A DNA stretch of 33,057 nucleotides, from IMG/VR virus record IMGVR_UViG_2897328257_000006, positions 1 through 33,057 of that record. One strand, given 5' to 3'. The position numbers and the translations under genes were made by a program. Under the pieces are notes generated by a model. That model worked only from the letters and a program-made list of their open reading frames with translations. It ran no database searches and was not told where the DNA came from. Positions 1-33,057 of this stretch are shown piece after piece. Source of the stretch: a virus. Taxonomy: Duplodnaviria; Heunggongvirae; Uroviricota; Caudoviricetes. Numbering within the stretch: position 1 is the first letter of the stretch; the number at the start of each line of letters is the position of its first letter.

Positions 1-1362
1 ATGTTTAAACCGGAACTCCTTTCCCCGGCGGGAACGCTGAAAAATATGCGTTACGCTTTCGCTTATGGCGCAGATGCTGTTTATGCGGGCCAGCCGCGTT
101 ATTCCCTGCGTGTGCGCAACAACGAATTCAACCACGAAAATCTTCAGCTCGGCATCAATGAAGCCCACGCGCTGGGGAAAAAGTTTTATGTCGTGGTCAA
201 CATTGCACCGCACAACGCCAAGCTGAAAACCTTTATCCGTGACCTGAAACCGGTGGTGGAAATGGGGCCGGATGCGCTGATTATGTCCGATCCAGGGCTG
301 ATTATGCTGGTGCGTGAGCACTTCCCTGAAATGCCGATCCACCTTTCGGTGCAGGCTAACGCCGTGAACTGGGCGACGGTGAAATTCTGGCAGCAAATGG
401 GCCTGACCCGCGTGATCCTCTCTCGCGAGCTGTCGCTGGAAGAGATTGAAGAGATCCGCAATCAGGTGCCGGATATGGAGATCGAGATCTTCGTTCACGG
501 CGCGCTGTGCATGGCCTACTCCGGTCGCTGCCTGCTCTCTGGCTATATCAACAAGCGCGACCCGAACCAGGGCACCTGCACCAACGCCTGCCGCTGGGAG
601 TACAACGTCCAGGAAGGGAAAGAAGATGATGTTGGCAACATCGTACACAAGTACGAGCCGATTCCGGTGCAAAATGTTGAGCCGACGCTGGGTATCGGCG
701 CACCAACCGACAAAGTGTTTATGATCGAAGAGGCCCAGCGTCCGGGCGAGTATATGACCGCGTTTGAAGATGAGCACGGCACTTACATCATGAACTCGAA
801 AGATCTGCGCGCCATCGCCCATGTAGAACGCCTGACCAAAATGGGCGTGCATTCGCTGAAAATCGAAGGTCGTACCAAATCTTTCTACTATTGTGCACGC
901 ACCGCACAGGTTTACCGCAAAGCTATCGATGACGCCGCTGCGGGAAAACCGTTCGATACCAGCCTGCTGGAAACTCTGGAAGGTCTGGCGCATCGTGGCT
1001 ATACCGAAGGTTTCCTGCGTCGTCATACTCACGACGATTATCAGAACTACGAATACGGTTATTCAGTTTCTGACCGCCAGCAGTTTGTTGGTGAGTTTAC
1101 CGGTGAGCGCAAGGGGGACCTCGCGGCGGTAGCGGTGAAAAATAAATTCTCCGTTGGCGACAGCCTTGAGCTGATGACGCCGCAAGGCAACATTAATTTT
1201 ACCCTTGAGCACATGGAAAACGCCAAAGGCGAAGCTATGCCGATAGCACCAGGCGATGGTTATACTGTGTGGCTCCCGGTCCCGCAGGATCTTGAGCTCA
1301 ATTACGCGCTGCTGATGCGTAATTTCTCCGGGGAAACCACGCGTAATCCCCACGGTAAGTGA
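1..1362 (+). CDS. yegQ: U32-family peptidase-like protein YegQ/TrhP (tRNA hydroxylation), complete 453 aa
   Basis: ORF starts at base 1 with ATG; protein MFKPELLSPAGTLKNMRYAFAYGADAVYAGQPRY... matches the E. coli YegQ sequence and length as I recall it; lies immediately upstream of cyaR as in E. coli K-12. Confidence 0.9.
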   Translation: MFKPELLSPAGTLKNMRYAFAYGADAVYAGQPRYSLRVRNNEFNHENLQLGINEAHALGKKFYVVVNIAPHNAKLKTFIRDLKPVVEMGPDALIMSDPGLIMLVREHFPEMPIHLSVQANAVNWATVKFWQQMGLTRVILSRELSLEEIEEIRNQVPDMEIEIFVHGALCMAYSGRCLLSGYINKRDPNQGTCTNACRWEYNVQEGKEDDVGNIVHKYEPIPVQNVEPTLGIGAPTDKVFMIEEAQRPGEYMTAFEDEHGTYIMNSKDLRAIAHVERLTKMGVHSLKIEGRTKSFYYCARTAQVYRKAIDDAAAGKPFDTSLLETLEGLAHRGYTEGFLRRHTHDDYQNYEYGYSVSDRQQFVGEFTGERKGDLAAVAVKNKFSVGDSLELMTPQGNINFTLEHMENAKGEAMPIAPGDGYTVWLPVPQDLELNYALLMRNFSGETTRNPHGK

Positions 1363-1394
1363 TTAATTTCGATTATTTTTCCCGGATGGAAAAT

Positions 1395-1446
1395 TCTTAG
1401 AAACCGATCACATACAGCTGCATTTATTAAGGTTATCATCCGTTTC
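1395..1446 (+). promoter_or_regulatory. Putative cyaR promoter (-10 TATCAT at 1434..1439; possible CRP half-site TCACA near 1408)
   Basis: TATCAT hexamer ends 7 nt before the inferred sRNA 5' end; cyaR is known to be CRP-activated; only one CRP half-site is clear by eye. Confidence 0.45.
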
Positions 1447-1533
1447 GCTGAAAAACATAACCCATAAAATGCTAGCTGTACCAGGAACCACCTCCTTAGC
1501 CTGTGTAATCTCCCTTACACGGGCTTATTTTTT
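1447..1533 (+). ncRNA. cyaR: CyaR (RyeE) Hfq-binding small RNA, 87 nt
   Basis: Sequence GCTGAAAAACATAACCCATAAAATGCTAGCTGTACCAGGAACCACCTCCTTAGCCTGTGTAATCTCCCTTACACGGGCTTATTTTTT matches remembered E. coli CyaR; terminator hairpin (CCTGTGTAA/TTACACGGG) plus T-run at the 3' end; correct position between yegQ and a P2 ogr gene. Confidence 0.85.
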
Positions 1534-1534
1534 A
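1507..1534. repeat. att core copy 1 (host cyaR 3' end / prophage ogr-proximal junction), AATCTCCCTTACACGGGCTTATTTTTTA
   Basis: Exact 28-bp direct repeat of 32555..32582; its reverse complement contains the remembered 27-bp P2 att core AAAAAATAAGCCCGTGTAAGGGAGATT. Confidence 0.9.
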
Positions 1535-1596
1535 CGCGTAATACAATGAAATAAAAGGATTTATTTCTGGTCACGTCCACACATTGACCACATCGA

Positions 1597-1621
1597 CAAA
1601 AAAGCCCCTCGACTGAGGGGC
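1597..1621 (-). terminator. Rho-independent terminator downstream of ogr
   Basis: Stem GCCCCTC/GAGGGGC (1604..1610 and 1615..1621) with 4-nt loop; on the minus strand it is followed by a run of T (complement of A-run 1597..1603), just past the ogr stop. Confidence 0.6.
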
Positions 1622-1634
1622 TTCCTGTATGTAA

Positions 1635-1853
1635 TTACATCCACATAATTTGCTGCCCTGACGGCAACGGGTGCGGTCTTACGGCGTGGACTTCTCCCGG
1701 CTTCACGATGTATCGCTGTACCGACTCATAAGTGATGAACGTGGCGCTGCAATTCACGTTCTGACACTGGTGATAACGCTCTTTTGTCGTGTCAGTGATA
1801 TAGCGGCTTGTACGCGCATGTGCGGCATGCTGGCATAAAGGACAATGAAACAT
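1635..1853 (-). CDS. ogr: Ogr late-gene transcriptional activator (C4 zinc finger), 72 aa
   Basis: MFHCPLCQHAAHARTSRYITDTTKERYHQCQNVNCSATF... matches P2 Ogr; internal ATG at 1853 chosen over the longer track ORF because it is preceded by a GGAAGAGG Shine-Dalgarno sequence and gives the known 72-aa length. Confidence 0.92.
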   Translation of the reverse strand: MFHCPLCQHAAHARTSRYITDTTKERYHQCQNVNCSATFITYESVQRYIVKPGEVHAVRPHPLPSGQQIMWM

Positions 1854-1934
1854 CGCGAGCACCTCTTCCGGTTTTGTTGATGGTGCCATTTTAGTTAATT
1901 TATCCTTATAAAACAAACAGATAAAATAAAAACA

Positions 1935-3098
1935 TCACTCATTATATTCTGTTTCGTACTCCACATCAGAAAGCCTGACCTCAAGCTCCAAGGACGTCGT
2001 GAAGCCGCTATTATTCAGAAAATGTGTCACCTTAGTGATTGTCCAGTCCTGCTCGTCTATGACGCGCTTAAAGCCTGACACTTTAACCGGTGTTTCCGTG
2101 TAAATATCTGCCCGACCGGTAGCCAGGCTGATGGAGAACTCCGCCACACCCCGTTGCAGTTTATCCCACTTCGCCTGAGCGGCGCGCATGGCCTGCGCTT
2201 TCGTGGCATATACCGTAGTCAGGGCAAAAACGTTGTCAGCCTCACCGGCCATGTATTCACCTTCGCGCGCTTCCGGTACTTTTGGCGCTTTCTTCTGCGT
2301 GACCGGTTTTGCTTTCGGGTGCTCCAGTGCGCGCAGGTGTTTTTCTTTCTTTTTGCGTTTCAGTTTTACCTTCTGCTTTTGTGGTTTCGGGTCTTTGGTG
2401 TGTAACCACTTTGCCGTTACGCCGGTGTAAGCTCCACGGTCAGCAATCGCAAAATGATGACGGTCGCCGTCGCTGCGGGTGATGGTAATCTGCGGGATTT
2501 TTTTACCACTGGCCGTCACCCCCTGCCCCGCTTTGAGAAACAGCAGTTTTCCCATTTTTACCGACACCTCGCCGCCGTTACGTTCTGCAAGACGGGTCAG
2601 AAATTTCGCATCAGACTCCTGCGACTGGTCGATGTGCGGGATTTTAATTCCGGCCAGTGACGGAGCGACACTGGCTTCCAGCCTGTTACGGGAGGCTATC
2701 GCCTCAACAATCGCACCGAGCGTGGTGTCATGCCATGAGCCTTCACGGCGGGAATTGAGCGTCCCGCGAAAATCTGCACTCCGGGCGCGGATGGTGACCA
2801 CATCCGGCGCGCCCCGGTGTTCAACCTCATCAACGGTGAATTTCCCTTTGCATACCAGGGCAAAACCTTTCCAGCCGATATACACCGTCAGGACAGCGCC
2901 ACGAACCGGCAGCCCAACCTGCCCGTCGGCATCGTTCAGTTCAATATCAAGCTGGTCAGCCTCAAAGCCCCGGTTATCCGTCAGAGTCATGCTCATCAGA
3001 CGGTCACTGATATTGCCGGTAATATCCCTGCTGTCGAGCATCAGCATGTAATCCGGCGTCAGCGTACTGCCTGCATCAAATGTCAGCGCATCCAGCAT
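1935..3098 (-). CDS. D: Tail protein D (387 aa)
   Basis: 387-aa ORF in the P2 position after ogr; length and N-terminus MLDALTFDAGSTLTPDYMLMLDSRDITG consistent with P2 gpD. Confidence 0.9.
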   Translation of the reverse strand: MLDALTFDAGSTLTPDYMLMLDSRDITGNISDRLMSMTLTDNRGFEADQLDIELNDADGQVGLPVRGAVLTVYIGWKGFALVCKGKFTVDEVEHRGAPDVVTIRARSADFRGTLNSRREGSWHDTTLGAIVEAIASRNRLEASVAPSLAGIKIPHIDQSQESDAKFLTRLAERNGGEVSVKMGKLLFLKAGQGVTASGKKIPQITITRSDGDRHHFAIADRGAYTGVTAKWLHTKDPKPQKQKVKLKRKKKEKHLRALEHPKAKPVTQKKAPKVPEAREGEYMAGEADNVFALTTVYATKAQAMRAAQAKWDKLQRGVAEFSISLATGRADIYTETPVKVSGFKRVIDEQDWTITKVTHFLNNSGFTTSLELEVRLSDVEYETEYNE

Positions 3099-3577
3099 TA
3101 TCCCGCCCCCGTCATACCCGTGAATCTGGTCGCCATACTGCCAGCCTTACCGATGAGCGATTCCGCCTGTTTACCGATATCGCCATAAAGCGCGGCCAGT
3201 GATTCATCAACGCGGGTGAGCGACAGCGTAAAATCAATTTTCCGGGGTGTGCCGTCTGCAAAGAAAATACTCCCTGTTTCACTCACCCTGCTGATGACAT
3301 ACATGCCGTAAATCATGCCGGTGCCATCCAGCAACGGCCACGCCCGGCCTTCCTCTGCCATCAGTCTGAGCGTGGTCATCGTCAGCTTCCCGCCGGTCAG
3401 TTCGGGATAAAGCACGCCGGCAAGCGTGATGTTTTCCTCACCCACACCGAGAAACTGAAAGGCATCCCGTTTACCGATACGGGAATTTGACGGCCAGCGA
3501 TAATCTGATTCACGCTGCATGGTCTGGTGTGGCAGCGTCTGGCGCATAAAAACAAACATACCTAACGCGAGCATCAT
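3098..3577 (-). CDS. U: Tail protein U (159 aa)
   Basis: 159-aa ORF in P2 synteny between T and D; overlaps the D start by one base. Confidence 0.88.
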   Translation of the reverse strand: MMLALGMFVFMRQTLPHQTMQRESDYRWPSNSRIGKRDAFQFLGVGEENITLAGVLYPELTGGKLTMTTLRLMAEEGRAWPLLDGTGMIYGMYVISRVSETGSIFFADGTPRKIDFTLSLTRVDESLAALYGDIGKQAESLIGKAGSMATRFTGMTGAG

Positions 3578-3591
3578 TTTTCGTCACCTCC

Positions 3592-5710
3592 TTAACCGTC
3601 ATGCATCATGCTGGCACGGGCGCGCGCACGTTTATCCCGCTCGTATTTTTCGAGCGCATCCTGTAACTGGCGGTCGAGCTGTGTCCCCGGCGCAGTACCG
3701 CCCGTCAGGCTGATGTGATATTCGTTTTTACTCTGGTCCACATAAGAGCGGCCAGCCGGTGCCGTAACTGGCTGATAAGCCTGATAGCCAGCATAAGAGC
3801 TGGTCGCCGGAATATAACCACCGGTGCCATACGTGGCGGCACGAGTTCTGGCGGCGGTCTGGTCAAGCGTGCCTGACTCTTTGTTGATGACGCCGAGTTT
3901 TTCCAGTACCCAGTCAATACCGCTGCGCAGTTTGTTGAACGCATTAAGCGGCAGCATCAGCGCGTCAGCCAGTGCCTGCCCGAACATGACGCCCGTGTCA
4001 CGGCAACGGTTCAGGGTGTCCTGGGTGGCTTTGACCGGGGCAATCAGGTTTTTAAACCACTGCCACGCGGCCTGTAACTTTTCACCCAGCCAGTCAAACA
4101 CCGGCTTAAGTGGCGTGAACAGCTCCCCCACCGGCGCAAATGCCGCTTTCAGCCCTTCAACCACACCGCCAAAGAATGCGCTGACAGGCTCCCAGTATTT
4201 ACGGATAAGTAACGCCCCGGCGACAATAGCGGCCACCACAGCCACAACCGGCCAGCTAATCGCCCCGATGGCGGTCATAACAGCACTGCCAACCGTCGTG
4301 AAAATTGCCCCCATTGCGCCTGCTGCCGCGATGATGGCATTAATGCCGGTGATAACCGGCCAGGCTACAAGACCAATGGCACCGATGATGCCAGTAAGCG
4401 CCAGTGCGCCACCGACAATGAGGCCGATGGTTGACGCCAGTGATTTGTTTTTCTGTATCCAGCCGTCGAGTTTTAACACATACTTTGTGGCCGTCTGCGT
4501 GAGCTTACGCAGCGCGCCTTCCTGCTGGTCAAACAGGTCAGTCCCCACCGCCTCATAAGCGGACTGAAACTCCTTAAAGTCACCGCCGAGGTTGTCCTGC
4601 ATGATATTTACCAGCTCGGCGGTCTTCCCGTCTGAGGCTTTAAACGCAGCGGTCAGTTTGTCCAGCTTTCCGGTTGAGGCGGCAGTCATCAGCACGGCGG
4701 CGGCTGAGCTGGCCTCCTCACCGAAAATAGTTTTCATGTATTCAGCCTGCTGGGCAGTACCGAGCCGGTTTTTCTCAAAACTGGCCTGCATTTCTTTCAG
4801 AATGGTAAATACTGGTCGGGTATTCCCTTTACTGTCTGAGGTTTTCACGCCAAGCTCTTTCAGTGCATCCCATGCTTTTCCCGTCGGTGCCTGCAGGCGG
4901 CTTAACACGGCACGGCTTCCCGTCCCCGCCATTGAACCGGTAATTTTTGCATCATGCAGTGCCCCGACCATTGCGGCGGTTTCTTCAATGCTGACACCGG
5001 CATTTTTTGCCACAGGTGCGGCATAGGTCAGCGCATCGCTCATGCCATCAAAATCGGCGGCGGTTTTGTTCATCGTCATGGAGAGAACATCCCCGATATG
5101 AGCGACCTTATCGTTTGAAAGCTGAAAGGCGGATTTCATCCCCATCAGCAGGGCGGCGTTTTCTTCCATCGTGCGACGGTTCGCCAGCGCCATATTCAGC
5201 GTGACCGGCGTTGCCGCCTGAATGGCATCAACATCCCCACCGGCTTTCGCAATAATAATCTGCGCACCGGCTGCATCATCTGCCGAGGCTGCGGTATTGT
5301 CGCCGAGCTGGCGCGCCTGCTTGCGTAGCGCGGCCATTTCGGCGGAGTCTTTTGCCACACCGAGCACAGCCTGCAATTCTGAGTTTTTCTGCGCAAACTC
5401 ATAACCGGGCATCAGCAACTTAACTCCGGCCATCGTTCCCGCCGCCGCAATCCCCACACCGGCAGCGCCCACTGAGGCCATATTTCCGGCCAGTTCCTTG
5501 CCTGCCTGATAACGCTGTTTGACTGCGTTAAGTTTTGCCTGTTGTGCACTGACACGCGCCAGTGCGTCACGCTGACGGTTAAGCTGTGCGGTGGTTTCAC
5601 TGATACGGTTTTTCAGTCCCTGCTCATCATGTGCAAGATTGCGGGTATTAATTCCCACAGCGGCCAGTTCCCGCTGCTGGCGTTTAACGGAGTCCGTCAG
5701 GCGGTTATAT
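3592..5710 (-). pseudogene. T: Tape-measure protein T, 5'-truncated (about 704 codons remain; no in-frame start outside the FI overlap)
   Basis: Long ORF with typical tape-measure composition (Ala/Gly-rich, hydrophobic segment IGLIVGGALALTGIIGAIGLVAWPVITGINAIIAAAGAMGA); the first 24 codons of the track ORF overlap FI coding sequence in another frame, and P2 gpT is 815 aa as I recall. Confidence 0.65.
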
Positions 5711-6580
5711 GTAGTTTTCAAAGAGGAACAGCGGGTCATCAGAGCAGGTACGGTTACCCCAGAAGCGGAAACCGTCACGGCGAATCAGCGTTGTGACACC
5801 TGACTCGTTCAACAGGTCAGCATCGGTGCCGGACTCCTGCAAATCCCAGAATACAGAGGCACTGATGCCGGTAACACCGTTTACCCCGACGTTGGACAGC
5901 GTTTTATGCCAGCCCTGCTCCTGGTCGATTTTAGCGCGCAGGCCCAGCGCACGGGCGGTGGCATACGCGGTGGCGGTGGTACTGGCGACCGTATCCCATG
6001 CGAGGAAATCCGGCCAGATGACCATCAGCTCACGCTGGCTGAAATTCTGACGGTAGGCTTTCACCTCGGAAATGGTTTTACAGTCCCATGCGCTGATATA
6101 CCCGAAAGCGCGCAGCTTCTGACAGACTGATGCCAGTGCAACAGCCACCTCTTTGGTGTCCAGTCCCGGCACACCGAGAATGCGAGGTTTAACACCGGTT
6201 ACCGACTCCGCCGCCAGCAGGGCTTTCAGTCCGGTGTACTGACCGTTTTCGTCGGTGGTGCCGATGATATTGGAAACGGTCTGCGCGAGTTTCGTTTCCT
6301 CGTCGTCGCCGGTGCCGTCTTCCACACGCACGACAACGGTGACCGGTTTTGACTGGTCGGCGATAGCCTGCAACGATGCCGCCAGCGTGCCTTTTTTACC
6401 GGCCTTTGCAATTGCGCTTTGCACATTGGTAATCAGCACCGGTTTATTGAGGGGGAAGGTTTCCGCATCCGCATCGCTGGCCGTGCAGACCATGCCGACA
6501 ATGGCAGTGGATACAGTGGAAATGACGCGGGTGCCGTCGTTAATCTCCAGCACCTGCACGCCGTGATGATAGTCACTCAT
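5705..6580 (-). pseudogene. FI: Tail sheath protein FI, 3'-truncated (291 aa versus about 396 aa in P2)
   Basis: N-terminus MSDYHHGVQVLEINDGTRVISTVSTAIVGMV... matches P2 FI; reading frame ends ...LFLFENYI-stop at 5705, where P2 FI continues; good RBS GGAG upstream of the ATG at 6580. Confidence 0.7.
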
Positions 6581-6684
6581 CCGTTTAACTCCGTGGTTAA
6601 TGGGTGCAACTATTTTCTGTTGGGCAGTGCATGAGACGCTATTTGACCTGGCTGGTCAGTGGATGAAACAACAGATAAAGAAAA

Positions 6685-6703
6685 GGCGGGCAATTCGCCC
6701 GCC
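6685..6703. terminator. GC-rich hairpin GGCGGGC-AATT-CGCCCGCC upstream of FI, flanked by an A-run; possible terminator or boundary element
   Basis: Perfect 7/8-bp GC stem with 4-nt loop seen directly; lies between the late tail operon start and the cargo region; function not established. Confidence 0.35.
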
Positions 6704-6798
6704 TGTCCTGATTTGTACTCACTCATTTCCCAACTGGCAACTTACATAGCCAAAACGCTATCAAATCTGACAGTCTGCTTTGAGCGAGAAGCGGAAGT

Positions 6799-7065
6799 AT
6801 GAAACTTGTTCTCACCACCGATGAAGCATTACAAACAATGCAGTTAGTTTATCAACGGGCAGGATCAGGGCGTACTCTCAAGCGGTTTAAGATTGATAAC
6901 CTCAGGTACATTCATCTTGCCACGTTTCATATAGCGTATTTGCGACAGAGTTCATGTGAAGAAACACCGACTACGAGGATGATATTCATGTTGTATTGTT
7001 CGGGAAATCACTTCTTCATATGGAACCCTCATCACACTTACAAAACCATTATTAACATAGCTTAA
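6799..7065 (+). CDS. Hypothetical 88-aa protein (orphan ORF at the edge of the cargo hotspot)
   Basis: Only ORF of 60 aa or more on either strand in 6600..7300; weak RBS-like GGAAG just upstream; no recognisable motif. Confidence 0.25.
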   Translation: MKLVLTTDEALQTMQLVYQRAGSGRTLKRFKIDNLRYIHLATFHIAYLRQSSCEETPTTRMIFMLYCSGNHFFIWNPHHTYKTIINIA

Positions 7066-7079
7066 GTGTTAATCAAAAT

Positions 7080-7305
7080 TGAGCCATTCACATTACATTA
7101 GGTAAGGCATCTTACTAAAAATATTGTAATGTTTTGTTTTTAAAGATAAAGATTTCAGGTTGAAAACCAAAAATTTTTAGTTAAAAATATTTATGGTGTA
7201 TGTAAAAAATGATAAGGTAGTGATAAGACATAAGTTTGTAAAACACATGTTAAATTTCAATGCTGATGAAAAAGCTTAGCGTTAATCAAAACAGGAGCAA
7301 GAAGA
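7080..7305 (+). promoter_or_regulatory. AT-rich putative promoter region for the cargo operon (e.g. TTGAAA at 7160..7165)
   Basis: About 200 bp of very AT-rich sequence immediately upstream of a strong RBS (AGGAG 7293..7297); several -35/-10-like hexamers, none decisive. Confidence 0.4.
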
Positions 7306-8136
7306 TTGAAAGTTATTAGCTTAATCAATATGAAAGGTGGCGTTGGTAAGTCAACATTGGCTACCAATATTGCTAATCATCTTTCAGATAAACTTGGGCA
7401 AAAAATATTATTAATAGATATCGACCCACAATTTAACGCAACGCAATGTGTAATGGATACAAGCAAATATGTTGCACATATGAAAAGCGGAGGCGATAGC
7501 ATATGTGATATTTTTTATAGTTCAAAAATTCGACTATCTACAATGACTGGTCCTTTAGTTAACACACCTAAAGAATTAGCCGATATAACACCAATTCAAT
7601 TAAATGATAATTTTCACATTGTTCCCGGAAGCCTTGGGCTATATAAAATTGAAATGAAACCAGGAGAAGGGATAGAAAACAAGCTTAGACGCTTTCTTAA
7701 AATCCATGAAAATGACTATGATTATGTCATAATTGATACCCCACCAACCCCATCAGTTTGGATGTCCAGCGCATTAATTGCATCTGATTATTACCTCATT
7801 CCAGCCAAACCCGATCCTCTTTCGATCACTGGTATCGATCTATTAGATAGCATTATAAATGAGAAGAGAGAAAATTTCGATCTTAAGATTGAATGTGCGG
7901 GCATAGTTTTTAATATGGTTGAAGGTAATAGTAATTTATATGAGGAAAGTCTTCGTTACTTCAATAATCAAAAACGTTGGCGTAATAAGATCTTTAAATC
8001 ATATTTGAGCAAACGTACTGAGTTGGCAAGAAATCAAACAAGAGGCTTATTTATTAACAATTTAACGGATGAGGATATGAAGTTTTCGCTGTCTAAAATT
8101 ACTGACGAACTTCTCTCTAGAGTAGGTGACTTATGA
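7306..8136 (+). CDS. ParA/MinD/Soj-family P-loop ATPase (276 aa), cargo gene 1
   Basis: Deviant Walker A KGGVGKST near the N-terminus, DIDPQ motif, Walker B-like YVIIDTPP; TTG start preceded by AGGAG at 8-nt spacing; AT-rich relative to the phage backbone. Confidence 0.8.
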   Translation: MKVISLINMKGGVGKSTLATNIANHLSDKLGQKILLIDIDPQFNATQCVMDTSKYVAHMKSGGDSICDIFYSSKIRLSTMTGPLVNTPKELADITPIQLNDNFHIVPGSLGLYKIEMKPGEGIENKLRRFLKIHENDYDYVIIDTPPTPSVWMSSALIASDYYLIPAKPDPLSITGIDLLDSIINEKRENFDLKIECAGIVFNMVEGNSNLYEESLRYFNNQKRWRNKIFKSYLSKRTELARNQTRGLFINNLTDEDMKFSLSKITDELLSRVGDL

Positions 8137-8639
8137 CTGACAAAAAAAATAACTCAAAAGAAATTAAGCAACTGTTAAACTTTTTAGAGGAGTTTTCCTT
8201 TATTTCAAAAAAATTATCAAGAATCAACTTTATTGAATTACTTCAAGATAGTTATACTGATAATTTAGAAGTTAACGAAAGAAATTCAAAGTCCAAAAAA
8301 AATGATATTAAAGGTTTCCTTGTTGGGTATCTTCCGAGGATTTTATTAGACAAAGATCTCTTCCAAAAAAATAAAGATATAGATGATTTTGCACGCATGT
8401 TAGGTATCGAAATCAGCAGGCCTGAAAAAAGATCTAGAGAGGAAATGATCGGCATAATCGTGTGTGACGTTCACGAGAAAAACTCATCCGATTTAGGTAA
8501 GGCTTATAATATTATCAATTCAATGTCAAATAACCCTCAAGTTTTGAGTAGAATAAAAGAGAGGAAGAACCTTTCTAGCGCTCAAAATGAGATATATGAC
8601 TGGAATGAAGTTATAAAAGATATATTCAATAAGGACTAA
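8133..8639 (+). CDS. Hypothetical charged (Lys/Glu/Asn-rich) 168-aa protein, cargo gene 2
   Basis: ATG overlaps the stop of gene 1 (ATGA), preceded by AGGTGA; no motif recognisable by eye. Confidence 0.7.
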   Translation: MTDKKNNSKEIKQLLNFLEEFSFISKKLSRINFIELLQDSYTDNLEVNERNSKSKKNDIKGFLVGYLPRILLDKDLFQKNKDIDDFARMLGIEISRPEKRSREEMIGIIVCDVHEKNSSDLGKAYNIINSMSNNPQVLSRIKERKNLSSAQNEIYDWNEVIKDIFNKD

Positions 8640-8641
8640 CA

Positions 8642-9337
8642 ATGTCGAGAGAAGTAAACAGCGATTTCACTGAGTTAGTTACTTATTTCTCTGAATATAA
8701 ATTAAAAAATGTTTTCGAGAATATTAACTCAAGAGGGAAAATAAGCATGATACATAAGAGATATTATTCTTTTATGTGCCTTGTTTACTGTTTGTATCAT
8801 TTCTCCAAGGAGAAAATAGACGCCAACTCATTGGAGCGATTGCAAGAAGCTTCATCTGACCTTGGTACAGCTATGTTTATGGTTATAAATGGTGCATACA
8901 AACCAGCAAATCTAATGATGCGAAGTTATATTGAAAATTCTTTAAAATCAATCGGTTGCTTACTAGATCCTTCAATACTTGAAGAAAAATCATTGTTTAA
9001 GGTAATTGAACAAACTGGGGAACATCCTGTCTTCAAAAAAAATCCTCTACTACATGAAACTTTAAAAGCTGAATACTCTTCGTTATGCAGTCACGTACAT
9101 ACAGCTACTGTAAAAGAAATGGCTCACATAAAAGCTTTAAATGTTTTTCCCGAAATAGACTTGGTTAAAATAGATAATATTTCGAAGGTGATTGATAAGG
9201 TGGTTAAGACTATGATATCAACTATCATAAGAATTTTTCCTGATGTTTTCTTTTCCTTTGCACCTGAGTATCGAGAAAAAATCCTCCTTAGCTTAACCTC
9301 TGCACAACGAGCCTCACTTCATTCCTTAAGTGATTAA
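8642..9337 (+). CDS. Hypothetical 231-aa protein, cargo gene 3
   Basis: Starts 3 nt after the gene 2 stop with AAGGA RBS; same AT-rich composition; no motif recognisable by eye. Confidence 0.7.
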   Translation: MSREVNSDFTELVTYFSEYKLKNVFENINSRGKISMIHKRYYSFMCLVYCLYHFSKEKIDANSLERLQEASSDLGTAMFMVINGAYKPANLMMRSYIENSLKSIGCLLDPSILEEKSLFKVIEQTGEHPVFKKNPLLHETLKAEYSSLCSHVHTATVKEMAHIKALNVFPEIDLVKIDNISKVIDKVVKTMISTIIRIFPDVFFSFAPEYREKILLSLTSAQRASLHSLSD

Positions 9338-9354
9338 CTAACAAGTATGACATA

Positions 9355-9380
9355 AAAACTATCCTATTGTGATAGTTTTT
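9355..9380 (+). terminator. Weak AT-rich hairpin plus T-run downstream of cargo gene 3
   Basis: AAAACTATC-CTATTGT-GATAGTTTT inverted repeat followed by T; stem is AT-rich, so strength is uncertain. Confidence 0.4.
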
Positions 9381-9618
9381 ATGTTCATTAAGATGACTAT
9401 ATCAGGAATTATTGCCGAATTTTAATTTTCATATTGATTTTACTATCTCTCACCAACTCTTGTAAGTATCCTTCCGCCACAAGCGGACCATGTGCATTTA
9501 AATATCTGACCTAACGTGCCGTAACGCCGCAATGTCCGCTTCTGGCACAGAGCGGACTGTCAGATTAGGCTTTACTCTGTGCCATAGATATGTAAGCTCC
9601 CACTAGAGTTCATACAAG

Positions 9619-10146
9619 TTATTGCGGCATTTCCGGCCATTCAGGATTTGCAGGATCCACACGACTGACCAGAACGCTGTAGCGCTCCCATCTTTCCAGT
9701 CGGCTACGCTCCTCATCTGTTGCCATATTCAGCCTGACAGCACGCTCTAGCGGCAAAATCACGGATTCAGCATCTGCAAGAAGTCTGGCTTTCCTGTTTT
9801 CTGCCTGCTGTTGCAATTCCTCTGCCGTATAAATTCGTTTGATCACTGTGCCATCCTTAAACATCCAGTTCCCTGAAATGTCCGCCCGTCGATTAGCAGT
9901 AATATCCGGCACTTCAACAACACTTAATCCATCTGGTCTGATAGCTGTCACATCCTTTTCCACATAGCGGATAATATTATCTTTGTCGTACGCTATTTTT
10001 ATCGTGTCATCAGCAAAATACTTTTGTTCTTCGTACCAGTTCTTACCATCTTCTGAAAAAAACCAGACAACATCAAAGTCCTTTGTCAATTGATATTGTT
10101 CAACCGTTTTTGGATTACCTGCCGTTATATTTATCAAATGCTGCAT
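9619..10146 (-). CDS. G: Tail fibre assembly protein G (175 aa)
   Basis: 175-aa ORF directly downstream of H, as in P2; C-terminal ...[27 protein letters not shown] is typical of the tail-fibre chaperone family. Confidence 0.88.
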
Positions 10147-10149
10147 AAA

Positions 10150-12044
10150 TTATACCTGCGCCACGTTGTACCACGTCCCGTTAATGTATTTCTGAACCGG
10201 TCTGTAATATACGCCACCAATGTTATCGGCAGAGTTTGAGCCGGTATCCTGAACAATAATGCCGGTATATACACACCCGGACGGTGCCTGATGTGTCCAT
10301 GTCATGCCATTGTTCGCAGGTTTGTATGTGGCGGCACCACCAAGCCGGATATCCCGGACATAGCGGGAGTCAAAATTGCTGAAATTTGATGGTATCACCT
10401 GCCCGGTAACCCGTAGTGCATCAGACTTAAGCGTCATCAGGTCTTTTGTTGTGCTGCCAGACCTGATGCGCCATTTAAAATATTCATTGCCATTATCACC
10501 AGTTTCAAACCACATGTATGAGTCAGAATCAGCATCTGAATCATTTTTAAATCCAATTTTCGCCCAGTCAGTGTTTCTTTCCCAAATCAGGAAGGCATCA
10601 TTGATAAATTTTATGCTGCCTGACATGCTTCCGCCTGATAATGCCAGAGCAAGAATATCCGCAGGTGTTGGCTTTCGTGATGTTGTATAAAACTCAGACC
10701 AGTCAGCCTCAAATCCATACCCATCACGTGCCGACCTGTAAAAAATCCCCCTGTTTTTATAATCCACAAGAAACTGCATTGCCGGACAACTTCCCTCACC
10801 CGTGTAAAAATGCAGCACCATTTTTGATGCTCCGCCATCCTGTGCACAATAAGCACCACTATCCCAGTTCCATCCTACCGCTTTATTATTTGCAACCGTA
10901 TTTCCTGTTTTCCCTAATGCAAAAGCCGGTTGCTTATTTTTCGTATTGTAGTCGCGTCGCCAGCCCGGCGCATAATCAGCTCCGTGATTGATATACGTGA
11001 ATTGCGCACTGGTGGTACCACCACCGCTTGATGTACTCGGAGTGGTCACACGAATGGTCATTGCAGCTTTAACGCCCATAACCTCAATCACGCAACCTGC
11101 AAGATGAATAGTCCCACAGTCAGTATCGGTAATAATTTTGTTATTACCGTATGACCAGGAACACTTGCACATCCAGTAGGGATGATTAAAGGCTCCCTGA
11201 GACTCTAGCCAGTCAATAAACTGAGCGGTTGTCCAGTTTCCGGCTTCAGTGCTCAAAGCACCGCTATAAGCACGACAGGCACCGATATTTTTCGTGAAAG
11301 TATCCTTTCCCGGAATATCCGCACCGTTCTGATCTTTCTGAAGACGTTTTTCAGCATTGTCATAGGCAGACTTCACCGCTTTTGGTGTTGCAGCCAGCGT
11401 TTCAGAATCGCTGTTGATNNNNNNNNNNNGTTAGCAAGGTCATACGCGGCCTTTACCGCTTTTGGTGTTGCGGCGAACGTTTCAGACGTGCTGTTGGTCG
11501 CACTGCTTAACTGAGTAAAACCTTTGGCGGTCAGCGAGGCGTCAGGGTGACGTCGTGACTGTTCATGTTCTGCAATTTTGTCATCAACGTAATCCTGCGT
11601 TGCCATCACCGTTGTGGTGTCAATGGTCAGCTCCACTGAGGCCACACTGCTGACGATGATGACCATGCGGCAGGTCTGCGAACGCCCTGAGCCTTCGGCA
11701 AGGGCTGGCTTATAACTTTCGGCCATGTTCGCCACGGCAATTAGCGTTCCCGCATCATCGTACAGGCCAAGTTCACGCATCCAGAAACCGCCCACCTCCG
11801 GCGGAATAACCAGCTCTGCGATAATATAATTACTGTTTCGTTTGTCCTGGCTGATTTTGTTCAGCGCATGTCGCCAGACTTCGTGGATAAGCCCGGTCTG
11901 TCCGGCATCCGGGACAGGCAATTTACCACCGCCATCCCCGACGGCCATCGTGGTAATGTTGACCTTCCGCCCTCCCGGTGCGGTTGCCGCTGCCAGCTTT
12001 GCTGCACCGGCAGTGGTGATAACGGTTCTGAATTTTGTGCTCAT
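10150..12044 (-). CDS. H: Tail fibre protein H, interrupted by an 11-N assembly gap at 11419..11429
   Basis: Two ORF segments (11373..12044 and 10150..11376) carry tail-fibre repeat motifs (TPKAVKAAYDLA / KSAYDNAEKRL) on either side of the N-run; combined length is close to P2 gpH (669 aa). Confidence 0.8.
11419..11429. other. Assembly gap (run of N)
   Basis: 11 consecutive N characters in the sequence. Confidence 0.99.
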
Positions 12045-12054
12045 TATTCCTCAC

Positions 12055-12585
12055 TTATCCGGGGTAAACCGTAATTACATCGCCGTCGTAAGCCACACCA
12101 CCGGCGAACAGGTAGCCGGGAATATCCCGGGTAATGTTCAGGCCAATAAGATGACGGCTTGCAGGTTTGGCATCAGCAATAAGCCGTTCCATTTCCTGAT
12201 ACATTGCCTCTGTGATGCCGCTTTCCAGTACGCCAATATCAAGCCGGAAGGTGCCTGGCGGGTCACTGGTTTCCCACCACTCCGTCACGTTGATGAGATA
12301 GCCCAGCGGCTCCACCACACGCCGGATTGCACCTATAGTGCCTTTATGACAGTGGATGAAATAGGCATCGCGAATAACGGCGCGTTTTGTCGCTTCCGGC
12401 CACTTTTCATCCCACCTGTCGACCGAAAACGCCCACGCCAGCCACGGCAGTAGATTTGCCGGACAGGTGTCCGGGTTCCACAGCTCACGAATCCTGACCG
12501 GCGTTTTTTCAATTTCCGCACAGGCTTTTGCGGCAGCAACTTCAAGCGGTGATGAGCCGGTCGGCAGCAGTCGCGAATCACTCAT
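12055..12585 (-). CDS. I: Baseplate assembly protein I (176 aa)
   Basis: 176-aa ORF in P2 synteny between J and H. Confidence 0.88.
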   Translation of the reverse strand: MSDSRLLPTGSSPLEVAAAKACAEIEKTPVRIRELWNPDTCPANLLPWLAWAFSVDRWDEKWPEATKRAVIRDAYFIHCHKGTIGAIRRVVEPLGYLINVTEWWETSDPPGTFRLDIGVLESGITEAMYQEMERLIADAKPASRHLIGLNITRDIPGYLFAGGVAYDGDVITVYPG

Positions 12586-13486
12586 CCGAGCCTCCGGTCA
12601 CGACGCGGTATTCGGTACAGAAAGACGCCTGCGTACTGTTGAGCACGATGTCGGCCAGTGGTGCAGCCAGTTCGACACGCTGCACACCTTCCACATGCAA
12701 AGCGGCATAAATGGCAGACAGACGGATGTCACGCCCCAGCCGGTGCTGTGCCGTGATATACGCTTCCAGCTTTTTCACAGCGGCAGTGCGGATGGGTTCG
12801 CTTTCGGGACCAGGGTAAAGGTAAAGCGTGGCGTTTATCTGGTATTCAACGATGGCGGCAGACTGCACGGTCACGCGGTCGGCCACCGGCCTGACGTCCT
12901 CGCCATTAAGGGCGTTACGCACCACAGCCAGCAGGTCTTCGGATGCGACGCCGTTATTTTCACGTGACAGCACAGAGATGGTGACACAGGCAGGAGACGG
13001 ACTGGTGACAGAAATATCCGCGACACGCCCGTCAGCACTGCGACCATGATACTGATAGGCTCCCACTGACCCGGCGACGCTTAAGCCCTCAAAAGCCTGC
13101 TGAATACGCAGACGATAATCGGTGTCAGATTCCATCACTGCCGGTGTCGGCGGAATGGTCGAATCATCTGCCGGGGTGATAGTCAGGCGCGTGGTGTTGT
13201 AATTGGCACCAATCACATCAAGGTCATTACCGGCAGCACAAGCCAGCATCACCGCCCGTGCAGCCTCATTCACACGCTGACGCCAGATAAGCTCACGATA
13301 AGCGTTTTCCTCCAGCAGTTTGACGATAGGCTCGGATTCCAGCGTCAGGGTACGGGCGACCGCCTCCTGCTGGTCTTCCGGGTAAAGGGAAATCAGTGTC
13401 GCCTTGCGTTCAGCAAGAATGGTTTCAAAGTCCAGCTCCACGACCACATCCGGTGCGGGTAGCTGGTTCAGGTCGATAATCGGCAT
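12578..13486 (-). CDS. J: Baseplate assembly protein J (302 aa)
   Basis: 302-aa ORF in P2 synteny; overlaps the I start by 8 nt. Confidence 0.88.
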   Translation of the reverse strand: MPIIDLNQLPAPDVVVELDFETILAERKATLISLYPEDQQEAVARTLTLESEPIVKLLEENAYRELIWRQRVNEAARAVMLACAAGNDLDVIGANYNTTRLTITPADDSTIPPTPAVMESDTDYRLRIQQAFEGLSVAGSVGAYQYHGRSADGRVADISVTSPSPACVTISVLSRENNGVASEDLLAVVRNALNGEDVRPVADRVTVQSAAIVEYQINATLYLYPGPESEPIRTAAVKKLEAYITAQHRLGRDIRLSAIYAALHVEGVQRVELAAPLADIVLNSTQASFCTEYRVVTGGSDE

Positions 13487-13490
13487 GGTT

Positions 13491-13838
13491 TCAACTCACA
13501 GGGATGGTTAACGAAAGTGGCTGGCCGGTGTCGTTGTGCTGGCCGGTTAACGTGACCGTCATTCGCCCGTCAAAACTGCGCTCAGTGGTGACGGATGACA
13601 GGGTGACGCGGGGTTCCCATTTCAGCACCGCCATGTAACAGGCGACCTTAATCTGCAACTCAAGCGCCGGGGTCTGCGGCTGGTCAATCATTGACGCCAG
13701 CAACGAGCCGTAATCACGACGCATCACCCGTGAGCCGACGGGGGTACGCAGGATATCGCCGATACTCTGGCTGATATGCTCAAGGTCAGTGACAGTCAGG
13801 CCATCACTGCGATTCATTCCGAGATAACGCGCTGTCAT
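13491..13838 (-). CDS. W: Baseplate wedge protein W (115 aa)
   Basis: 115-aa ORF in P2 synteny between V and J. Confidence 0.88.
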   Translation of the reverse strand: MTARYLGMNRSDGLTVTDLEHISQSIGDILRTPVGSRVMRRDYGSLLASMIDQPQTPALELQIKVACYMAVLKWEPRVTLSSVTTERSFDGRMTVTLTGQHNDTGQPLSLTIPVS

Positions 13839-14470
13839 AAAGGACTCCCGGTTGTGCCGCCGCTGTCGCCGGGGTGTTTGTGGGTATGCAGTACCTTACC
13901 GTTTGATGAGAGTTCACCGCCGGTGTGTTCAATGTTGCCGCGCATCGTCCCGCCCTTCTGTACTTCCAGCGTGCCGGTAGTCAGTTTGTTAGTGCAGACC
14001 ACTTCCGGTGTGTCCAGGGTGACACGGGTTGACGCTTTCACCGTGACCACCGGTACCGTGGCAGTAACAGAATCAGAAGCCGTCACGCTGGCCGTTTTAA
14101 TTCCGCTTACCGTGAGTGCACTGGTTTCGGGTTCATACTCAATCACCGCCCCGTCAGGGAAACGGATATGCAGGGCATCCGCCGACGCAGACGGCGCGGG
14201 GTTATCGCTGGAATAAATCCCCGGCAGAACAAACGCCGTGTCAAGTTCACCGCCCACGGCCAGAATCAGCACCTGCTCCCCCACGGAAGGTGCCCACCAT
14301 GTGCGCGAACGCCCGGCACGATGGGTCAGCCACTGAAGCCAGTCGGTGCACATGCCGCCGGTCTGCACACGGCAGCGACCGGCTTTAAGGTTGGTTTCGA
14401 CGACAAGGCCGGTGCGAATCATGTTGCGCAGTGCGCGCGCGAGTTCCTGGATATTTGCGAGAGTGTTCAT
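13835..14470 (-). CDS. V: Baseplate spike protein V (211 aa)
   Basis: 211-aa ORF in P2 synteny; start of the V-W-J-I-H-G late operon. Confidence 0.88.
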   Translation of the reverse strand: MNTLANIQELARALRNMIRTGLVVETNLKAGRCRVQTGGMCTDWLQWLTHRAGRSRTWWAPSVGEQVLILAVGGELDTAFVLPGIYSSDNPAPSASADALHIRFPDGAVIEYEPETSALTVSGIKTASVTASDSVTATVPVVTVKASTRVTLDTPEVVCTNKLTTGTLEVQKGGTMRGNIEHTGGELSSNGKVLHTHKHPGDSGGTTGSPL

Positions 14471-14536
14471 AACGGGAAGGATGCCGCCGGGTCATACCGG
14501 CGGCAATGTGACGATGAGGTGTCGGGAATGGCACAA

Positions 14537-14989
14537 CTAACGGTCGAGGTGAGCCAGGATAATCTCTTCAATCATCTGCACATCCTCACCGGTAAAGCCG
14601 AGCAGAGGACGCGCCGGATAATCAATTTTCTTACCGTCTTTCCGGGTTTCTTCCGACAGACCGAACTGATGCACACTGGCTATTTTCGGTGACTTCCCGC
14701 CGTAAAACTCCATTGATGCCTGTTCAGGGCTGGCGCGGATATGCAAAAAACGACTGGTGATAAGTTTCGCAAACATTTTTCGCTTAACACGACCGGTCTT
14801 TTTTCTGGCGCTCTGCTGCTGGCGTGGCGCGTAGGGTGTGCCGTCCGGGGCTTTCTGTGCCATCACCCGACGCTGCTGACTCTGCCGCAGACGCTTCGCC
14901 AGCTCTGCACTCAGCCGCCGACGCCCTGACGGTGACAGCGATTCAATAAGTCCCGCCAGCCGGTCTTCAAAACGCTTAAACTCATTCAT
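14537..14989 (-). CDS. S: Tail completion protein S (150 aa)
   Basis: 150-aa ORF in P2 synteny after R. Confidence 0.88.
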   Translation of the reverse strand: MNEFKRFEDRLAGLIESLSPSGRRRLSAELAKRLRQSQQRRVMAQKAPDGTPYAPRQQQSARKKTGRVKRKMFAKLITSRFLHIRASPEQASMEFYGGKSPKIASVHQFGLSEETRKDGKKIDYPARPLLGFTGEDVQMIEEIILAHLDR

Positions 14990-15458
14990 CCCACTTGCTC
15001 ACCAGTTCGCCATTGATATACAGCTCCATCGGGCGGGTGACCGGCTCCGGCGGCGGAGGCTCCGGGATGTTCTTCACATGCAGTGCGCCGTCCACCTCAC
15101 TGACCAGCGTGCGCTCGGTCAGCATCAGGCTGATGCTGATATCAAAGCTGCTGTCATTGTTGATGTCTGCATAAAACGTGAAGCCCTTTTTCTGGCCTTC
15201 GTCGGTGGTCATGATGTCGGGCTGATTTTCCCGCAGCCACGCCAACACCGGCACGATGAGCAGGTCAAAATCACCGGTAAAGTCGGTCACAATCACATTG
15301 AGCGTGTAACGCTTTTCGAACGACAGCGACGTCGCCAGCGTGGAGGCAATACTCCCGTTATCCACGAATATCCGCAGCATATCGGGGTTAGTTTTCAGCA
15401 CCGTGACGGCATCAGTCAGCGCCCTGCGCAGGCTGTCGGGTTTGAGCATCGTTTTCAT
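14982..15458 (-). CDS. R: Tail completion protein R (155-158 aa)
   Basis: ORF in P2 synteny; start may be the first ATG (15458) or the second (15449). Confidence 0.85.
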   Translation of the reverse strand: MKTMLKPDSLRRALTDAVTVLKTNPDMLRIFVDNGSIASTLATSLSFEKRYTLNVIVTDFTGDFDLLIVPVLAWLRENQPDIMTTDEGQKKGFTFYADINNDSSFDISISLMLTERTLVSEVDGALHVKNIPEPPPPEPVTRPMELYINGELVSKWDE

Positions 15459-15702
15459 CCTGACAGTGTTTAATCATTTTTACCTGGCTGGCACAGCGTG
15501 CCAGCGCGTTCTCAAGCTGCCGGATATCGGCACTTAAATCGCCGTTCGTCTGCGGGTCACTGCCCGGCATCGGGCAAAGGCTCACTTTCGGGCAGGCGTT
15601 GGCGACAATCACTGGCGTCAGTGCAGGCCGGACGCTGGTGCAACCGGCGCACAGCATCAGGCAGGTCAGCGCCATACCAGCGGCGAAAATCCTCGTTTTC
15701 AT
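15412..15702 (-). CDS. lysC: LysC, Rz1-like outer-membrane lipoprotein spanin, embedded in the lysB-R overlap
   Basis: Alternate-frame ORF overlapping the lysB 3' end; N-terminal signal with lipobox-like LCAGC; matches the P2 lysC arrangement. Start codon uncertain. Confidence 0.7.
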   Translation of the reverse strand: MKTRIFAAGMALTCLMLCAGCTSVRPALTPVIVANACPKVSLCPMPGSDPQTNGDLSADIRQLENALARCASQVKMIKHCQDENDAQTRQPAQGAD

Positions 15703-15982
15703 TCAGTAACCTCGTGATGGTTTTCTCGCGCTGTGCTTCACGTTTCGCGGCGTTCTCCAGTTCCTGACGCAGTGCCACCTGCGCCAGCTCGTTTTTGTCT
15801 GCCCTGGTGAGGGCAACATGAAGCTGATTTTTCAGCATGGTGATGGTCGTCTGCTGCCCACTGGCGACATTGTTCGCCCTGTCCAGCGAGGCGCGCAGGC
15901 TGGCATTTTTGTGTTTCACCAGAAACAGCCCCGCCAACGCCAGCGATAACAACACGACCAGCACAGTCATCAGCCTTGACAT
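15557..15982 (-). CDS. lysB: LysB, Rz-like inner-membrane spanin (141 aa)
   Basis: N-terminal transmembrane segment followed by a charged coiled-coil-like region; P2 synteny and length. Confidence 0.85.
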   Translation of the reverse strand: MSRLMTVLVVLLSLALAGLFLVKHKNASLRASLDRANNVASGQQTTITMLKNQLHVALTRADKNELAQVALRQELENAAKREAQREKTITRLLNENEDFRRWYGADLPDAVRRLHQRPACTDASDCRQRLPESEPLPDAGQ

Positions 15983-16395
15983 GGTTTCCGCCCCTCAAGA
16001 CGCTGGCGGCAGGCCGTATGCATCAACCGGAAAAATAGCGACGCCACAAGATAAATCAGCGCGGTAAAAATCCACCCGGCGGCGACCAGCGAGATAAACG
16101 TCGCCACCATCACCACCAGACCCACCGCCCGTCTGCGCCACGGCACCGGCTGCAAAAACAGCGACGTGACAATCTTCACGGCCAGCGATTCCGGCGGCAG
16201 CTCCCGCCCGTAGCGTTCCAGCACATACTCAGTGGCATACACGCCGACACCACCGGCAACCACACAGATAACCATCGCCAGAATCGCCCAGGCAGCGACA
16301 AAATTGACGGCCACGCTCTGCGGGTAAATCAGGGACAGTGCCAGCATCAGCGCCAGCGACACATTCAGCATCAGTGAAAGGGATAATTTCTTCAT
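15970..16395 (-). CDS. lysA: LysA membrane protein (141 aa), lysis timing
   Basis: Multi-pass hydrophobic 141-aa ORF in the P2 lysis cassette position. Confidence 0.85.
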   Translation of the reverse strand: MKKLSLSLMLNVSLALMLALSLIYPQSVAVNFVAAWAILAMVICVVAGGVGVYATEYVLERYGRELPPESLAVKIVTSLFLQPVPWRRRAVGLVVMVATFISLVAAGWIFTALIYLVASLFFRLMHTACRQRLEGRKPCQG

Positions 16396-16409
16396 GGTGT
16401 TTACTCCGT

Positions 16410-16907
16410 TTAAGCCGGTACGCCGCCGGCGGTACGCCAGACGGTGACCAGTTTTTCCAGTGAATGCTCACGCTGACCGTAACCGGCACCCGGCAGGGAC
16501 GCCCAGATATTGCGACAGCGTGAAATGGCGCGCTCAATACGTCCCGCCCGGATGTCATCCAGCGCACCGCGTTCGCGGATCAACTGAATGGCGAGTCTGT
16601 CCTGTGACAACGGACTGAAATCCGGCAGGGCAAGCTGTTTGCGGTAATGCGGCCAGAACAGGTAAAGCTGCTGATAGCGACCGGAGGCCGTGGATTTTTC
16701 ACCGCGACGGTTAAACACCTTCGCCGGTCGGCCATGCGCGAACGGGTGGTCACTGTAGTCGGTGAAAATTTCCGGCTTCCCGTCCAGTCCGGTGACTATC
16801 ACGTCATAGCCCCGGTTTTTCGTCAGCGGATGATTCGCCGTCCCTTCGGACACGGCCAGCATGTCGAGAAAGGCGGCGATATTCTGGTGCGTGTTAATTA
16901 CCGGCAT
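16410..16907 (-). CDS. K: Endolysin K (165 aa)
   Basis: 165-aa ORF following the holin gene, as in P2. Confidence 0.88.
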   Translation of the reverse strand: MPVINTHQNIAAFLDMLAVSEGTANHPLTKNRGYDVIVTGLDGKPEIFTDYSDHPFAHGRPAKVFNRRGEKSTASGRYQQLYLFWPHYRKQLALPDFSPLSQDRLAIQLIRERGALDDIRAGRIERAISRCRNIWASLPGAGYGQREHSLEKLVTVWRTAGGVPA

Positions 16908-17188
16908 TACGGTTTCCCCCTGCCCTTAAAGCGGCGCTGAATGGCAATCTCAATCACCTGATAACCGGCGATACCCAGCATGGAGCCAATGCCGCACACC
17001 GCAGGCAGTGACAGGTCAGGAAACTGCACCAGAACAACACCGGCAACCATCGAGACAAAACCACCGAGCAACATGCGCCCGATAAACAGACGCGGGGTGA
17101 TGGGTTCACCACCGGCAAGCACCTTGCCGACAACAATCAGCACCCCAATCATGAAAAGCGACAGGACGCTTTTTTCTTCTGCTGTCAT
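16907..17188 (-). CDS. Y: Holin Y (93 aa)
   Basis: 93-aa ORF with two or three hydrophobic segments and a charged C-terminus (RRFKGRGKP); P2 position. Confidence 0.88.
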   Translation of the reverse strand: MTAEEKSVLSLFMIGVLIVVGKVLAGGEPITPRLFIGRMLLGGFVSMVAGVVLVQFPDLSLPAVCGIGSMLGIAGYQVIEIAIQRRFKGRGKP

Positions 17189-17191
17189 GCG

Positions 17192-17395
17192 TTACTCCCA
17201 CAGATTGACAGTTTCAGCCACGGGCGCGGTCTGAACGTCGGGCAGTTCGACGGCGGTGCCGTGTGGCAGCACCGCACCCAGTTCAGCCAGTCCCGGATTT
17301 GCGGCGAGCACGGCCTCAACCACGCCCTCAGTGCGCCCGTAATACCGGACACAAATGGCGTCGAGCGTGTCGCCCTGTAGCGCAAAGGCCTTCAT
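17192..17395 (-). CDS. X: Tail/head accessory protein X (67 aa)
   Basis: Internal ATG at 17395 gives MKAFALQGDTLDAICVRYYGRTEG... and the 67-aa P2 length; start overlaps the L stop (TAATG). Confidence 0.85.
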   Translation of the reverse strand: MKAFALQGDTLDAICVRYYGRTEGVVEAVLAANPGLAELGAVLPHGTAVELPDVQTAPVAETVNLWE

Positions 17396-17904
17396 TAGAT
17401 TTGACTCACGATGCAGCGCGGCTTGTCCTGGATGCGCGCCACCGCCCAGCGCATATCCCGCCACAGCTCATCAATGGTGCTGTCAATGCTGTCGGCCTTC
17501 TTGTCGCCTTTCGCACTGGCATCCACGCCGCGATAACGCTCATAAAGCGATGCGGTCGCCATCGCGCACACGGCGCGCTCGTAGTAAAAAACTTTGATGC
17601 TTTCACCGTCGATGTCGTCCGCCGGGACGTCCGCCAGACGCGTAAAACCGGCGGCAATTTTCTGTTCGCGGTACTCGTACAGCTCCGCATTCGTCTCCGC
17701 CATGCCTGACTTGATGGCCTCACGCAGACGGGCGGGGGCGACAGTCTGCTCAAGGCGCATACGTTCCCGGACGCGCTTCGGGTCGATATCGGGAAAAAAG
17801 AACGTGTTTTTAATCACCGGCTCGTCGCCTGCCGGTTGCGGGATGACCACCGTACCCTCACCGGACACGGGAGCCTCCTTTCGCGGAATAATCAGCGTCA
17901 TCAT
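17395..17904 (-). CDS. L: Head completion protein L (169 aa)
   Basis: ATG at 17904 preceded by GAGGTAG gives MMTLIIPRKEAPVSGEG... and the P2 length; the track ORF is 20 codons longer. Confidence 0.85.
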   Translation of the reverse strand: MMTLIIPRKEAPVSGEGTVVIPQPAGDEPVIKNTFFFPDIDPKRVRERMRLEQTVAPARLREAIKSGMAETNAELYEYREQKIAAGFTRLADVPADDIDGESIKVFYYERAVCAMATASLYERYRGVDASAKGDKKADSIDSTIDELWRDMRWAVARIQDKPRCIVSQI

Positions 17905-18003
17905 GACTACCTCTGAAAAGTCGGGCGGTGGACGCCGGTGCAGTGTCAGATGATTCACCCTCACTGACCGGCGTGCCGCCCTGGCGCGGGGCGCATTCGG
18001 TTG

Positions 18004-18747
18004 TTAACTGGCTTTCTTTTTCGGGCGTCCACGTTTTGCCGGTGTCGCACTCCGGGTCTTACGCGGGGCGCGGGTGGCCGCTTTTGGCTGCGGCTCCGGC
18101 TTCGGTTTCAGCTCCCGCTCCAGTCGTTCAATCTCTTTTTTGACGCCTGCCTGACAGTCGAGCTGTGTCGCACGTTGCAGGTGCGCCAGTGCCCCTGCGG
18201 CATCACCAGCGTCACGCAGAAACAGACCGGTGATTTTGTGCAGCTTTGCGCGCACTTCATCAGGCATGTCTGCCGTGGCGGTCAGTTCAAGGGTCTCCGT
18301 CAGCAGGCGGGGTTCCACGGATTCACCGGCAGCGTGAGCGCGCATGGCCGCAAGCGCCACCTCCTCGGTGAACATGTACGGCGGGGTACGGCGGTGTTTA
18401 CCCGGCATGGTCAGACCGTACTTCAGGGCATAACGGGCAATCTCCAGCGCACCGGCAATATCGCCGGTATCCAGACGCCACAGCATGACCGTCATCAGAA
18501 TGTCATCCTGTGCACCTTTGCCCTGCTCCAGCACACCGTTCACCCACGGCAACCAGAACGGCAGCAGTTCGCGCTTTTTCGCGGCCTTAAGCTCTTTTGA
18601 ATAAATTGCTTTCAGTGTGCGCTGGTCTGCGGCGAGCTTAACCAGCATCTGCTCATAGACAGTTGCATGTCGCAGCGGGGCGGCGTCCCGCTGCGCGGTC
18701 ATCGCTGCCGAGACCCGCATCATGTGGCGCTGTGCGGGACTCGTCAT
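18004..18747 (-). CDS. M: Terminase small subunit M (247 aa)
   Basis: 247-aa ORF in P2 synteny after N; basic C-terminal tail. Confidence 0.88.
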   Translation of the reverse strand: MTSPAQRHMMRVSAAMTAQRDAAPLRHATVYEQMLVKLAADQRTLKAIYSKELKAAKKRELLPFWLPWVNGVLEQGKGAQDDILMTVMLWRLDTGDIAGALEIARYALKYGLTMPGKHRRTPPYMFTEEVALAAMRAHAAGESVEPRLLTETLELTATADMPDEVRAKLHKITGLFLRDAGDAAGALAHLQRATQLDCQAGVKKEIERLERELKPKPEPQPKAATRAPRKTRSATPAKRGRPKKKAS

Positions 18748-18750
18748 CGG

Positions 18751-19824
18751 TTACGCTCCCGGCTCTGCGGTCGCTTTAGCCGGTGTGGAGAAATCACCGA
18801 CCTTAATTTTTTCCACCAGACAACCGGCGGCGTAGTCCTCCACCACGTAATCAATGTTCATTGACTCGTAGTTCTCCACGCGGTCGAGTTTCGGGTTTTC
18901 CTCAATCACGCGGCGATGGCTGTCATCCATGTAGTAGATGGACAGGTTTTCCAGCTTCGTGATGAGCATCGCATCCGCCGGGAAGTACGGGACGCGTACC
19001 GCTGGCAGGTTGCCGATGCGTTTCTGGCTGATGATGACGTCAGCGGCCAGCATTTCGCTGTTGTCCTGCTCCTTGTTGACGATGGGAAAATACTTGTCCG
19101 CCAGTAGCTGACGCCCCACAATCACCACAAGGTCAGGGTCTTCCTGATACCACGGTTCAATCAGGTTGTTGGTCGCATCCATCACCAGTGCATCAAGGCT
19201 GGCATAATCACCGCCCTTACCCACGCGGATGACCTCAGAGGTGGTGTGCCCTTCCTCGTCAGTGACCTTGCTCATCACGCGCGCCGGGGCTTCATTGCGG
19301 TATTTCTGCAGCCAGCCGACCGCCACATCCTGCAGCATCGGATTGCTGCTGCGGTCAGAGGTTTCGGCACGCGTCACGCCGTTAAAACCGGCCATGATGA
19401 AATCAAGGGACTGGCGTTTGATAATGGCGTTACGGATACGGAGCTGGAAATCCTGATAACGCGCCCACAGGTCCAGCGTTTTGTAGCGGATATAAAAATC
19501 GAAGTTAATCTGGTCGCATTCGTACTTGTTTGACGCCAGCTTCGAGAAGTCCTTCGGCTGACGCTCGGTGCCACCGGCGGTGTCGGTGGTGCTGGCGATG
19601 GAGCCGGTGACACCAATACCAATTTTTTCCCCTTTCATTTCGCTGACCGGCACAATGTTGATGCGGGTCAGAAAGTCAGAGGACTCCTGCATGGTGTTCA
19701 TCAGGGTCTGGGTGACCGACGGTTCAACGGTGAATTTTTTCGACACATCACCGGCGTCGATGCCGTTCAGTTCGGCAACACGGGACAGGTAGGCATTAAA
19801 TTTAAAGCGGGTTTCCTGGCGCAT
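18751..19824 (-). CDS. N: Major capsid protein N (357 aa)
   Basis: 357-aa ORF in P2 synteny after the scaffold gene O. Confidence 0.9.
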   Translation of the reverse strand: MRQETRFKFNAYLSRVAELNGIDAGDVSKKFTVEPSVTQTLMNTMQESSDFLTRINIVPVSEMKGEKIGIGVTGSIASTTDTAGGTERQPKDFSKLASNKYECDQINFDFYIRYKTLDLWARYQDFQLRIRNAIIKRQSLDFIMAGFNGVTRAETSDRSSNPMLQDVAVGWLQKYRNEAPARVMSKVTDEEGHTTSEVIRVGKGGDYASLDALVMDATNNLIEPWYQEDPDLVVIVGRQLLADKYFPIVNKEQDNSEMLAADVIISQKRIGNLPAVRVPYFPADAMLITKLENLSIYYMDDSHRRVIEENPKLDRVENYESMNIDYVVEDYAAGCLVEKIKVGDFSTPAKATAEPGA

Positions 19825-19882
19825 AGTTTTTCCTGAAATTAAGGGTTAATCGTGAAGGTTTTCCCGGACTGACTGACACCGG

Positions 19883-20737
19883 TCAGCAGTTCGTCATCAG
19901 GGCGTCACCGCCACCGCCGGTGGCCTTGCTGCGGCGCTGCTGGGTCAGACTTTCGGTGTGGTCGAGACTGTTTTTCAGGCGGGTGAATGCCTGGCTGGTT
20001 TCATCCGCTCTGTCAGTCACCTCCTGCTTAAGTGCGGAAAAAGCGGTTTCCATCTCAGCGAGGCGCTGCTCAGTGGCGCTCAGTTTTTCCTGCACATGTT
20101 CAGCAACAGCGGTCACCGCTTCATGCACGTCATTCAGACGGGCGTCATCGCTGGCCTGTTTGCGGCCAAAAATGGATTTCACCTTTTCGGTCAGGGCGGT
20201 GAACACGGTTTCAGGCAGGTCTTCAAATTCCAGCTCAACAGGCGTTGCCACTGAAATCAGGTTTTCAGGGCTTAATTTGAAGCGGTTCAGGGGGTTGTGT
20301 TTTGCCGTGCGGCAGAATTCCAGGTATTCCGTGCCGAGGCTTGCCGGGTCATCGGTGACGGCCAGCCCCACCAGATAACATTTGCCGGTGTTGGCAAAGT
20401 TCGGCTGAATTTCCATTGAGGTGTAGACCTTCTGCGCGGCCTTGTTCATCGCGATAAGGTCATCGGTCGGGGTGATTTTCGCAAACAGCGCCCATTTGCC
20501 TTTCAGCGCCGAATCATCGTCAATCTTTTCGGCCTTCAGTTCGGCCACATCGCCATAACGCTTAAAAATACCGTCAGGCAGGATGCCGCGCAGATGTTCC
20601 AGGTTAATGCGGCAACCATAGACTCGCGGGTCAAAGGTTTCGGCCATTTCCTGAATATCCTGCGCACTGATGACACGCCCGTCACAGGTGTCACCCTCAA
20701 CGCCGATACGAAAGAATTTTGAGACTTTTTTTGCCAT
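19883..20737 (-). CDS. O: Capsid scaffold protein O (284 aa)
   Basis: ATG at 20737 gives MAKKVSKFFRIGVEGDTCDG... and the P2 length of 284 aa; the track ORF extends further upstream. Confidence 0.88.
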   Translation of the reverse strand: MAKKVSKFFRIGVEGDTCDGRVISAQDIQEMAETFDPRVYGCRINLEHLRGILPDGIFKRYGDVAELKAEKIDDDSALKGKWALFAKITPTDDLIAMNKAAQKVYTSMEIQPNFANTGKCYLVGLAVTDDPASLGTEYLEFCRTAKHNPLNRFKLSPENLISVATPVELEFEDLPETVFTALTEKVKSIFGRKQASDDARLNDVHEAVTAVAEHVQEKLSATEQRLAEMETAFSALKQEVTDRADETSQAFTRLKNSLDHTESLTQQRRSKATGGGGDALMTNC

Positions 20738-20910
20738 TGTCAGGAGTCCTGAATAGTGATTAGAGGAGTCACATGTCGGCATCAGTTTCCCGACGATGCG
20801 CATCCTCCGCCATCAGTCCCGGATGGCTTATCACTGACACAACAGCACCTTAGCGAATCGCAGGGCGCGACTCAGTAGCCTTGCCGTGTATTCATCACGG
20901 CGAGGTATTC

Positions 20911-22683
20911 ATGACCATCACCACAGACACCACTCTTTTACACGACCCGCGTCGTCAGGCGGCGCTGCTGTACTGGCAGGGGTTTTCCGTGCCGCAGATT
21001 GCCGCCATGTTGCAGATGAAACGCCCGACGGTGCAGAGCTGGAAACAGCGCGACGGCTGGGACAGCGTTGCCCCCATCAGCCGTGTCGAAATGAGTCTGG
21101 AAGCGCGACTGACCCAGCTCATCATCAAACCGCAGAAAACCGGCGGTGACTTCAAGGAAATTGACCTGCTCGGACGCCAGATTGAACGACTGGCACGGGT
21201 CAACCGCTACAGTCAGACCGGCAACGAGGCAGACCTTAATCCGAACGTCGCTAACCGCAACAAAGGCGGGCGTCGCAAACCGAAAAAGAATTTTTTCAGT
21301 GACGAGGCCATCGAAAAGCTGGAGCAGATTTTCTTTGAGCAGTCTTTCGAATATCAGTTGCACTGGTATCGCGCCGGGCTTGAGCACCGCATCCGCGATA
21401 TCCTGAAATCCCGCCAGATTGGCGCGACGTTTTATTTTTCCCGCGAGGCGCTGCTGCGCGCCCTGAAAACCGGCCATAACCAGATTTTTCTGTCAGCCAG
21501 TAAAACGCAGGCGTATGTGTTCCGCGAATACATCATCGCCTTTGCCCGGCTGGTTGACGTTGACCTGACCGGTGACCCGATTGTCCTGGGCAATAACGGC
21601 GCAAAACTGATTTTTCTCGGCACCAACTCCAACACCGCGCAGAGCCATAACGGCGACCTGTACGTCGACGAGATTTTCTGGATCCCGAATTTTCAGGTAC
21701 TGCGTAAGGTGGCATCAGGTATGGCCTCACAGAGTCACCTGCGCTCGACCTATTTCTCCACCCCGTCCACGCTGGCGCACGACGCCTACCCGTTCTGGTC
21801 GGGTGAACTGTTTAACCGGGGACGCGCCAGCGCCGCCGAACGCGTGGAAATCGACGTCAGTCATAACGCCCTTGCCGGAGGTCTTCTCTGTGCGGACGGC
21901 CAGTGGCGGCAGATTGTCACCATTGAGGACGCCCTGAAAGGCGGCTGCACGCTGTTCGACATTGAGCAGCTCAAACGCGAAAACAGCGCCGACGATTTTA
22001 AAAACCTGTTCATGTGTGAATTTGTTGACGACAAGGCGTCGGTGTTCCCGTTCGAGGAGCTGCAACGCTGCATGGTCGACACGCTGGAAGAATGGGAAGA
22101 CTATGCGCCGTTTGCCGCAAATCCGTTCGGCTCCCGCCCGGTATGGATTGGTTACGACCCGTCACACCGTGGCGACAGCGCCGGATGCGTGGTACTGGCA
22201 CCGCCGGTGGTGGCCGGTGGCAAATTCAGAATACTTGAGCGTCACCAGTGGAAAGGCATGGACTTTGCCACCCAGGCTGAATCCATCCGCAAACTCACCG
22301 GAAAATACAACGTCGAATACATCGGAATTGATGCCACCGGCCTCGGTGTCGGCGTGTTCCAGCTCGTGCGCTCGTTCTATCCCGCCGCGCGTGATATCCG
22401 CTACACGCCGGAAATGAAAACCGCAATGGTGCTCAAGGCAAAAGACGTTATCCGCCGTGGCTGTCTGGAATACGACGTCAGCGCCACCGACATCACCAGC
22501 TCGTTTATGGCTATCCGCAAGACCATGACCAGCAGCGGACGCAGCGCCACCTATGAGGCCAGCCGCAGCGAGGAAGCCAGCCACGCCGACCTCGCCTGGG
22601 CGACCATGCACGCCCTGTTAAATGAGCCACTCACCGCCGGTATCAGCACCCCGCTGACATCCACCATTCTGGAGTTTTACTGA
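20911..22683 (+). CDS. P: Terminase large subunit P (590 aa)
   Basis: ATG at 20911 preceded by GAGG gives MTITTDTTLLHDPRRQAALLYWQGF... and 590 aa; stop overlaps the Q start (TGATG). Confidence 0.9.
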   Translation: MTITTDTTLLHDPRRQAALLYWQGFSVPQIAAMLQMKRPTVQSWKQRDGWDSVAPISRVEMSLEARLTQLIIKPQKTGGDFKEIDLLGRQIERLARVNRYSQTGNEADLNPNVANRNKGGRRKPKKNFFSDEAIEKLEQIFFEQSFEYQLHWYRAGLEHRIRDILKSRQIGATFYFSREALLRALKTGHNQIFLSASKTQAYVFREYIIAFARLVDVDLTGDPIVLGNNGAKLIFLGTNSNTAQSHNGDLYVDEIFWIPNFQVLRKVASGMASQSHLRSTYFSTPSTLAHDAYPFWSGELFNRGRASAAERVEIDVSHNALAGGLLCADGQWRQIVTIEDALKGGCTLFDIEQLKRENSADDFKNLFMCEFVDDKASVFPFEELQRCMVDTLEEWEDYAPFAANPFGSRPVWIGYDPSHRGDSAGCVVLAPPVVAGGKFRILERHQWKGMDFATQAESIRKLTGKYNVEYIGIDATGLGVGVFQLVRSFYPAARDIRYTPEMKTAMVLKAKDVIRRGCLEYDVSATDITSSFMAIRKTMTSSGRSATYEASRSEEASHADLAWATMHALLNEPLTAGISTPLTSTILEFY

Positions 22684-23717
22684 TGAGCAAGAAAAAAGGG
22701 AAAACACCGCAACCTGCGGCAAAAACAATGACCGCCAGCGCCCCGAAAATGGAGGCATTCACCTTTGGTGAGCCGGTGCCGGTACTCGACCGCCGTGACA
22801 TTCTGGATTACGTCGAGTGTATCAGTAACGGCAGATGGTATGAGCCACCGGTCAGCTTTACCGGTCTGGCAAAAAGCCTGCGTGCTGCCGTGCATCACAG
22901 CTCACCGATTTACGTCAAACGCAATATTCTGGCTTCAACGTTTATCCCGCACCCGTGGCTTTCGCAACAGGATTTCAGCCGCTTTGTGCTGGATTTTCTG
23001 GTGTTCGGTAATGCGTTTCTGGAAAAGCGATACAGCACCACCGGTAAGGTCATCAGACTGGAAACCTCACCGGCAAAATATACCCGCCGTGGTGTGGAAG
23101 AGGATGTTTACTGGTGGGTGCCGTCCTTCAACGAGCCGACAGCCTTCACGCCCGGCTCCGTGTTTCACCTGCTGGAGCCGGATATTAATCAGGAGCTGTA
23201 CGGCCTGCCGGAATATCTCAGCGCCCTTAATTCTGCCTGGCTGAATGAGTCGGCCACGCTGTTTCGCCGCAAGTATTACGAAAACGGCGCACATGCCGGA
23301 TACATCATGTACGTCACTGATGCCGTGCAGGATCGCAACGATATCGAAATGCTTCGCGAAAACATGGTGAAGTCGAAAGGCCGCAACAACTTTAAAAATC
23401 TGTTTCTCTATGCCCCGCAGGGGAAAGCCGACGGCATTAAAATTATCCCGCTCAGTGAAGTGGCAACGAAGGACGATTTTTTTAATATCAAAAAAGCCAG
23501 CGCCGCTGACCTGCTGGACGCGCACCGCATCCCCTTTCAGTTGATGGGCGGCAAGCCGGAGAACGTCGGGTCGTTGGGTGATATTGAGAAAGTGGCAAAG
23601 GTCTTTGTCCGCAATGAGCTTATCCCGCTACAGGACAGGATCCGCGAGATAAACGGCTGGCTCGGTCAGGAGGTCATCCGCTTTAAAAACTACTCACTGG
23701 ACACTGACAACGGCTGA
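22683..23717 (+). CDS. Q: Portal protein Q (344 aa)
   Basis: 344-aa ORF transcribed toward the cos site, as in P2. Confidence 0.9.
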   Translation: MSKKKGKTPQPAAKTMTASAPKMEAFTFGEPVPVLDRRDILDYVECISNGRWYEPPVSFTGLAKSLRAAVHHSSPIYVKRNILASTFIPHPWLSQQDFSRFVLDFLVFGNAFLEKRYSTTGKVIRLETSPAKYTRRGVEEDVYWWVPSFNEPTAFTPGSVFHLLEPDINQELYGLPEYLSALNSAWLNESATLFRRKYYENGAHAGYIMYVTDAVQDRNDIEMLRENMVKSKGRNNFKNLFLYAPQGKADGIKIIPLSEVATKDDFFNIKKASAADLLDAHRIPFQLMGGKPENVGSLGDIEKVAKVFVRNELIPLQDRIREINGWLGQEVIRFKNYSLDTDNG

Positions 23718-23886
23718 ACATCGCCGCCTGCGGGCGGCTTTTTTACACCCCGTCATCACGCCCTCACACGCTCACCTCCACGCAAAACAGCCCGCAGACA
23801 CACCGACGCCCCGGCACACAATCTAAACGCCATCACGACGCGCTGAGACGCCGAAAAAATAAAATCAGCACCACCGCCAGCGCGCA

Positions 23887-23905
23887 GTGCTTTCCCCGCC
23901 TCGCC
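23887..23905. other. cos site (19-nt cohesive end sequence)
   Basis: GTGCTTTCCCCGCCTCGCC is the reverse complement of the remembered P2 cohesive end GGCGAGGCGGGGAAAGCAC; lies between Q and the cargo locus. Confidence 0.8.
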
Positions 23906-24022
23906 CGCCCGCTTAATGGGGCGGTTTTAATGCGGGTGCATAACCACTTCTTACCCACATCAATTCTGGTCAAGCCAAGCAGTACAACTTATGATTTCAA
24001 GATGCAAACTCATGCAGCAATG

Positions 24023-25216
24023 TTAAATTCTGCATCCATCGGTTTGAAAATGTGATCCGTTTTTCGAATTCAAACTCAACTCTGTTTGACTCTTTTGAAC
24101 ATTAATAGTTTTACCAGTAAGGACATCCAAAACCCCTGCAGCAACAGCCTGCGCCAATTTACAAGGCACAGCATTCCCTATCTGACGCCAAATTGACGAA
24201 TTTTTCCCCACAAAGACATAATTACTCGGGAATGTTTGAATCAAAAGAGCCTCATCTATCGTTAGTCGACGTAAACGACTAGGTACATCGTGCATATCTT
24301 TTGGCTCACCACCATTCATTAGATGATTATGATAAGTCTCAACATAACTTGTTGAGCCATCATAAAGGTGTTCTTCATCAATAATTGGTGTCCTATTCCC
24401 CCCCATAGAAGCAGCTATAGTTGAAGCATACCCATTCGGGTTAATTGGTCTTCCCTGCCCGTTAAACATCATTCCCGCGTAAGGTGACTTCCGTAATACT
24501 GGCTTAGCAGCATTTGTAATCCTTGCATTACAGACTCTTGAATTGTTTGGATTACCCGCTCGCCCTAAAGGCCGAATAATCTCACCAACTGTGGGCGAAA
24601 GATATTGGTATTTTTTTATCGCCACCTCAACTCGTTTCACATCATTTTCGGAACGAAACCCTATAAAAAACATACGTTCCCTATTCTGAGGAACGCCAAA
24701 ATCTTTAGAATTCAGCACCAGCAAGGCTGAACGATAGCCTGACTTTTCAGCCATCTTAAACAGTTCACACCTAACTGGTTCAAATTTGGACAACTGTGCT
24801 AAAGCCTTAACATTCTCCATAACAAAGCATTCTGGTTGAATTATATCCACCGCCCGCATGAATGACATAACCAGCTTACTACGTGGATCATGAGCGTCCA
24901 TTTTCCCTGCCACAGAAAATCCTTGGCATGGAGGCCCACCAAAAACACAACCTATATTTTTCAGCCCAGACAATTCACTTAGCATCTCATCAATATCACC
25001 ACAAAAAACAGGTGATTCATGATTAAGCTTAAATGTATCACATGCATCCTTATCTATATCATTGGCCCAAACTGTTCGGAACCCGGCATTAGAGAAACCG
25101 ACATCCATCCCTCCTGCCCCAGTAAATAAGCTCACCGCTGAAATTTTGTTCACTTCTTTAGCACCAATTATTCGATTTTGGAATAAAACCAATGATAGGT
25201 AAGGATCGACACACAA
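24023..25216 (-). CDS. DNA (cytosine-5) methyltransferase of a type II R-M system; probable true start GTG at 25153 (376 aa)
   Basis: m5C-MTase motifs seen in order: FTGAGG (I), PPCQGFS (IV), ENV (VI), QNRER (VIII), GNAVP (X). The track ORF uses a TTG that overlaps the divergent controller ORF; the GTG at 25153 gives MNKISAVSLFTGAGG. Confidence 0.85.
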   Translation of the reverse strand: MCVDPYLSLVLFQNRIIGAKEVNKISAVSLFTGAGGMDVGFSNAGFRTVWANDIDKDACDTFKLNHESPVFCGDIDEMLSELSGLKNIGCVFGGPPCQGFSVAGKMDAHDPRSKLVMSFMRAVDIIQPECFVMENVKALAQLSKFEPVRCELFKMAEKSGYRSALLVLNSKDFGVPQNRERMFFIGFRSENDVKRVEVAIKKYQYLSPTVGEIIRPLGRAGNPNNSRVCNARITNAAKPVLRKSPYAGMMFNGQGRPINPNGYASTIAASMGGNRTPIIDEEHLYDGSTSYVETYHNHLMNGGEPKDMHDVPSRLRRLTIDEALLIQTFPSNYVFVGKNSSIWRQIGNAVPCKLAQAVAAGVLDVLTGKTINVQKSQTELSLNSKNGSHFQTDGCRI

Positions 25217-25506
25217 TCAATCACCTTCTAAACCACATGGCAAAACGACAACCAACTATACATGATCATAGATACAGGTGCCTAGTCCAGCTTCTCACCA
25301 AACTACGCAAAGAAGCTTCTCTTTCGCAGTCAGAATTGGCCATTTTTCTAGGATTATCACAATCAGATATATCTAAAATCGAAAGCTTTGAAAGGCGATT
25401 AGATGCTTTAGAACTATTTGAATTATTAGAGGTGGTTGCAAGCCGATTAGGTCTACCAATGGATATCTTACTAAAGGACACCTATGAAAGTATTAGTAAA
25501 TCATGA
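25192..25506 (+). CDS. Controller (C) protein, XRE-type helix-turn-helix regulator (89-104 aa depending on start)
   Basis: HTH-like segment LSQSELAIFLGLSQSDISKIE; divergent from the MTase and overlapping the start of the downstream endonuclease ORF, the usual C-R arrangement. Alternative start ATG at 25237. Confidence 0.65.
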   Translation: MIGKDRHTINHLLNHMAKRQPTIHDHRYRCLVQLLTKLRKEASLSQSELAIFLGLSQSDISKIESFERRLDALELFELLEVVASRLGLPMDILLKDTYESISKS

Positions 25507-26539
25507 GCAAGCCTATAATGTAATTATAAATGCAATCAACGATGCAAAAAAATTAACTGATTACAAAACAAATAATCAATGGGTCTCCATTCAAAATGTA
25601 ATTTTAGGCACCCACCTTACATACAGATATATACTTATTACTGGTTTACTTGCTAAAGCAACAGACCCTAGAGTAAACCCTCTGGCTTTACAAGCTAATG
25701 CCCCCGTAGACGGAGCCTATGATGCAAGAAGTTTATGTCATTCGGTAATAGTAGGCAAAGTAGAAGGCCCATTTTTAGAGGGTAAGTTAGGCGCATCAAA
25801 TGAGCCATTTCTAAATAAACCAGCTCGTTACATGCTCCACTCCTCTGATAACCCTGTGCGCAGAGGAAATGATAAGGTTTTACAACAACTTTCAATTGAT
25901 ATATTACATGCAGCAACAACCCAAATCTTAGCTTATGAAATGCTTGTTATTGCATTATATTTTACCCTACAGCGAACCAATAGAGTTATAACGCCGAACT
26001 CAATTAATTTTGATTTCCATAAGATTATTTATAATATTATATCTCATCCTTGTGATGGAGAAACATGCGCGATTGCTGCCGCAATTTCGTTACACTTATT
26101 AGGTGAACAAAGAGGATGGATAATAAAAGCACATCCCGTCAATCAGGCCGGTAGCTCCTCAAAAGAGATACTGGACATAGATGTATATCATGATGATATA
26201 GTTTTCCTTTCTATAGAAGTGAAAGACAAACCATTTAATTATCAAGATGTTAATCACGCCGTTTCAAAAGCATCTGCATCCGGGATTTCAAAAGTTATCT
26301 TCCTTAAAGGGCCAAGAGCAACAAACTTAGATATTGATGAGTCTATTGCGATTGAGAACGCTGCGACAAAAGGTGTTTCACTAAGCTTTAGTGACGTCAT
26401 GACATTCACAACAACATGTTATGCGTTATCGCCACTATTAAGTAATGACAGAATAATAGATTTCATAAATAACACTTTAAAAGACATCAGAGCTAAAGAT
26501 AGCACTATAGAATACATACAATCCATATTTAAAAATTAA
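25484..26539 (+). CDS. Putative type II restriction endonuclease (351 aa)
   Basis: Position downstream of and overlapping the C gene, opposite the MTase; candidate PD-(D/E)xK-like element in DIDVYHDDIVFLSIEVKDK; AAGGA RBS; AT-rich. Enzymatic identity is inferred from context, not proven. Confidence 0.6.
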   Translation: MKVLVNHEQAYNVIINAINDAKKLTDYKTNNQWVSIQNVILGTHLTYRYILITGLLAKATDPRVNPLALQANAPVDGAYDARSLCHSVIVGKVEGPFLEGKLGASNEPFLNKPARYMLHSSDNPVRRGNDKVLQQLSIDILHAATTQILAYEMLVIALYFTLQRTNRVITPNSINFDFHKIIYNIISHPCDGETCAIAAAISLHLLGEQRGWIIKAHPVNQAGSSSKEILDIDVYHDDIVFLSIEVKDKPFNYQDVNHAVSKASASGISKVIFLKGPRATNLDIDESIAIENAATKGVSLSFSDVMTFTTTCYALSPLLSNDRIIDFINNTLKDIRAKDSTIEYIQSIFKN

Positions 26540-26546
26540 TACTCCC

Positions 26547-26581
26547 GGGACAATATAGTTCACAACTACGTTGTCCCTTTT
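26547..26581 (+). terminator. Hairpin GGGACAA/TTGTCCC plus TTTT downstream of the putative endonuclease gene
   Basis: 7-bp stem with 17-nt loop followed by a T-run, in the convergent gap between the endonuclease and A genes. Confidence 0.45.
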
Positions 26582-26632
26582 AAAACAGTCAAGCAATTGC
26601 ATTATATTAATTATTTACTTTTTATCACAATC

Positions 26633-28945
26633 TCATAATTCATACGCTCTCCAATCACATATAACAGGATAACTGAAGCTTCTCCCGTCGTAATTTACAG
26701 TTGCCCCACGCGCCAGCGCCTCAAGCTCCCATCGCTGCGGCCTGATACCGTTCTGAGCAAGATCAACGCGGATACGGGTAATTTGCATTCTTTCCGACCG
26801 GGTCAGTCTGGCCGATGGTGCAATTTCATGAGGTTTTAACGGGCTTCCGTTTCTTTGCTGACGACTTGGCGTTCTCCGACCGTGTTTTAATGCACCTCTG
26901 AGCGCCCTCACGACCTCCGGGTCACTCCATTCGATAACACCGTCATCAACCAGATTAAGCACTGCTGCGGCGTGCTCAGAAGGTGTGGGAGCCGGTAACA
27001 AAGTATCACCACCGGTGAGTTTTCCACACTTATTGACAGGACTCCGAGGCGCGGCGATGCCGCTTTTTAAAGTCAAAGGCTCAACGACCGGAACTTTCGG
27101 CACAATGCGCCAGTCCGTCGTTCTGGTGATATGAATATGACGCGCGCCGAGATGCGGCGCGTAAATGCCGACCACTCTCTCGACTTCTTCCTCATACTCG
27201 TTAACGTCATCCGACGGGCTACGGGCAACCCTGACAGTCTGACAATCGCGCGGGACATTTGCCCCACCCTGCGCGCTGATATACAACGCAAAATCACCAC
27301 TGTCTGCGGCAGCGCGAGCAGCCTCGACGCGTTCGTCAAACTCATCCGCAATACTGACGCCGCGAGGCAATTTGCGTAGTTCACGGTAAGCCCCCATTGT
27401 CGGCAGTCCAACCGTTTTAAATTGCGGGATGCGCCACGTTGACGCCCATGCGGTAACAGCCGCCGCAGTATCTTTCAGCGGTCTGCCGGTATCGTTATCG
27501 AGCTGACCATCCAGTGCATAGCCGTCGATATTTTTTGAAATGTATTTCGCGATATATCCCGCAGCACCGCCCCGGTTAAGGTGTTTTGCCTGAAAACGGT
27601 TTCGCGCGGCTCCTCTTTCGTCGCCATCCTCTTTGAGCGCATAGCGACGCATGATTTCGATAATCTGGTTACGCTGGCGTGGATTACAAAAAAGCATCAT
27701 ATGCCAGTGCGGCGTTCCGTCGTGGTGTGGCTCGACGACTCGCAAACCGTAGACCTGTAAATCATTATCCTTGAATGCCGTGCGCATCAGGCTCCAGATA
27801 CGGCAGAGATAACGCTGCGCATCCTTTGGATTAAATGCCTCATCATTCCAGCCGTGATTAAGCTGGACGGTTTTATTTTCGCCTTTTCCAACCTGACGTG
27901 TCGGGTGATACTTTGACGGCGCGGTAAGCGTGATAAACATCCCCACATCACCCTCTGAGGCGGCGTAACGCTCAATACCGGCAATGGTGTTCATCAGCTC
28001 CATCCGGCGAATTTCAGGATTAGAAATACTGCCCATCACCTTACTGATAAGGTCGATGCGCTCGCCGGTTTCCCTGTTTTCAAGGTCACACGATTTAAGA
28101 AATTCCAGATTTGCCTGGCGGCGCGCACGCTCATCACGAATGGCATGTTTACTGGCATAAGGAGAACGGTCTTTATTCACCTCCCCGACAGCAATCAGTA
28201 ACGCCTCATGCCAGCGCATACGCTGGCCTTTAAGCTGATGAGTCCACCACTCATCGTTAAACAGACGGGCAATGGCAGAATATGCCTGCCTCGTGGTCAT
28301 CTGTCCTTTACGGTATTTTTTCCAGTAGAGAGGGGAAATATTGAAAGCACGTGCAGCGCCAGCAACATGACCATAGAGGTGAGCCTGCGCCTCATCCGTA
28401 AACAGCGATTCTTTCTCGCCATGCGCATCCACCCAGGCATCGCAGAGTTCCTCATACATCATGAAAAGCTGTGATGAGATACGGGCGGCAAACTTTTTCA
28501 GCTCCTTGTCATTCATCCCCGGCAGGCGCGCATACTGGTCGCGCTCTGCCAGAAACAGCAACGACGCGTCGGTGTTCATTTCATGGCGCTGATTCACACG
28601 CTCAATGCGCGGCCATAAACGACGCTGAAAAGTGGATGTGAGGAAATAAAACCCGTGCACCGGGCTTTTATTGCGCCGGATGTAGTCATAGCGTGAAGTA
28701 AACAGCGAGCGCAAAAAGTAAGGCAGGCGGTTAATCGTGGATAAAACACCTTGCACCTGACGCATCTCGTCACGTGTAAGGGGTCTTTCGCGCCCGACGG
28801 CCTCGCGTGGCGCGTTCCATGCATAAGCACCGGTAAACGCCTTACCGGTGCCTGCAGCAAATGCTGACGGAGGGACAAAACGCCCGGAGGCTTTAACGGC
28901 CATATGAGCCAAAAGCCTCTGAACAACGCCTGCTGAGTTGCTCAA
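26633..28945 (-). CDS. A: Replication initiation protein A (rolling-circle nickase; about 756-770 aa)
   Basis: Large ORF in the P2 A position and of P2 gpA size; start may be the internal ATG at 28903 (MAVKASGRF...). Confidence 0.88.
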   Translation of the reverse strand: MSNSAGVVQRLLAHMAVKASGRFVPPSAFAAGTGKAFTGAYAWNAPREAVGRERPLTRDEMRQVQGVLSTINRLPYFLRSLFTSRYDYIRRNKSPVHGFYFLTSTFQRRLWPRIERVNQRHEMNTDASLLFLAERDQYARLPGMNDKELKKFAARISSQLFMMYEELCDAWVDAHGEKESLFTDEAQAHLYGHVAGAARAFNISPLYWKKYRKGQMTTRQAYSAIARLFNDEWWTHQLKGQRMRWHEALLIAVGEVNKDRSPYASKHAIRDERARRQANLEFLKSCDLENRETGERIDLISKVMGSISNPEIRRMELMNTIAGIERYAASEGDVGMFITLTAPSKYHPTRQVGKGENKTVQLNHGWNDEAFNPKDAQRYLCRIWSLMRTAFKDNDLQVYGLRVVEPHHDGTPHWHMMLFCNPRQRNQIIEIMRRYALKEDGDERGAARNRFQAKHLNRGGAAGYIAKYISKNIDGYALDGQLDNDTGRPLKDTAAAVTAWASTWRIPQFKTVGLPTMGAYRELRKLPRGVSIADEFDERVEAARAAADSGDFALYISAQGGANVPRDCQTVRVARSPSDDVNEYEEEVERVVGIYAPHLGARHIHITRTTDWRIVPKVPVVEPLTLKSGIAAPRSPVNKCGKLTGGDTLLPAPTPSEHAAAVLNLVDDGVIEWSDPEVVRALRGALKHGRRTPSRQQRNGSPLKPHEIAPSARLTRSERMQITRIRVDLAQNGIRPQRWELEALARGATVNYDGRSFSYPVICDWRAYEL

Positions 28946-29168
28946 CCTGCGCGTTTAAATCAGCAAAAGACTTTGCGCTTCCGGTCAGAATATCGTGATG
29001 CATCAGGCCGGAAACGAGCTGGCTTAATTTCGGATAATAACCAACCACCGCCAGCCATTCCTGACCGGCGTTTTTACCGCTTTCCGCTCTCTTTTTCTCG
29101 TGGAGAATAAACTGAAAGCTGTCACTGGTAACGACATAACGTTCGCCAATTTCAATACGAATACTCAT
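28893..29168 (-). CDS. Hypothetical protein (P2 orf83 position), 91 aa
   Basis: Small ORF in conserved P2 order between orf82 and A. Confidence 0.6.
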   Translation of the reverse strand: MSIRIEIGERYVVTSDSFQFILHEKKRAESGKNAGQEWLAVVGYYPKLSQLVSGLMHHDILTGSAKSFADLNAQVEQLSRRCSEAFGSYGR

Positions 29169-29389
29169 GCCGTTCTCCGGTAATGTTTGTTTTTTGCTTC
29201 AAAGACTGACTGGCAGGAAACACAATGCGTGGCTGACGGATAAGCCGCACGACGGGCAGCAGGTATTGGCGCGTTACACTCTTCGCAAACCAGCGCAGAA
29301 GCACCGCAATGTTTTACCCTTGCCGCGTTAATCTGACGCTCCAGTAATTCAGCCTGTTGTTCCTGAATAAAATCTACGTTGTCCGGCAT
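29165..29389 (-). CDS. TraR/DksA-type C4 zinc-finger protein (P2 orf82 position), 74 aa
   Basis: CEECNAPIP...HCVSCQ four-cysteine motif typical of TraR/DksA-family zinc fingers. Confidence 0.7.
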   Translation of the reverse strand: MPDNVDFIQEQQAELLERQINAARVKHCGASALVCEECNAPIPAARRAAYPSATHCVSCQSVFEAKNKHYRRTA

Positions 29390-29694
29390 TACCAGCTCCT
29401 TTTGTCGTTAAGTTTTTTAAATTCATCAGCGCAATAGCTGGCAATTTCTGTCGTTAATTTCGTCAGTTCATCCACGGAGGAGATTTGCTTGTGAAATACA
29501 GCGCGTTTAACAAGTAAATTGACCACATCAGACAGGAGATTTAATTCGTTCTGATAAATCGCGATAACAGACTCAGTTATTTCGCGTTTTTCTTTATCAA
29601 GACCAAGTTGAATAAGAGATAAATCGCCATTTTTCATAACGGTGATTTTTAAGGCGTTATTCAGTAATACAACTGAACGAGAACAGGACATCAA
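29389..29694 (-). CDS. Hypothetical protein (P2 orf81 position), 101 aa
   Basis: Small ORF in conserved P2 order; start overlaps the upstream stop. Confidence 0.6.
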
Positions 29695-29948
29695 AGCACC
29701 TCCCCGCGAGACAATCCGATATTGTGAAATTTTTCCGACTCCTGACTGAGCAGCTCGACTATCTCCACGCGGGATAACTCCGCCTTTGTGATGTGGCGAA
29801 TCATGGCGTCAAGATGAGAAGAAAAGCGCGTCGCTGCATCGGCCTGTGCTTCGGTTCTGGCCTGTTGCAGCAGTAATGCGTATTTACCGCACTGATTTTC
29901 AGAAACTGTATGCATGACTTTCTCCAGGCAAAAAGAAGCCCCGCACAA
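29691..29948 (-). CDS. Hypothetical protein (P2 orf80 position), 74-85 aa
   Basis: Small ORF in conserved P2 order; alternative start at MHTVSENQ. Confidence 0.55.
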
Positions 29949-29978
29949 TTAAGTGCGTTAAAAACTCTGGTTAATTAC

Positions 29979-30485
29979 TTAATGCAGATATTGCTCTGGT
30001 TTTACCGATGTCAGAATTGTCGGTGCATACTCAAACAGACTGAATAATTCACGTAATGCACGGAATAAAGCATCACGCCAGTAACATGATTCCTCATTAA
30101 TTCGCCAGTATGGCTGGTTAAATTCTTTTTCTGTCAGTCGTGCGTGCATAAATAAAGTACGGCGCTGACTGACTGTTAAAAAACTAATATATGCATACTC
30201 ACTTGCGCCAACCTGACGGCGTTTTGAGAATGCCCCACGCAATTCATCAATTGCACAAACCAGTCGTTCACGTTCGACGTCGTTCATTTCTTCAAAACGC
30301 ATCGTTGCGTGACGCTGTTTTAACTGCGCATGAAAGCAAACCGTTAGCCGTTCGCGTTCCATCATCTGATTATAATAATCGCATGTCTCCTGCCAGCGAG
30401 GGACGGCCAGATGCTTACCAATTATCCGGCGCATAGTTGCTGGCTGTTTTTCAACGAGATTGAGCGTCATCACTGTCATTTCCAT
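29979..30485 (-). CDS. B: Replication protein B (helicase-loader-like), about 163-168 aa
   Basis: ORF of P2 gpB size in the P2 position between orf78 and orf80. Confidence 0.8.
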   Translation of the reverse strand: MEMTVMTLNLVEKQPATMRRIIGKHLAVPRWQETCDYYNQMMERERLTVCFHAQLKQRHATMRFEEMNDVERERLVCAIDELRGAFSKRRQVGASEYAYISFLTVSQRRTLFMHARLTEKEFNQPYWRINEESCYWRDALFRALRELFSLFEYAPTILTSVKPEQYLH

Positions 30486-30670
30486 ACCCTCCGGCTTTTC
30501 AGAAAGGTCAGAGCCTTTTTTAACGGACTCTGTTTTTTGGTGCGGATAATGATTCCCTTACGCCCCTTACCGTGGGTGATGGTGAAGTCAATCGCCCTGG
30601 GGCTTTCGTTACGCAGTAACTGAGCAATACAACGAGGTTCATTCATACGGTTCTCCTTAACGTGGTTCAC
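30476..30670 (-). CDS. Small basic hypothetical protein (P2 orf78 position), 56-64 aa
   Basis: Small ORF between cox and B in P2 order. Confidence 0.5.
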   Translation of the reverse strand: MNHVKENRMNEPRCIAQLLRNESPRAIDFTITHGKGRKGIIIRTKKQSPLKKALTFLKSRRVWK

Positions 30671-30932
30671 CGAGACCTAACCACATCAACCAGCCGTCAC
30701 GAATCTCTTTAGGGCGGCTTTCATAAGCCAGTTTTAGTCCGTTATTCCATGCCGGAAGGTATACCCAATATTCACCTGCACGACCTGAAGCTGATTGTGG
30801 ATCGGTCATATCAATTACAGGCAGCTTTCCTTTATCGATCATCCGACGAACCGCTCCTGTCGATTTTCCTATTAGTTTTGCGAACTCCTGATAAGGAATC
30901 GCATCAGTCATGAGTGTTACTTGCTTGCTCAT
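30657..30932 (-). CDS. cox: Cox, excisionase and repressor of the lysogenic promoter (91 aa)
   Basis: MSKQVTLMTDAIPYQEFAKLIGKSTGAVRRMIDKGKLPVIDMTDP... matches P2 Cox and its 91-aa length; divergent from C. Confidence 0.9.
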   Translation of the reverse strand: MSKQVTLMTDAIPYQEFAKLIGKSTGAVRRMIDKGKLPVIDMTDPQSASGRAGEYWVYLPAWNNGLKLAYESRPKEIRDGWLMWLGLGEPR

Positions 30933-31013
30933 GTCGTCCTCCAGCCCTCATGAATTGCGTTTAATGCCTTATAATGCCTTTTAGTGCACACATCCAAGCA
31001 CTAAACAATCTAC

Positions 31014-31043
31014 ATCTAAACTAAATACTATTGAGATCTAAAC
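31014..31043. promoter_or_regulatory. Immunity operator: two 8-bp direct repeats ATCTAAAC (31014..31021 and 31036..31043), 22 bp centre to centre
   Basis: Repeats seen directly in the cox-C intergenic region beside the C start; P2 C repressor is known to bind two direct repeats flanking the early promoter -10; the exact site sequence is not confirmed from memory. Confidence 0.55.
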
Positions 31044-31046
31044 ACC

Positions 31047-31346
31047 ATGTCAAACACGATAAGCGAGAAGATAGTCTTAATGCGAAAATCAGAGTATTTG
31101 AGCAGACAACAACTTGCTGATTTAACAGGGGTTCCGTATGGCACGCTGAGTTACTATGAAAGTGGTCGTTCAACACCTCCAACAGATGTCATGATGAACA
31201 TCCTGCAGACCCCACAATTCACCAAATACACTTTATGGTTCATGACCAATCAGATCGCTCCTGAGTCCGGGCAAATTGCGCCCGCTCTCGCACACTTTGG
31301 GCAAAACGAAACAACGTCGCCCCACTCCGGTCAAAAGACTGGTTAA
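31047..31346 (+). CDS. C: Immunity repressor C (99 aa)
   Basis: MSNTISEKIVLMRKSEYLSRQQLADLTGVPYGTLSYYESGRSTPP... matches the P2 C repressor and its 99-aa length. Confidence 0.92.
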   Translation: MSNTISEKIVLMRKSEYLSRQQLADLTGVPYGTLSYYESGRSTPPTDVMMNILQTPQFTKYTLWFMTNQIAPESGQIAPALAHFGQNETTSPHSGQKTG

Positions 31347-31461
31347 CAATTCATCGTGAATATATTCATCACAAGTGCCTACTATTGGTGGCTAAATTTC
31401 AGCCACCACGAAAAAAGCGATTAGTAGTCGCCAAAAAACACACCACTCGGAGGGTTTTCTG

Positions 31462-32475
31462 ATGGCAATCAAAAAACTCGATGATGGTCGATATGAAGTG
31501 GACATCCGCCCTACTGGACGTAATGGAAAACGCATCCGTAGGAAGTTTGATAAGAAAAGCGAAGCTGTCGCTTTCGAGAAATACACGTTGTACAACCACC
31601 ACAATAAAGAATGGCTATCAAAACCAACAGACAAGCGACGTCTGTCGGAGCTGACACAGATCTGGTGGGATTTAAAGGGTAAACACGAAGAGCATGGGAA
31701 ATCTAATCTTGGAAAAATTGAAATCTTCACAAAAATAACGAATGACCCATGCGCATTTCAAATTACGAAATCGCTTATCAGCCAGTACTGCGCCACCCGA
31801 AGAAGTCAGGGTATTAAACCTTCGAGTATCAATCGTGATTTAACATGTATTAGCGGCATGTTTACAGCCCTGATTGAAGCGGAGTTATTCTTTGGTGAGC
31901 ACCCTATCAGAGGGACAAAAAGGCTTAAGGAGGAAAAACCAGACACAGGCTATCTCACGCAGGAAGAAATTGCCTTACTGCTTGCTGCTCTTGACGGCGA
32001 CAATAAAAAGATTGCGATTCTTTGCCTGAGTACTGGAGCAGGTTGGGGAGAAGCAGCTCGTTTGAAAGCAGAAAATATCATCCATAACCGCGTCACGTTT
32101 GTTAAAACGAAAACAAACAAACCACGCACCGTCCCGATCTCAGAGGCTGTTGCCAAAATGATCGCGGATAACAAACGAGGTTTTTTATTCCCTGATGCTG
32201 ATTACCCTCGCTTCAGACGAACAATGAAAGCAATAAAACCGGATTTGCCAATGGGGCAAGCCACACATGCACTAAGGCACAGCTTTGCCACTCATTTCAT
32301 GATTAATGGAGGAAGTATTATCACGCTACAACGGATACTAGGTCACACGCGGATTGAACAAACTATGGTTTACGCTCATTTTGCGCCAGAGTACCTTCAG
32401 GACGCCATTTCTCTTAATCCGCTAAGAGGTGGTACTGAGGCCGAGAGTGTCCACACAGTGTCCACAGTAGAGTAA
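31462..32475 (+). CDS. int: Tyrosine integrase (337 aa)
   Basis: MAIKKLDDGRYEVDIRPTGRNGKRIRRKF... with C-terminal catalytic region HALRHSFATHF...LGHTRIEQTMVYAHF (R..HxxR..Y); 337 aa as in P2 Int; 3' end 80 bp from the att core. Confidence 0.95.
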   Translation: MAIKKLDDGRYEVDIRPTGRNGKRIRRKFDKKSEAVAFEKYTLYNHHNKEWLSKPTDKRRLSELTQIWWDLKGKHEEHGKSNLGKIEIFTKITNDPCAFQITKSLISQYCATRRSQGIKPSSINRDLTCISGMFTALIEAELFFGEHPIRGTKRLKEEKPDTGYLTQEEIALLLAALDGDNKKIAILCLSTGAGWGEAARLKAENIIHNRVTFVKTKTNKPRTVPISEAVAKMIADNKRGFLFPDADYPRFRRTMKAIKPDLPMGQATHALRHSFATHFMINGGSIITLQRILGHTRIEQTMVYAHFAPEYLQDAISLNPLRGGTEAESVHTVSTVE

Positions 32476-32554
32476 CGTTTAAGGGCTTTCAGTGGTAATT
32501 TATGCCGCTCAAACCCGCATTGTACCGTTGAAAGCCCCTACTGGTGACACCCTA

Positions 32555-32582
32555 AATCTCCCTTACACGGGCTTATTTTTTA
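32555..32582. repeat. att core copy 2 (prophage int-proximal junction / host flank)
   Basis: Exact 28-bp repeat of 1507..1534. Confidence 0.9.
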
Positions 32583-32739
32583 TGCATAAGCCCTATCCCT
32601 GGTCACCGTCTTCCATTGACCACATCGATAGAATCTCCCTTCATAGCACGATGCCTTTCACGTAACGGCATCGTGCTCGCACAGGTTCCGGCTAAGCACA
32701 ACCAGAACGCGCATGTTTGACGCTTACCAAAAAATATTC

Positions 32740-33057
32740 TCACTCTCCACATTTGAATGTCAGACGAGCGACGCCATGTAATCCTGCACCTTCTGTCTTC
32801 AGGTCAACTATCTGCATTTTTTTGCCCTGAGTAACACAGAAATGGGCTGCATCATTTTTTACTATATTTTCTGCACCAGATATTCTGCCCCTGGCTAAAG
32901 AAGCTTCGGCTTCGGTGTAGTATTGGTTATCGAGTTTACGCTGAATATTACTTTTATATGCAAGACCAAATTTACCGATACTTGTCTCATCATTATGCAC
33001 AGCACAACCAGACACAATAAAAATACTAATTAATGATATAGCAGCTATCTTTTTCAT
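32740..33057 (-). CDS. yegR: Small lipoprotein (105 aa), probably host gene yegR
   Basis: Start codon at the last bases of the window; signal peptide with lipobox (IFIVSGC); size and position relative to yegQ and cyaR match yegR of E. coli K-12, but I do not recall the yegR sequence itself. Confidence 0.5.
   Translation of the reverse strand: MKKIAAISLISIFIVSGCAVHNDETSIGKFGLAYKSNIQRKLDNQYYTEAEASLARGRISGAENIVKNDAAHFCVTQGKKMQIVDLKTEGAGLHGVARLTFKCGE

Follow-up and report, generated by a model that had tools for sequence, protein, structure and literature searches.

P2 and P4 phages are known to possess hotspots in which antiviral systems collect (Rousset et al. 2022, PMC9122126; Moura de Sousa et al. 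2026, PMC13586616), and the 2026 survey of these phages also described defective P2 elements whose defence genes are conserved, leaving domestication as a question and explicitly giving no explanation for the mechanism of cargo exchange (PMC13586616). The locus analysed here is one more documented case of this known pattern, in which P2 hotspots are laden with cargo and a defective P2 element keeps its defence genes. The window, meaning the whole stretch of DNA under analysis (33,057 nucleotides), contains at positions 1507-32582 a P2-type prophage in an E. coli chromosome.

Comparison to bacteriophage P2 (AF063097; Peduovirus P2) matched 37 P2 proteins in the expected order and orientation, with nucleotide synteny as well, and the gene order was common to the window throughout. 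Nucleotide identity over backbone segments was 93-99% with the variable G/H region left out, C and Cox were identical (Cox at 100%), Int was 99.4% identical, and the cos site and attP core were the same. The features expected of a P2-like phage (Peduovirus) were all present, namely the gene order, portal/terminase, capsid, lysis, baseplate and tail modules, the int-C-cox switch, the att core repeat at both ends and the cos site. The 28-bp exact direct repeat AATCTCCCTTACACGGGCTTATTTTTTA found at 1507-1534 and 32555-32582 is that of the P2 attP core, and integration was between trhP/yegQ and yegR. Unlike P2, the window is without the FI C-terminus, FII, E/E+E' and the T N-terminus, has fun(Z), orf30, orf91, tin and old absent or replaced, is divergent in G and the H C-terminus, and carries R194G in Int; the absence of orf30 and orf91 from the window, seen by P2 protein comparison, corrects the first-pass annotation. 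E. coli K-12 has a cryptic P2 remnant (ogrK-yegZ, by yegQ/cyaR) at the same attachment site, which shows where this path of decay ends, with only ogr and a D fragment left in comparison to the 31 kb left in the window. The ogr gene of the related genome S19-141 carries the annotation ogrK. The features are given below as coordinates, strand and description.

1445..1530, plus strand: cyaR (ryeE) sRNA gene, 3' end running into attL (Rfam RF00112, 100.7 bits, E 3e-19)
1507..1534, unstranded: attL core, one of two 28-bp exact repeat copies, pairing with 32555-32582
1635..1853, minus strand: ogr, late-gene activator, 100% identical to P2 Ogr
1935..3577, minus strand: tail genes D (1935-3098) and U (3098-3577), full length, 98-100% P2 identity
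3592..5710, minus strand: T', tape-measure gene with its first 106 codons gone (tblastn; 715-aa ORF annotated in related assemblies)
5705..6580, minus strand: FI', sheath gene that stops after residue 290 and ends ...FENYI* (pseudogene in the S19-141 annotation; exact protein on 42 contigs)
5710..5711, unstranded: deletion junction, ~1 bp microhomology, identical 40-mer in 8/8 related loci checked
6764..6795, unstranded: left arm of an imperfect inverted repeat (32 nt, core TCCGCT-N10-AGCRGAC) that flanks the Z/fun hotspot
6799..9530, plus strand: cargo 1 in the Z/fun hotspot, parA with a 168-aa gene and a 231-aa gene
7306-8136, plus strand: parA (PF13614/PF01656)
8133-8639, plus strand: 168-aa gene, no Pfam or PADLOC match
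8642-9337, plus strand: 231-aa gene, HEPN-like fold, no Pfam or PADLOC match
9350-9384: terminator-like hairpin in cargo 1
9535..9566, unstranded: right arm of the Z/fun hotspot inverted repeat
9619..12044, minus strand: tail fibres, gene G at 9619-10146 and gene H at 10150-12044, the latter broken only by an 11-N assembly gap, 11419-11429
12055..15449, minus strand: I, J, W, V, S, R (baseplate, tail completion), full length, 95-99% P2 identity
15412..17188, minus strand: lysC, lysB, lysA, K (endolysin), Y (holin), all full length
17192..23717, both strands: tail gene X; head/packaging genes L, M, N, O (minus) and P, Q (plus), full length, 97-100% P2 identity
23887..23905, unstranded: cos site, 19 nt, exact P2 match
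23934..26663, unstranded: cargo 2, predicted type II restriction-modification (R-M) operon in the gpA-gpQ (tin/old) hotspot (Pfam and PADLOC; same annotation in S19-141)
24023-25216, minus strand: C5 methyltransferase (PF00145, 225 bits; PADLOC MTase_II, near full profile)
25192-25506, plus strand: HTH controller, a small gene overlapping the endonuclease gene start
25484-26539, plus strand: SacI-family endonuclease (PF09566, 258 bits; PADLOC REase_II, 830 bits, 351/351)
26633..30932, minus strand: early genes A, orf83-orf80, B, orf78, cox, full length, 95-100% P2 identity
31047..31346, plus strand: C, immunity repressor, 100% identical to P2 C
31462..32475, plus strand: int, catalytic arginine of box I changed by R194G (G at 32041; motif alignment)
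32555..32582, unstranded: attR core, second 28-bp repeat copy

Mapping to P2 showed that window position 5710 fuses P2 position 20179 to 18522, and the 1656 bp that are gone take the FI 3' end, FII and E/E+E' and strip T of its first 106 codons. In agreement, tblastn with P2 proteins recovered FI (396 residues) over 1-290 and T (815 residues) over 107-815, and gave no match for FII and E in the window. The AF063097 annotation lists FI, FII, E and T as essential tail proteins, and the full set of a virion-competent P2 (FI, FII, E, E+E', T, U, D etc.) is not present here. With the sheath C-terminus, tube protein, chaperones and tape-measure N-terminus lost, the deleted prophage can form no tails and therefore yields no infectious particles, as sequence and P2 genetics together show.

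The deletion is real, inherited and fixed in a lineage, because its junction is common to a complete genome and related loci, and the truncated T occurs on every contig read that bears the lineage-specific allele of the 168-aa gene. Among 5,426 complete E. coli genomes the junction was found in one, S19-141 (CP075640.1), which is 12 SNPs and 1 indel apart from the window, and the junction 40-mer was identical in eight related loci spanning the site (S19-141 counted) at the same chromosomal position. The exact FI' protein was present on 42 contigs from DRR, ERR and SRR runs, every one at the same locus. The first-pass annotation had reported a tail-operon deletion and asked whether it was fixed in a lineage, and both points are answered by these copies. 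That annotation had also named an assembly artefact as an outcome that would refute it. Such an artefact, the prophage being intact in reality, might be suspected because the window comes from a draft assembly in which gene H contains an N gap, but it is extremely improbable, as there are zero Ns at the junction, the identical junction stands in complete CP075640.1 where PGAP annotates the truncated sheath pseudogene, and seven more related loci from assemblies of different pipelines share it; S19-141 and these assemblies rule the artefact out.

Two further corrections concern H and int. The gene H appears split because the assembly gap covers a tandem-repeat stretch, the 11 Ns standing for 195 bp of repeat, and H in related assemblies is an intact ORF of 692 or 736 aa. 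H was therefore ruled out as a second tail lesion in the window, and the apparent break was not a lesion. All other P2 essential genes were full length and without stops, which upholds the earlier statement that the immunity, replication, capsid, packaging and lysis genes look intact, and the ogr -10 element TAAAAT at 1887-1893 is intact here but 1 bp shorter in some of the related assemblies, which form a sub-group. The int gene, however, is not functionally intact. R194G falls on the arginine of box I (TGxRxxE), which lines up with the R in TGARWSEA of HP1 integrase (1aih), and it leaves incomplete the R-K-H-R-H-Y residues of a catalytically competent tyrosine integrase. P2 and all other related copies keep R, the substitution being found in the window alone. 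The aligned HP1 arginine we place at Arg207 by our own residue count. This one base in one draft assembly should block excision in the window. Other private lesions were found in relatives, Q66* in H of S19-141 and a frameshift in gpB of GCA_043556435.1 (window position 30126), and all disruptive private lesions sit in phage genes.

Both classical P2 cargo loci carry foreign modules as first described, since P2 homology was interrupted between 6798 and 9531 (cargo 1) and between 23933 and 26664 (cargo 2), and GC dips to ~0.32 and 0.36-0.41 at the cargo regions vs 0.55-0.60 in the backbone. Cargo 2 possesses adjoining full-length methyltransferase and endonuclease genes, as predicted for a type II R-M system, and has the layout of SacI-family type II systems with a controller (full-length PF09566, PF00145, small HTH gene). 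GAGCTC is presumed to be its recognition site, an assumption taken from the SacI family name alone. No convincing inverted repeats were found flanking cargo 2, and promoter scans of both cargo regions showed no enrichment vs shuffled sequence. Type II R-M systems self-stabilise through post-segregational killing. A P2-like prophage in UTAK-3 (NZ_CP157160.1), annotated as intact, has the R-M operon at 99.0% identity in the same hotspot, at the same integration site and on a backbone 96-97% identical; unlike the window, it has a complete tail operon (FI 1191 bp, FII, E, E', T 2448 bp) and other cargo at Z/fun.

The ParA of cargo 1 has a deviant Walker A motif (KGGVGKS) and matches AAA_31 and CbiA, features common to plasmid ParA/Soj-type partition modules. 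Unlike those modules, the cassette has no recognisable ParB or centromere, its third gene is HEPN-like, and it is also found in integrated phages and islands, where partition is without a role. The 231-aa protein has the four-helix HEPN fold with invariant residues R94, E98, N99 and H153; the catalytic Rx4-6H motif is absent from it, as no R lies 4-6 residues ahead of a conserved H. PADLOC gave no curated defence-system match for the cassette beyond a 37-residue ParA P-loop match to PDC-M28B, with zero matches for the 168-aa and 231-aa proteins. The cassette was at least 99.8% identical in a second P2-like backbone (IMG/VR contig L042, which stops inside FI), CP4-like islands and lambdoid remnants, and a 64%-identical three-gene version lies directly after rep on 5.9-kb mobilisable plasmids. 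The cassette of ParA, 168-aa and HEPN-like proteins is a candidate for an undescribed anti-phage/anti-plasmid system on four kinds of mobile element.

The inverted repeat around the Z/fun hotspot contains a conserved 23-nt palindrome with consensus GTCCGCT-YCTSGCWCANAG-CRGAC. In CP4-like islands and lambdoid remnants the same motif flanks the ParA cassette, identical there, as well as further cassettes, the shared-sequence limits of the ParA cassette copies fall within the conserved hotspot repeat, and the motif is scattered over Enterobacterales genomes, nearly always outside P2 prophages. It had no match in Rfam, and a literature search for its sequence returned nothing relevant. Z/fun cargo is a candidate for movement as discrete cassettes, each between copies of a short palindromic motif that could give short homology or a recombination site for exchange of P2-hotspot cargo with unrelated mobile elements. 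That both proposals hold together, motif-bounded exchange of Z/fun cassettes and the ParA cassette as an undescribed anti-phage/anti-plasmid system, we regard as tentative and rather unlikely.

The lineage carrying the deletion is very young and nearly clonal, with most related copies identical at the protein level. All 24 contigs read with the lineage-specific allele of the 168-aa gene (h168) also had the truncated T. They represent this prophage, as do 24/24 contigs read for the endonuclease allele. This h168 allele has the substitution L136Q, at a site where nearly all aligned homologues have a hydrophobic residue. Cargo genes were intact in each related assembly read. In a small, draw-biased sample, two of whose look-ups were keyed to exact cargo proteins and where some changes are possibly recombination imports, isolated non-synonymous vs synonymous substitutions were 0 vs 3 in the cargo (8953, 24320, 26467), 3 vs 0 in the T' remnant, and 5 (Int R194G counted) together with 2 disruptive changes vs 8 in other phage genes. 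The synonymous-only cargo changes hint at purifying selection (n=3). In the related assemblies GCA_001645225.1 and L012, long recombination tracts, 2-3% divergent and mainly synonymous, flank an unchanged block holding the deletion and cargo 1, and thus the deletion outlived contact with other P2-like genomes and was left unrepaired.

These results can be interpreted as ordinary early prophage decay, which we consider probable, domestication not being demonstrated. A temperate P2-type phage, which while active bore two exchangeable modules, the R-M operon at gpA-gpQ (tin/old) and the ParA cassette at Z/fun, would have integrated at the cyaR/yegQ-yegR site; a single illegitimate recombination event would then have cut 1656 bp. 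The defective prophage passed vertically in its young clonal lineage and has gathered random private lesions (those in Int here, H in S19-141 and gpB in GCA_043556435.1), two steps that the related copies demonstrate, and such a scatter of lesions over phage genes fits neutral decay. The cargo genes are intact and the prophage probably expresses them, in the way that P2 expresses old, tin and fun(Z). The R-M system would restrict incoming unmethylated DNA and also render its own loss lethal. As R-M is self-stabilising, retention of immunity and cargo needs no special selection, and intact neighbour genes are expected without selection because the lineage is young and its copies mostly protein-identical. 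The R-M operon in the UTAK-3 prophage and the ParA cassette in L042 indicate that the cargo was inherited from the phage in its active state. Neither the 5,426 complete E. coli genomes nor a set of 50,697 phage records contained an intact prophage bearing both cargos, and so for the ParA cassette we only infer that the cargo came before the deletion.

The first-pass annotation had suggested a prophage kept for host benefit, i.e. a domesticated defence island where host selection keeps the element and the repressor, R-M system and ParA cassette protect against phages. In its favour, the lineage in which the deletion is fixed has been sampled in three sequence archives, the deletion outlasted backbone recombination, the cargo is intact in all related assemblies with only synonymous isolated changes, disruptive private lesions are confined to phage genes, and the search for an intact relative with the same cargo, which that annotation had named as a second contrary outcome, was empty. 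Bobay et al. are said to have used the term domesticated in 2014 for defective prophages with purifying selection on the genes kept after inactivation; loss of the host-killing functions (lysis, replication, excision) would likewise be expected. Against domestication, the cargo makes up ~4.6 kb of ~29 kb coding sequence, so that three lesions would spare it with P ~0.6, and this lack of statistical power is joined by a lineage close to clonal, an L136Q allele at a normally hydrophobic position, a ParA cassette without a match to known defence systems, and an R-M operon whose self-stabilisation accounts for retention without host benefit. Host-killing functions are also kept rather than lost (Y, K, lysABC, A, B and ogr intact, only Int being hit); with holin, endolysin, spanins, gpA, gpB and Ogr in place the deletion leaves the element untamed, and the risk to the host is undiminished. 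The first-pass interpretation is supported in part: it withstood both of the checks that it had named, but the step from retention to host benefit found no positive evidence of selection, and we consider domestication unlikely. Alternatively, and compatible with decay, the prophage may act as a recombination reservoir, its cargo or segments being rescued into viable P2-like phages or swapped with islands, where co-resident or superinfecting heteroimmune P2-like phages could give tails in trans. The divergent tracts in GCA_001645225.1 and L012, the near-identical ParA cassette across P2-like, CP4-like and lambdoid contexts, and the integrity of cos and of the terminase, portal, capsid, replication and lysis genes are consistent with such a role, but S19-141 had one FI/T junction match only and thus no second closely related tail operon, and R194G should prevent excision here. 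This role is accordingly somewhat doubtful, and ordinary decay remains our preferred reading.

The value of this prophage is that of a dated natural experiment, as a single inactivating event is traceable in >40 assemblies with later lesions in int, H and B, and a larger population sample could directly test selective cargo preservation after phage death. Something new is likeliest to come from the boundary motif and from the mobile ParA cassette. In comparison to published P2/P4 hotspots, the cargo occupies the two hotspots already described, at gpA-gpQ and among the tail genes, likewise has a low GC content, is exchanged between phages that otherwise resemble each other, and has near-identical copies in other mobile elements and cryptic islands. 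Unlike published hotspot cargo, the ParA cassette lies outside recognised systems, and unlike the published cases the window is one deletion from intact, with that deletion traceable in a lineage.

Translating all annotated P2 genes (AF063097) and searching each against the window bore out the reported deletion in the tail operon, in which 1656 bp are missing between the 3' end of FI and the 5' end of T. At the junction (window position 5710) P2 position 20179 jumps to 18522, with a microhomology of about 1 bp. FI is cut short after residue 290 of 396, where a stop codon arises right at the junction, T is without residues 1-106, and FII, E and E+E' are gone from the window according to this search. 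The P2 annotation lists FI, FII, E and T as essential tail genes, which means that no tails can be produced. The same search recovered, at full length and without stops, Q, P, O, N, M, L and X (head, packaging and tail), Y, K, lysA, lysB and lysC, R, S, V, W, J, I, G, U, D and ogr, as well as int, C, cox, orf78, B, orf80-83 and A, with C and Cox 100% identical to those of P2, while fun(Z), orf30, orf91, tin and old were missing from the window. The window is a piece of E. coli chromosome in which the P2-type prophage lies between trhP (yegQ) and yegR. The limits of the prophage, previously placed at 1507 and 32582, coincide with the ends of the att repeat. The 3' end of cyaR overlaps attL, and its 3' terminator is re-created by the P2 att core.

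Sequence features of the window
1-1362, trhP (yegQ), chromosomal flank
1445-1530, cyaR/ryeE sRNA gene (Rfam RF00112, 100.7 bits)
1507-1534 and 32555-32582, att core, 28-bp exact direct repeat matching the P2 attP core
1887-1893, ogr -10 element TAAAAT (~27196 in the retrieved locus L002)
6764-6795 and 9535-9566, 32-nt imperfect inverted repeat around the first cargo
23887-23905, cos site, 19 nt, exact P2 match
32740-33057, yegR, chromosomal flank

A frame break in H was considered as a second tail lesion and rejected, as an 11-N run at 11419-11429 replaces 195 bp of a 44-codon tandem repeat that reads through in S19-141 and in related drafts, the latter encoding H as an uninterrupted ORF of 692 or 736 aa. 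The copy number of this repeat differs among related assemblies. Many complete E. coli records begin inside P2 gene A, the replication endonuclease, among them NZ_CP075640.1 (position 1) and many other complete genomes with P2 ~22 kb from the record start; record starts within gene A are probably an artefact of a post-assembly rotation step.

Comparison with the same locus in related genomes, as the first-pass annotation had proposed, showed the deletion to be genuine and fixed within a lineage. Among 5,426 complete E. coli genomes, only S19-141 from human stool (Zurich) covered a 301-bp junction probe in full, and PGAP annotated its sheath as a truncated pseudogene. The window and S19-141 are separated by 12 substitutions and one indel over 33 kb, which marks them as independent assemblies. 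The 291-aa truncated FI protein has exact records on 42 contigs, and those read came from DRR, ERR and SRR runs and always lay beside trhP/parDE/baeRS. Additionally, the index lists 117 blocks for the lineage-specific allele of the 168-aa cargo gene (h168) and 126 for the endonuclease allele; for each allele, all 24 contigs read held the same prophage with a truncated T of 715 or 709 aa. A junction 40-mer (window 5691-5730) was common to all eight related loci covering the junction. An assembly artefact is ruled out by the identical junction in the complete S19-141 genome and the other related loci. Intact relatives with the same cargo, named beforehand as evidence to the contrary, were found neither in complete E. 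coli genomes nor in phage genomes: no second genome among the 5,426 held both cargos (the next best covered 86% of the query), S19-141 was the only complete E. coli genome with the ParA cassette beside FI, and neither cargo occurred in 50,697 deposited phage genomes. An intact relative is absent from the data searched.

Both hotspots, as defined by Rousset et al. 2022 (PMC9122126), carry foreign modules as initially described. P2 homology ends at 6798 and restarts at 9531 in the first locus, and ends at 23933 and restarts at 26664 in the second, with GC falling from 0.55-0.60 in the backbone to ~0.32 and 0.36-0.41, respectively. The description of this cargo as defence held for one of the two modules. 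The second cargo encodes a C5 methyltransferase (PF00145), a small HTH controller protein and a SacI-family endonuclease (PF09566; PADLOC REase_II over 351/351 positions, 830 bits), and is predicted to form a complete type II restriction-modification operon. This system is older than the tail defect, as a 99.0% identical copy resides at the same site on a P2-like prophage annotated as intact in E. coli UTAK-3.

The ParA cassette, on the other hand, is not a known defence system. It encodes a ParA/MinD-type ATPase (AAA_31, CbiA) and proteins of 168 and 231 aa that had no Pfam, NCBIfam or PADLOC match and matched PHROGs families of unknown function over their full length. All three genes were present at ≥99.5% identity in 133 of 5,426 complete genomes, and those of these copies outside the lineage whose surroundings were examined all lay outside P2. 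Some occupy CP4-like islands, upstream of yeeP-flu, where a type I restriction-modification system is often the neighbour and one island also has DarTG; others lie close to Q, RusA and Hok in lambdoid remnants. An IMG/VR contig carries the cassette in a second P2-like backbone that has orf30 and different G and H alleles. More distant versions with the same gene order occur directly after rep on 5.9-kb mobilisable plasmids from gut metagenomes (64% identity) and between a P-like replication gene and RusA/Q in a lambdoid prophage (42% identity; L026, 6706-8693), and a 35% identical homologue of the 231-aa protein is found on a 5.8-kb Plesiomonas plasmid. The gut-metagenome plasmids (L020-L025) encode Rep, MobC/relaxase and CcdAB beside the cassette homologues. 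These locations, together with a HEPN-like fold of the 231-aa protein, make a conflict function, either anti-phage or anti-plasmid, plausible; alternatively, the cassette may serve in plasmid stability. Codon 136 of h168 (8538-8540) encodes Q in the lineage and L in the common allele (P0048, 445 contigs), and this position is hydrophobic in nearly all aligned homologues.

The inner edges of the 32-nt arms around the first cargo mark the exact end of P2-backbone homology; in P2 itself the same arms enclose fun(Z), and in UTAK-3 a different cargo. For all non-P2 copies of the ParA cassette, the stretch held in common starts within the left arm (6767-6781) and stops within the right arm or shortly beyond it (9557-9590). 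A palindromic core motif of ~23-27 nt, (G)TCCGCT-YCTSGCWCANAG-CRGAC, brackets the P2 Z/fun hotspot and, as TCCGCT-YCTSGCWCANAG-CRGAC, also limits the ParA cassette and neighbouring cassettes in CP4-like islands and lambdoid remnants. Enterobacterales genomes carry it widely, and nearly always at places other than P2 prophages. The first cargo gene of UTAK-3 has the same motif boundaries where it is present in unrelated islands.

Copies of the boundary motif in three retrieved loci
L030: 12422-12453, ~13446-13468, 15133-15164
L054: 7008-7029, 8022-8043, 11234-11255
L045: 4642-4663, 7403-7424, 11076-11097

Chance alone would give approximately 0.03 matches per window. Scanning one genome per species gave at least 120 stretches; among the matches listed, most were from Enterobacterales with some from Alphaproteobacteria, and any P2 gene was present at 2 of 80 motif loci. 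The motif matched no Rfam family, and a literature search by sequence returned no matching paper. It may provide short homology, or a recombination site, for the exchange of P2-hotspot cargo with unrelated elements, a process whose mechanism was called unexplained in a P2/P4 survey (Moura de Sousa et al. 2026, PMC13586616), and we regard it as a lead rather than a result.

Within the lineage, further changes have accumulated. Private lesions comprise H Q66* in S19-141, a 1-bp frameshift in replication gene B in GCA_043556435.1 and, in this window alone, Int R194G (G at int codon 194, window 32041), a substitution at the catalytic site of the integrase and a correction to the initial observation. 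R194 sits in the box I motif TGARWGEA and is R in P2 and in all six other related copies. Its counterpart in an alignment with HP1 integrase (1aih) is the arginine of this motif, which we take to be catalytic Arg207 by our own residue count. If this draft-assembly base call is correct, the window copy would be unable to excise. S19-141 and three related assemblies (L007, L009 and L011) have lost one A from the ogr -10 hexamer TAAAAT, which could weaken late-gene activation. GCA_001645225.1 (L013/L016) and the related assembly L012 differ from the window by 2-3%, mostly synonymously, over long tracts (1764-5194 and 12469-22982) either side of an unchanged block (5194-12469) that contains the junction, the first cargo, G and H. 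Such tracts around an unchanged block indicate homologous recombination with other P2-like genomes, during which the deletion stayed unrepaired.

Retention of the prophage for host benefit, as put forward in the first-pass annotation, was weighed against neutral decay using isolated changes outside the recombination tracts, from three look-ups of related loci.

Isolated changes by gene set (non-synonymous; synonymous; disruptive)
Cargo genes: 0; 3; 0
T' (tape-measure remnant): 3; 0; 0
Remaining phage genes: 5 (including Int R194G); 8; 2

The direction of these counts weakly suggests selection on the cargo, although the counts are very small, exact cargo proteins served as the key for two of the three look-ups, with places sharing the same proteins collapsed into one, and some isolated variants may be recombination imports. 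As the cargo accounts for ~4.6 kb of ~29 kb of coding sequence, the probability that the three private lesions would all miss it by chance is ~0.6. Across each half of the prophage, most related copies encode identical proteins; the clone is a young one, for which intact neighbouring genes are the neutral expectation. The host-killing functions (holin, endolysin, spanins, gpA, gpB and Ogr) are intact; the tail deletion would therefore end phage transmission without lowering the risk to the host, which counts against the adaptive reading. So does the ability of type II restriction-modification systems to secure their own retention by post-segregational killing, and so does the age of the cargo, which, at least for the restriction-modification system, is greater than that of the defect. 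The domestication reading is supported in part, with a real, lineage-fixed deletion and no intact relative found, but the evidence for selection is too weak to establish it. Neutral decay at an early stage, combined with a self-stabilising restriction-modification system, would produce the pattern seen. A situation of this kind has already been described by Moura de Sousa et al. 2026 (PMC13586616), who left open whether it represents domestication.

Follow-up and report, generated by a model that had tools for sequence, protein, structure and literature searches.

The window analysed here, by which we mean the whole stretch of 33,057 nucleotides, holds a phage P2 prophage inserted in an E. coli chromosome and bounded by two exact 27-nt att cores. 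The left chromosomal flank carries trhP (yegQ) followed by the small RNA gene cyaR, and the right flank carries yegR. The prophage sits in the 3' end of cyaR; the ogr-proximal att core shares sequence with this end, shows where the chromosome was entered, and regenerates the end of the gene. Much of what characterises a P2-type prophage is present: the attP core is duplicated, with 27-mers at both ends, the 19-nt cos sequence is exact, and a collinear gene set that includes the repressor C can be followed by tblastn, with 35 of 42 proteins matching in P2 order. What is lacking is a complete FI-FII-E/E'-T-U-D tail operon, 1,657 bp of which are gone (Table 1).

Table 1. Features of the prophage, its ends and the neighbouring host gene, in window coordinates
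Feature	Position	Strand	Evidence or remark
cyaR, host sRNA gene	1445..1530	+	Rfam RF00112, 100.7 bits, full length; K-12 annotation of the locus
ogr-proximal prophage end, exact 27-nt P2 attP core	1507..1533	.	equals P2 24356-24382
ogr, late-gene activator, intact	1638..1853	-	tblastn 72/72 aa, 100%
Tail gene D, intact	1935..3098	-	tblastn 387/387 aa, 98.5%
Tail gene U, intact	3098..3577	-	tblastn 159/159 aa, 100%
T remnant (T'), tape measure	3592..5709	-	codons 111-815 plus stop; Pfam PF10145 kept
FI', truncated sheath gene	5705..6580	-	291 codons: 290 native plus Ile, then TAA
Deletion junction	5710..5710	.	shared nucleotide aligns to P2 18522 (FI nt 871) and P2 20179 (T nt 330)
pF late-promoter activator-site region, upstream of FI	6645..6680	-	alignment; P2 feature table
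cos, 19-nt cohesive-end sequence, exact	23887..23905	-	
int-proximal prophage end, second exact att core copy, 27 nt	32555..32581	.	

A tblastn inventory of 42 P2 proteins against the window gives a fuller view of what has been kept. Matches were obtained for 35 of the 42, and 32 are essentially full length at 92-100% amino-acid identity, with G at 75%. Outside the deleted segment, the essential genes found at full length are Q, P, O, N, M, L, X, Y, K, R, S, V, W, J, I, G, U and D as well as ogr, int, C, cox, B and A; among these, the proteins of C, cox, ogr, U, K, Y and O match P2 at 100% and int at 99.4% identity. FI, T and H are matched only in part, H being interrupted solely by an 11-N scaffold gap, and for FII and E the P2 proteins found no match anywhere in the window. 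With this gene content the prophage should still be able to confer immunity, excise, replicate, build and fill heads, package DNA and lyse the host, and the deleted genome, at ~31.2 kb, still has ~95% of the intact size. The promoter of the tail operon, pF, also looks intact by alignment, since over the activator site it does not differ from fiAA91-ss, a phage that forms plaques.

FI, FII, E, E+E' and T are all given as essential tail genes in the P2 GenBank record (AF063097). By that annotation, the prophage is missing genes without which no virion can be produced. Since these genes are listed as essential, the expectation that no contractile tail is made is a sound one. Judged by its gene content, the prophage would be unable to assemble a contractile tail or to yield infectious particles on its own.

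The junction between FI and T

When the tail operon is aligned by blastn to the intact phages fiAA91-ss and P22H1, two collinear blocks of 96-97% identity abut at window position 5710, which corresponds to positions 3811 and 5468 of the fiAA91-ss locus (L001). The alignment of the FI-FII-E-T region to P2 itself fixes the same breakpoint, with the blocks abutting at 18522 and 20179. The deletion is a single clean event of 1,657 bp, with 1 nt of microhomology at the junction, and this measurement falls within the 1.6-1.7 kb that an earlier note on this DNA had estimated for the loss of the FI C-terminus, FII, E/E' and about 110 codons of T. FI codon 291 begins at P2 18522 and T codon 110 ends at P2 20179; what has been removed is FI codons 291-396, all of FII, all of E/E' and T codons 1-110. 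The same note had described sheath gene FI as fused to the middle of T, a description that has to be corrected, for the breakpoint lies only 13% into that gene (codon 110 of 815). A megablast search of window positions 3400-6800 against 50,697 phage records returned 90 near-full matches at ~96-97% identity; in every one of the top phage matches the 3.4-kb query was laid out in two pieces over ~5.05 kb of phage DNA, and among the genes in the phage interval were ones labelled tail tube, gpE+E' and tape measure.

On the coding strand the sequence reads ...GAA AAC TAC up to the junction and ATA TAA beyond it. The translation of FI' accordingly ends ...DPLFLFENY-I-stop, in agreement with the earlier reading of an ORF that stays P2-like through DPLFLFENY and terminates after 291 codons, and it is without the sheath C-terminal domain PF17482 (Pfam), which occupies residues 280-382 of full-length FI. 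T codons 111-815 continue after the junction in the +1 frame relative to FI'. Since 1,657 cannot be divided by three, a fusion protein is ruled out, and an in-frame FI-T product was rejected as a candidate on the same grounds, T lying in the +1 frame and FI' stopping 2 codons past the junction. The protein searches place the break similarly, with FI matching over residues 1-290 only and T from ~107 to 815, where the T match before residue 111 is a chance extension beyond the DNA breakpoint.

The T-frame ORF as a whole spans 3592..5778 on the minus strand and overlaps FI' by 74 nt in a different frame (+1), much as had been noted before. The companion claim that this frame has room for neither a start codon nor a ribosome-binding site survives by half. 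Two in-frame starts exist, an ATG at 5739 and a GTG at 5778, both within the translated FI' frame; reading the sequence upstream of either codon revealed no Shine-Dalgarno motif at a usable distance. The PGAP call for the T remnant begins at the ATG and gives a protein of 715 aa, consisting of 10 novel residues (MTRCSSLKTT) and T residues 111-815. Expression of T' is probably poor, and it is irrelevant when the tube is missing.

The missing tail genes have not been relocated within the window. Relaxed searches at E<=10, with the deleted DNA (a 1,656-nt query, blastn at word size 7) and with the five lost protein pieces (FI C-terminus, FII, E, E' extension and T N-terminus, tblastn), gave chance matches only, which ruled out relocation as a candidate and agrees with the earlier statement that no ORF in the window encodes the tail tube or E/E'.

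As to how the segment was lost, the longest k-mer common to both endpoints, within 60 nt of either in intact P2, is 7 nt long and out of register. The 1 nt of microhomology and the absence of repeats at the endpoints point to illegitimate recombination as the probable mechanism, rather than homologous recombination between repeats. A repeat-mediated deletion was therefore rejected; a 17-nt exact repeat is shared by FI (5815-5831) and the E region in intact phages, but it lies away from the breakpoints.

Carriers of the junction and rival explanations

A 401-nt query centred on the junction is matched in 1,647 of 5,426 complete E. coli genomes as two separate halves, and only one of the 1,647, NZ_CP075640.1, matches it end to end (401/401 identity). 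This record is the complete circular chromosome of strain S19-141, from human stool in Zurich, and in RefSeq its sheath gene is already a pseudogene ('incomplete; missing C-terminus') beside a 715-aa tape-measure protein. Over 25.7 kb the window and S19-141 are separated by 10 substitutions and one 1-bp indel (window 1889). The exact junction 40-mer, which is a convenient clonal marker for the carrier lineage, was recovered from four further independent assemblies (Logan DRR589133, GCA_038701855.1, GCA_019548375.1 and GCA_043556435.1), and these four junction loci share the same trhP/ParDE flank. The exact 715-aa T', with its junction-specific N-terminus, is indexed in 78 blocks of a gene-position collection, and exact look-up places T' on 38 contigs and FI' on 42.

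Among carriers the differences number 0-8 per 10 kb, and two SNP sub-groups can be distinguished; the deletion therefore predates some diversification, which gives a lower bound on its age. The shared site, flanks and SNP pattern indicate a deletion that would have occurred once and been inherited through some diversification, with vertical transmission of the deleted prophage in an E. coli lineage. A search of phage records and complete E. coli genomes for an intact sibling with the same ParA cargo found none; S19-141, itself a carrier of the deletion, was alone in covering more than 80% of the query. A literature search on strain S19-141 and on P2-like tail-operon deletions found nothing relevant.

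The composition of the sub-groups can be given in more detail. The window goes with locus L008 and S19-141 with loci L005-L007, the groups being separated at positions 1824, 1889, 8953 and others; the difference at 1889 lies in a run of Ts, just upstream of ogr, whose length varies by 1 bp.

We regard it as very probable that a single illegitimate-recombination deletion, fixed by drift or hitch-hiking in one clone, has produced a tail-defective and otherwise intact P2 prophage. A P2 prophage with the P2 immunity repressor would have integrated at the cyaR/trhP-yegR attachment site, and one illegitimate-recombination event would have removed the 1,657 bp within the late tail operon, so that FI codon 290 is now followed by T codon 111, read in the +1 frame. 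The predicted consequences are a sheath that stops two codons later with its C-terminal domain gone, loss of the tube gene and of both tail-assembly chaperone products, and a tape-measure remnant left to do without a proper translation start. Everything else appears intact: the repressor, integrase and Cox, the genes for replication, capsid, terminase, lysis and baseplate, the cos site and, probably, the fibre gene. Fixation of the deleted prophage would most likely have come about by drift or hitch-hiking, and the tail deletion would be an early step of decay of the kind that produced PR-X of K-12 at the same site.

Other explanations have to be weighed against this one. The simplest is an artefact, in which the real genome has an intact FI-FII-E-T segment and an assembler collapsed or skipped 1.66 kb; the earlier note had kept this caveat open, and the window is indeed a draft scaffold interrupted by a gap of 11 Ns (11419-11429). 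We attach almost no probability to it. The gap is separately explained by a tandem repeat in gene H, the endpoints offer no collapse-prone repeat, their longest common k-mer being the out-of-register 7-mer, and the junction is not confined to a single assembly: it recurs at 100% identity in a complete chromosome and in four other assemblies (different submitters, and Logan), with junction-specific proteins on 38-42 contigs. On these comparisons misassembly is effectively refuted, the evidence coming from other assemblies, of near-identical strains. A different possibility is that the deletion is real and was favoured by selection, converting an armed P2 into a permanent chromosomal island that locks in P2 immunity and two cargo modules, SacI-type R-M and ParA, with no further spread. 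Such domestication would be in keeping with a prophage in which everything but the tail segment is intact, both cargo loci included, with an allele that persists in two SNP sub-groups and dozens of isolates, and with the known role of P2 variable loci as reservoirs of anti-phage systems (PMC9122126). We nevertheless think it improbable, since lysis, replication and excision genes remain and the host could still be killed. Since P2 is not inducible and seldom induces spontaneously, any benefit would be tiny. Moreover, just 1 of the 1,647 complete genomes that gave a P2-like match has the allele, as would be expected if a neutral event had happened a single time in one clone, and there is no recurrence at independent breakpoints.

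The intactness of cos, terminase, capsid, int, cox and att, together with a genome of ~95% of the intact size, would also suit a helper-dependent defective phage, the deleted genome spreading horizontally after being packaged and tailed by a co-resident or superinfecting P2-like helper. This we find scarcely credible, because all five of the five carriers examined share site, flanks and near-identical sequence, and because the junction occurs in no phage record among the best matches. S19-141, in addition, has one P2-like place only and no second P2-like prophage at megablast sensitivity; a complementing, divergent contractile-tail prophage in carriers is accordingly excluded at that sensitivity only, and from S19-141. 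More speculative is a satellite-like variant of the domestication reading, in which tail-less, DNA-filled heads might be completed by the tails of incoming P2-like phages.

Cargo loci and tail-fibre genes

The prophage carries two cargo loci, both of which are more interesting than the tail deletion. At the P2 Z/fun locus, within a flanking variable region of ~6800-9600, lies a three-gene cargo (window 7306-9337, plus strand) that encodes a ParA-family ATPase of 276 aa and two proteins of 168 and 231 aa (PHROG 12497 and 12265, both 'unknown'). In PADLOC this cargo drew a weak P-loop hit and no system match, and its DNA is absent from all 50,697 phage records and present, among complete E. coli genomes, only in S19-141. 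It is possibly an uncharacterised anti-phage or partition-like module. The other cargo, a type II R-M locus at window 24023-26539, takes the place that old and tin have in P2, between cos/Q and gene A. It consists of a C5 cytosine methyltransferase (minus strand), a small HTH controller-like protein (plus) and a SacI-family endonuclease (plus; PADLOC REase_II, 830 bits), and Rousset et al. 2022 (PMC9122126) describe the old/tin position as an anti-phage hotspot.

Across G (9619-10146) and the H C-terminus (~10150-10650) amino-acid identity to P2 is 48-75%, as against 92-100% elsewhere, and this divergence is the usual host-range cassette exchange of P2-like phages. The sole N run of the window, 11 Ns, falls inside H (~10150-12044, minus strand), and the integrity of H cannot be read across it in the window. 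In S19-141 the gap is filled by 195 nt (65 codons, in frame) belonging to a tandem repeat with a unit of ~45 aa (...KGLVQLSSATNSTSETLAATPKAVKAAYDLANGKYTAQDATTAR...), a repeat that explains a short-read gap at this point. S19-141 further has a TAG stop in place of CAG at H codon 66 (Q66; PGAP 'internal stop'), where the window keeps the sense codon (11849, G vs A). The stop is either a sequencing error in S19-141 or a further lesion that one sub-lineage acquired later.

A last observation concerns how the records are laid out. By coordinate arithmetic, position 1 of NZ_CP075640.1 is window 28903, the start codon of gene A (minus strand), and in many other complete genomes the P2 tail genes lie ~20-24 kb from the start of the record. 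A plausible reading is that software which rotates assemblies takes P2 gene A for the 'replication initiator' at which to start, which would be a database artefact and not biology.

Decay among P2-like elements

The prophage belongs to the defective prophages, a well-known class; P2, the FETUD operon and its genes are textbook material, and nothing here is new in kind. The tail deletion opens no new biological question, and the sheath pseudogene had already been flagged in RefSeq. Its practical consequence is that the prophage should be scored as defective despite a near-complete appearance (~31 kb, with att, int, cos, capsid and lysis intact), on which prophage-prediction tools would probably call it intact. 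Prophage decay and domestication are reportedly pervasive in enterobacteria, as Bobay, Touchon and Rocha are said to have described in PNAS in 2014.

The closest relatives are P2 (AF063097), fiAA91-ss, P22H1 and R18C of the genus Peduovirus, which have the same gene order as the prophage and tail operon DNA that is 96-97% identical. The P2 repressor C, Cox, Ogr, the 27-nt att core and the 19-nt cos are identical in the prophage. Relative to P2, the prophage is without the 1,657 bp of the FETUD operon and without orf30 and orf91, and it carries other cargo at Z/fun and old/tin.

P2 tail-gene mutants make heads but no functional tails. The classical conditional-lethal mutants in FI, FII, E and T affect the same genes as the deletion, and the expected phenotype is the same, heads without functional tails. 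Those mutants, however, are laboratory point mutants in single genes, whereas here a natural multi-gene deletion has been fixed in a wild lineage. R-type tailocins, too, are P2-related elements reduced by gene loss, but they keep the sheath, tube, tape measure and baseplate and lose head and packaging functions, and the loss seen here is the opposite. A tailocin reading of the prophage was rejected for this reason, the tube being absent and the sheath truncated, with Q, P, O, N, M and L intact.

A further comparison is with the annotated cryptic prophage PR-X of K-12 (ogrK and the D-fragment yegZ), which occupies the same site, beside cyaR/trhP and yegR. K-12 MG1655 aligns to window positions 1-2149 (99.3%) and 32564-33057 (96%), and the homology stops inside gene D. 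We found no paper on the origin of the remnant in the literature on ogrK/yegZ, and the remnant was verified from the MG1655 record. Of PR-X, ogr and 219 bp of D are all that is left, whereas the prophage described here has lost only 1.66 kb and retains all its other genes. On this alignment PR-X is a P2 prophage cut down by an internal deletion of ~30 kb, and the window shows a much earlier stage of decay. The prophage can thus be seen as a dated-looking early stage of a decay path that ends, at the identical site, in PR-X of K-12.

Follow-up and report, generated by a model that had tools for sequence, protein, structure and literature searches.

The locus raises the question of what three tightly packed, AT-rich genes, the first of them coding for a ParA-type ATPase, are doing between the sheath gene and the tail-fibre assembly gene G of a P2-type prophage. 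A sequence-only reading of the window (the whole stretch of viral DNA analysed here, 33,057 nt) had proposed an undescribed anti-phage system as cargo of the P2 Z/fun slot, and had dismissed a role in partition. Computational follow-up leaves an anti-phage or phage-competition role as the best and a likely reading, from the homology and genomic contexts described below. The claim of novelty was lost, a match having been found, though a distant one, to an already named system: at a probability of roughly 0.75, the cassette belongs, as a divergent member, to the RemAIN family, whose systems are carried by prophages and serve in defence and phage competition.

Organization of the cassette

Three coupled open reading frames lie on the plus strand, gene 1 at 7306-8136 (276 aa), gene 2 at 8133-8639 (168 aa) and gene 3 at 8642-9337 (231 aa). 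Gene 1 starts at a TTG codon with AGGAG 7 nt upstream and overlaps gene 2 in an ATGA; a gap of 2 nt separates gene 2 from gene 3, which is preceded by AAGGA, and the tightly coupled operon with ribosome-binding sites that had been described from the letters is thereby confirmed. For an identical region of E. coli S19-141, NCBI annotates these three genes and agrees on their starts, and the TTG start of gene 1 recurs in the Enterobacter and Pectobacterium orthologues, with ATG at that position in a lambdoid copy. The cassette is flanked on one side by the P2 sheath gene (5705-6580), here a truncated pseudogene, and on the other by gene G (9619-10146), both on the minus strand and so opposite to the cassette, as had been noted. 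The AT-richness also bears out: G+C is 0.31-0.34 over 7001-9500 versus 0.55-0.58 in the late genes. A candidate fourth gene, an 88-aa open reading frame at 6799-7065, was set aside: the copy found in a restriction-modification island (locus L023) has lost the start codon, and the frame is unannotated.

The AT-rich leader (7059-7305, plus strand) is a putative promoter region, with promoter-like hexamers at 7052-7079 and 7160-7188, and can be aligned with orthologous loci at the ribosome-binding site and start only. The proposal that the operon has its own AT-rich promoter proved weaker than stated: sigma-70-like sites are present (for example 7160-7188), but their frequency upstream is that of shuffled sequence (11 found versus 11.9 expected). 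The direct repeat AGYGTTAATCAAAA in the leader (7065-7078 and 7278-7291) was rejected as an operator or parS candidate, being missing from orthologous upstream regions. Directly 3' of gene 3 is a stem-loop (9350-9384; 14 bp, 100% complementary, 7-nt loop) that is predicted to be terminator-like on the minus strand and shows a T-run on the plus strand; it is likely to end transcription in both directions and so to shield the cassette from the G operon, which runs towards it.

A ParA-type ATPase and its obligate partners

The product of gene 1 is a complete ParA/Soj-type ATPase. The motif set attributed to it earlier is all present and intact (KGGVGKST, IDIDPQ, IIDTPP), and profile searches matched AAA_31 (1.4e-37) and CbiA (1.4e-18) in Pfam and phrog_164 (5.7e-60). 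Its closest solved relatives are the delta protein of pSM19035 (PDB 2oze, 3.3e-21) and Soj. In PADLOC-DB 2.0.0, the match of gene 1 is limited to a 37-residue P-loop stretch of PDC-M28B.

The sequence-only reading had called for a survey of whether the three genes travel together. Both partner genes lie directly downstream in 62 of the 80 best ParA relatives, drawn from GTDB species genomes of more than 10 phyla; gene 3 is present in about 10 more of these 80, and the remainder are mostly contig ends. In word-based searches the gene 2 and gene 3 families were found solely beside each other and ParA, and in a genome scan the signatures [LF]INMKGGV and [IV]D[VI]DPQFN returned almost only trio-linked ParAs. 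The ParA hits in GTDB number 457; scans of genome contigs with gene 3 alignments yielded no hit that could be confirmed. ParA homologues about 50% identical to gene 1, each followed by gene 2 and gene 3 homologues, occur in Pseudomonas aeruginosa, Elizabethkingia and Calidifontibacillus. The word-based searches placed the trio in a lambdoid prophage, in an island of Enterobacter where a DNA methylase gene is adjacent, and in Pectobacterium on an integrase island with Mrr and CcdAB as neighbours. The 115 nearest neighbours of the trio represent 127 Pfam families, none of them common to more than three loci, and in GTDB genomes the neighbours are mostly ordinary genes with no dense defence island. 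The trio is thus an obligate, self-contained operon, strictly linked across phyla.

A ParA ATPase suggests at first a remnant or working partition or positioning system, in which gene 2 or gene 3 would encode a centromere-binding protein or cargo adaptor and which might, for example, let the prophage persist as a plasmid once excised. Gene 1 does encode a genuine ParA/Soj-family ATPase, and the nearest proteins of solved structure act in plasmid and chromosome partition. Like the ATPases of type Ib ParABS systems (pSM19035 delta/omega, TP228 ParF/ParG) it is short, has no N-terminal DNA-binding domain, and carries a deviant Walker A together with Walker A'/B motifs; among solved structures, pSM19035 delta matches it best. 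Rousset et al. also interpreted cargo with a ParA gene, at the other hotspot of P2, as putatively serving partition. That "putative plasmid partitioning system" was considered as a description of the present cassette and rejected, as it concerns the A-Q hotspot and different gene arrangements. Unlike type Ib systems, however, the cassette has neither a centromere-binding partner nor parS repeats, is chromosomal or prophage-borne, and has a third gene with a HEPN fold. Genes 2 and 3 gave no ParB, RHH or HTH partition match in Pfam, NCBIfam, PDB sequence or fold searches; scores against NCBIfam partition equivalogs were all far below cut-off; and iterated parS or centromere repeats are absent from 6580-9620, where repeats were confined to short families of two copies, as is typical of AT-rich DNA. 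No ParB or Rep was among the neighbour Pfam families listed, and the trio resides in the chromosomes of many phyla. Among 72,556 plasmid records a gene 3 homologue was present in two, a 4.8-Mb chromosome filed as a plasmid and one genuine plasmid, a 5.8-kb mobilisable one. The earlier dismissal of partition was therefore well founded, with no ParB, no parS repeats and nearly no plasmids; a partition role of the trio is very unlikely, and this highly improbable alternative has already been largely refuted.

Similarity to RemAIN of Salmonella Gifsy-1

RemAIN was published by Sargen and Helaine in Cell Host and Microbe in 2024. The system is encoded by STM14_3218-3220 in the Gifsy-1 prophage of Salmonella Typhimurium 14028 and consists of the RemA ATPase, the RemI immunity protein and RemN, a HEPN anticodon nuclease, with defence shown by experiment (PMC13043305, PMC12409363, PMC12626290). 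It guards the cell against incoming phages and restrains prophages resident in the same cell (PMC13043305, PMC12626290). Activation of RtcR, which senses RNA ending in 2',3'-cyclic phosphate, needs STM14_3218-3220, and deletion of these genes raises Gifsy titres 2-4 fold (PMC9879122). For comparison, RemAIN DNA was recovered by means of a published lambda-Red primer; two cloning primers and the published gene sizes confirmed that this was the right locus.

The two systems share an overall plan. In each, the first gene encodes an ATPase of the ParA type (about 277 aa), the second a small helical protein and the third a protein of HEPN type (about 220-230 aa), so that the order is identical (ATPase, small protein, nuclease), and the junctions are coupled or overlapping; the RemAIN genes lie at 4170-5009, 4996-5388 and 5388-6050 of their locus (L021). 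Each is also prophage cargo, placed in an accessory slot of a temperate phage. RemA and gene 1 are 34% identical over 207 aa (E 1e-35), both match AAA_31 at about 1e-37 as well as phrog_164, and RemA carries the same two signatures that mark the trio-linked ParAs, the shared stretches reading FINMKGGV and IDVDPQFNATQ.

For the middle protein, homology is found at a remote level, where the central motif alone aligns over about 46 residues. Gene 2 matches phrog_12497 (6.6e-113) and, more weakly, RemI's family phrog_6264 (5.6e-5), and RemI in turn matches phrog_6264 (5.9e-53) and phrog_12497 (5.7e-3), so that the cross-matches are reciprocal. Comparison of RemI with gene 2 by hhalign gave a probability of 82% (E 1e-5, 46 columns) through an ILLDKDLxxxNxDxxDF...RSR motif. 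The AF2 model of gene 2 is all helices (pLDDT 75), with no convincing fold match in the fold search. Similarity between RemN and gene 3 is weak by sequence (13-15 bits, hhalign probability 45-61%), always through the same motifs, RSxIE and Y...C..VH, and an HMM of a second clade did not strengthen this link.

The differences are considerable. The relationship is very distant, with the nucleases about 15% identical over the aligned core; RemI, at 130 aa, falls 38 aa short of gene 2; and PHROGs assigns the partner proteins to separate families. RemAIN lies in a lambdoid immunity/replication region, whereas the present cassette occupies a P2-type myovirus slot and belongs to a clade of much wider distribution, with 390 clusters at 50% identity and members in more than 10 phyla. 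A phenotype is known for the Gifsy-1 system, whereas the cassette is known here from its sequence.

Genes 2 and 3 matched no named family in PADLOC, Pfam or NCBIfam scans, and genes 2 and 3, RemI and RemN all gave chance-level matches only against PDB sequence profiles. The empty PADLOC result that was obtained for genes 2 and 3 is explained by the database used, as PADLOC-DB 2.0.0 (2023) predates RemAIN.

The HEPN-like protein

In the fold search, gene 3 is a HEPN-like helical bundle that has the four-helix up-and-down HEPN core; a Foldseek search against BFVD returned no significant match. The catalytic Rx4-6H motif is absent, the corresponding residues being R94-S-Y-I-E-N99 with Asn in place of the Rx4H histidine of RemN. 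Among 154 relatives of gene 3, position 99 is Asn in 119, Thr in 21 and Ser in 5, and never His. Histidine does occupy the position in RemN (RSMIEH) and in one clade-B member (locus L090), from which it follows that Asn and His interchange within one family. An invariant pair on another helix, Tyr145 and His153, may complete the active site of gene 3.

These observations bear on whether the cassette might instead be an independent, analogous system, a ParA ATPase with an adaptor and a HEPN-like effector assembled apart from RemAIN, so that the RemI and RemN similarities would reflect convergence or shared domains and the effector's target or chemistry could differ. The marginal similarity of gene 3 to RemN, the missing catalytic histidine and the separate PHROGs families are in keeping with this, as are ParA ATPases with other partners in P2/P4 hotspots (ParA with RelA_SpoT; AAA_31 with a hypothetical protein). 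It would have to account, however, for similarity in all three components with the same order and coupling, for the presence in RemA of both signatures otherwise almost confined to trio-linked ParAs, for reciprocal cross-matches of gene 2 and RemI in an independent profile library, and for the interchange of Asn and His at position 99, and independent assembly is judged unlikely. Membership of the RemAIN family remains the preferred reading.

Mobility of the cassette and the P2 slot

The trio is carried on a mobile segment of 2.8 kb (6772-9580) that is 99.5-99.8% identical in unrelated chromosomal contexts. It is bounded by an inverted repeat, the left arm of which (6764-6795, 32 nt) is 88% complementary to the right arm (9535-9566, with the core TCCGCTTCTGGCACAGAGCGGAC) and contains a small hairpin-type motif, GTCYGCT-N9/10-AGCGGA. 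These repeats are the left and right Z-region inverted repeats annotated in GenBank P2-EC records. By blastn, a type I restriction-modification island (L023) shares window positions 6773-9580 and a lambdoid cryptic prophage (L024) shares 6772-9557; the shared segment thus begins at 6772 and ends between 9557 and 9580 depending on context, and five IMG/VR contigs have the same boundaries. In E. coli the same inverted-repeat-bounded segment is therefore present in three unrelated contexts, the P2 slot, a lambdoid prophage and a restriction-modification island.

The cassette is found in 133 of 5,426 complete E. coli genomes, many of them human and animal isolates, with 134 copies on chromosomes and one on a record classed as a plasmid. 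Identity is at least 99% in all 134 copies, each match covering at least 80% of the cassette, and every E. coli record listed or inspected, the present defective prophage among them, has the three genes annotated as intact. Of the 132 carriers in which the junction with the P2 sheath gene was not found, two were inspected, one with the cassette beside a type I restriction-modification system and the other with it in a lambdoid cryptic prophage. The GenBank phage collection held no copy of the cassette DNA, and a protein search of that collection with a lambdoid-type gene 3 homologue (L002) found no match.

The identification of foreign cargo in the Z/fun slot is supported. The emphasis on that slot needs qualification: the cassette does sit there in this window, but the junction between P2 sheath and cassette occurs in just 1 of the 5,426 complete genomes. 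The Z/fun slot is a recognised defence hotspot, and cargo of the Z/fun and old/tin slots (fun(Z), Old, Tin and the systems validated in Rousset 2022 and Vassallo 2022) is likewise AT-rich and oppositely transcribed, with the Z/fun cargo placed between G and FI and bounded by the same inverted repeats. The present cassette is unrelated to such cargo in sequence, and its genes 2 and 3 are without PADLOC match. ParA-type systems are unmentioned in DefensePredictor, in Vassallo 2022 and in the domain-centric screen. The contexts, namely the P2 hotspot, the type I restriction-modification neighbour and the lambdoid accessory region, fit a defence cargo and so favour that reading.

Persistence of the cassette in a defective prophage would also be expected of a tripartite toxin-antitoxin module that stabilises a mobile cassette or island, any anti-phage effect being incidental. 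An arrangement of translationally coupled small genes, in which one product is a putative nuclease and another its "immunity" partner, suits such a module, and some copies of the cassette have other toxin-antitoxin genes next to them: CcdAB (Pectobacterium), hokD (E. coli) and RelE/RelB (a Plesiomonas plasmid). The ATPase, however, is universally retained and would not be needed by a simple toxin-antitoxin pair, and the Gifsy-1 homologue acts against external phages and co-resident prophages (PMC13043305, PMC12626290); a module of this kind is considered quite unlikely. The toxin-antitoxin and defence readings are not mutually exclusive.

A possible mechanism

Building on the observed anatomy, ATPase motifs, HEPN-like fold, co-occurrence, mobility, lack of partition hallmarks and remote RemAIN homology, we infer that the E. 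coli version acts like Gifsy-1 RemAIN, and the trigger and the coupling of ATPase to nuclease are inferred with it. In such a scheme the three proteins would be made constitutively from their own promoter and form an inactive complex, with gene 3 as an RNase of HEPN fold that, by analogy, would cut tRNA anticodons, gene 2 as its immunity or adaptor partner produced by translational coupling, and gene 1 as the ATPase that would control the complex. Lytic development of a phage or co-resident prophage would provide a cue that changes the state of the ATPase and frees or activates the nuclease; cleavage of tRNAs would then stop translation and curtail phage production, and RNA repair of the RtcB type might let the cell recover.

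The HEPN nucleases of abortive infection, both stand-alone and ATPase-linked (HepS of Gifsy-1, PrrC, RloC, and AbiF/AbiV-type proteins) offer a parallel in their HEPN-like helical core and their prophage or defence-island location, and cleavage of RNA, probably tRNA, with translation arrest would by analogy be expected of the cassette. Gene 3 differs from them in being a separate polypeptide, always accompanied by a ParA-type rather than ABC or STAND ATPase and by a small partner, and in having no canonical Rx4-6H.

A bolder proposal, rather doubtful at present, is that the cassette family, far from being a side branch of RemAIN, may be the principal clade, ancient and spread across phyla, of an RNase immune module under ParA control. 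Its HEPN site would be non-canonical, with Arg-x3-Glu-Asn and a distal pair of Tyr and His replacing Rx4-6H, and its ParA, bound to the nucleoid as an ATP dimer in the manner of partition ParAs, would read phage-induced changes in the chromosome or in DNA occupancy as the trigger. We know of no defence system for which nucleoid or DNA-occupancy sensing has yet been shown.

Implications

If the assignment to RemAIN is right, E. coli has a RemAIN-type tRNA-nuclease defence that is annotated as a "ParA family protein" and two hypothetical proteins and that PADLOC 2.0.0 misses; 133 of the 5,426 complete genomes carry it. The finding corrects the habit of assigning prophage ParA genes to partition, and describes a 2.8-kb cassette that has moved, bounded by its inverted repeats and nearly unchanged, among a P2 slot, a lambdoid prophage and a restriction-modification island. 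Since the trio is strictly linked in hundreds of species of more than 10 phyla, the Salmonella RemAIN system would be one example of a large family, for which the E. coli cassette provides a tractable model of how a ParA-type ATPase, normally a motor for DNA segregation, may gate a HEPN nuclease.

Cassette structure and host prophage

The three-gene cassette between sheath gene FI and tail-fibre chaperone gene G is real, intact and mobile, and is probably defensive. The source element of the window is a P2-like prophage, and the cassette region is 100% identical to the chromosome of E. coli S19-141, where NCBI annotation calls the same three plus-strand genes that the sequence-only reading had claimed: gene 1 (7306-8136, "ParA family protein"), gene 2 (8133-8639) and gene 3 (8642-9337), the last two as hypothetical proteins. 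Gene 1 starts with TTG, with AGGAG 7 nt upstream, a start retained in Enterobacter and Pectobacterium orthologues and replaced by ATG in the lambdoid copy. An ATGA overlap joins genes 1 and 2, a gap of 2 nt separates gene 2 from gene 3, which is preceded by AAGGA, and a perfect 14-bp hairpin (9350-9384) follows gene 3. The AT-richness noted earlier was borne out (G+C 0.31-0.34 versus 0.55-0.58 in the late genes), as were the flanks, the sheath gene (5705-6580) and G (9619-10146), both on the minus strand, opposite to the trio. A promoter belonging to the cassette had also been proposed and is plausible; promoter-like hexamers do occur upstream of the operon, but at a frequency not above that of shuffled sequence.

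Several further features were observed near the operon. Upstream of gene 1, still inside the mobile segment, is an 88-codon ORF (6799-7065) that is probably non-coding, since RefSeq does not annotate it and in the copy from a type I restriction-modification (R-M) island ACG replaces its ATG and an indel lies close by. The motif AG(T/C)GTTAATCAAAA occurs at 7065-7078 and 7278-7291, each time after GCTTA and 213 nt apart, bracketing the AT-rich operon leader; it was not found upstream of the Enterobacter, Pectobacterium or lambdoid orthologues, and may represent either a local operator or a coincidence. Between the sheath gene and the left repeat, the minus strand has a strong terminator-like hairpin rich in G+C (6684-6704; 9 pairs, then TTTCTTT). 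As it lies beyond the cassette, transcription reading through from the G operon would run antisense across the entire cassette if not halted at the 9350-9384 hairpin.

The prophage itself is defective (3592-6580). Its sheath gene is a C-terminally truncated pseudogene of 291 codons, labelled "incomplete; missing C-terminus" in RefSeq, that abuts and overlaps the tape-measure ORF, and FII (tube) and E/E', expected between the two, are missing. Tail-fibre gene H (10150-12044) is disrupted, with an internal stop in the RefSeq annotation of the matching genome; in the window it includes an 11-base N run at 11419-11429. The second P2 hotspot, flanked by replication gene A and portal gene Q (the old/tin site; 24023-26539), is AT-rich (0.35-0.42 G+C) and holds a type II R-M system comprising a SacI-family restriction endonuclease, a small HTH controller protein and a DNA cytosine methyltransferase, so that the prophage would bear two defence cargos.

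Mobility and linkage of the three genes

Inverted repeats of 32 nt (6764-6795 and 9535-9566, 88% complementary) bracket the cassette and are annotated as "left/right inverted repeat" in GenBank P2-EC Z-region records; a short hairpin-like palindrome, GTCCGCT-N9/10-AGCGGAC, was also seen within both ends of the 2.8-kb cassette. Window 6560-6859 recurs, about 90% identical, in other P2 prophages whose cargo is different, and the repeat module is thus common to the slot. Among 5,426 complete E. coli genomes, 133 contain the cassette, every copy at least 99% identical over at least 80% of its length, and all three genes are annotated intact in each record listed or inspected. The segment common to the copies runs from repeat to repeat (window 6772 to 9557-9580) and is 99.5-99.8% identical across the three unrelated contexts examined: the P2 slot of the window, a chromosomal island next to hsdM/hsdS (type I R-M) and YeeP/Ag43 (L023, 4676-7481), and a cryptic lambdoid prophage in which hokD, RusA and Q are the neighbours (L024, 4673-7458). 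The junction of P2 sheath gene and cassette was found in S19-141 alone among the complete genomes. Given these differing contexts and this single junction, the trio moves as one discrete 2.8-kb module for which the P2 slot is a rare address. In IMG/VR, five contigs have an identical gene 3, two in the P2 slot (one with flanks merely 97.5% identical) and three in the lambdoid context.

Linkage extends far beyond E. coli. A word-based search gave relatives of gene 2 in 12 clusters and of gene 3 in 18, each one examined being in the same three-gene arrangement; the trio occurs in a lambdoid prophage between a lambda-P-like gene and RusA/Q, in an Enterobacter island near a DNA methylase, and in a Pectobacterium integrase island beside Mrr_cat and CcdAB. 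Relatives of the gene 1 ParA at about 50% identity number in the thousands, and those of Pseudomonas aeruginosa, Elizabethkingia miricola and Calidifontibacillus oryziterrae are followed by genes of 164-175 and 236-239 aa that can be aligned to genes 2 and 3 and in which the invariant residues are conserved. An exhaustive profile search placed gene 3 relatives in 390 clusters at 50% identity, and the 150 listed are all single-domain proteins of at most about 260 aa (most 230-245 aa, some fragments). When GTDB species genomes were scanned for two peptide signatures of ParA, 457 ParA relatives emerged; both partners lie directly downstream in 62 of the best 80, from more than 10 phyla, and about 10 more have gene 3, the remainder being mostly contig ends. 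The 115 nearest neighbouring ORFs fall into 127 Pfam families, none common to more than three loci; a few are integrases, transposases (IS200-type or DDE), cytosine methylases or Schlafen-like proteins, and many are housekeeping genes. With such linkage and such varied neighbours, the trio is self-contained and inserted at many unrelated sites. IS200-type Y1 transposases account for 3 of the 115 neighbours in other species. In C. oryziterrae (1-5500 of both loci) the trio directly follows three large serine recombinases and a UPF0175/DUF3368 pair, an arrangement resembling the serine-recombinase-marked defence islands reported in PMC12632615.

Gene products and the partition question

Gene 1 is a complete ParA/Soj-type ATPase with intact motifs, as had been read from the sequence; it matches AAA_31 (1.4e-37), CbiA (1.4e-18) and phrog_164, "ParA-like partition protein" (5.7e-60). 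Among proteins of solved structure its best matches are pSM19035 delta (3.3e-21) and Soj, and it falls far under every cut-off of the NCBIfam partition equivalogs. Genes 2 and 3 have no family in Pfam, NCBIfam or PADLOC, and match full-length PHROGs of unknown function (phrog_12497 and phrog_12265, respectively). The gene 2 model is all-helical (pLDDT 75) and its fold search gave no convincing match; its conserved core is LLDKDLF-x-N-x-D-x-x-DF ... KRSRxE(M/L)IG ... WN. Gene 3 was found to have a HEPN-like fold. In an alignment of 154 relatives R94, E98, Y145 and H153 are invariant and E69, S72, G84 and K87 almost so, and the His of the canonical Rx4-6H motif is absent from gene 3 and all 154, the position being Asn in 119, Thr in 21 and Ser in 5.

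A ParA-type ATPase could suggest a partition or positioning system, a reading doubted from the outset and now very improbable. Pfam, NCBIfam and PDB profile searches revealed no ParB-like partner in genes 2 and 3, no iterated repeats of the parS type were found within 6580-9620, and neither ParB nor a replication protein is among the neighbour families listed. Among 72,556 plasmid records, a protein search found gene 3 homologues in one mis-filed chromosome and one true plasmid, and a partition system was rejected on these grounds. That plasmid, the 5.8-kb mobilisable Plesiomonas shigelloides p11184, has the trio at 3664-5734 and also a RelE/RelB pair; its ATPase gene is possibly frameshifted, being annotated at just 182 aa and followed by a 280-nt gap.

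Probable relationship to RemAIN

In Salmonella Typhimurium 14028, Gifsy-1 genes STM14_3218 (ParA-like), 3219 and 3220 adjoin phage replication genes and are needed during prophage induction for activation of RtcR, which senses 2',3'-cyclic phosphate RNA ends; their deletion raises Gifsy titres 2-4 fold, and no function was assignable to 3219 and 3220 (PMC9879122). As described in later papers (PMC13043305, which cites Sargen & Helaine, Cell Host Microbe 2024; PMC12409363, PMC12626290), RemAIN, comprising the ATPase RemA, the immunity protein RemI and the HEPN anticodon nuclease RemN, is an anti-phage defence system that cleaves tRNA anticodons and limits co-resident prophages, and is said there to make the RtcR-activating signal. 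RemAIN DNA was located in IMG/VR through the 33-nt homology arm of a published deletion primer; both cloning primers were found, and genes of 840 and 663 bp lie 378 bp apart, matching the publication.

RemAIN and the cassette are alike in gene order, coupling and sizes. RemA is 34% identical to gene 1 over 207 aa (E 1e-35) and bears both genome-scan signatures, FINMKGGV and IDVDPQFN. RemI was aligned by hhalign to the family of gene 2 at 82% probability (E 1e-5), and the match is reciprocal between PHROGs (gene 2 to RemI's phrog_6264, 5.6e-5; RemI to phrog_12497, 5.7e-3). RemN matches the 154-sequence gene 3 HMM at 15.5 bits (E 4.6e-7 as a single comparison) and the gene 3 family at an hhalign probability of 45-61%, all comparisons pairing RS-x-IE with RSMIE and Y-x3-C-x2-VH with Y-x3-C-x2-VH; a second-clade profile made this link no stronger, and PDB sequence profiles of RemI and RemN found no RemAIN structure. 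RemN has the canonical His (RSMIEH) whereas gene 3 has Asn, but a distant gene 3 family member also has the His (VRGIVEH), so the two appear interchangeable at this site. Together, the common organization, homologous ATPase, reciprocal middle protein and weak but consistent HEPN match make remote homology likely, although the RemN-gene 3 relationship alone is not proven; an independent, merely analogous system is unlikely. The cassette is thus read as a RemAIN-type system (probability roughly three in four). The proposed anti-phage role was judged probable, while "undescribed" no longer holds, a system of this kind having been named in 2024.

Proposed mechanism and implications

For a RemAIN-type cassette, gene 3 would be the nuclease, with a putative site of R94/E98/N99 together with Y145/H153, gene 2 its immunity or adaptor partner, and gene 1 the component governing activation, presumably triggered by some feature of lytic development; nucleoid-based sensing by the ParA-type ATPase is speculation. 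A mainly addictive toxin-antitoxin module, which would be compatible with defence, is quite unlikely.

Several features of this clade may go beyond the later papers on RemAIN: how widespread and strictly linked it is, the non-canonical HEPN motif, the occurrence in E. coli, including a P2 Z slot, and the movement as an inverted-repeat-bounded 2.8-kb unit. About one quarter of P2 A-Q loci are called "putative plasmid partitioning" by Rousset et al. (PMC9122126, supplementary tables), and these may merit a second look as ParA-controlled defence modules.

Follow-up and report, generated by a model that had tools for sequence, protein, structure and literature searches.

A cassette matching the EcoT38I restriction-modification system in the gpA–gpQ cargo hotspot of a P2-type prophage

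The window, the whole 33,057-nucleotide stretch of viral DNA that was analysed, carries between cos and gene A a cassette that is almost certainly the EcoT38I Type IIP restriction-modification (R-M) system, held as non-essential cargo in the cos-proximal gpA–gpQ hotspot of a P2-type prophage. A sequence-only reading had proposed a Type II R-M system with a controller here, possibly the EcoT38I of Kita and colleagues, and all three encoded proteins do match deposited sequences near-exactly; nothing in the present analysis speaks against the identification. The EcoT38I system was characterised previously and the P2 cargo hotspot is also known, so that the finding is an already known and ordinary one.

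Three genes matching EcoT38I

The genes of the cassette, and the hairpin that follows them, are listed here by their coordinates in the window.

24023..25153, minus strand: ecoT38IM, m5C methyltransferase, 376 aa, start GTG at 25153 (PF00145, TIGR00675, Q83VT0)
25237..25506, plus strand: ecoT38IC, Xre-type HTH controller, 89 aa (HTH_3, PADLOC, match to 2EF8)
25484..26539, plus strand: ecoT38IR, Type IIP restriction endonuclease of the SacI family, 351 aa (PF09566, 7E8R/7EDB)
26547..26581, plus strand: Rho-independent terminator-like hairpin with U-tract after R (fold dG -15.7 kcal/mol)

Profile searches assign M to PF00145, C to HTH_3 and R to PF09566, and PADLOC labels the three proteins MTase_II, Control_protein and REase_II. 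The match of R to PF09566 (RE_SacI) spans profile positions 4–276 of 276 (E=1.9e-76; it scores 258 bits, where the Pfam gathering threshold is 19.3), and R is identical at 349 of 351 residues to PDB 7E8R/7EDB, deposited as 'EcoT38I restriction endonuclease', from which it differs by I148T and I288L. NCBIfam has no model matching R. The protein consists of a helical N-terminal domain and a PD-(D/E)xK C-terminal domain (E193, D231/D233, E245, K247), and these residues are invariant in the alignment of R with its relatives. Its structure model is confident, with PD-(D/E)xK nuclease domains as the best non-self matches, and its core runs alpha-beta-beta-beta-alpha-beta, strand 2 bearing an acidic residue and strand 3 the (D/E)xK element. 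A PD-(D/E)xK element had earlier been suspected in the form 'HDD...EVK'. The EVK half stands (E245-V-K247), but HDD, residues 236–238, lies in a variable stretch and is ruled out as the acidic motif; the true pair is D231/D233.

The methyltransferase ORF (24023..25216, minus strand) matches PF00145 over profile positions 2–320 of 324 (E=1.7e-66) and TIGR00675 (E=5e-59), and its translation contains motifs I (FTGAGG), IV (GPPCQGFS), VI (ENV), VIII (QNRERMFFIG) and X (GNAVP) in the canonical order already recognised from the sequence. It is identical at 361 of 363 residues to UniProt Q83VT0, which is filed under Peduovirus P2. M differs from the prototype by V198A and by a 13-aa extension, which arises where positions 24062–24064 read AAA in place of the prototype's TAA stop, changing the stop to Lys.

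A small HTH controller divergent from M was likewise found as described (ORF 25192..25506, plus strand; HTH_3, E=1.8e-6; PADLOC Control_protein, E=2e-4), and residues 6–89 of C are identical to PDB 2EF8 at 84 of 84 positions. The molecule name given for 2EF8 is 'Putative transcription factor'. The name 'EcoT38I' is absent from the protein-cluster annotations, no public source was found to give it to M or C, and the identity came from the PDB; we take 2EF8 and Q83VT0 to be EcoT38I deposits from their taxon and date, not from their entry names. As is typical of an R-M controller gene, C encodes a small HTH protein directly upstream of R and co-oriented with it, and a conserved symmetric sequence lies upstream of C.

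The arrangement is equally characteristic. R overlaps the 3' end of C by 23 nt, and the layout in which M diverges from an overlapping C–R pair, earlier called a classic one, is kept in 7 of 8 fetched relatives, with R identity down to 40%; the eighth (L011) has no C gene, which is thus not universal in the SacI family. An m5C methyltransferase stands beside R in all 8, and R belongs to that family over its full length. The hairpin after R is more stable than chance would give (z=-4.8; none of 200 shuffles folds as well), and its 3' limit is the end coordinate, 26581, that had been assigned to the module.

With EcoT38I of E. coli TH38 (Kita, Kawakami and Tanaka 2003, J Bacteriol 185:2296) the cassette shares all three genes at 99–100% protein identity, the head-to-head arrangement of M and C–R with C overlapping R, and a position between A and Q in a defective P2 prophage. 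The differences in the genes are allelic only (the two substitutions in R, the one in M and the stop-to-Lys change), and the pattern of prophage decay differs, with an FI–T deletion here.

Placement in a P2-type prophage

Two features define the position of the cassette.

23887..23905, no strand: P2 cos, 19-nt cohesive end, left edge of the cargo hotspot
23940..26665, no strand: AT-rich cargo segment of ~2.7 kb in the gpA–gpQ hotspot, GC 35–42%

The cos site matches P2 cosR/cosL (NC_001895) base for base, and the reference P2 genome has orf91/tin/old at the position of the cassette, in agreement with the earlier view that the module replaces tin/old. P2-like homology ends at ~23936–23948 on the cos side and restarts at ~26668, within the 3' part of A, and the right edge of the cargo substitutes the last ~10 codons of that gene. 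Its AT-richness is evident from a GC content of 0.34–0.44 over 24000–26800, against 0.50–0.59 in the flanks. The gene order, with portal gene Q at 22683–23717 followed by cos, the cassette and A at 26633–28945, makes this an insertion between A and Q. The title of the 2003 description by Kita and colleagues implies the same location for EcoT38I.

Perfect P2 att cores are present at 1507–1533 and 32555–32581, and the prophage carries a deletion of 1,656 bp that removed FII, E and E' together with parts of FI and T. The host flank gene encodes a peptidase U32 (yegQ-like), which we take to be consistent with P2 locI. A search of 5,426 complete E. coli genomes found the cassette at an identity of at least 99.5% in 20, in every case on the chromosome, and the one carrier context examined is a P2-like prophage. 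E. coli S19-141 (NZ_CP075640), a carrier of this allele, matches the window at 100% identity in both of the stretches that were compared. Among 50,697 records of sequenced phages the cassette was found in none, the only matches being to the 150-bp cos flank.

Rousset et al. 2022 (PMC9122126) describe the gpA–gpQ locus as a defence hotspot. Both the old/tin genes of P2 and EcoO109I, which P4-like satellites carry (Kita et al. 1999), resemble the cassette in being defence cargo beside the cos shared by P2 and P4, at hotspots that Rousset and colleagues catalogued, but they differ from it in genes and mechanisms: old and tin encode exclusion proteins, and EcoO109I has another specificity and another host element. 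For a second cargo cassette in the window, at 7306–9337, PADLOC gave no meaningful match.

The region between M and C–R

The intergenic region contains three candidate regulatory elements.

25168..25186, no strand: candidate C-box operator, 19-bp perfect palindrome TTATTC-GATTTTG-GAATAA, between divergent M and C–R
25192..25220, minus strand: candidate M promoter, -35 TTGATT at 25220–25215, 17-nt spacer, -10 TATCAT at 25197–25192 (consensus scan 9/12)
25179..25207, plus strand: candidate weak C–R promoter, -35 TTGGAA at 25179–25184, -10 AAGGAT at 25202–25207 (conserved alignment block)

The elements named in the sequence-only reading lie where it placed them, except that its start codons for C and M give way to conserved ones at 25237 and 25153. 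For C, the ATG at 25237, which begins the protein with MAKR, is kept in 5 orthologues, and we dropped the 104-aa ORF in its favour. For M, GTG 25153 aligns with an ATG in two relatives (L006 and L007), and it was preferred to the RefSeq start TTG 25216, which gives a 397-aa ORF and is probably not the true start. Both longer forms are probably too long, because the operator and promoters would then fall within coding sequence. Moreover, a published table of rare codons in EcoT38I (PMC6456624) gives GGG at codons 12 and 15 of M and AUA at codon 15 of R, and counting from GTG 25153 places GGG at codons 12 and 15, just as R has AUA at 15, so that both published positions fit.

The palindrome is kept in the 7 C-bearing relatives, again with R identity down to 40%, and where its arms change they change symmetrically (ATATTC/GAATAT, ATATGC/GCATAT); it is absent from the relative that lacks C. 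The -10 block of the M promoter is also kept in relatives, and the predicted transcription start lies inside the palindrome. The -35 of the C–R promoter shares bases with the palindrome's right arm, and the AA..AT pattern is invariant among aligned relatives; the promoter scan made no call for a C–R promoter, and its assignment from the conserved block is speculative. A near-palindrome at 25204–25222 was considered as a second operator and ruled out, as it is not conserved.

In several respects the cassette resembles the PvuII, AhdI and Esp1396I switches, in which a small HTH dimer is encoded just upstream of R and co-transcribed with it, the operator lies upstream of C, and R is delayed. The sequence of C is distant from known controllers, however (E=0.02–0.06 to C.BclI and C.AhdI), and the operator differs. 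As PMC2632904 describes it, the C.PvuII-type operator is a 35-bp double C-box in which two operator copies stand on either side of a conserved central GTG, with complementary trinucleotides at the flanks; the same paper lists C.EcoT38I with the C proteins from REBASE for which an upstream site is predicted. The candidate operator here is instead one 6-N7-6 palindrome whose GATTTTG spacer does not vary, and the alignment of relatives reveals no second copy and no central GTG, which sets it apart from the C.PvuII-type double C-box. Unlike the operators of PvuII, AhdI and Esp1396I, it spans the divergent M promoter, so that direct repression of M would be possible. Judged from these elements, the cassette appears to work like a C switch but with a different class of operator.

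We propose that the timing is set by C.EcoT38I, an Xre-type HTH dimer whose gene shares a transcript with that of R and overlaps it in translation. C would bind the single palindrome, which is predicted to cover the point where M transcription begins and to overlap the -35 region of the weak C–R promoter, and accumulation of C would therefore raise C–R expression and lower that of M. In a new host, M would be made first, and R only after C has built up. The abstract of the 2003 description is said to have C activating R and repressing M, and a 330-nt intergenic figure is reportedly given there for EcoT38I. The palindrome offers a concrete, testable candidate operator for a controller of solved structure (2EF8).

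Restriction function and GRGCYC sites

M.EcoT38I would methylate cytosine-5 within the recognition site, which we take to be GRGCY^C, the sequence reportedly given in REBASE and the 2003 description, and a homodimeric PD-(D/E)xK R.EcoT38I would cut unmethylated sites, so that foreign DNA would be restricted and host DNA spared. SacI itself cuts GAGCT^C, and GAGCTC is a subset of GRGCYC; the specificity of EcoT38I is presumably relaxed at positions 2 and 5 relative to SacI.

The same genes could instead be mainly selfish, a post-segregational-killing (addiction) module that retains a defective prophage and to which anti-phage defence is secondary, a reading that we hold to be rather improbable. 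It accords with the R-M genes being intact in a prophage that the deletion has rendered defective, and with the addiction behaviour documented for tightly C-controlled Type II systems; Naito, Kusano and Kobayashi are said to have described such behaviour of Type II R-M in 1995. A selfish role nevertheless leaves defence possible. Tested cargoes at the hotspot protect against phages, according to the study cited above (PMC9122126), and lambda has 7 cleavable GRGCYC sites, from which restriction of foreign phages would be expected.

It is very unlikely that this is a decayed or altered allele, in which the changes to R, or the longer form of M, abolish the activity of the system or shift its specificity and leave what is effectively an orphan methyltransferase. 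R does depart from the crystallised enzyme at two residues, and the prototype M stop codon is read through, yet both R substitutions are conservative and fall in variable alignment columns, every invariant residue is intact, and all three ORFs of the cassette are full length. The identical R sequence occurs on 75 contigs, and the identical product of the 397-aa M ORF, extension included, on 150; these forms are therefore maintained in populations. The EcoT38I system is presumably active in this strain. That the 351-aa protein is no restriction nuclease at all (Vsr-like or unrelated), with M a solitary phage anti-restriction methylase, is a reading for which we found nothing beyond the missing NCBIfam model and to which we give practically no weight: the full-length PF09566 match, the near-identity to a crystallised restriction endonuclease and the fold with its invariant motif refute it, and both scenarios that the sequence-only reading had named as fatal to its proposal, an unrelated protein and an orphan methyltransferase, are inapplicable because R is a SacI-family PD-(D/E)xK nuclease with an intact ORF.

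No GRGCYC site is present in satellite P4, in reference P2, in a P2-like phage that carries cdt or in two prophages with EcoT38I, where 11–27 would be expected; lambda retains its 7. P2 is short of many palindromes generally, with 12–15 of the 64 hexamer palindromes absent. Since the sites are also missing from P2 genomes that do not carry the cassette, their absence from the prophage has no diagnostic value, and we reject it as evidence for the specificity of the cassette. Tentatively, and as a possibility that we would not put at even chances, pre-adaptation to the cassette may exist in the P2/P4 lineage. If its avoidance of the site was driven by enzymes specific for GRGCYC that move with P2-like phages, EcoT38I would be a kin-sparing weapon. 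If so, unrelated phages would be restricted, whereas P2 relatives and P4 satellites never would be, even unmethylated, and any P2 backbone could take up the cassette without risk of self-restriction.

The locus can now be labelled ecoT38IM/C/R, which matters little beyond correct annotation. The lack of GRGCYC in P2 and P4 suggests that this cargo may spare the phage family that carries it, a small, testable point about competition among mobile elements.

Identity of the cassette between cos and gene A

The window holds a P2-type prophage whose ends are marked by perfect P2 att cores (1507-1533 and 32555-32581), with a peptidase U32 (yegQ-like) gene on its left flank. Homology to P2-like phages stops about 35-45 bp beyond cos and restarts near 26668, within the final ten or so codons of replication gene A; these limits therefore define a cargo of about 2.7 kb, which sits in the exact place of orf91, tin and old in reference P2. 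The GC content of the three-ORF stretch is 0.34-0.44, against 0.50-0.59 in both flanks. The GC drop, the homology limits and the comparison with reference P2 bear out the sequence-only reading, which had proposed an AT-rich module replacing orf91/tin/old, and the three ORFs it described (a minus-strand methyltransferase, a plus-strand HTH gene and a 351-aa ORF overlapping the 3' end of the latter) are all present:

ends at 23717: portal gene Q
23887-23905: cos, 19 nt, exact match to P2
24023..25216, minus: methyltransferase (M) ORF as called
25192..25506, plus: controller (C) ORF as called
25484..26539, plus: endonuclease (R) ORF, 351 aa, overlapping the end of the C ORF
26547-26581: strong hairpin with U-tract downstream of R

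Family searches identify M as a C-5 cytosine methyltransferase (PF00145, E=1.7e-66), C as an Xre-type HTH protein, and R as a SacI-family restriction endonuclease, matched over its full length (PF09566, E=1.9e-76). PADLOC labels the three ORFs Type II MTase, control protein and Type II REase, its REase model matching R end to end at 830 bits. R is identical at 349/351 residues to PDB 7E8R/7EDB (molecule name 'EcoT38I restriction endonuclease'), and M at 361/363 to UniProt Q83VT0, a methyltransferase of 363 aa entered under phage P2. At 84/84 positions, residues 21-104 of the long C ORF match an E. coli protein named 'putative transcription factor' (PDB 2EF8, presumably the entry titled C.EcoT38IS). 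Judged by sequence, the cassette is the EcoT38I system itself; the earlier assignments of a Type II system, possibly EcoT38I, and of the 351-aa ORF as its nuclease are thus supported by near-identity of R, C and M to deposited sequences and by the full-length PF09566 match.

Two independent small checks agree with this identity. The EcoT38I rare-codon table (PMC6456624) gives AUA for codon 15 of R and GGG for codons 12 and 15 of M. The window has all of these codons at those positions, provided that M starts at GTG 25153. With that start, the M and R starts lie 330 nt apart, the separation reportedly stated in the 2003 abstract of Kita and colleagues. Relative to the prototype, R differs by I148T and I288L and M by V198A. 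Moreover, the window reads AAA (Lys) at 24062-24064, where the prototype and strain 64 have the equivalent TAA, which lengthens M by 13 aa (KNGSHFQTDGCRI); the stop and read-through forms are both common in public assemblies.

The R structure model is confident (pLDDT 91), with a C-terminal alpha-beta-beta-beta-alpha-beta core, for which the nuclease domains of BspD6I, FokI and LlaBIII rank as the best non-self matches by structure. E193, D231, D233, E245 and K247 are invariant across 37 homologues. Of the PD-(D/E)xK element read earlier as HDD...EVK, the EVK half is right, but the HDD residues vary among the homologues and are rejected as the acidic half, D231/D233 being conserved instead.

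Gene starts and the control region

We compared eight diverged R relatives (40-74% identity) from Enterobacter, Pseudescherichia, Yersinia, Serratia, Pseudoalteromonas, Psychrobacter, Vibrio and Neokomagataea. In seven of the eight, M again lies divergent to C-R and the C gene overlaps R; among these relatives, the Neokomagataea locus has no C gene. An alignment of five C proteins (the window and four relatives) places the conserved start, MAKR, at ATG 25237, so that C is 89 aa. For M, the aligned start is GTG 25153, where two relatives have ATG. RefSeq (PGAP) starts M in L001, another EcoT38I-carrying prophage, at 21217, a TTG equivalent to 25216, giving 397 aa; this start would bring the conserved operator and both candidate promoters within the M coding sequence. 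The comparison with relatives, together with the regulatory DNA that would become coding, speaks against the 397-aa form and supports GTG 25153 for M and ATG 25237 for an 89-aa C as the probable starts.

Three elements lie between M and C-R:

25168-25186: perfect palindrome TTATTC-GATTTTG-GAATAA
25220-25192, minus: candidate M promoter TTGATT-17-TATCAT (promoter scan)
25179-25207, plus: weak candidate C-R promoter TTGGAA-17-AAGGAT (our reading of the conserved block; no call by the promoter scan at this position)

The palindrome recurs in every C-bearing relative with its spacer unchanged, and in all but one the arms vary symmetrically: ATATTC/GAATAT in Yersinia, Serratia and Vibrio, and ATATGC/GCATAT in Pseudoalteromonas. 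Psychrobacter has a single arm changed (ATATTC/GCATAT), and the C-less Neokomagataea locus lacks the palindrome. The Vibrio locus (L012 2239..3035) has, between M and C, an extra HTH gene with a related palindrome of its own.

Both enzymes of the cassette, the m5C methyltransferase and the SacI-family endonuclease, are intact, and its C protein has a conserved symmetric site. The candidate M promoter would place the transcription start within the palindrome, and the -35 of the candidate C-R promoter overlaps its right arm. C dimers would bind this palindrome and, because of its position, bound C would impede transcription of M and assist RNA polymerase at the weak C-R promoter; on entry to a new cell, methylation would come first and restriction later. 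This mechanism fits the account of Kita and colleagues, in which C is said to activate R and repress M. The candidate operator consists of one 6-N7-6 palindrome, whereas the PvuII class has a 35-bp double C-box (PMC2632904); the system would therefore work as a classical C switch with an operator of another class.

The prophage and the absence of GRGCYC sites

Taking the EcoT38I recognition site to be GRGCYC, we found none in the prophage (1600..32700); the sole site in the window, at 1294, lies in a host gene.

GRGCYC sites in other phage genomes (found; expected)
Reference P2 (L004): 0; 26.6 +/- 4.7
cdt-carrying P2-like phage: 0
Satellite P4 (L013): 0; 11.0 +/- 3.1
Lambda (L014): 7; 41

On this assumed site, the backbone would therefore be intrinsically immune to the enzyme it carries. 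P2-type genomes (the prophage, L004, L002 and L001) have zero sites irrespective of the cassette, as has P4 (L013), hence the absence is not carrier-specific. The non-palindromic words GAGCCC and GGGCTC are missing as well; of the 1,378 pairs expected at least 12 times, only 6 are absent, this one included. Avoidance in P2 extends to many further palindromes (12-15/64 palindromic hexamers missing), and the absent words include ones containing GGCC, GGNCC or GATC.

The prophage is defective: at the junction at 5710 it is missing 1,656 bp that an intact relative retains (L001 2058-3713). Lost are tube FII, E and E', together with the C-terminal end of sheath FI and the N-terminal end of tape measure T. 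ORFs 3592..5778 and 5705..6580 are what is left, a 728-aa fragment of T and a 291-aa fragment of the sheath that overlap each other. Two further features lie in the tail region:

7306..9337, plus: second P2 cargo site (Z/fun position), with three tightly packed co-directional ORFs, encoding a 276-aa ParA/MinD-like ATPase (AAA_31 at 1.4e-37; phrog_164) and 168-aa and 231-aa proteins of unknown function (phrog_12497 and phrog_12265)
10150..12149: tail-fibre gene H region, apparently in two ORFs, the 223-aa N-terminal collar domain (11373..12044) and the 408-aa distal part (10150..11376)

Flanked by the truncated sheath gene and by gene G for tail-fibre assembly, the second cargo occurs in 133/5,426 complete E. 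coli genomes. Pfam and PADLOC searches gave no match for its 168-aa and 231-aa proteins, and PADLOC no defence-system match for the whole; possibly it is a defence or exclusion cassette of an uncharacterised kind. Across 6671-12149 the window shares no homology with L001, whose fibre module at that place is invertase-switchable.

Distribution of the cassette

The EcoT38I cassette is present at >=99.5% identity in 20/5,426 complete E. coli genomes, always chromosomal; the one carrier context inspected is a P2-like prophage at another attachment site, adjoining pflA. In four complete chromosomes (e.g., NZ_CP075640.1, NZ_CP146507.1, NZ_CP062876.1, NZ_AP027697.1) it stands at exactly 2284-4904, so these records apparently begin at or near P2 gene A, which may be an assembly-rotation artefact. 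NZ_CP075640.1 (strain S19-141) is 100% identical to the window across both stretches compared. Exact cassette proteins are found on hundreds of contigs, Salmonella included.

In Serratia, a 57%-identical relative adjoins gpA. The Yersinia aldovae relative (L007 3575..6349) borders on ogr, at the other end of a P2-like prophage. The Pseudescherichia relative (L006 3573..6053) directly adjoins a yegQ-like peptidase U32 gene; the genes called in this 11-kb locus include none with P2-family domains, and the locus is possibly what is left of a locI prophage.

Kita, Kawakami and Tanaka (2003) reported EcoT38I from a P2 prophage, between genes A and Q. This locus, gpA-gpQ, has been catalogued as a defence hotspot; in E. 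coli it is recorded 18,150 times, with 169 systems (PMC9122126). Deposited crystal structures exist for R and C. The observation of the sequence-only reading is confirmed and its interpretation supported; the system is already known, and nothing in this cassette is new in kind.
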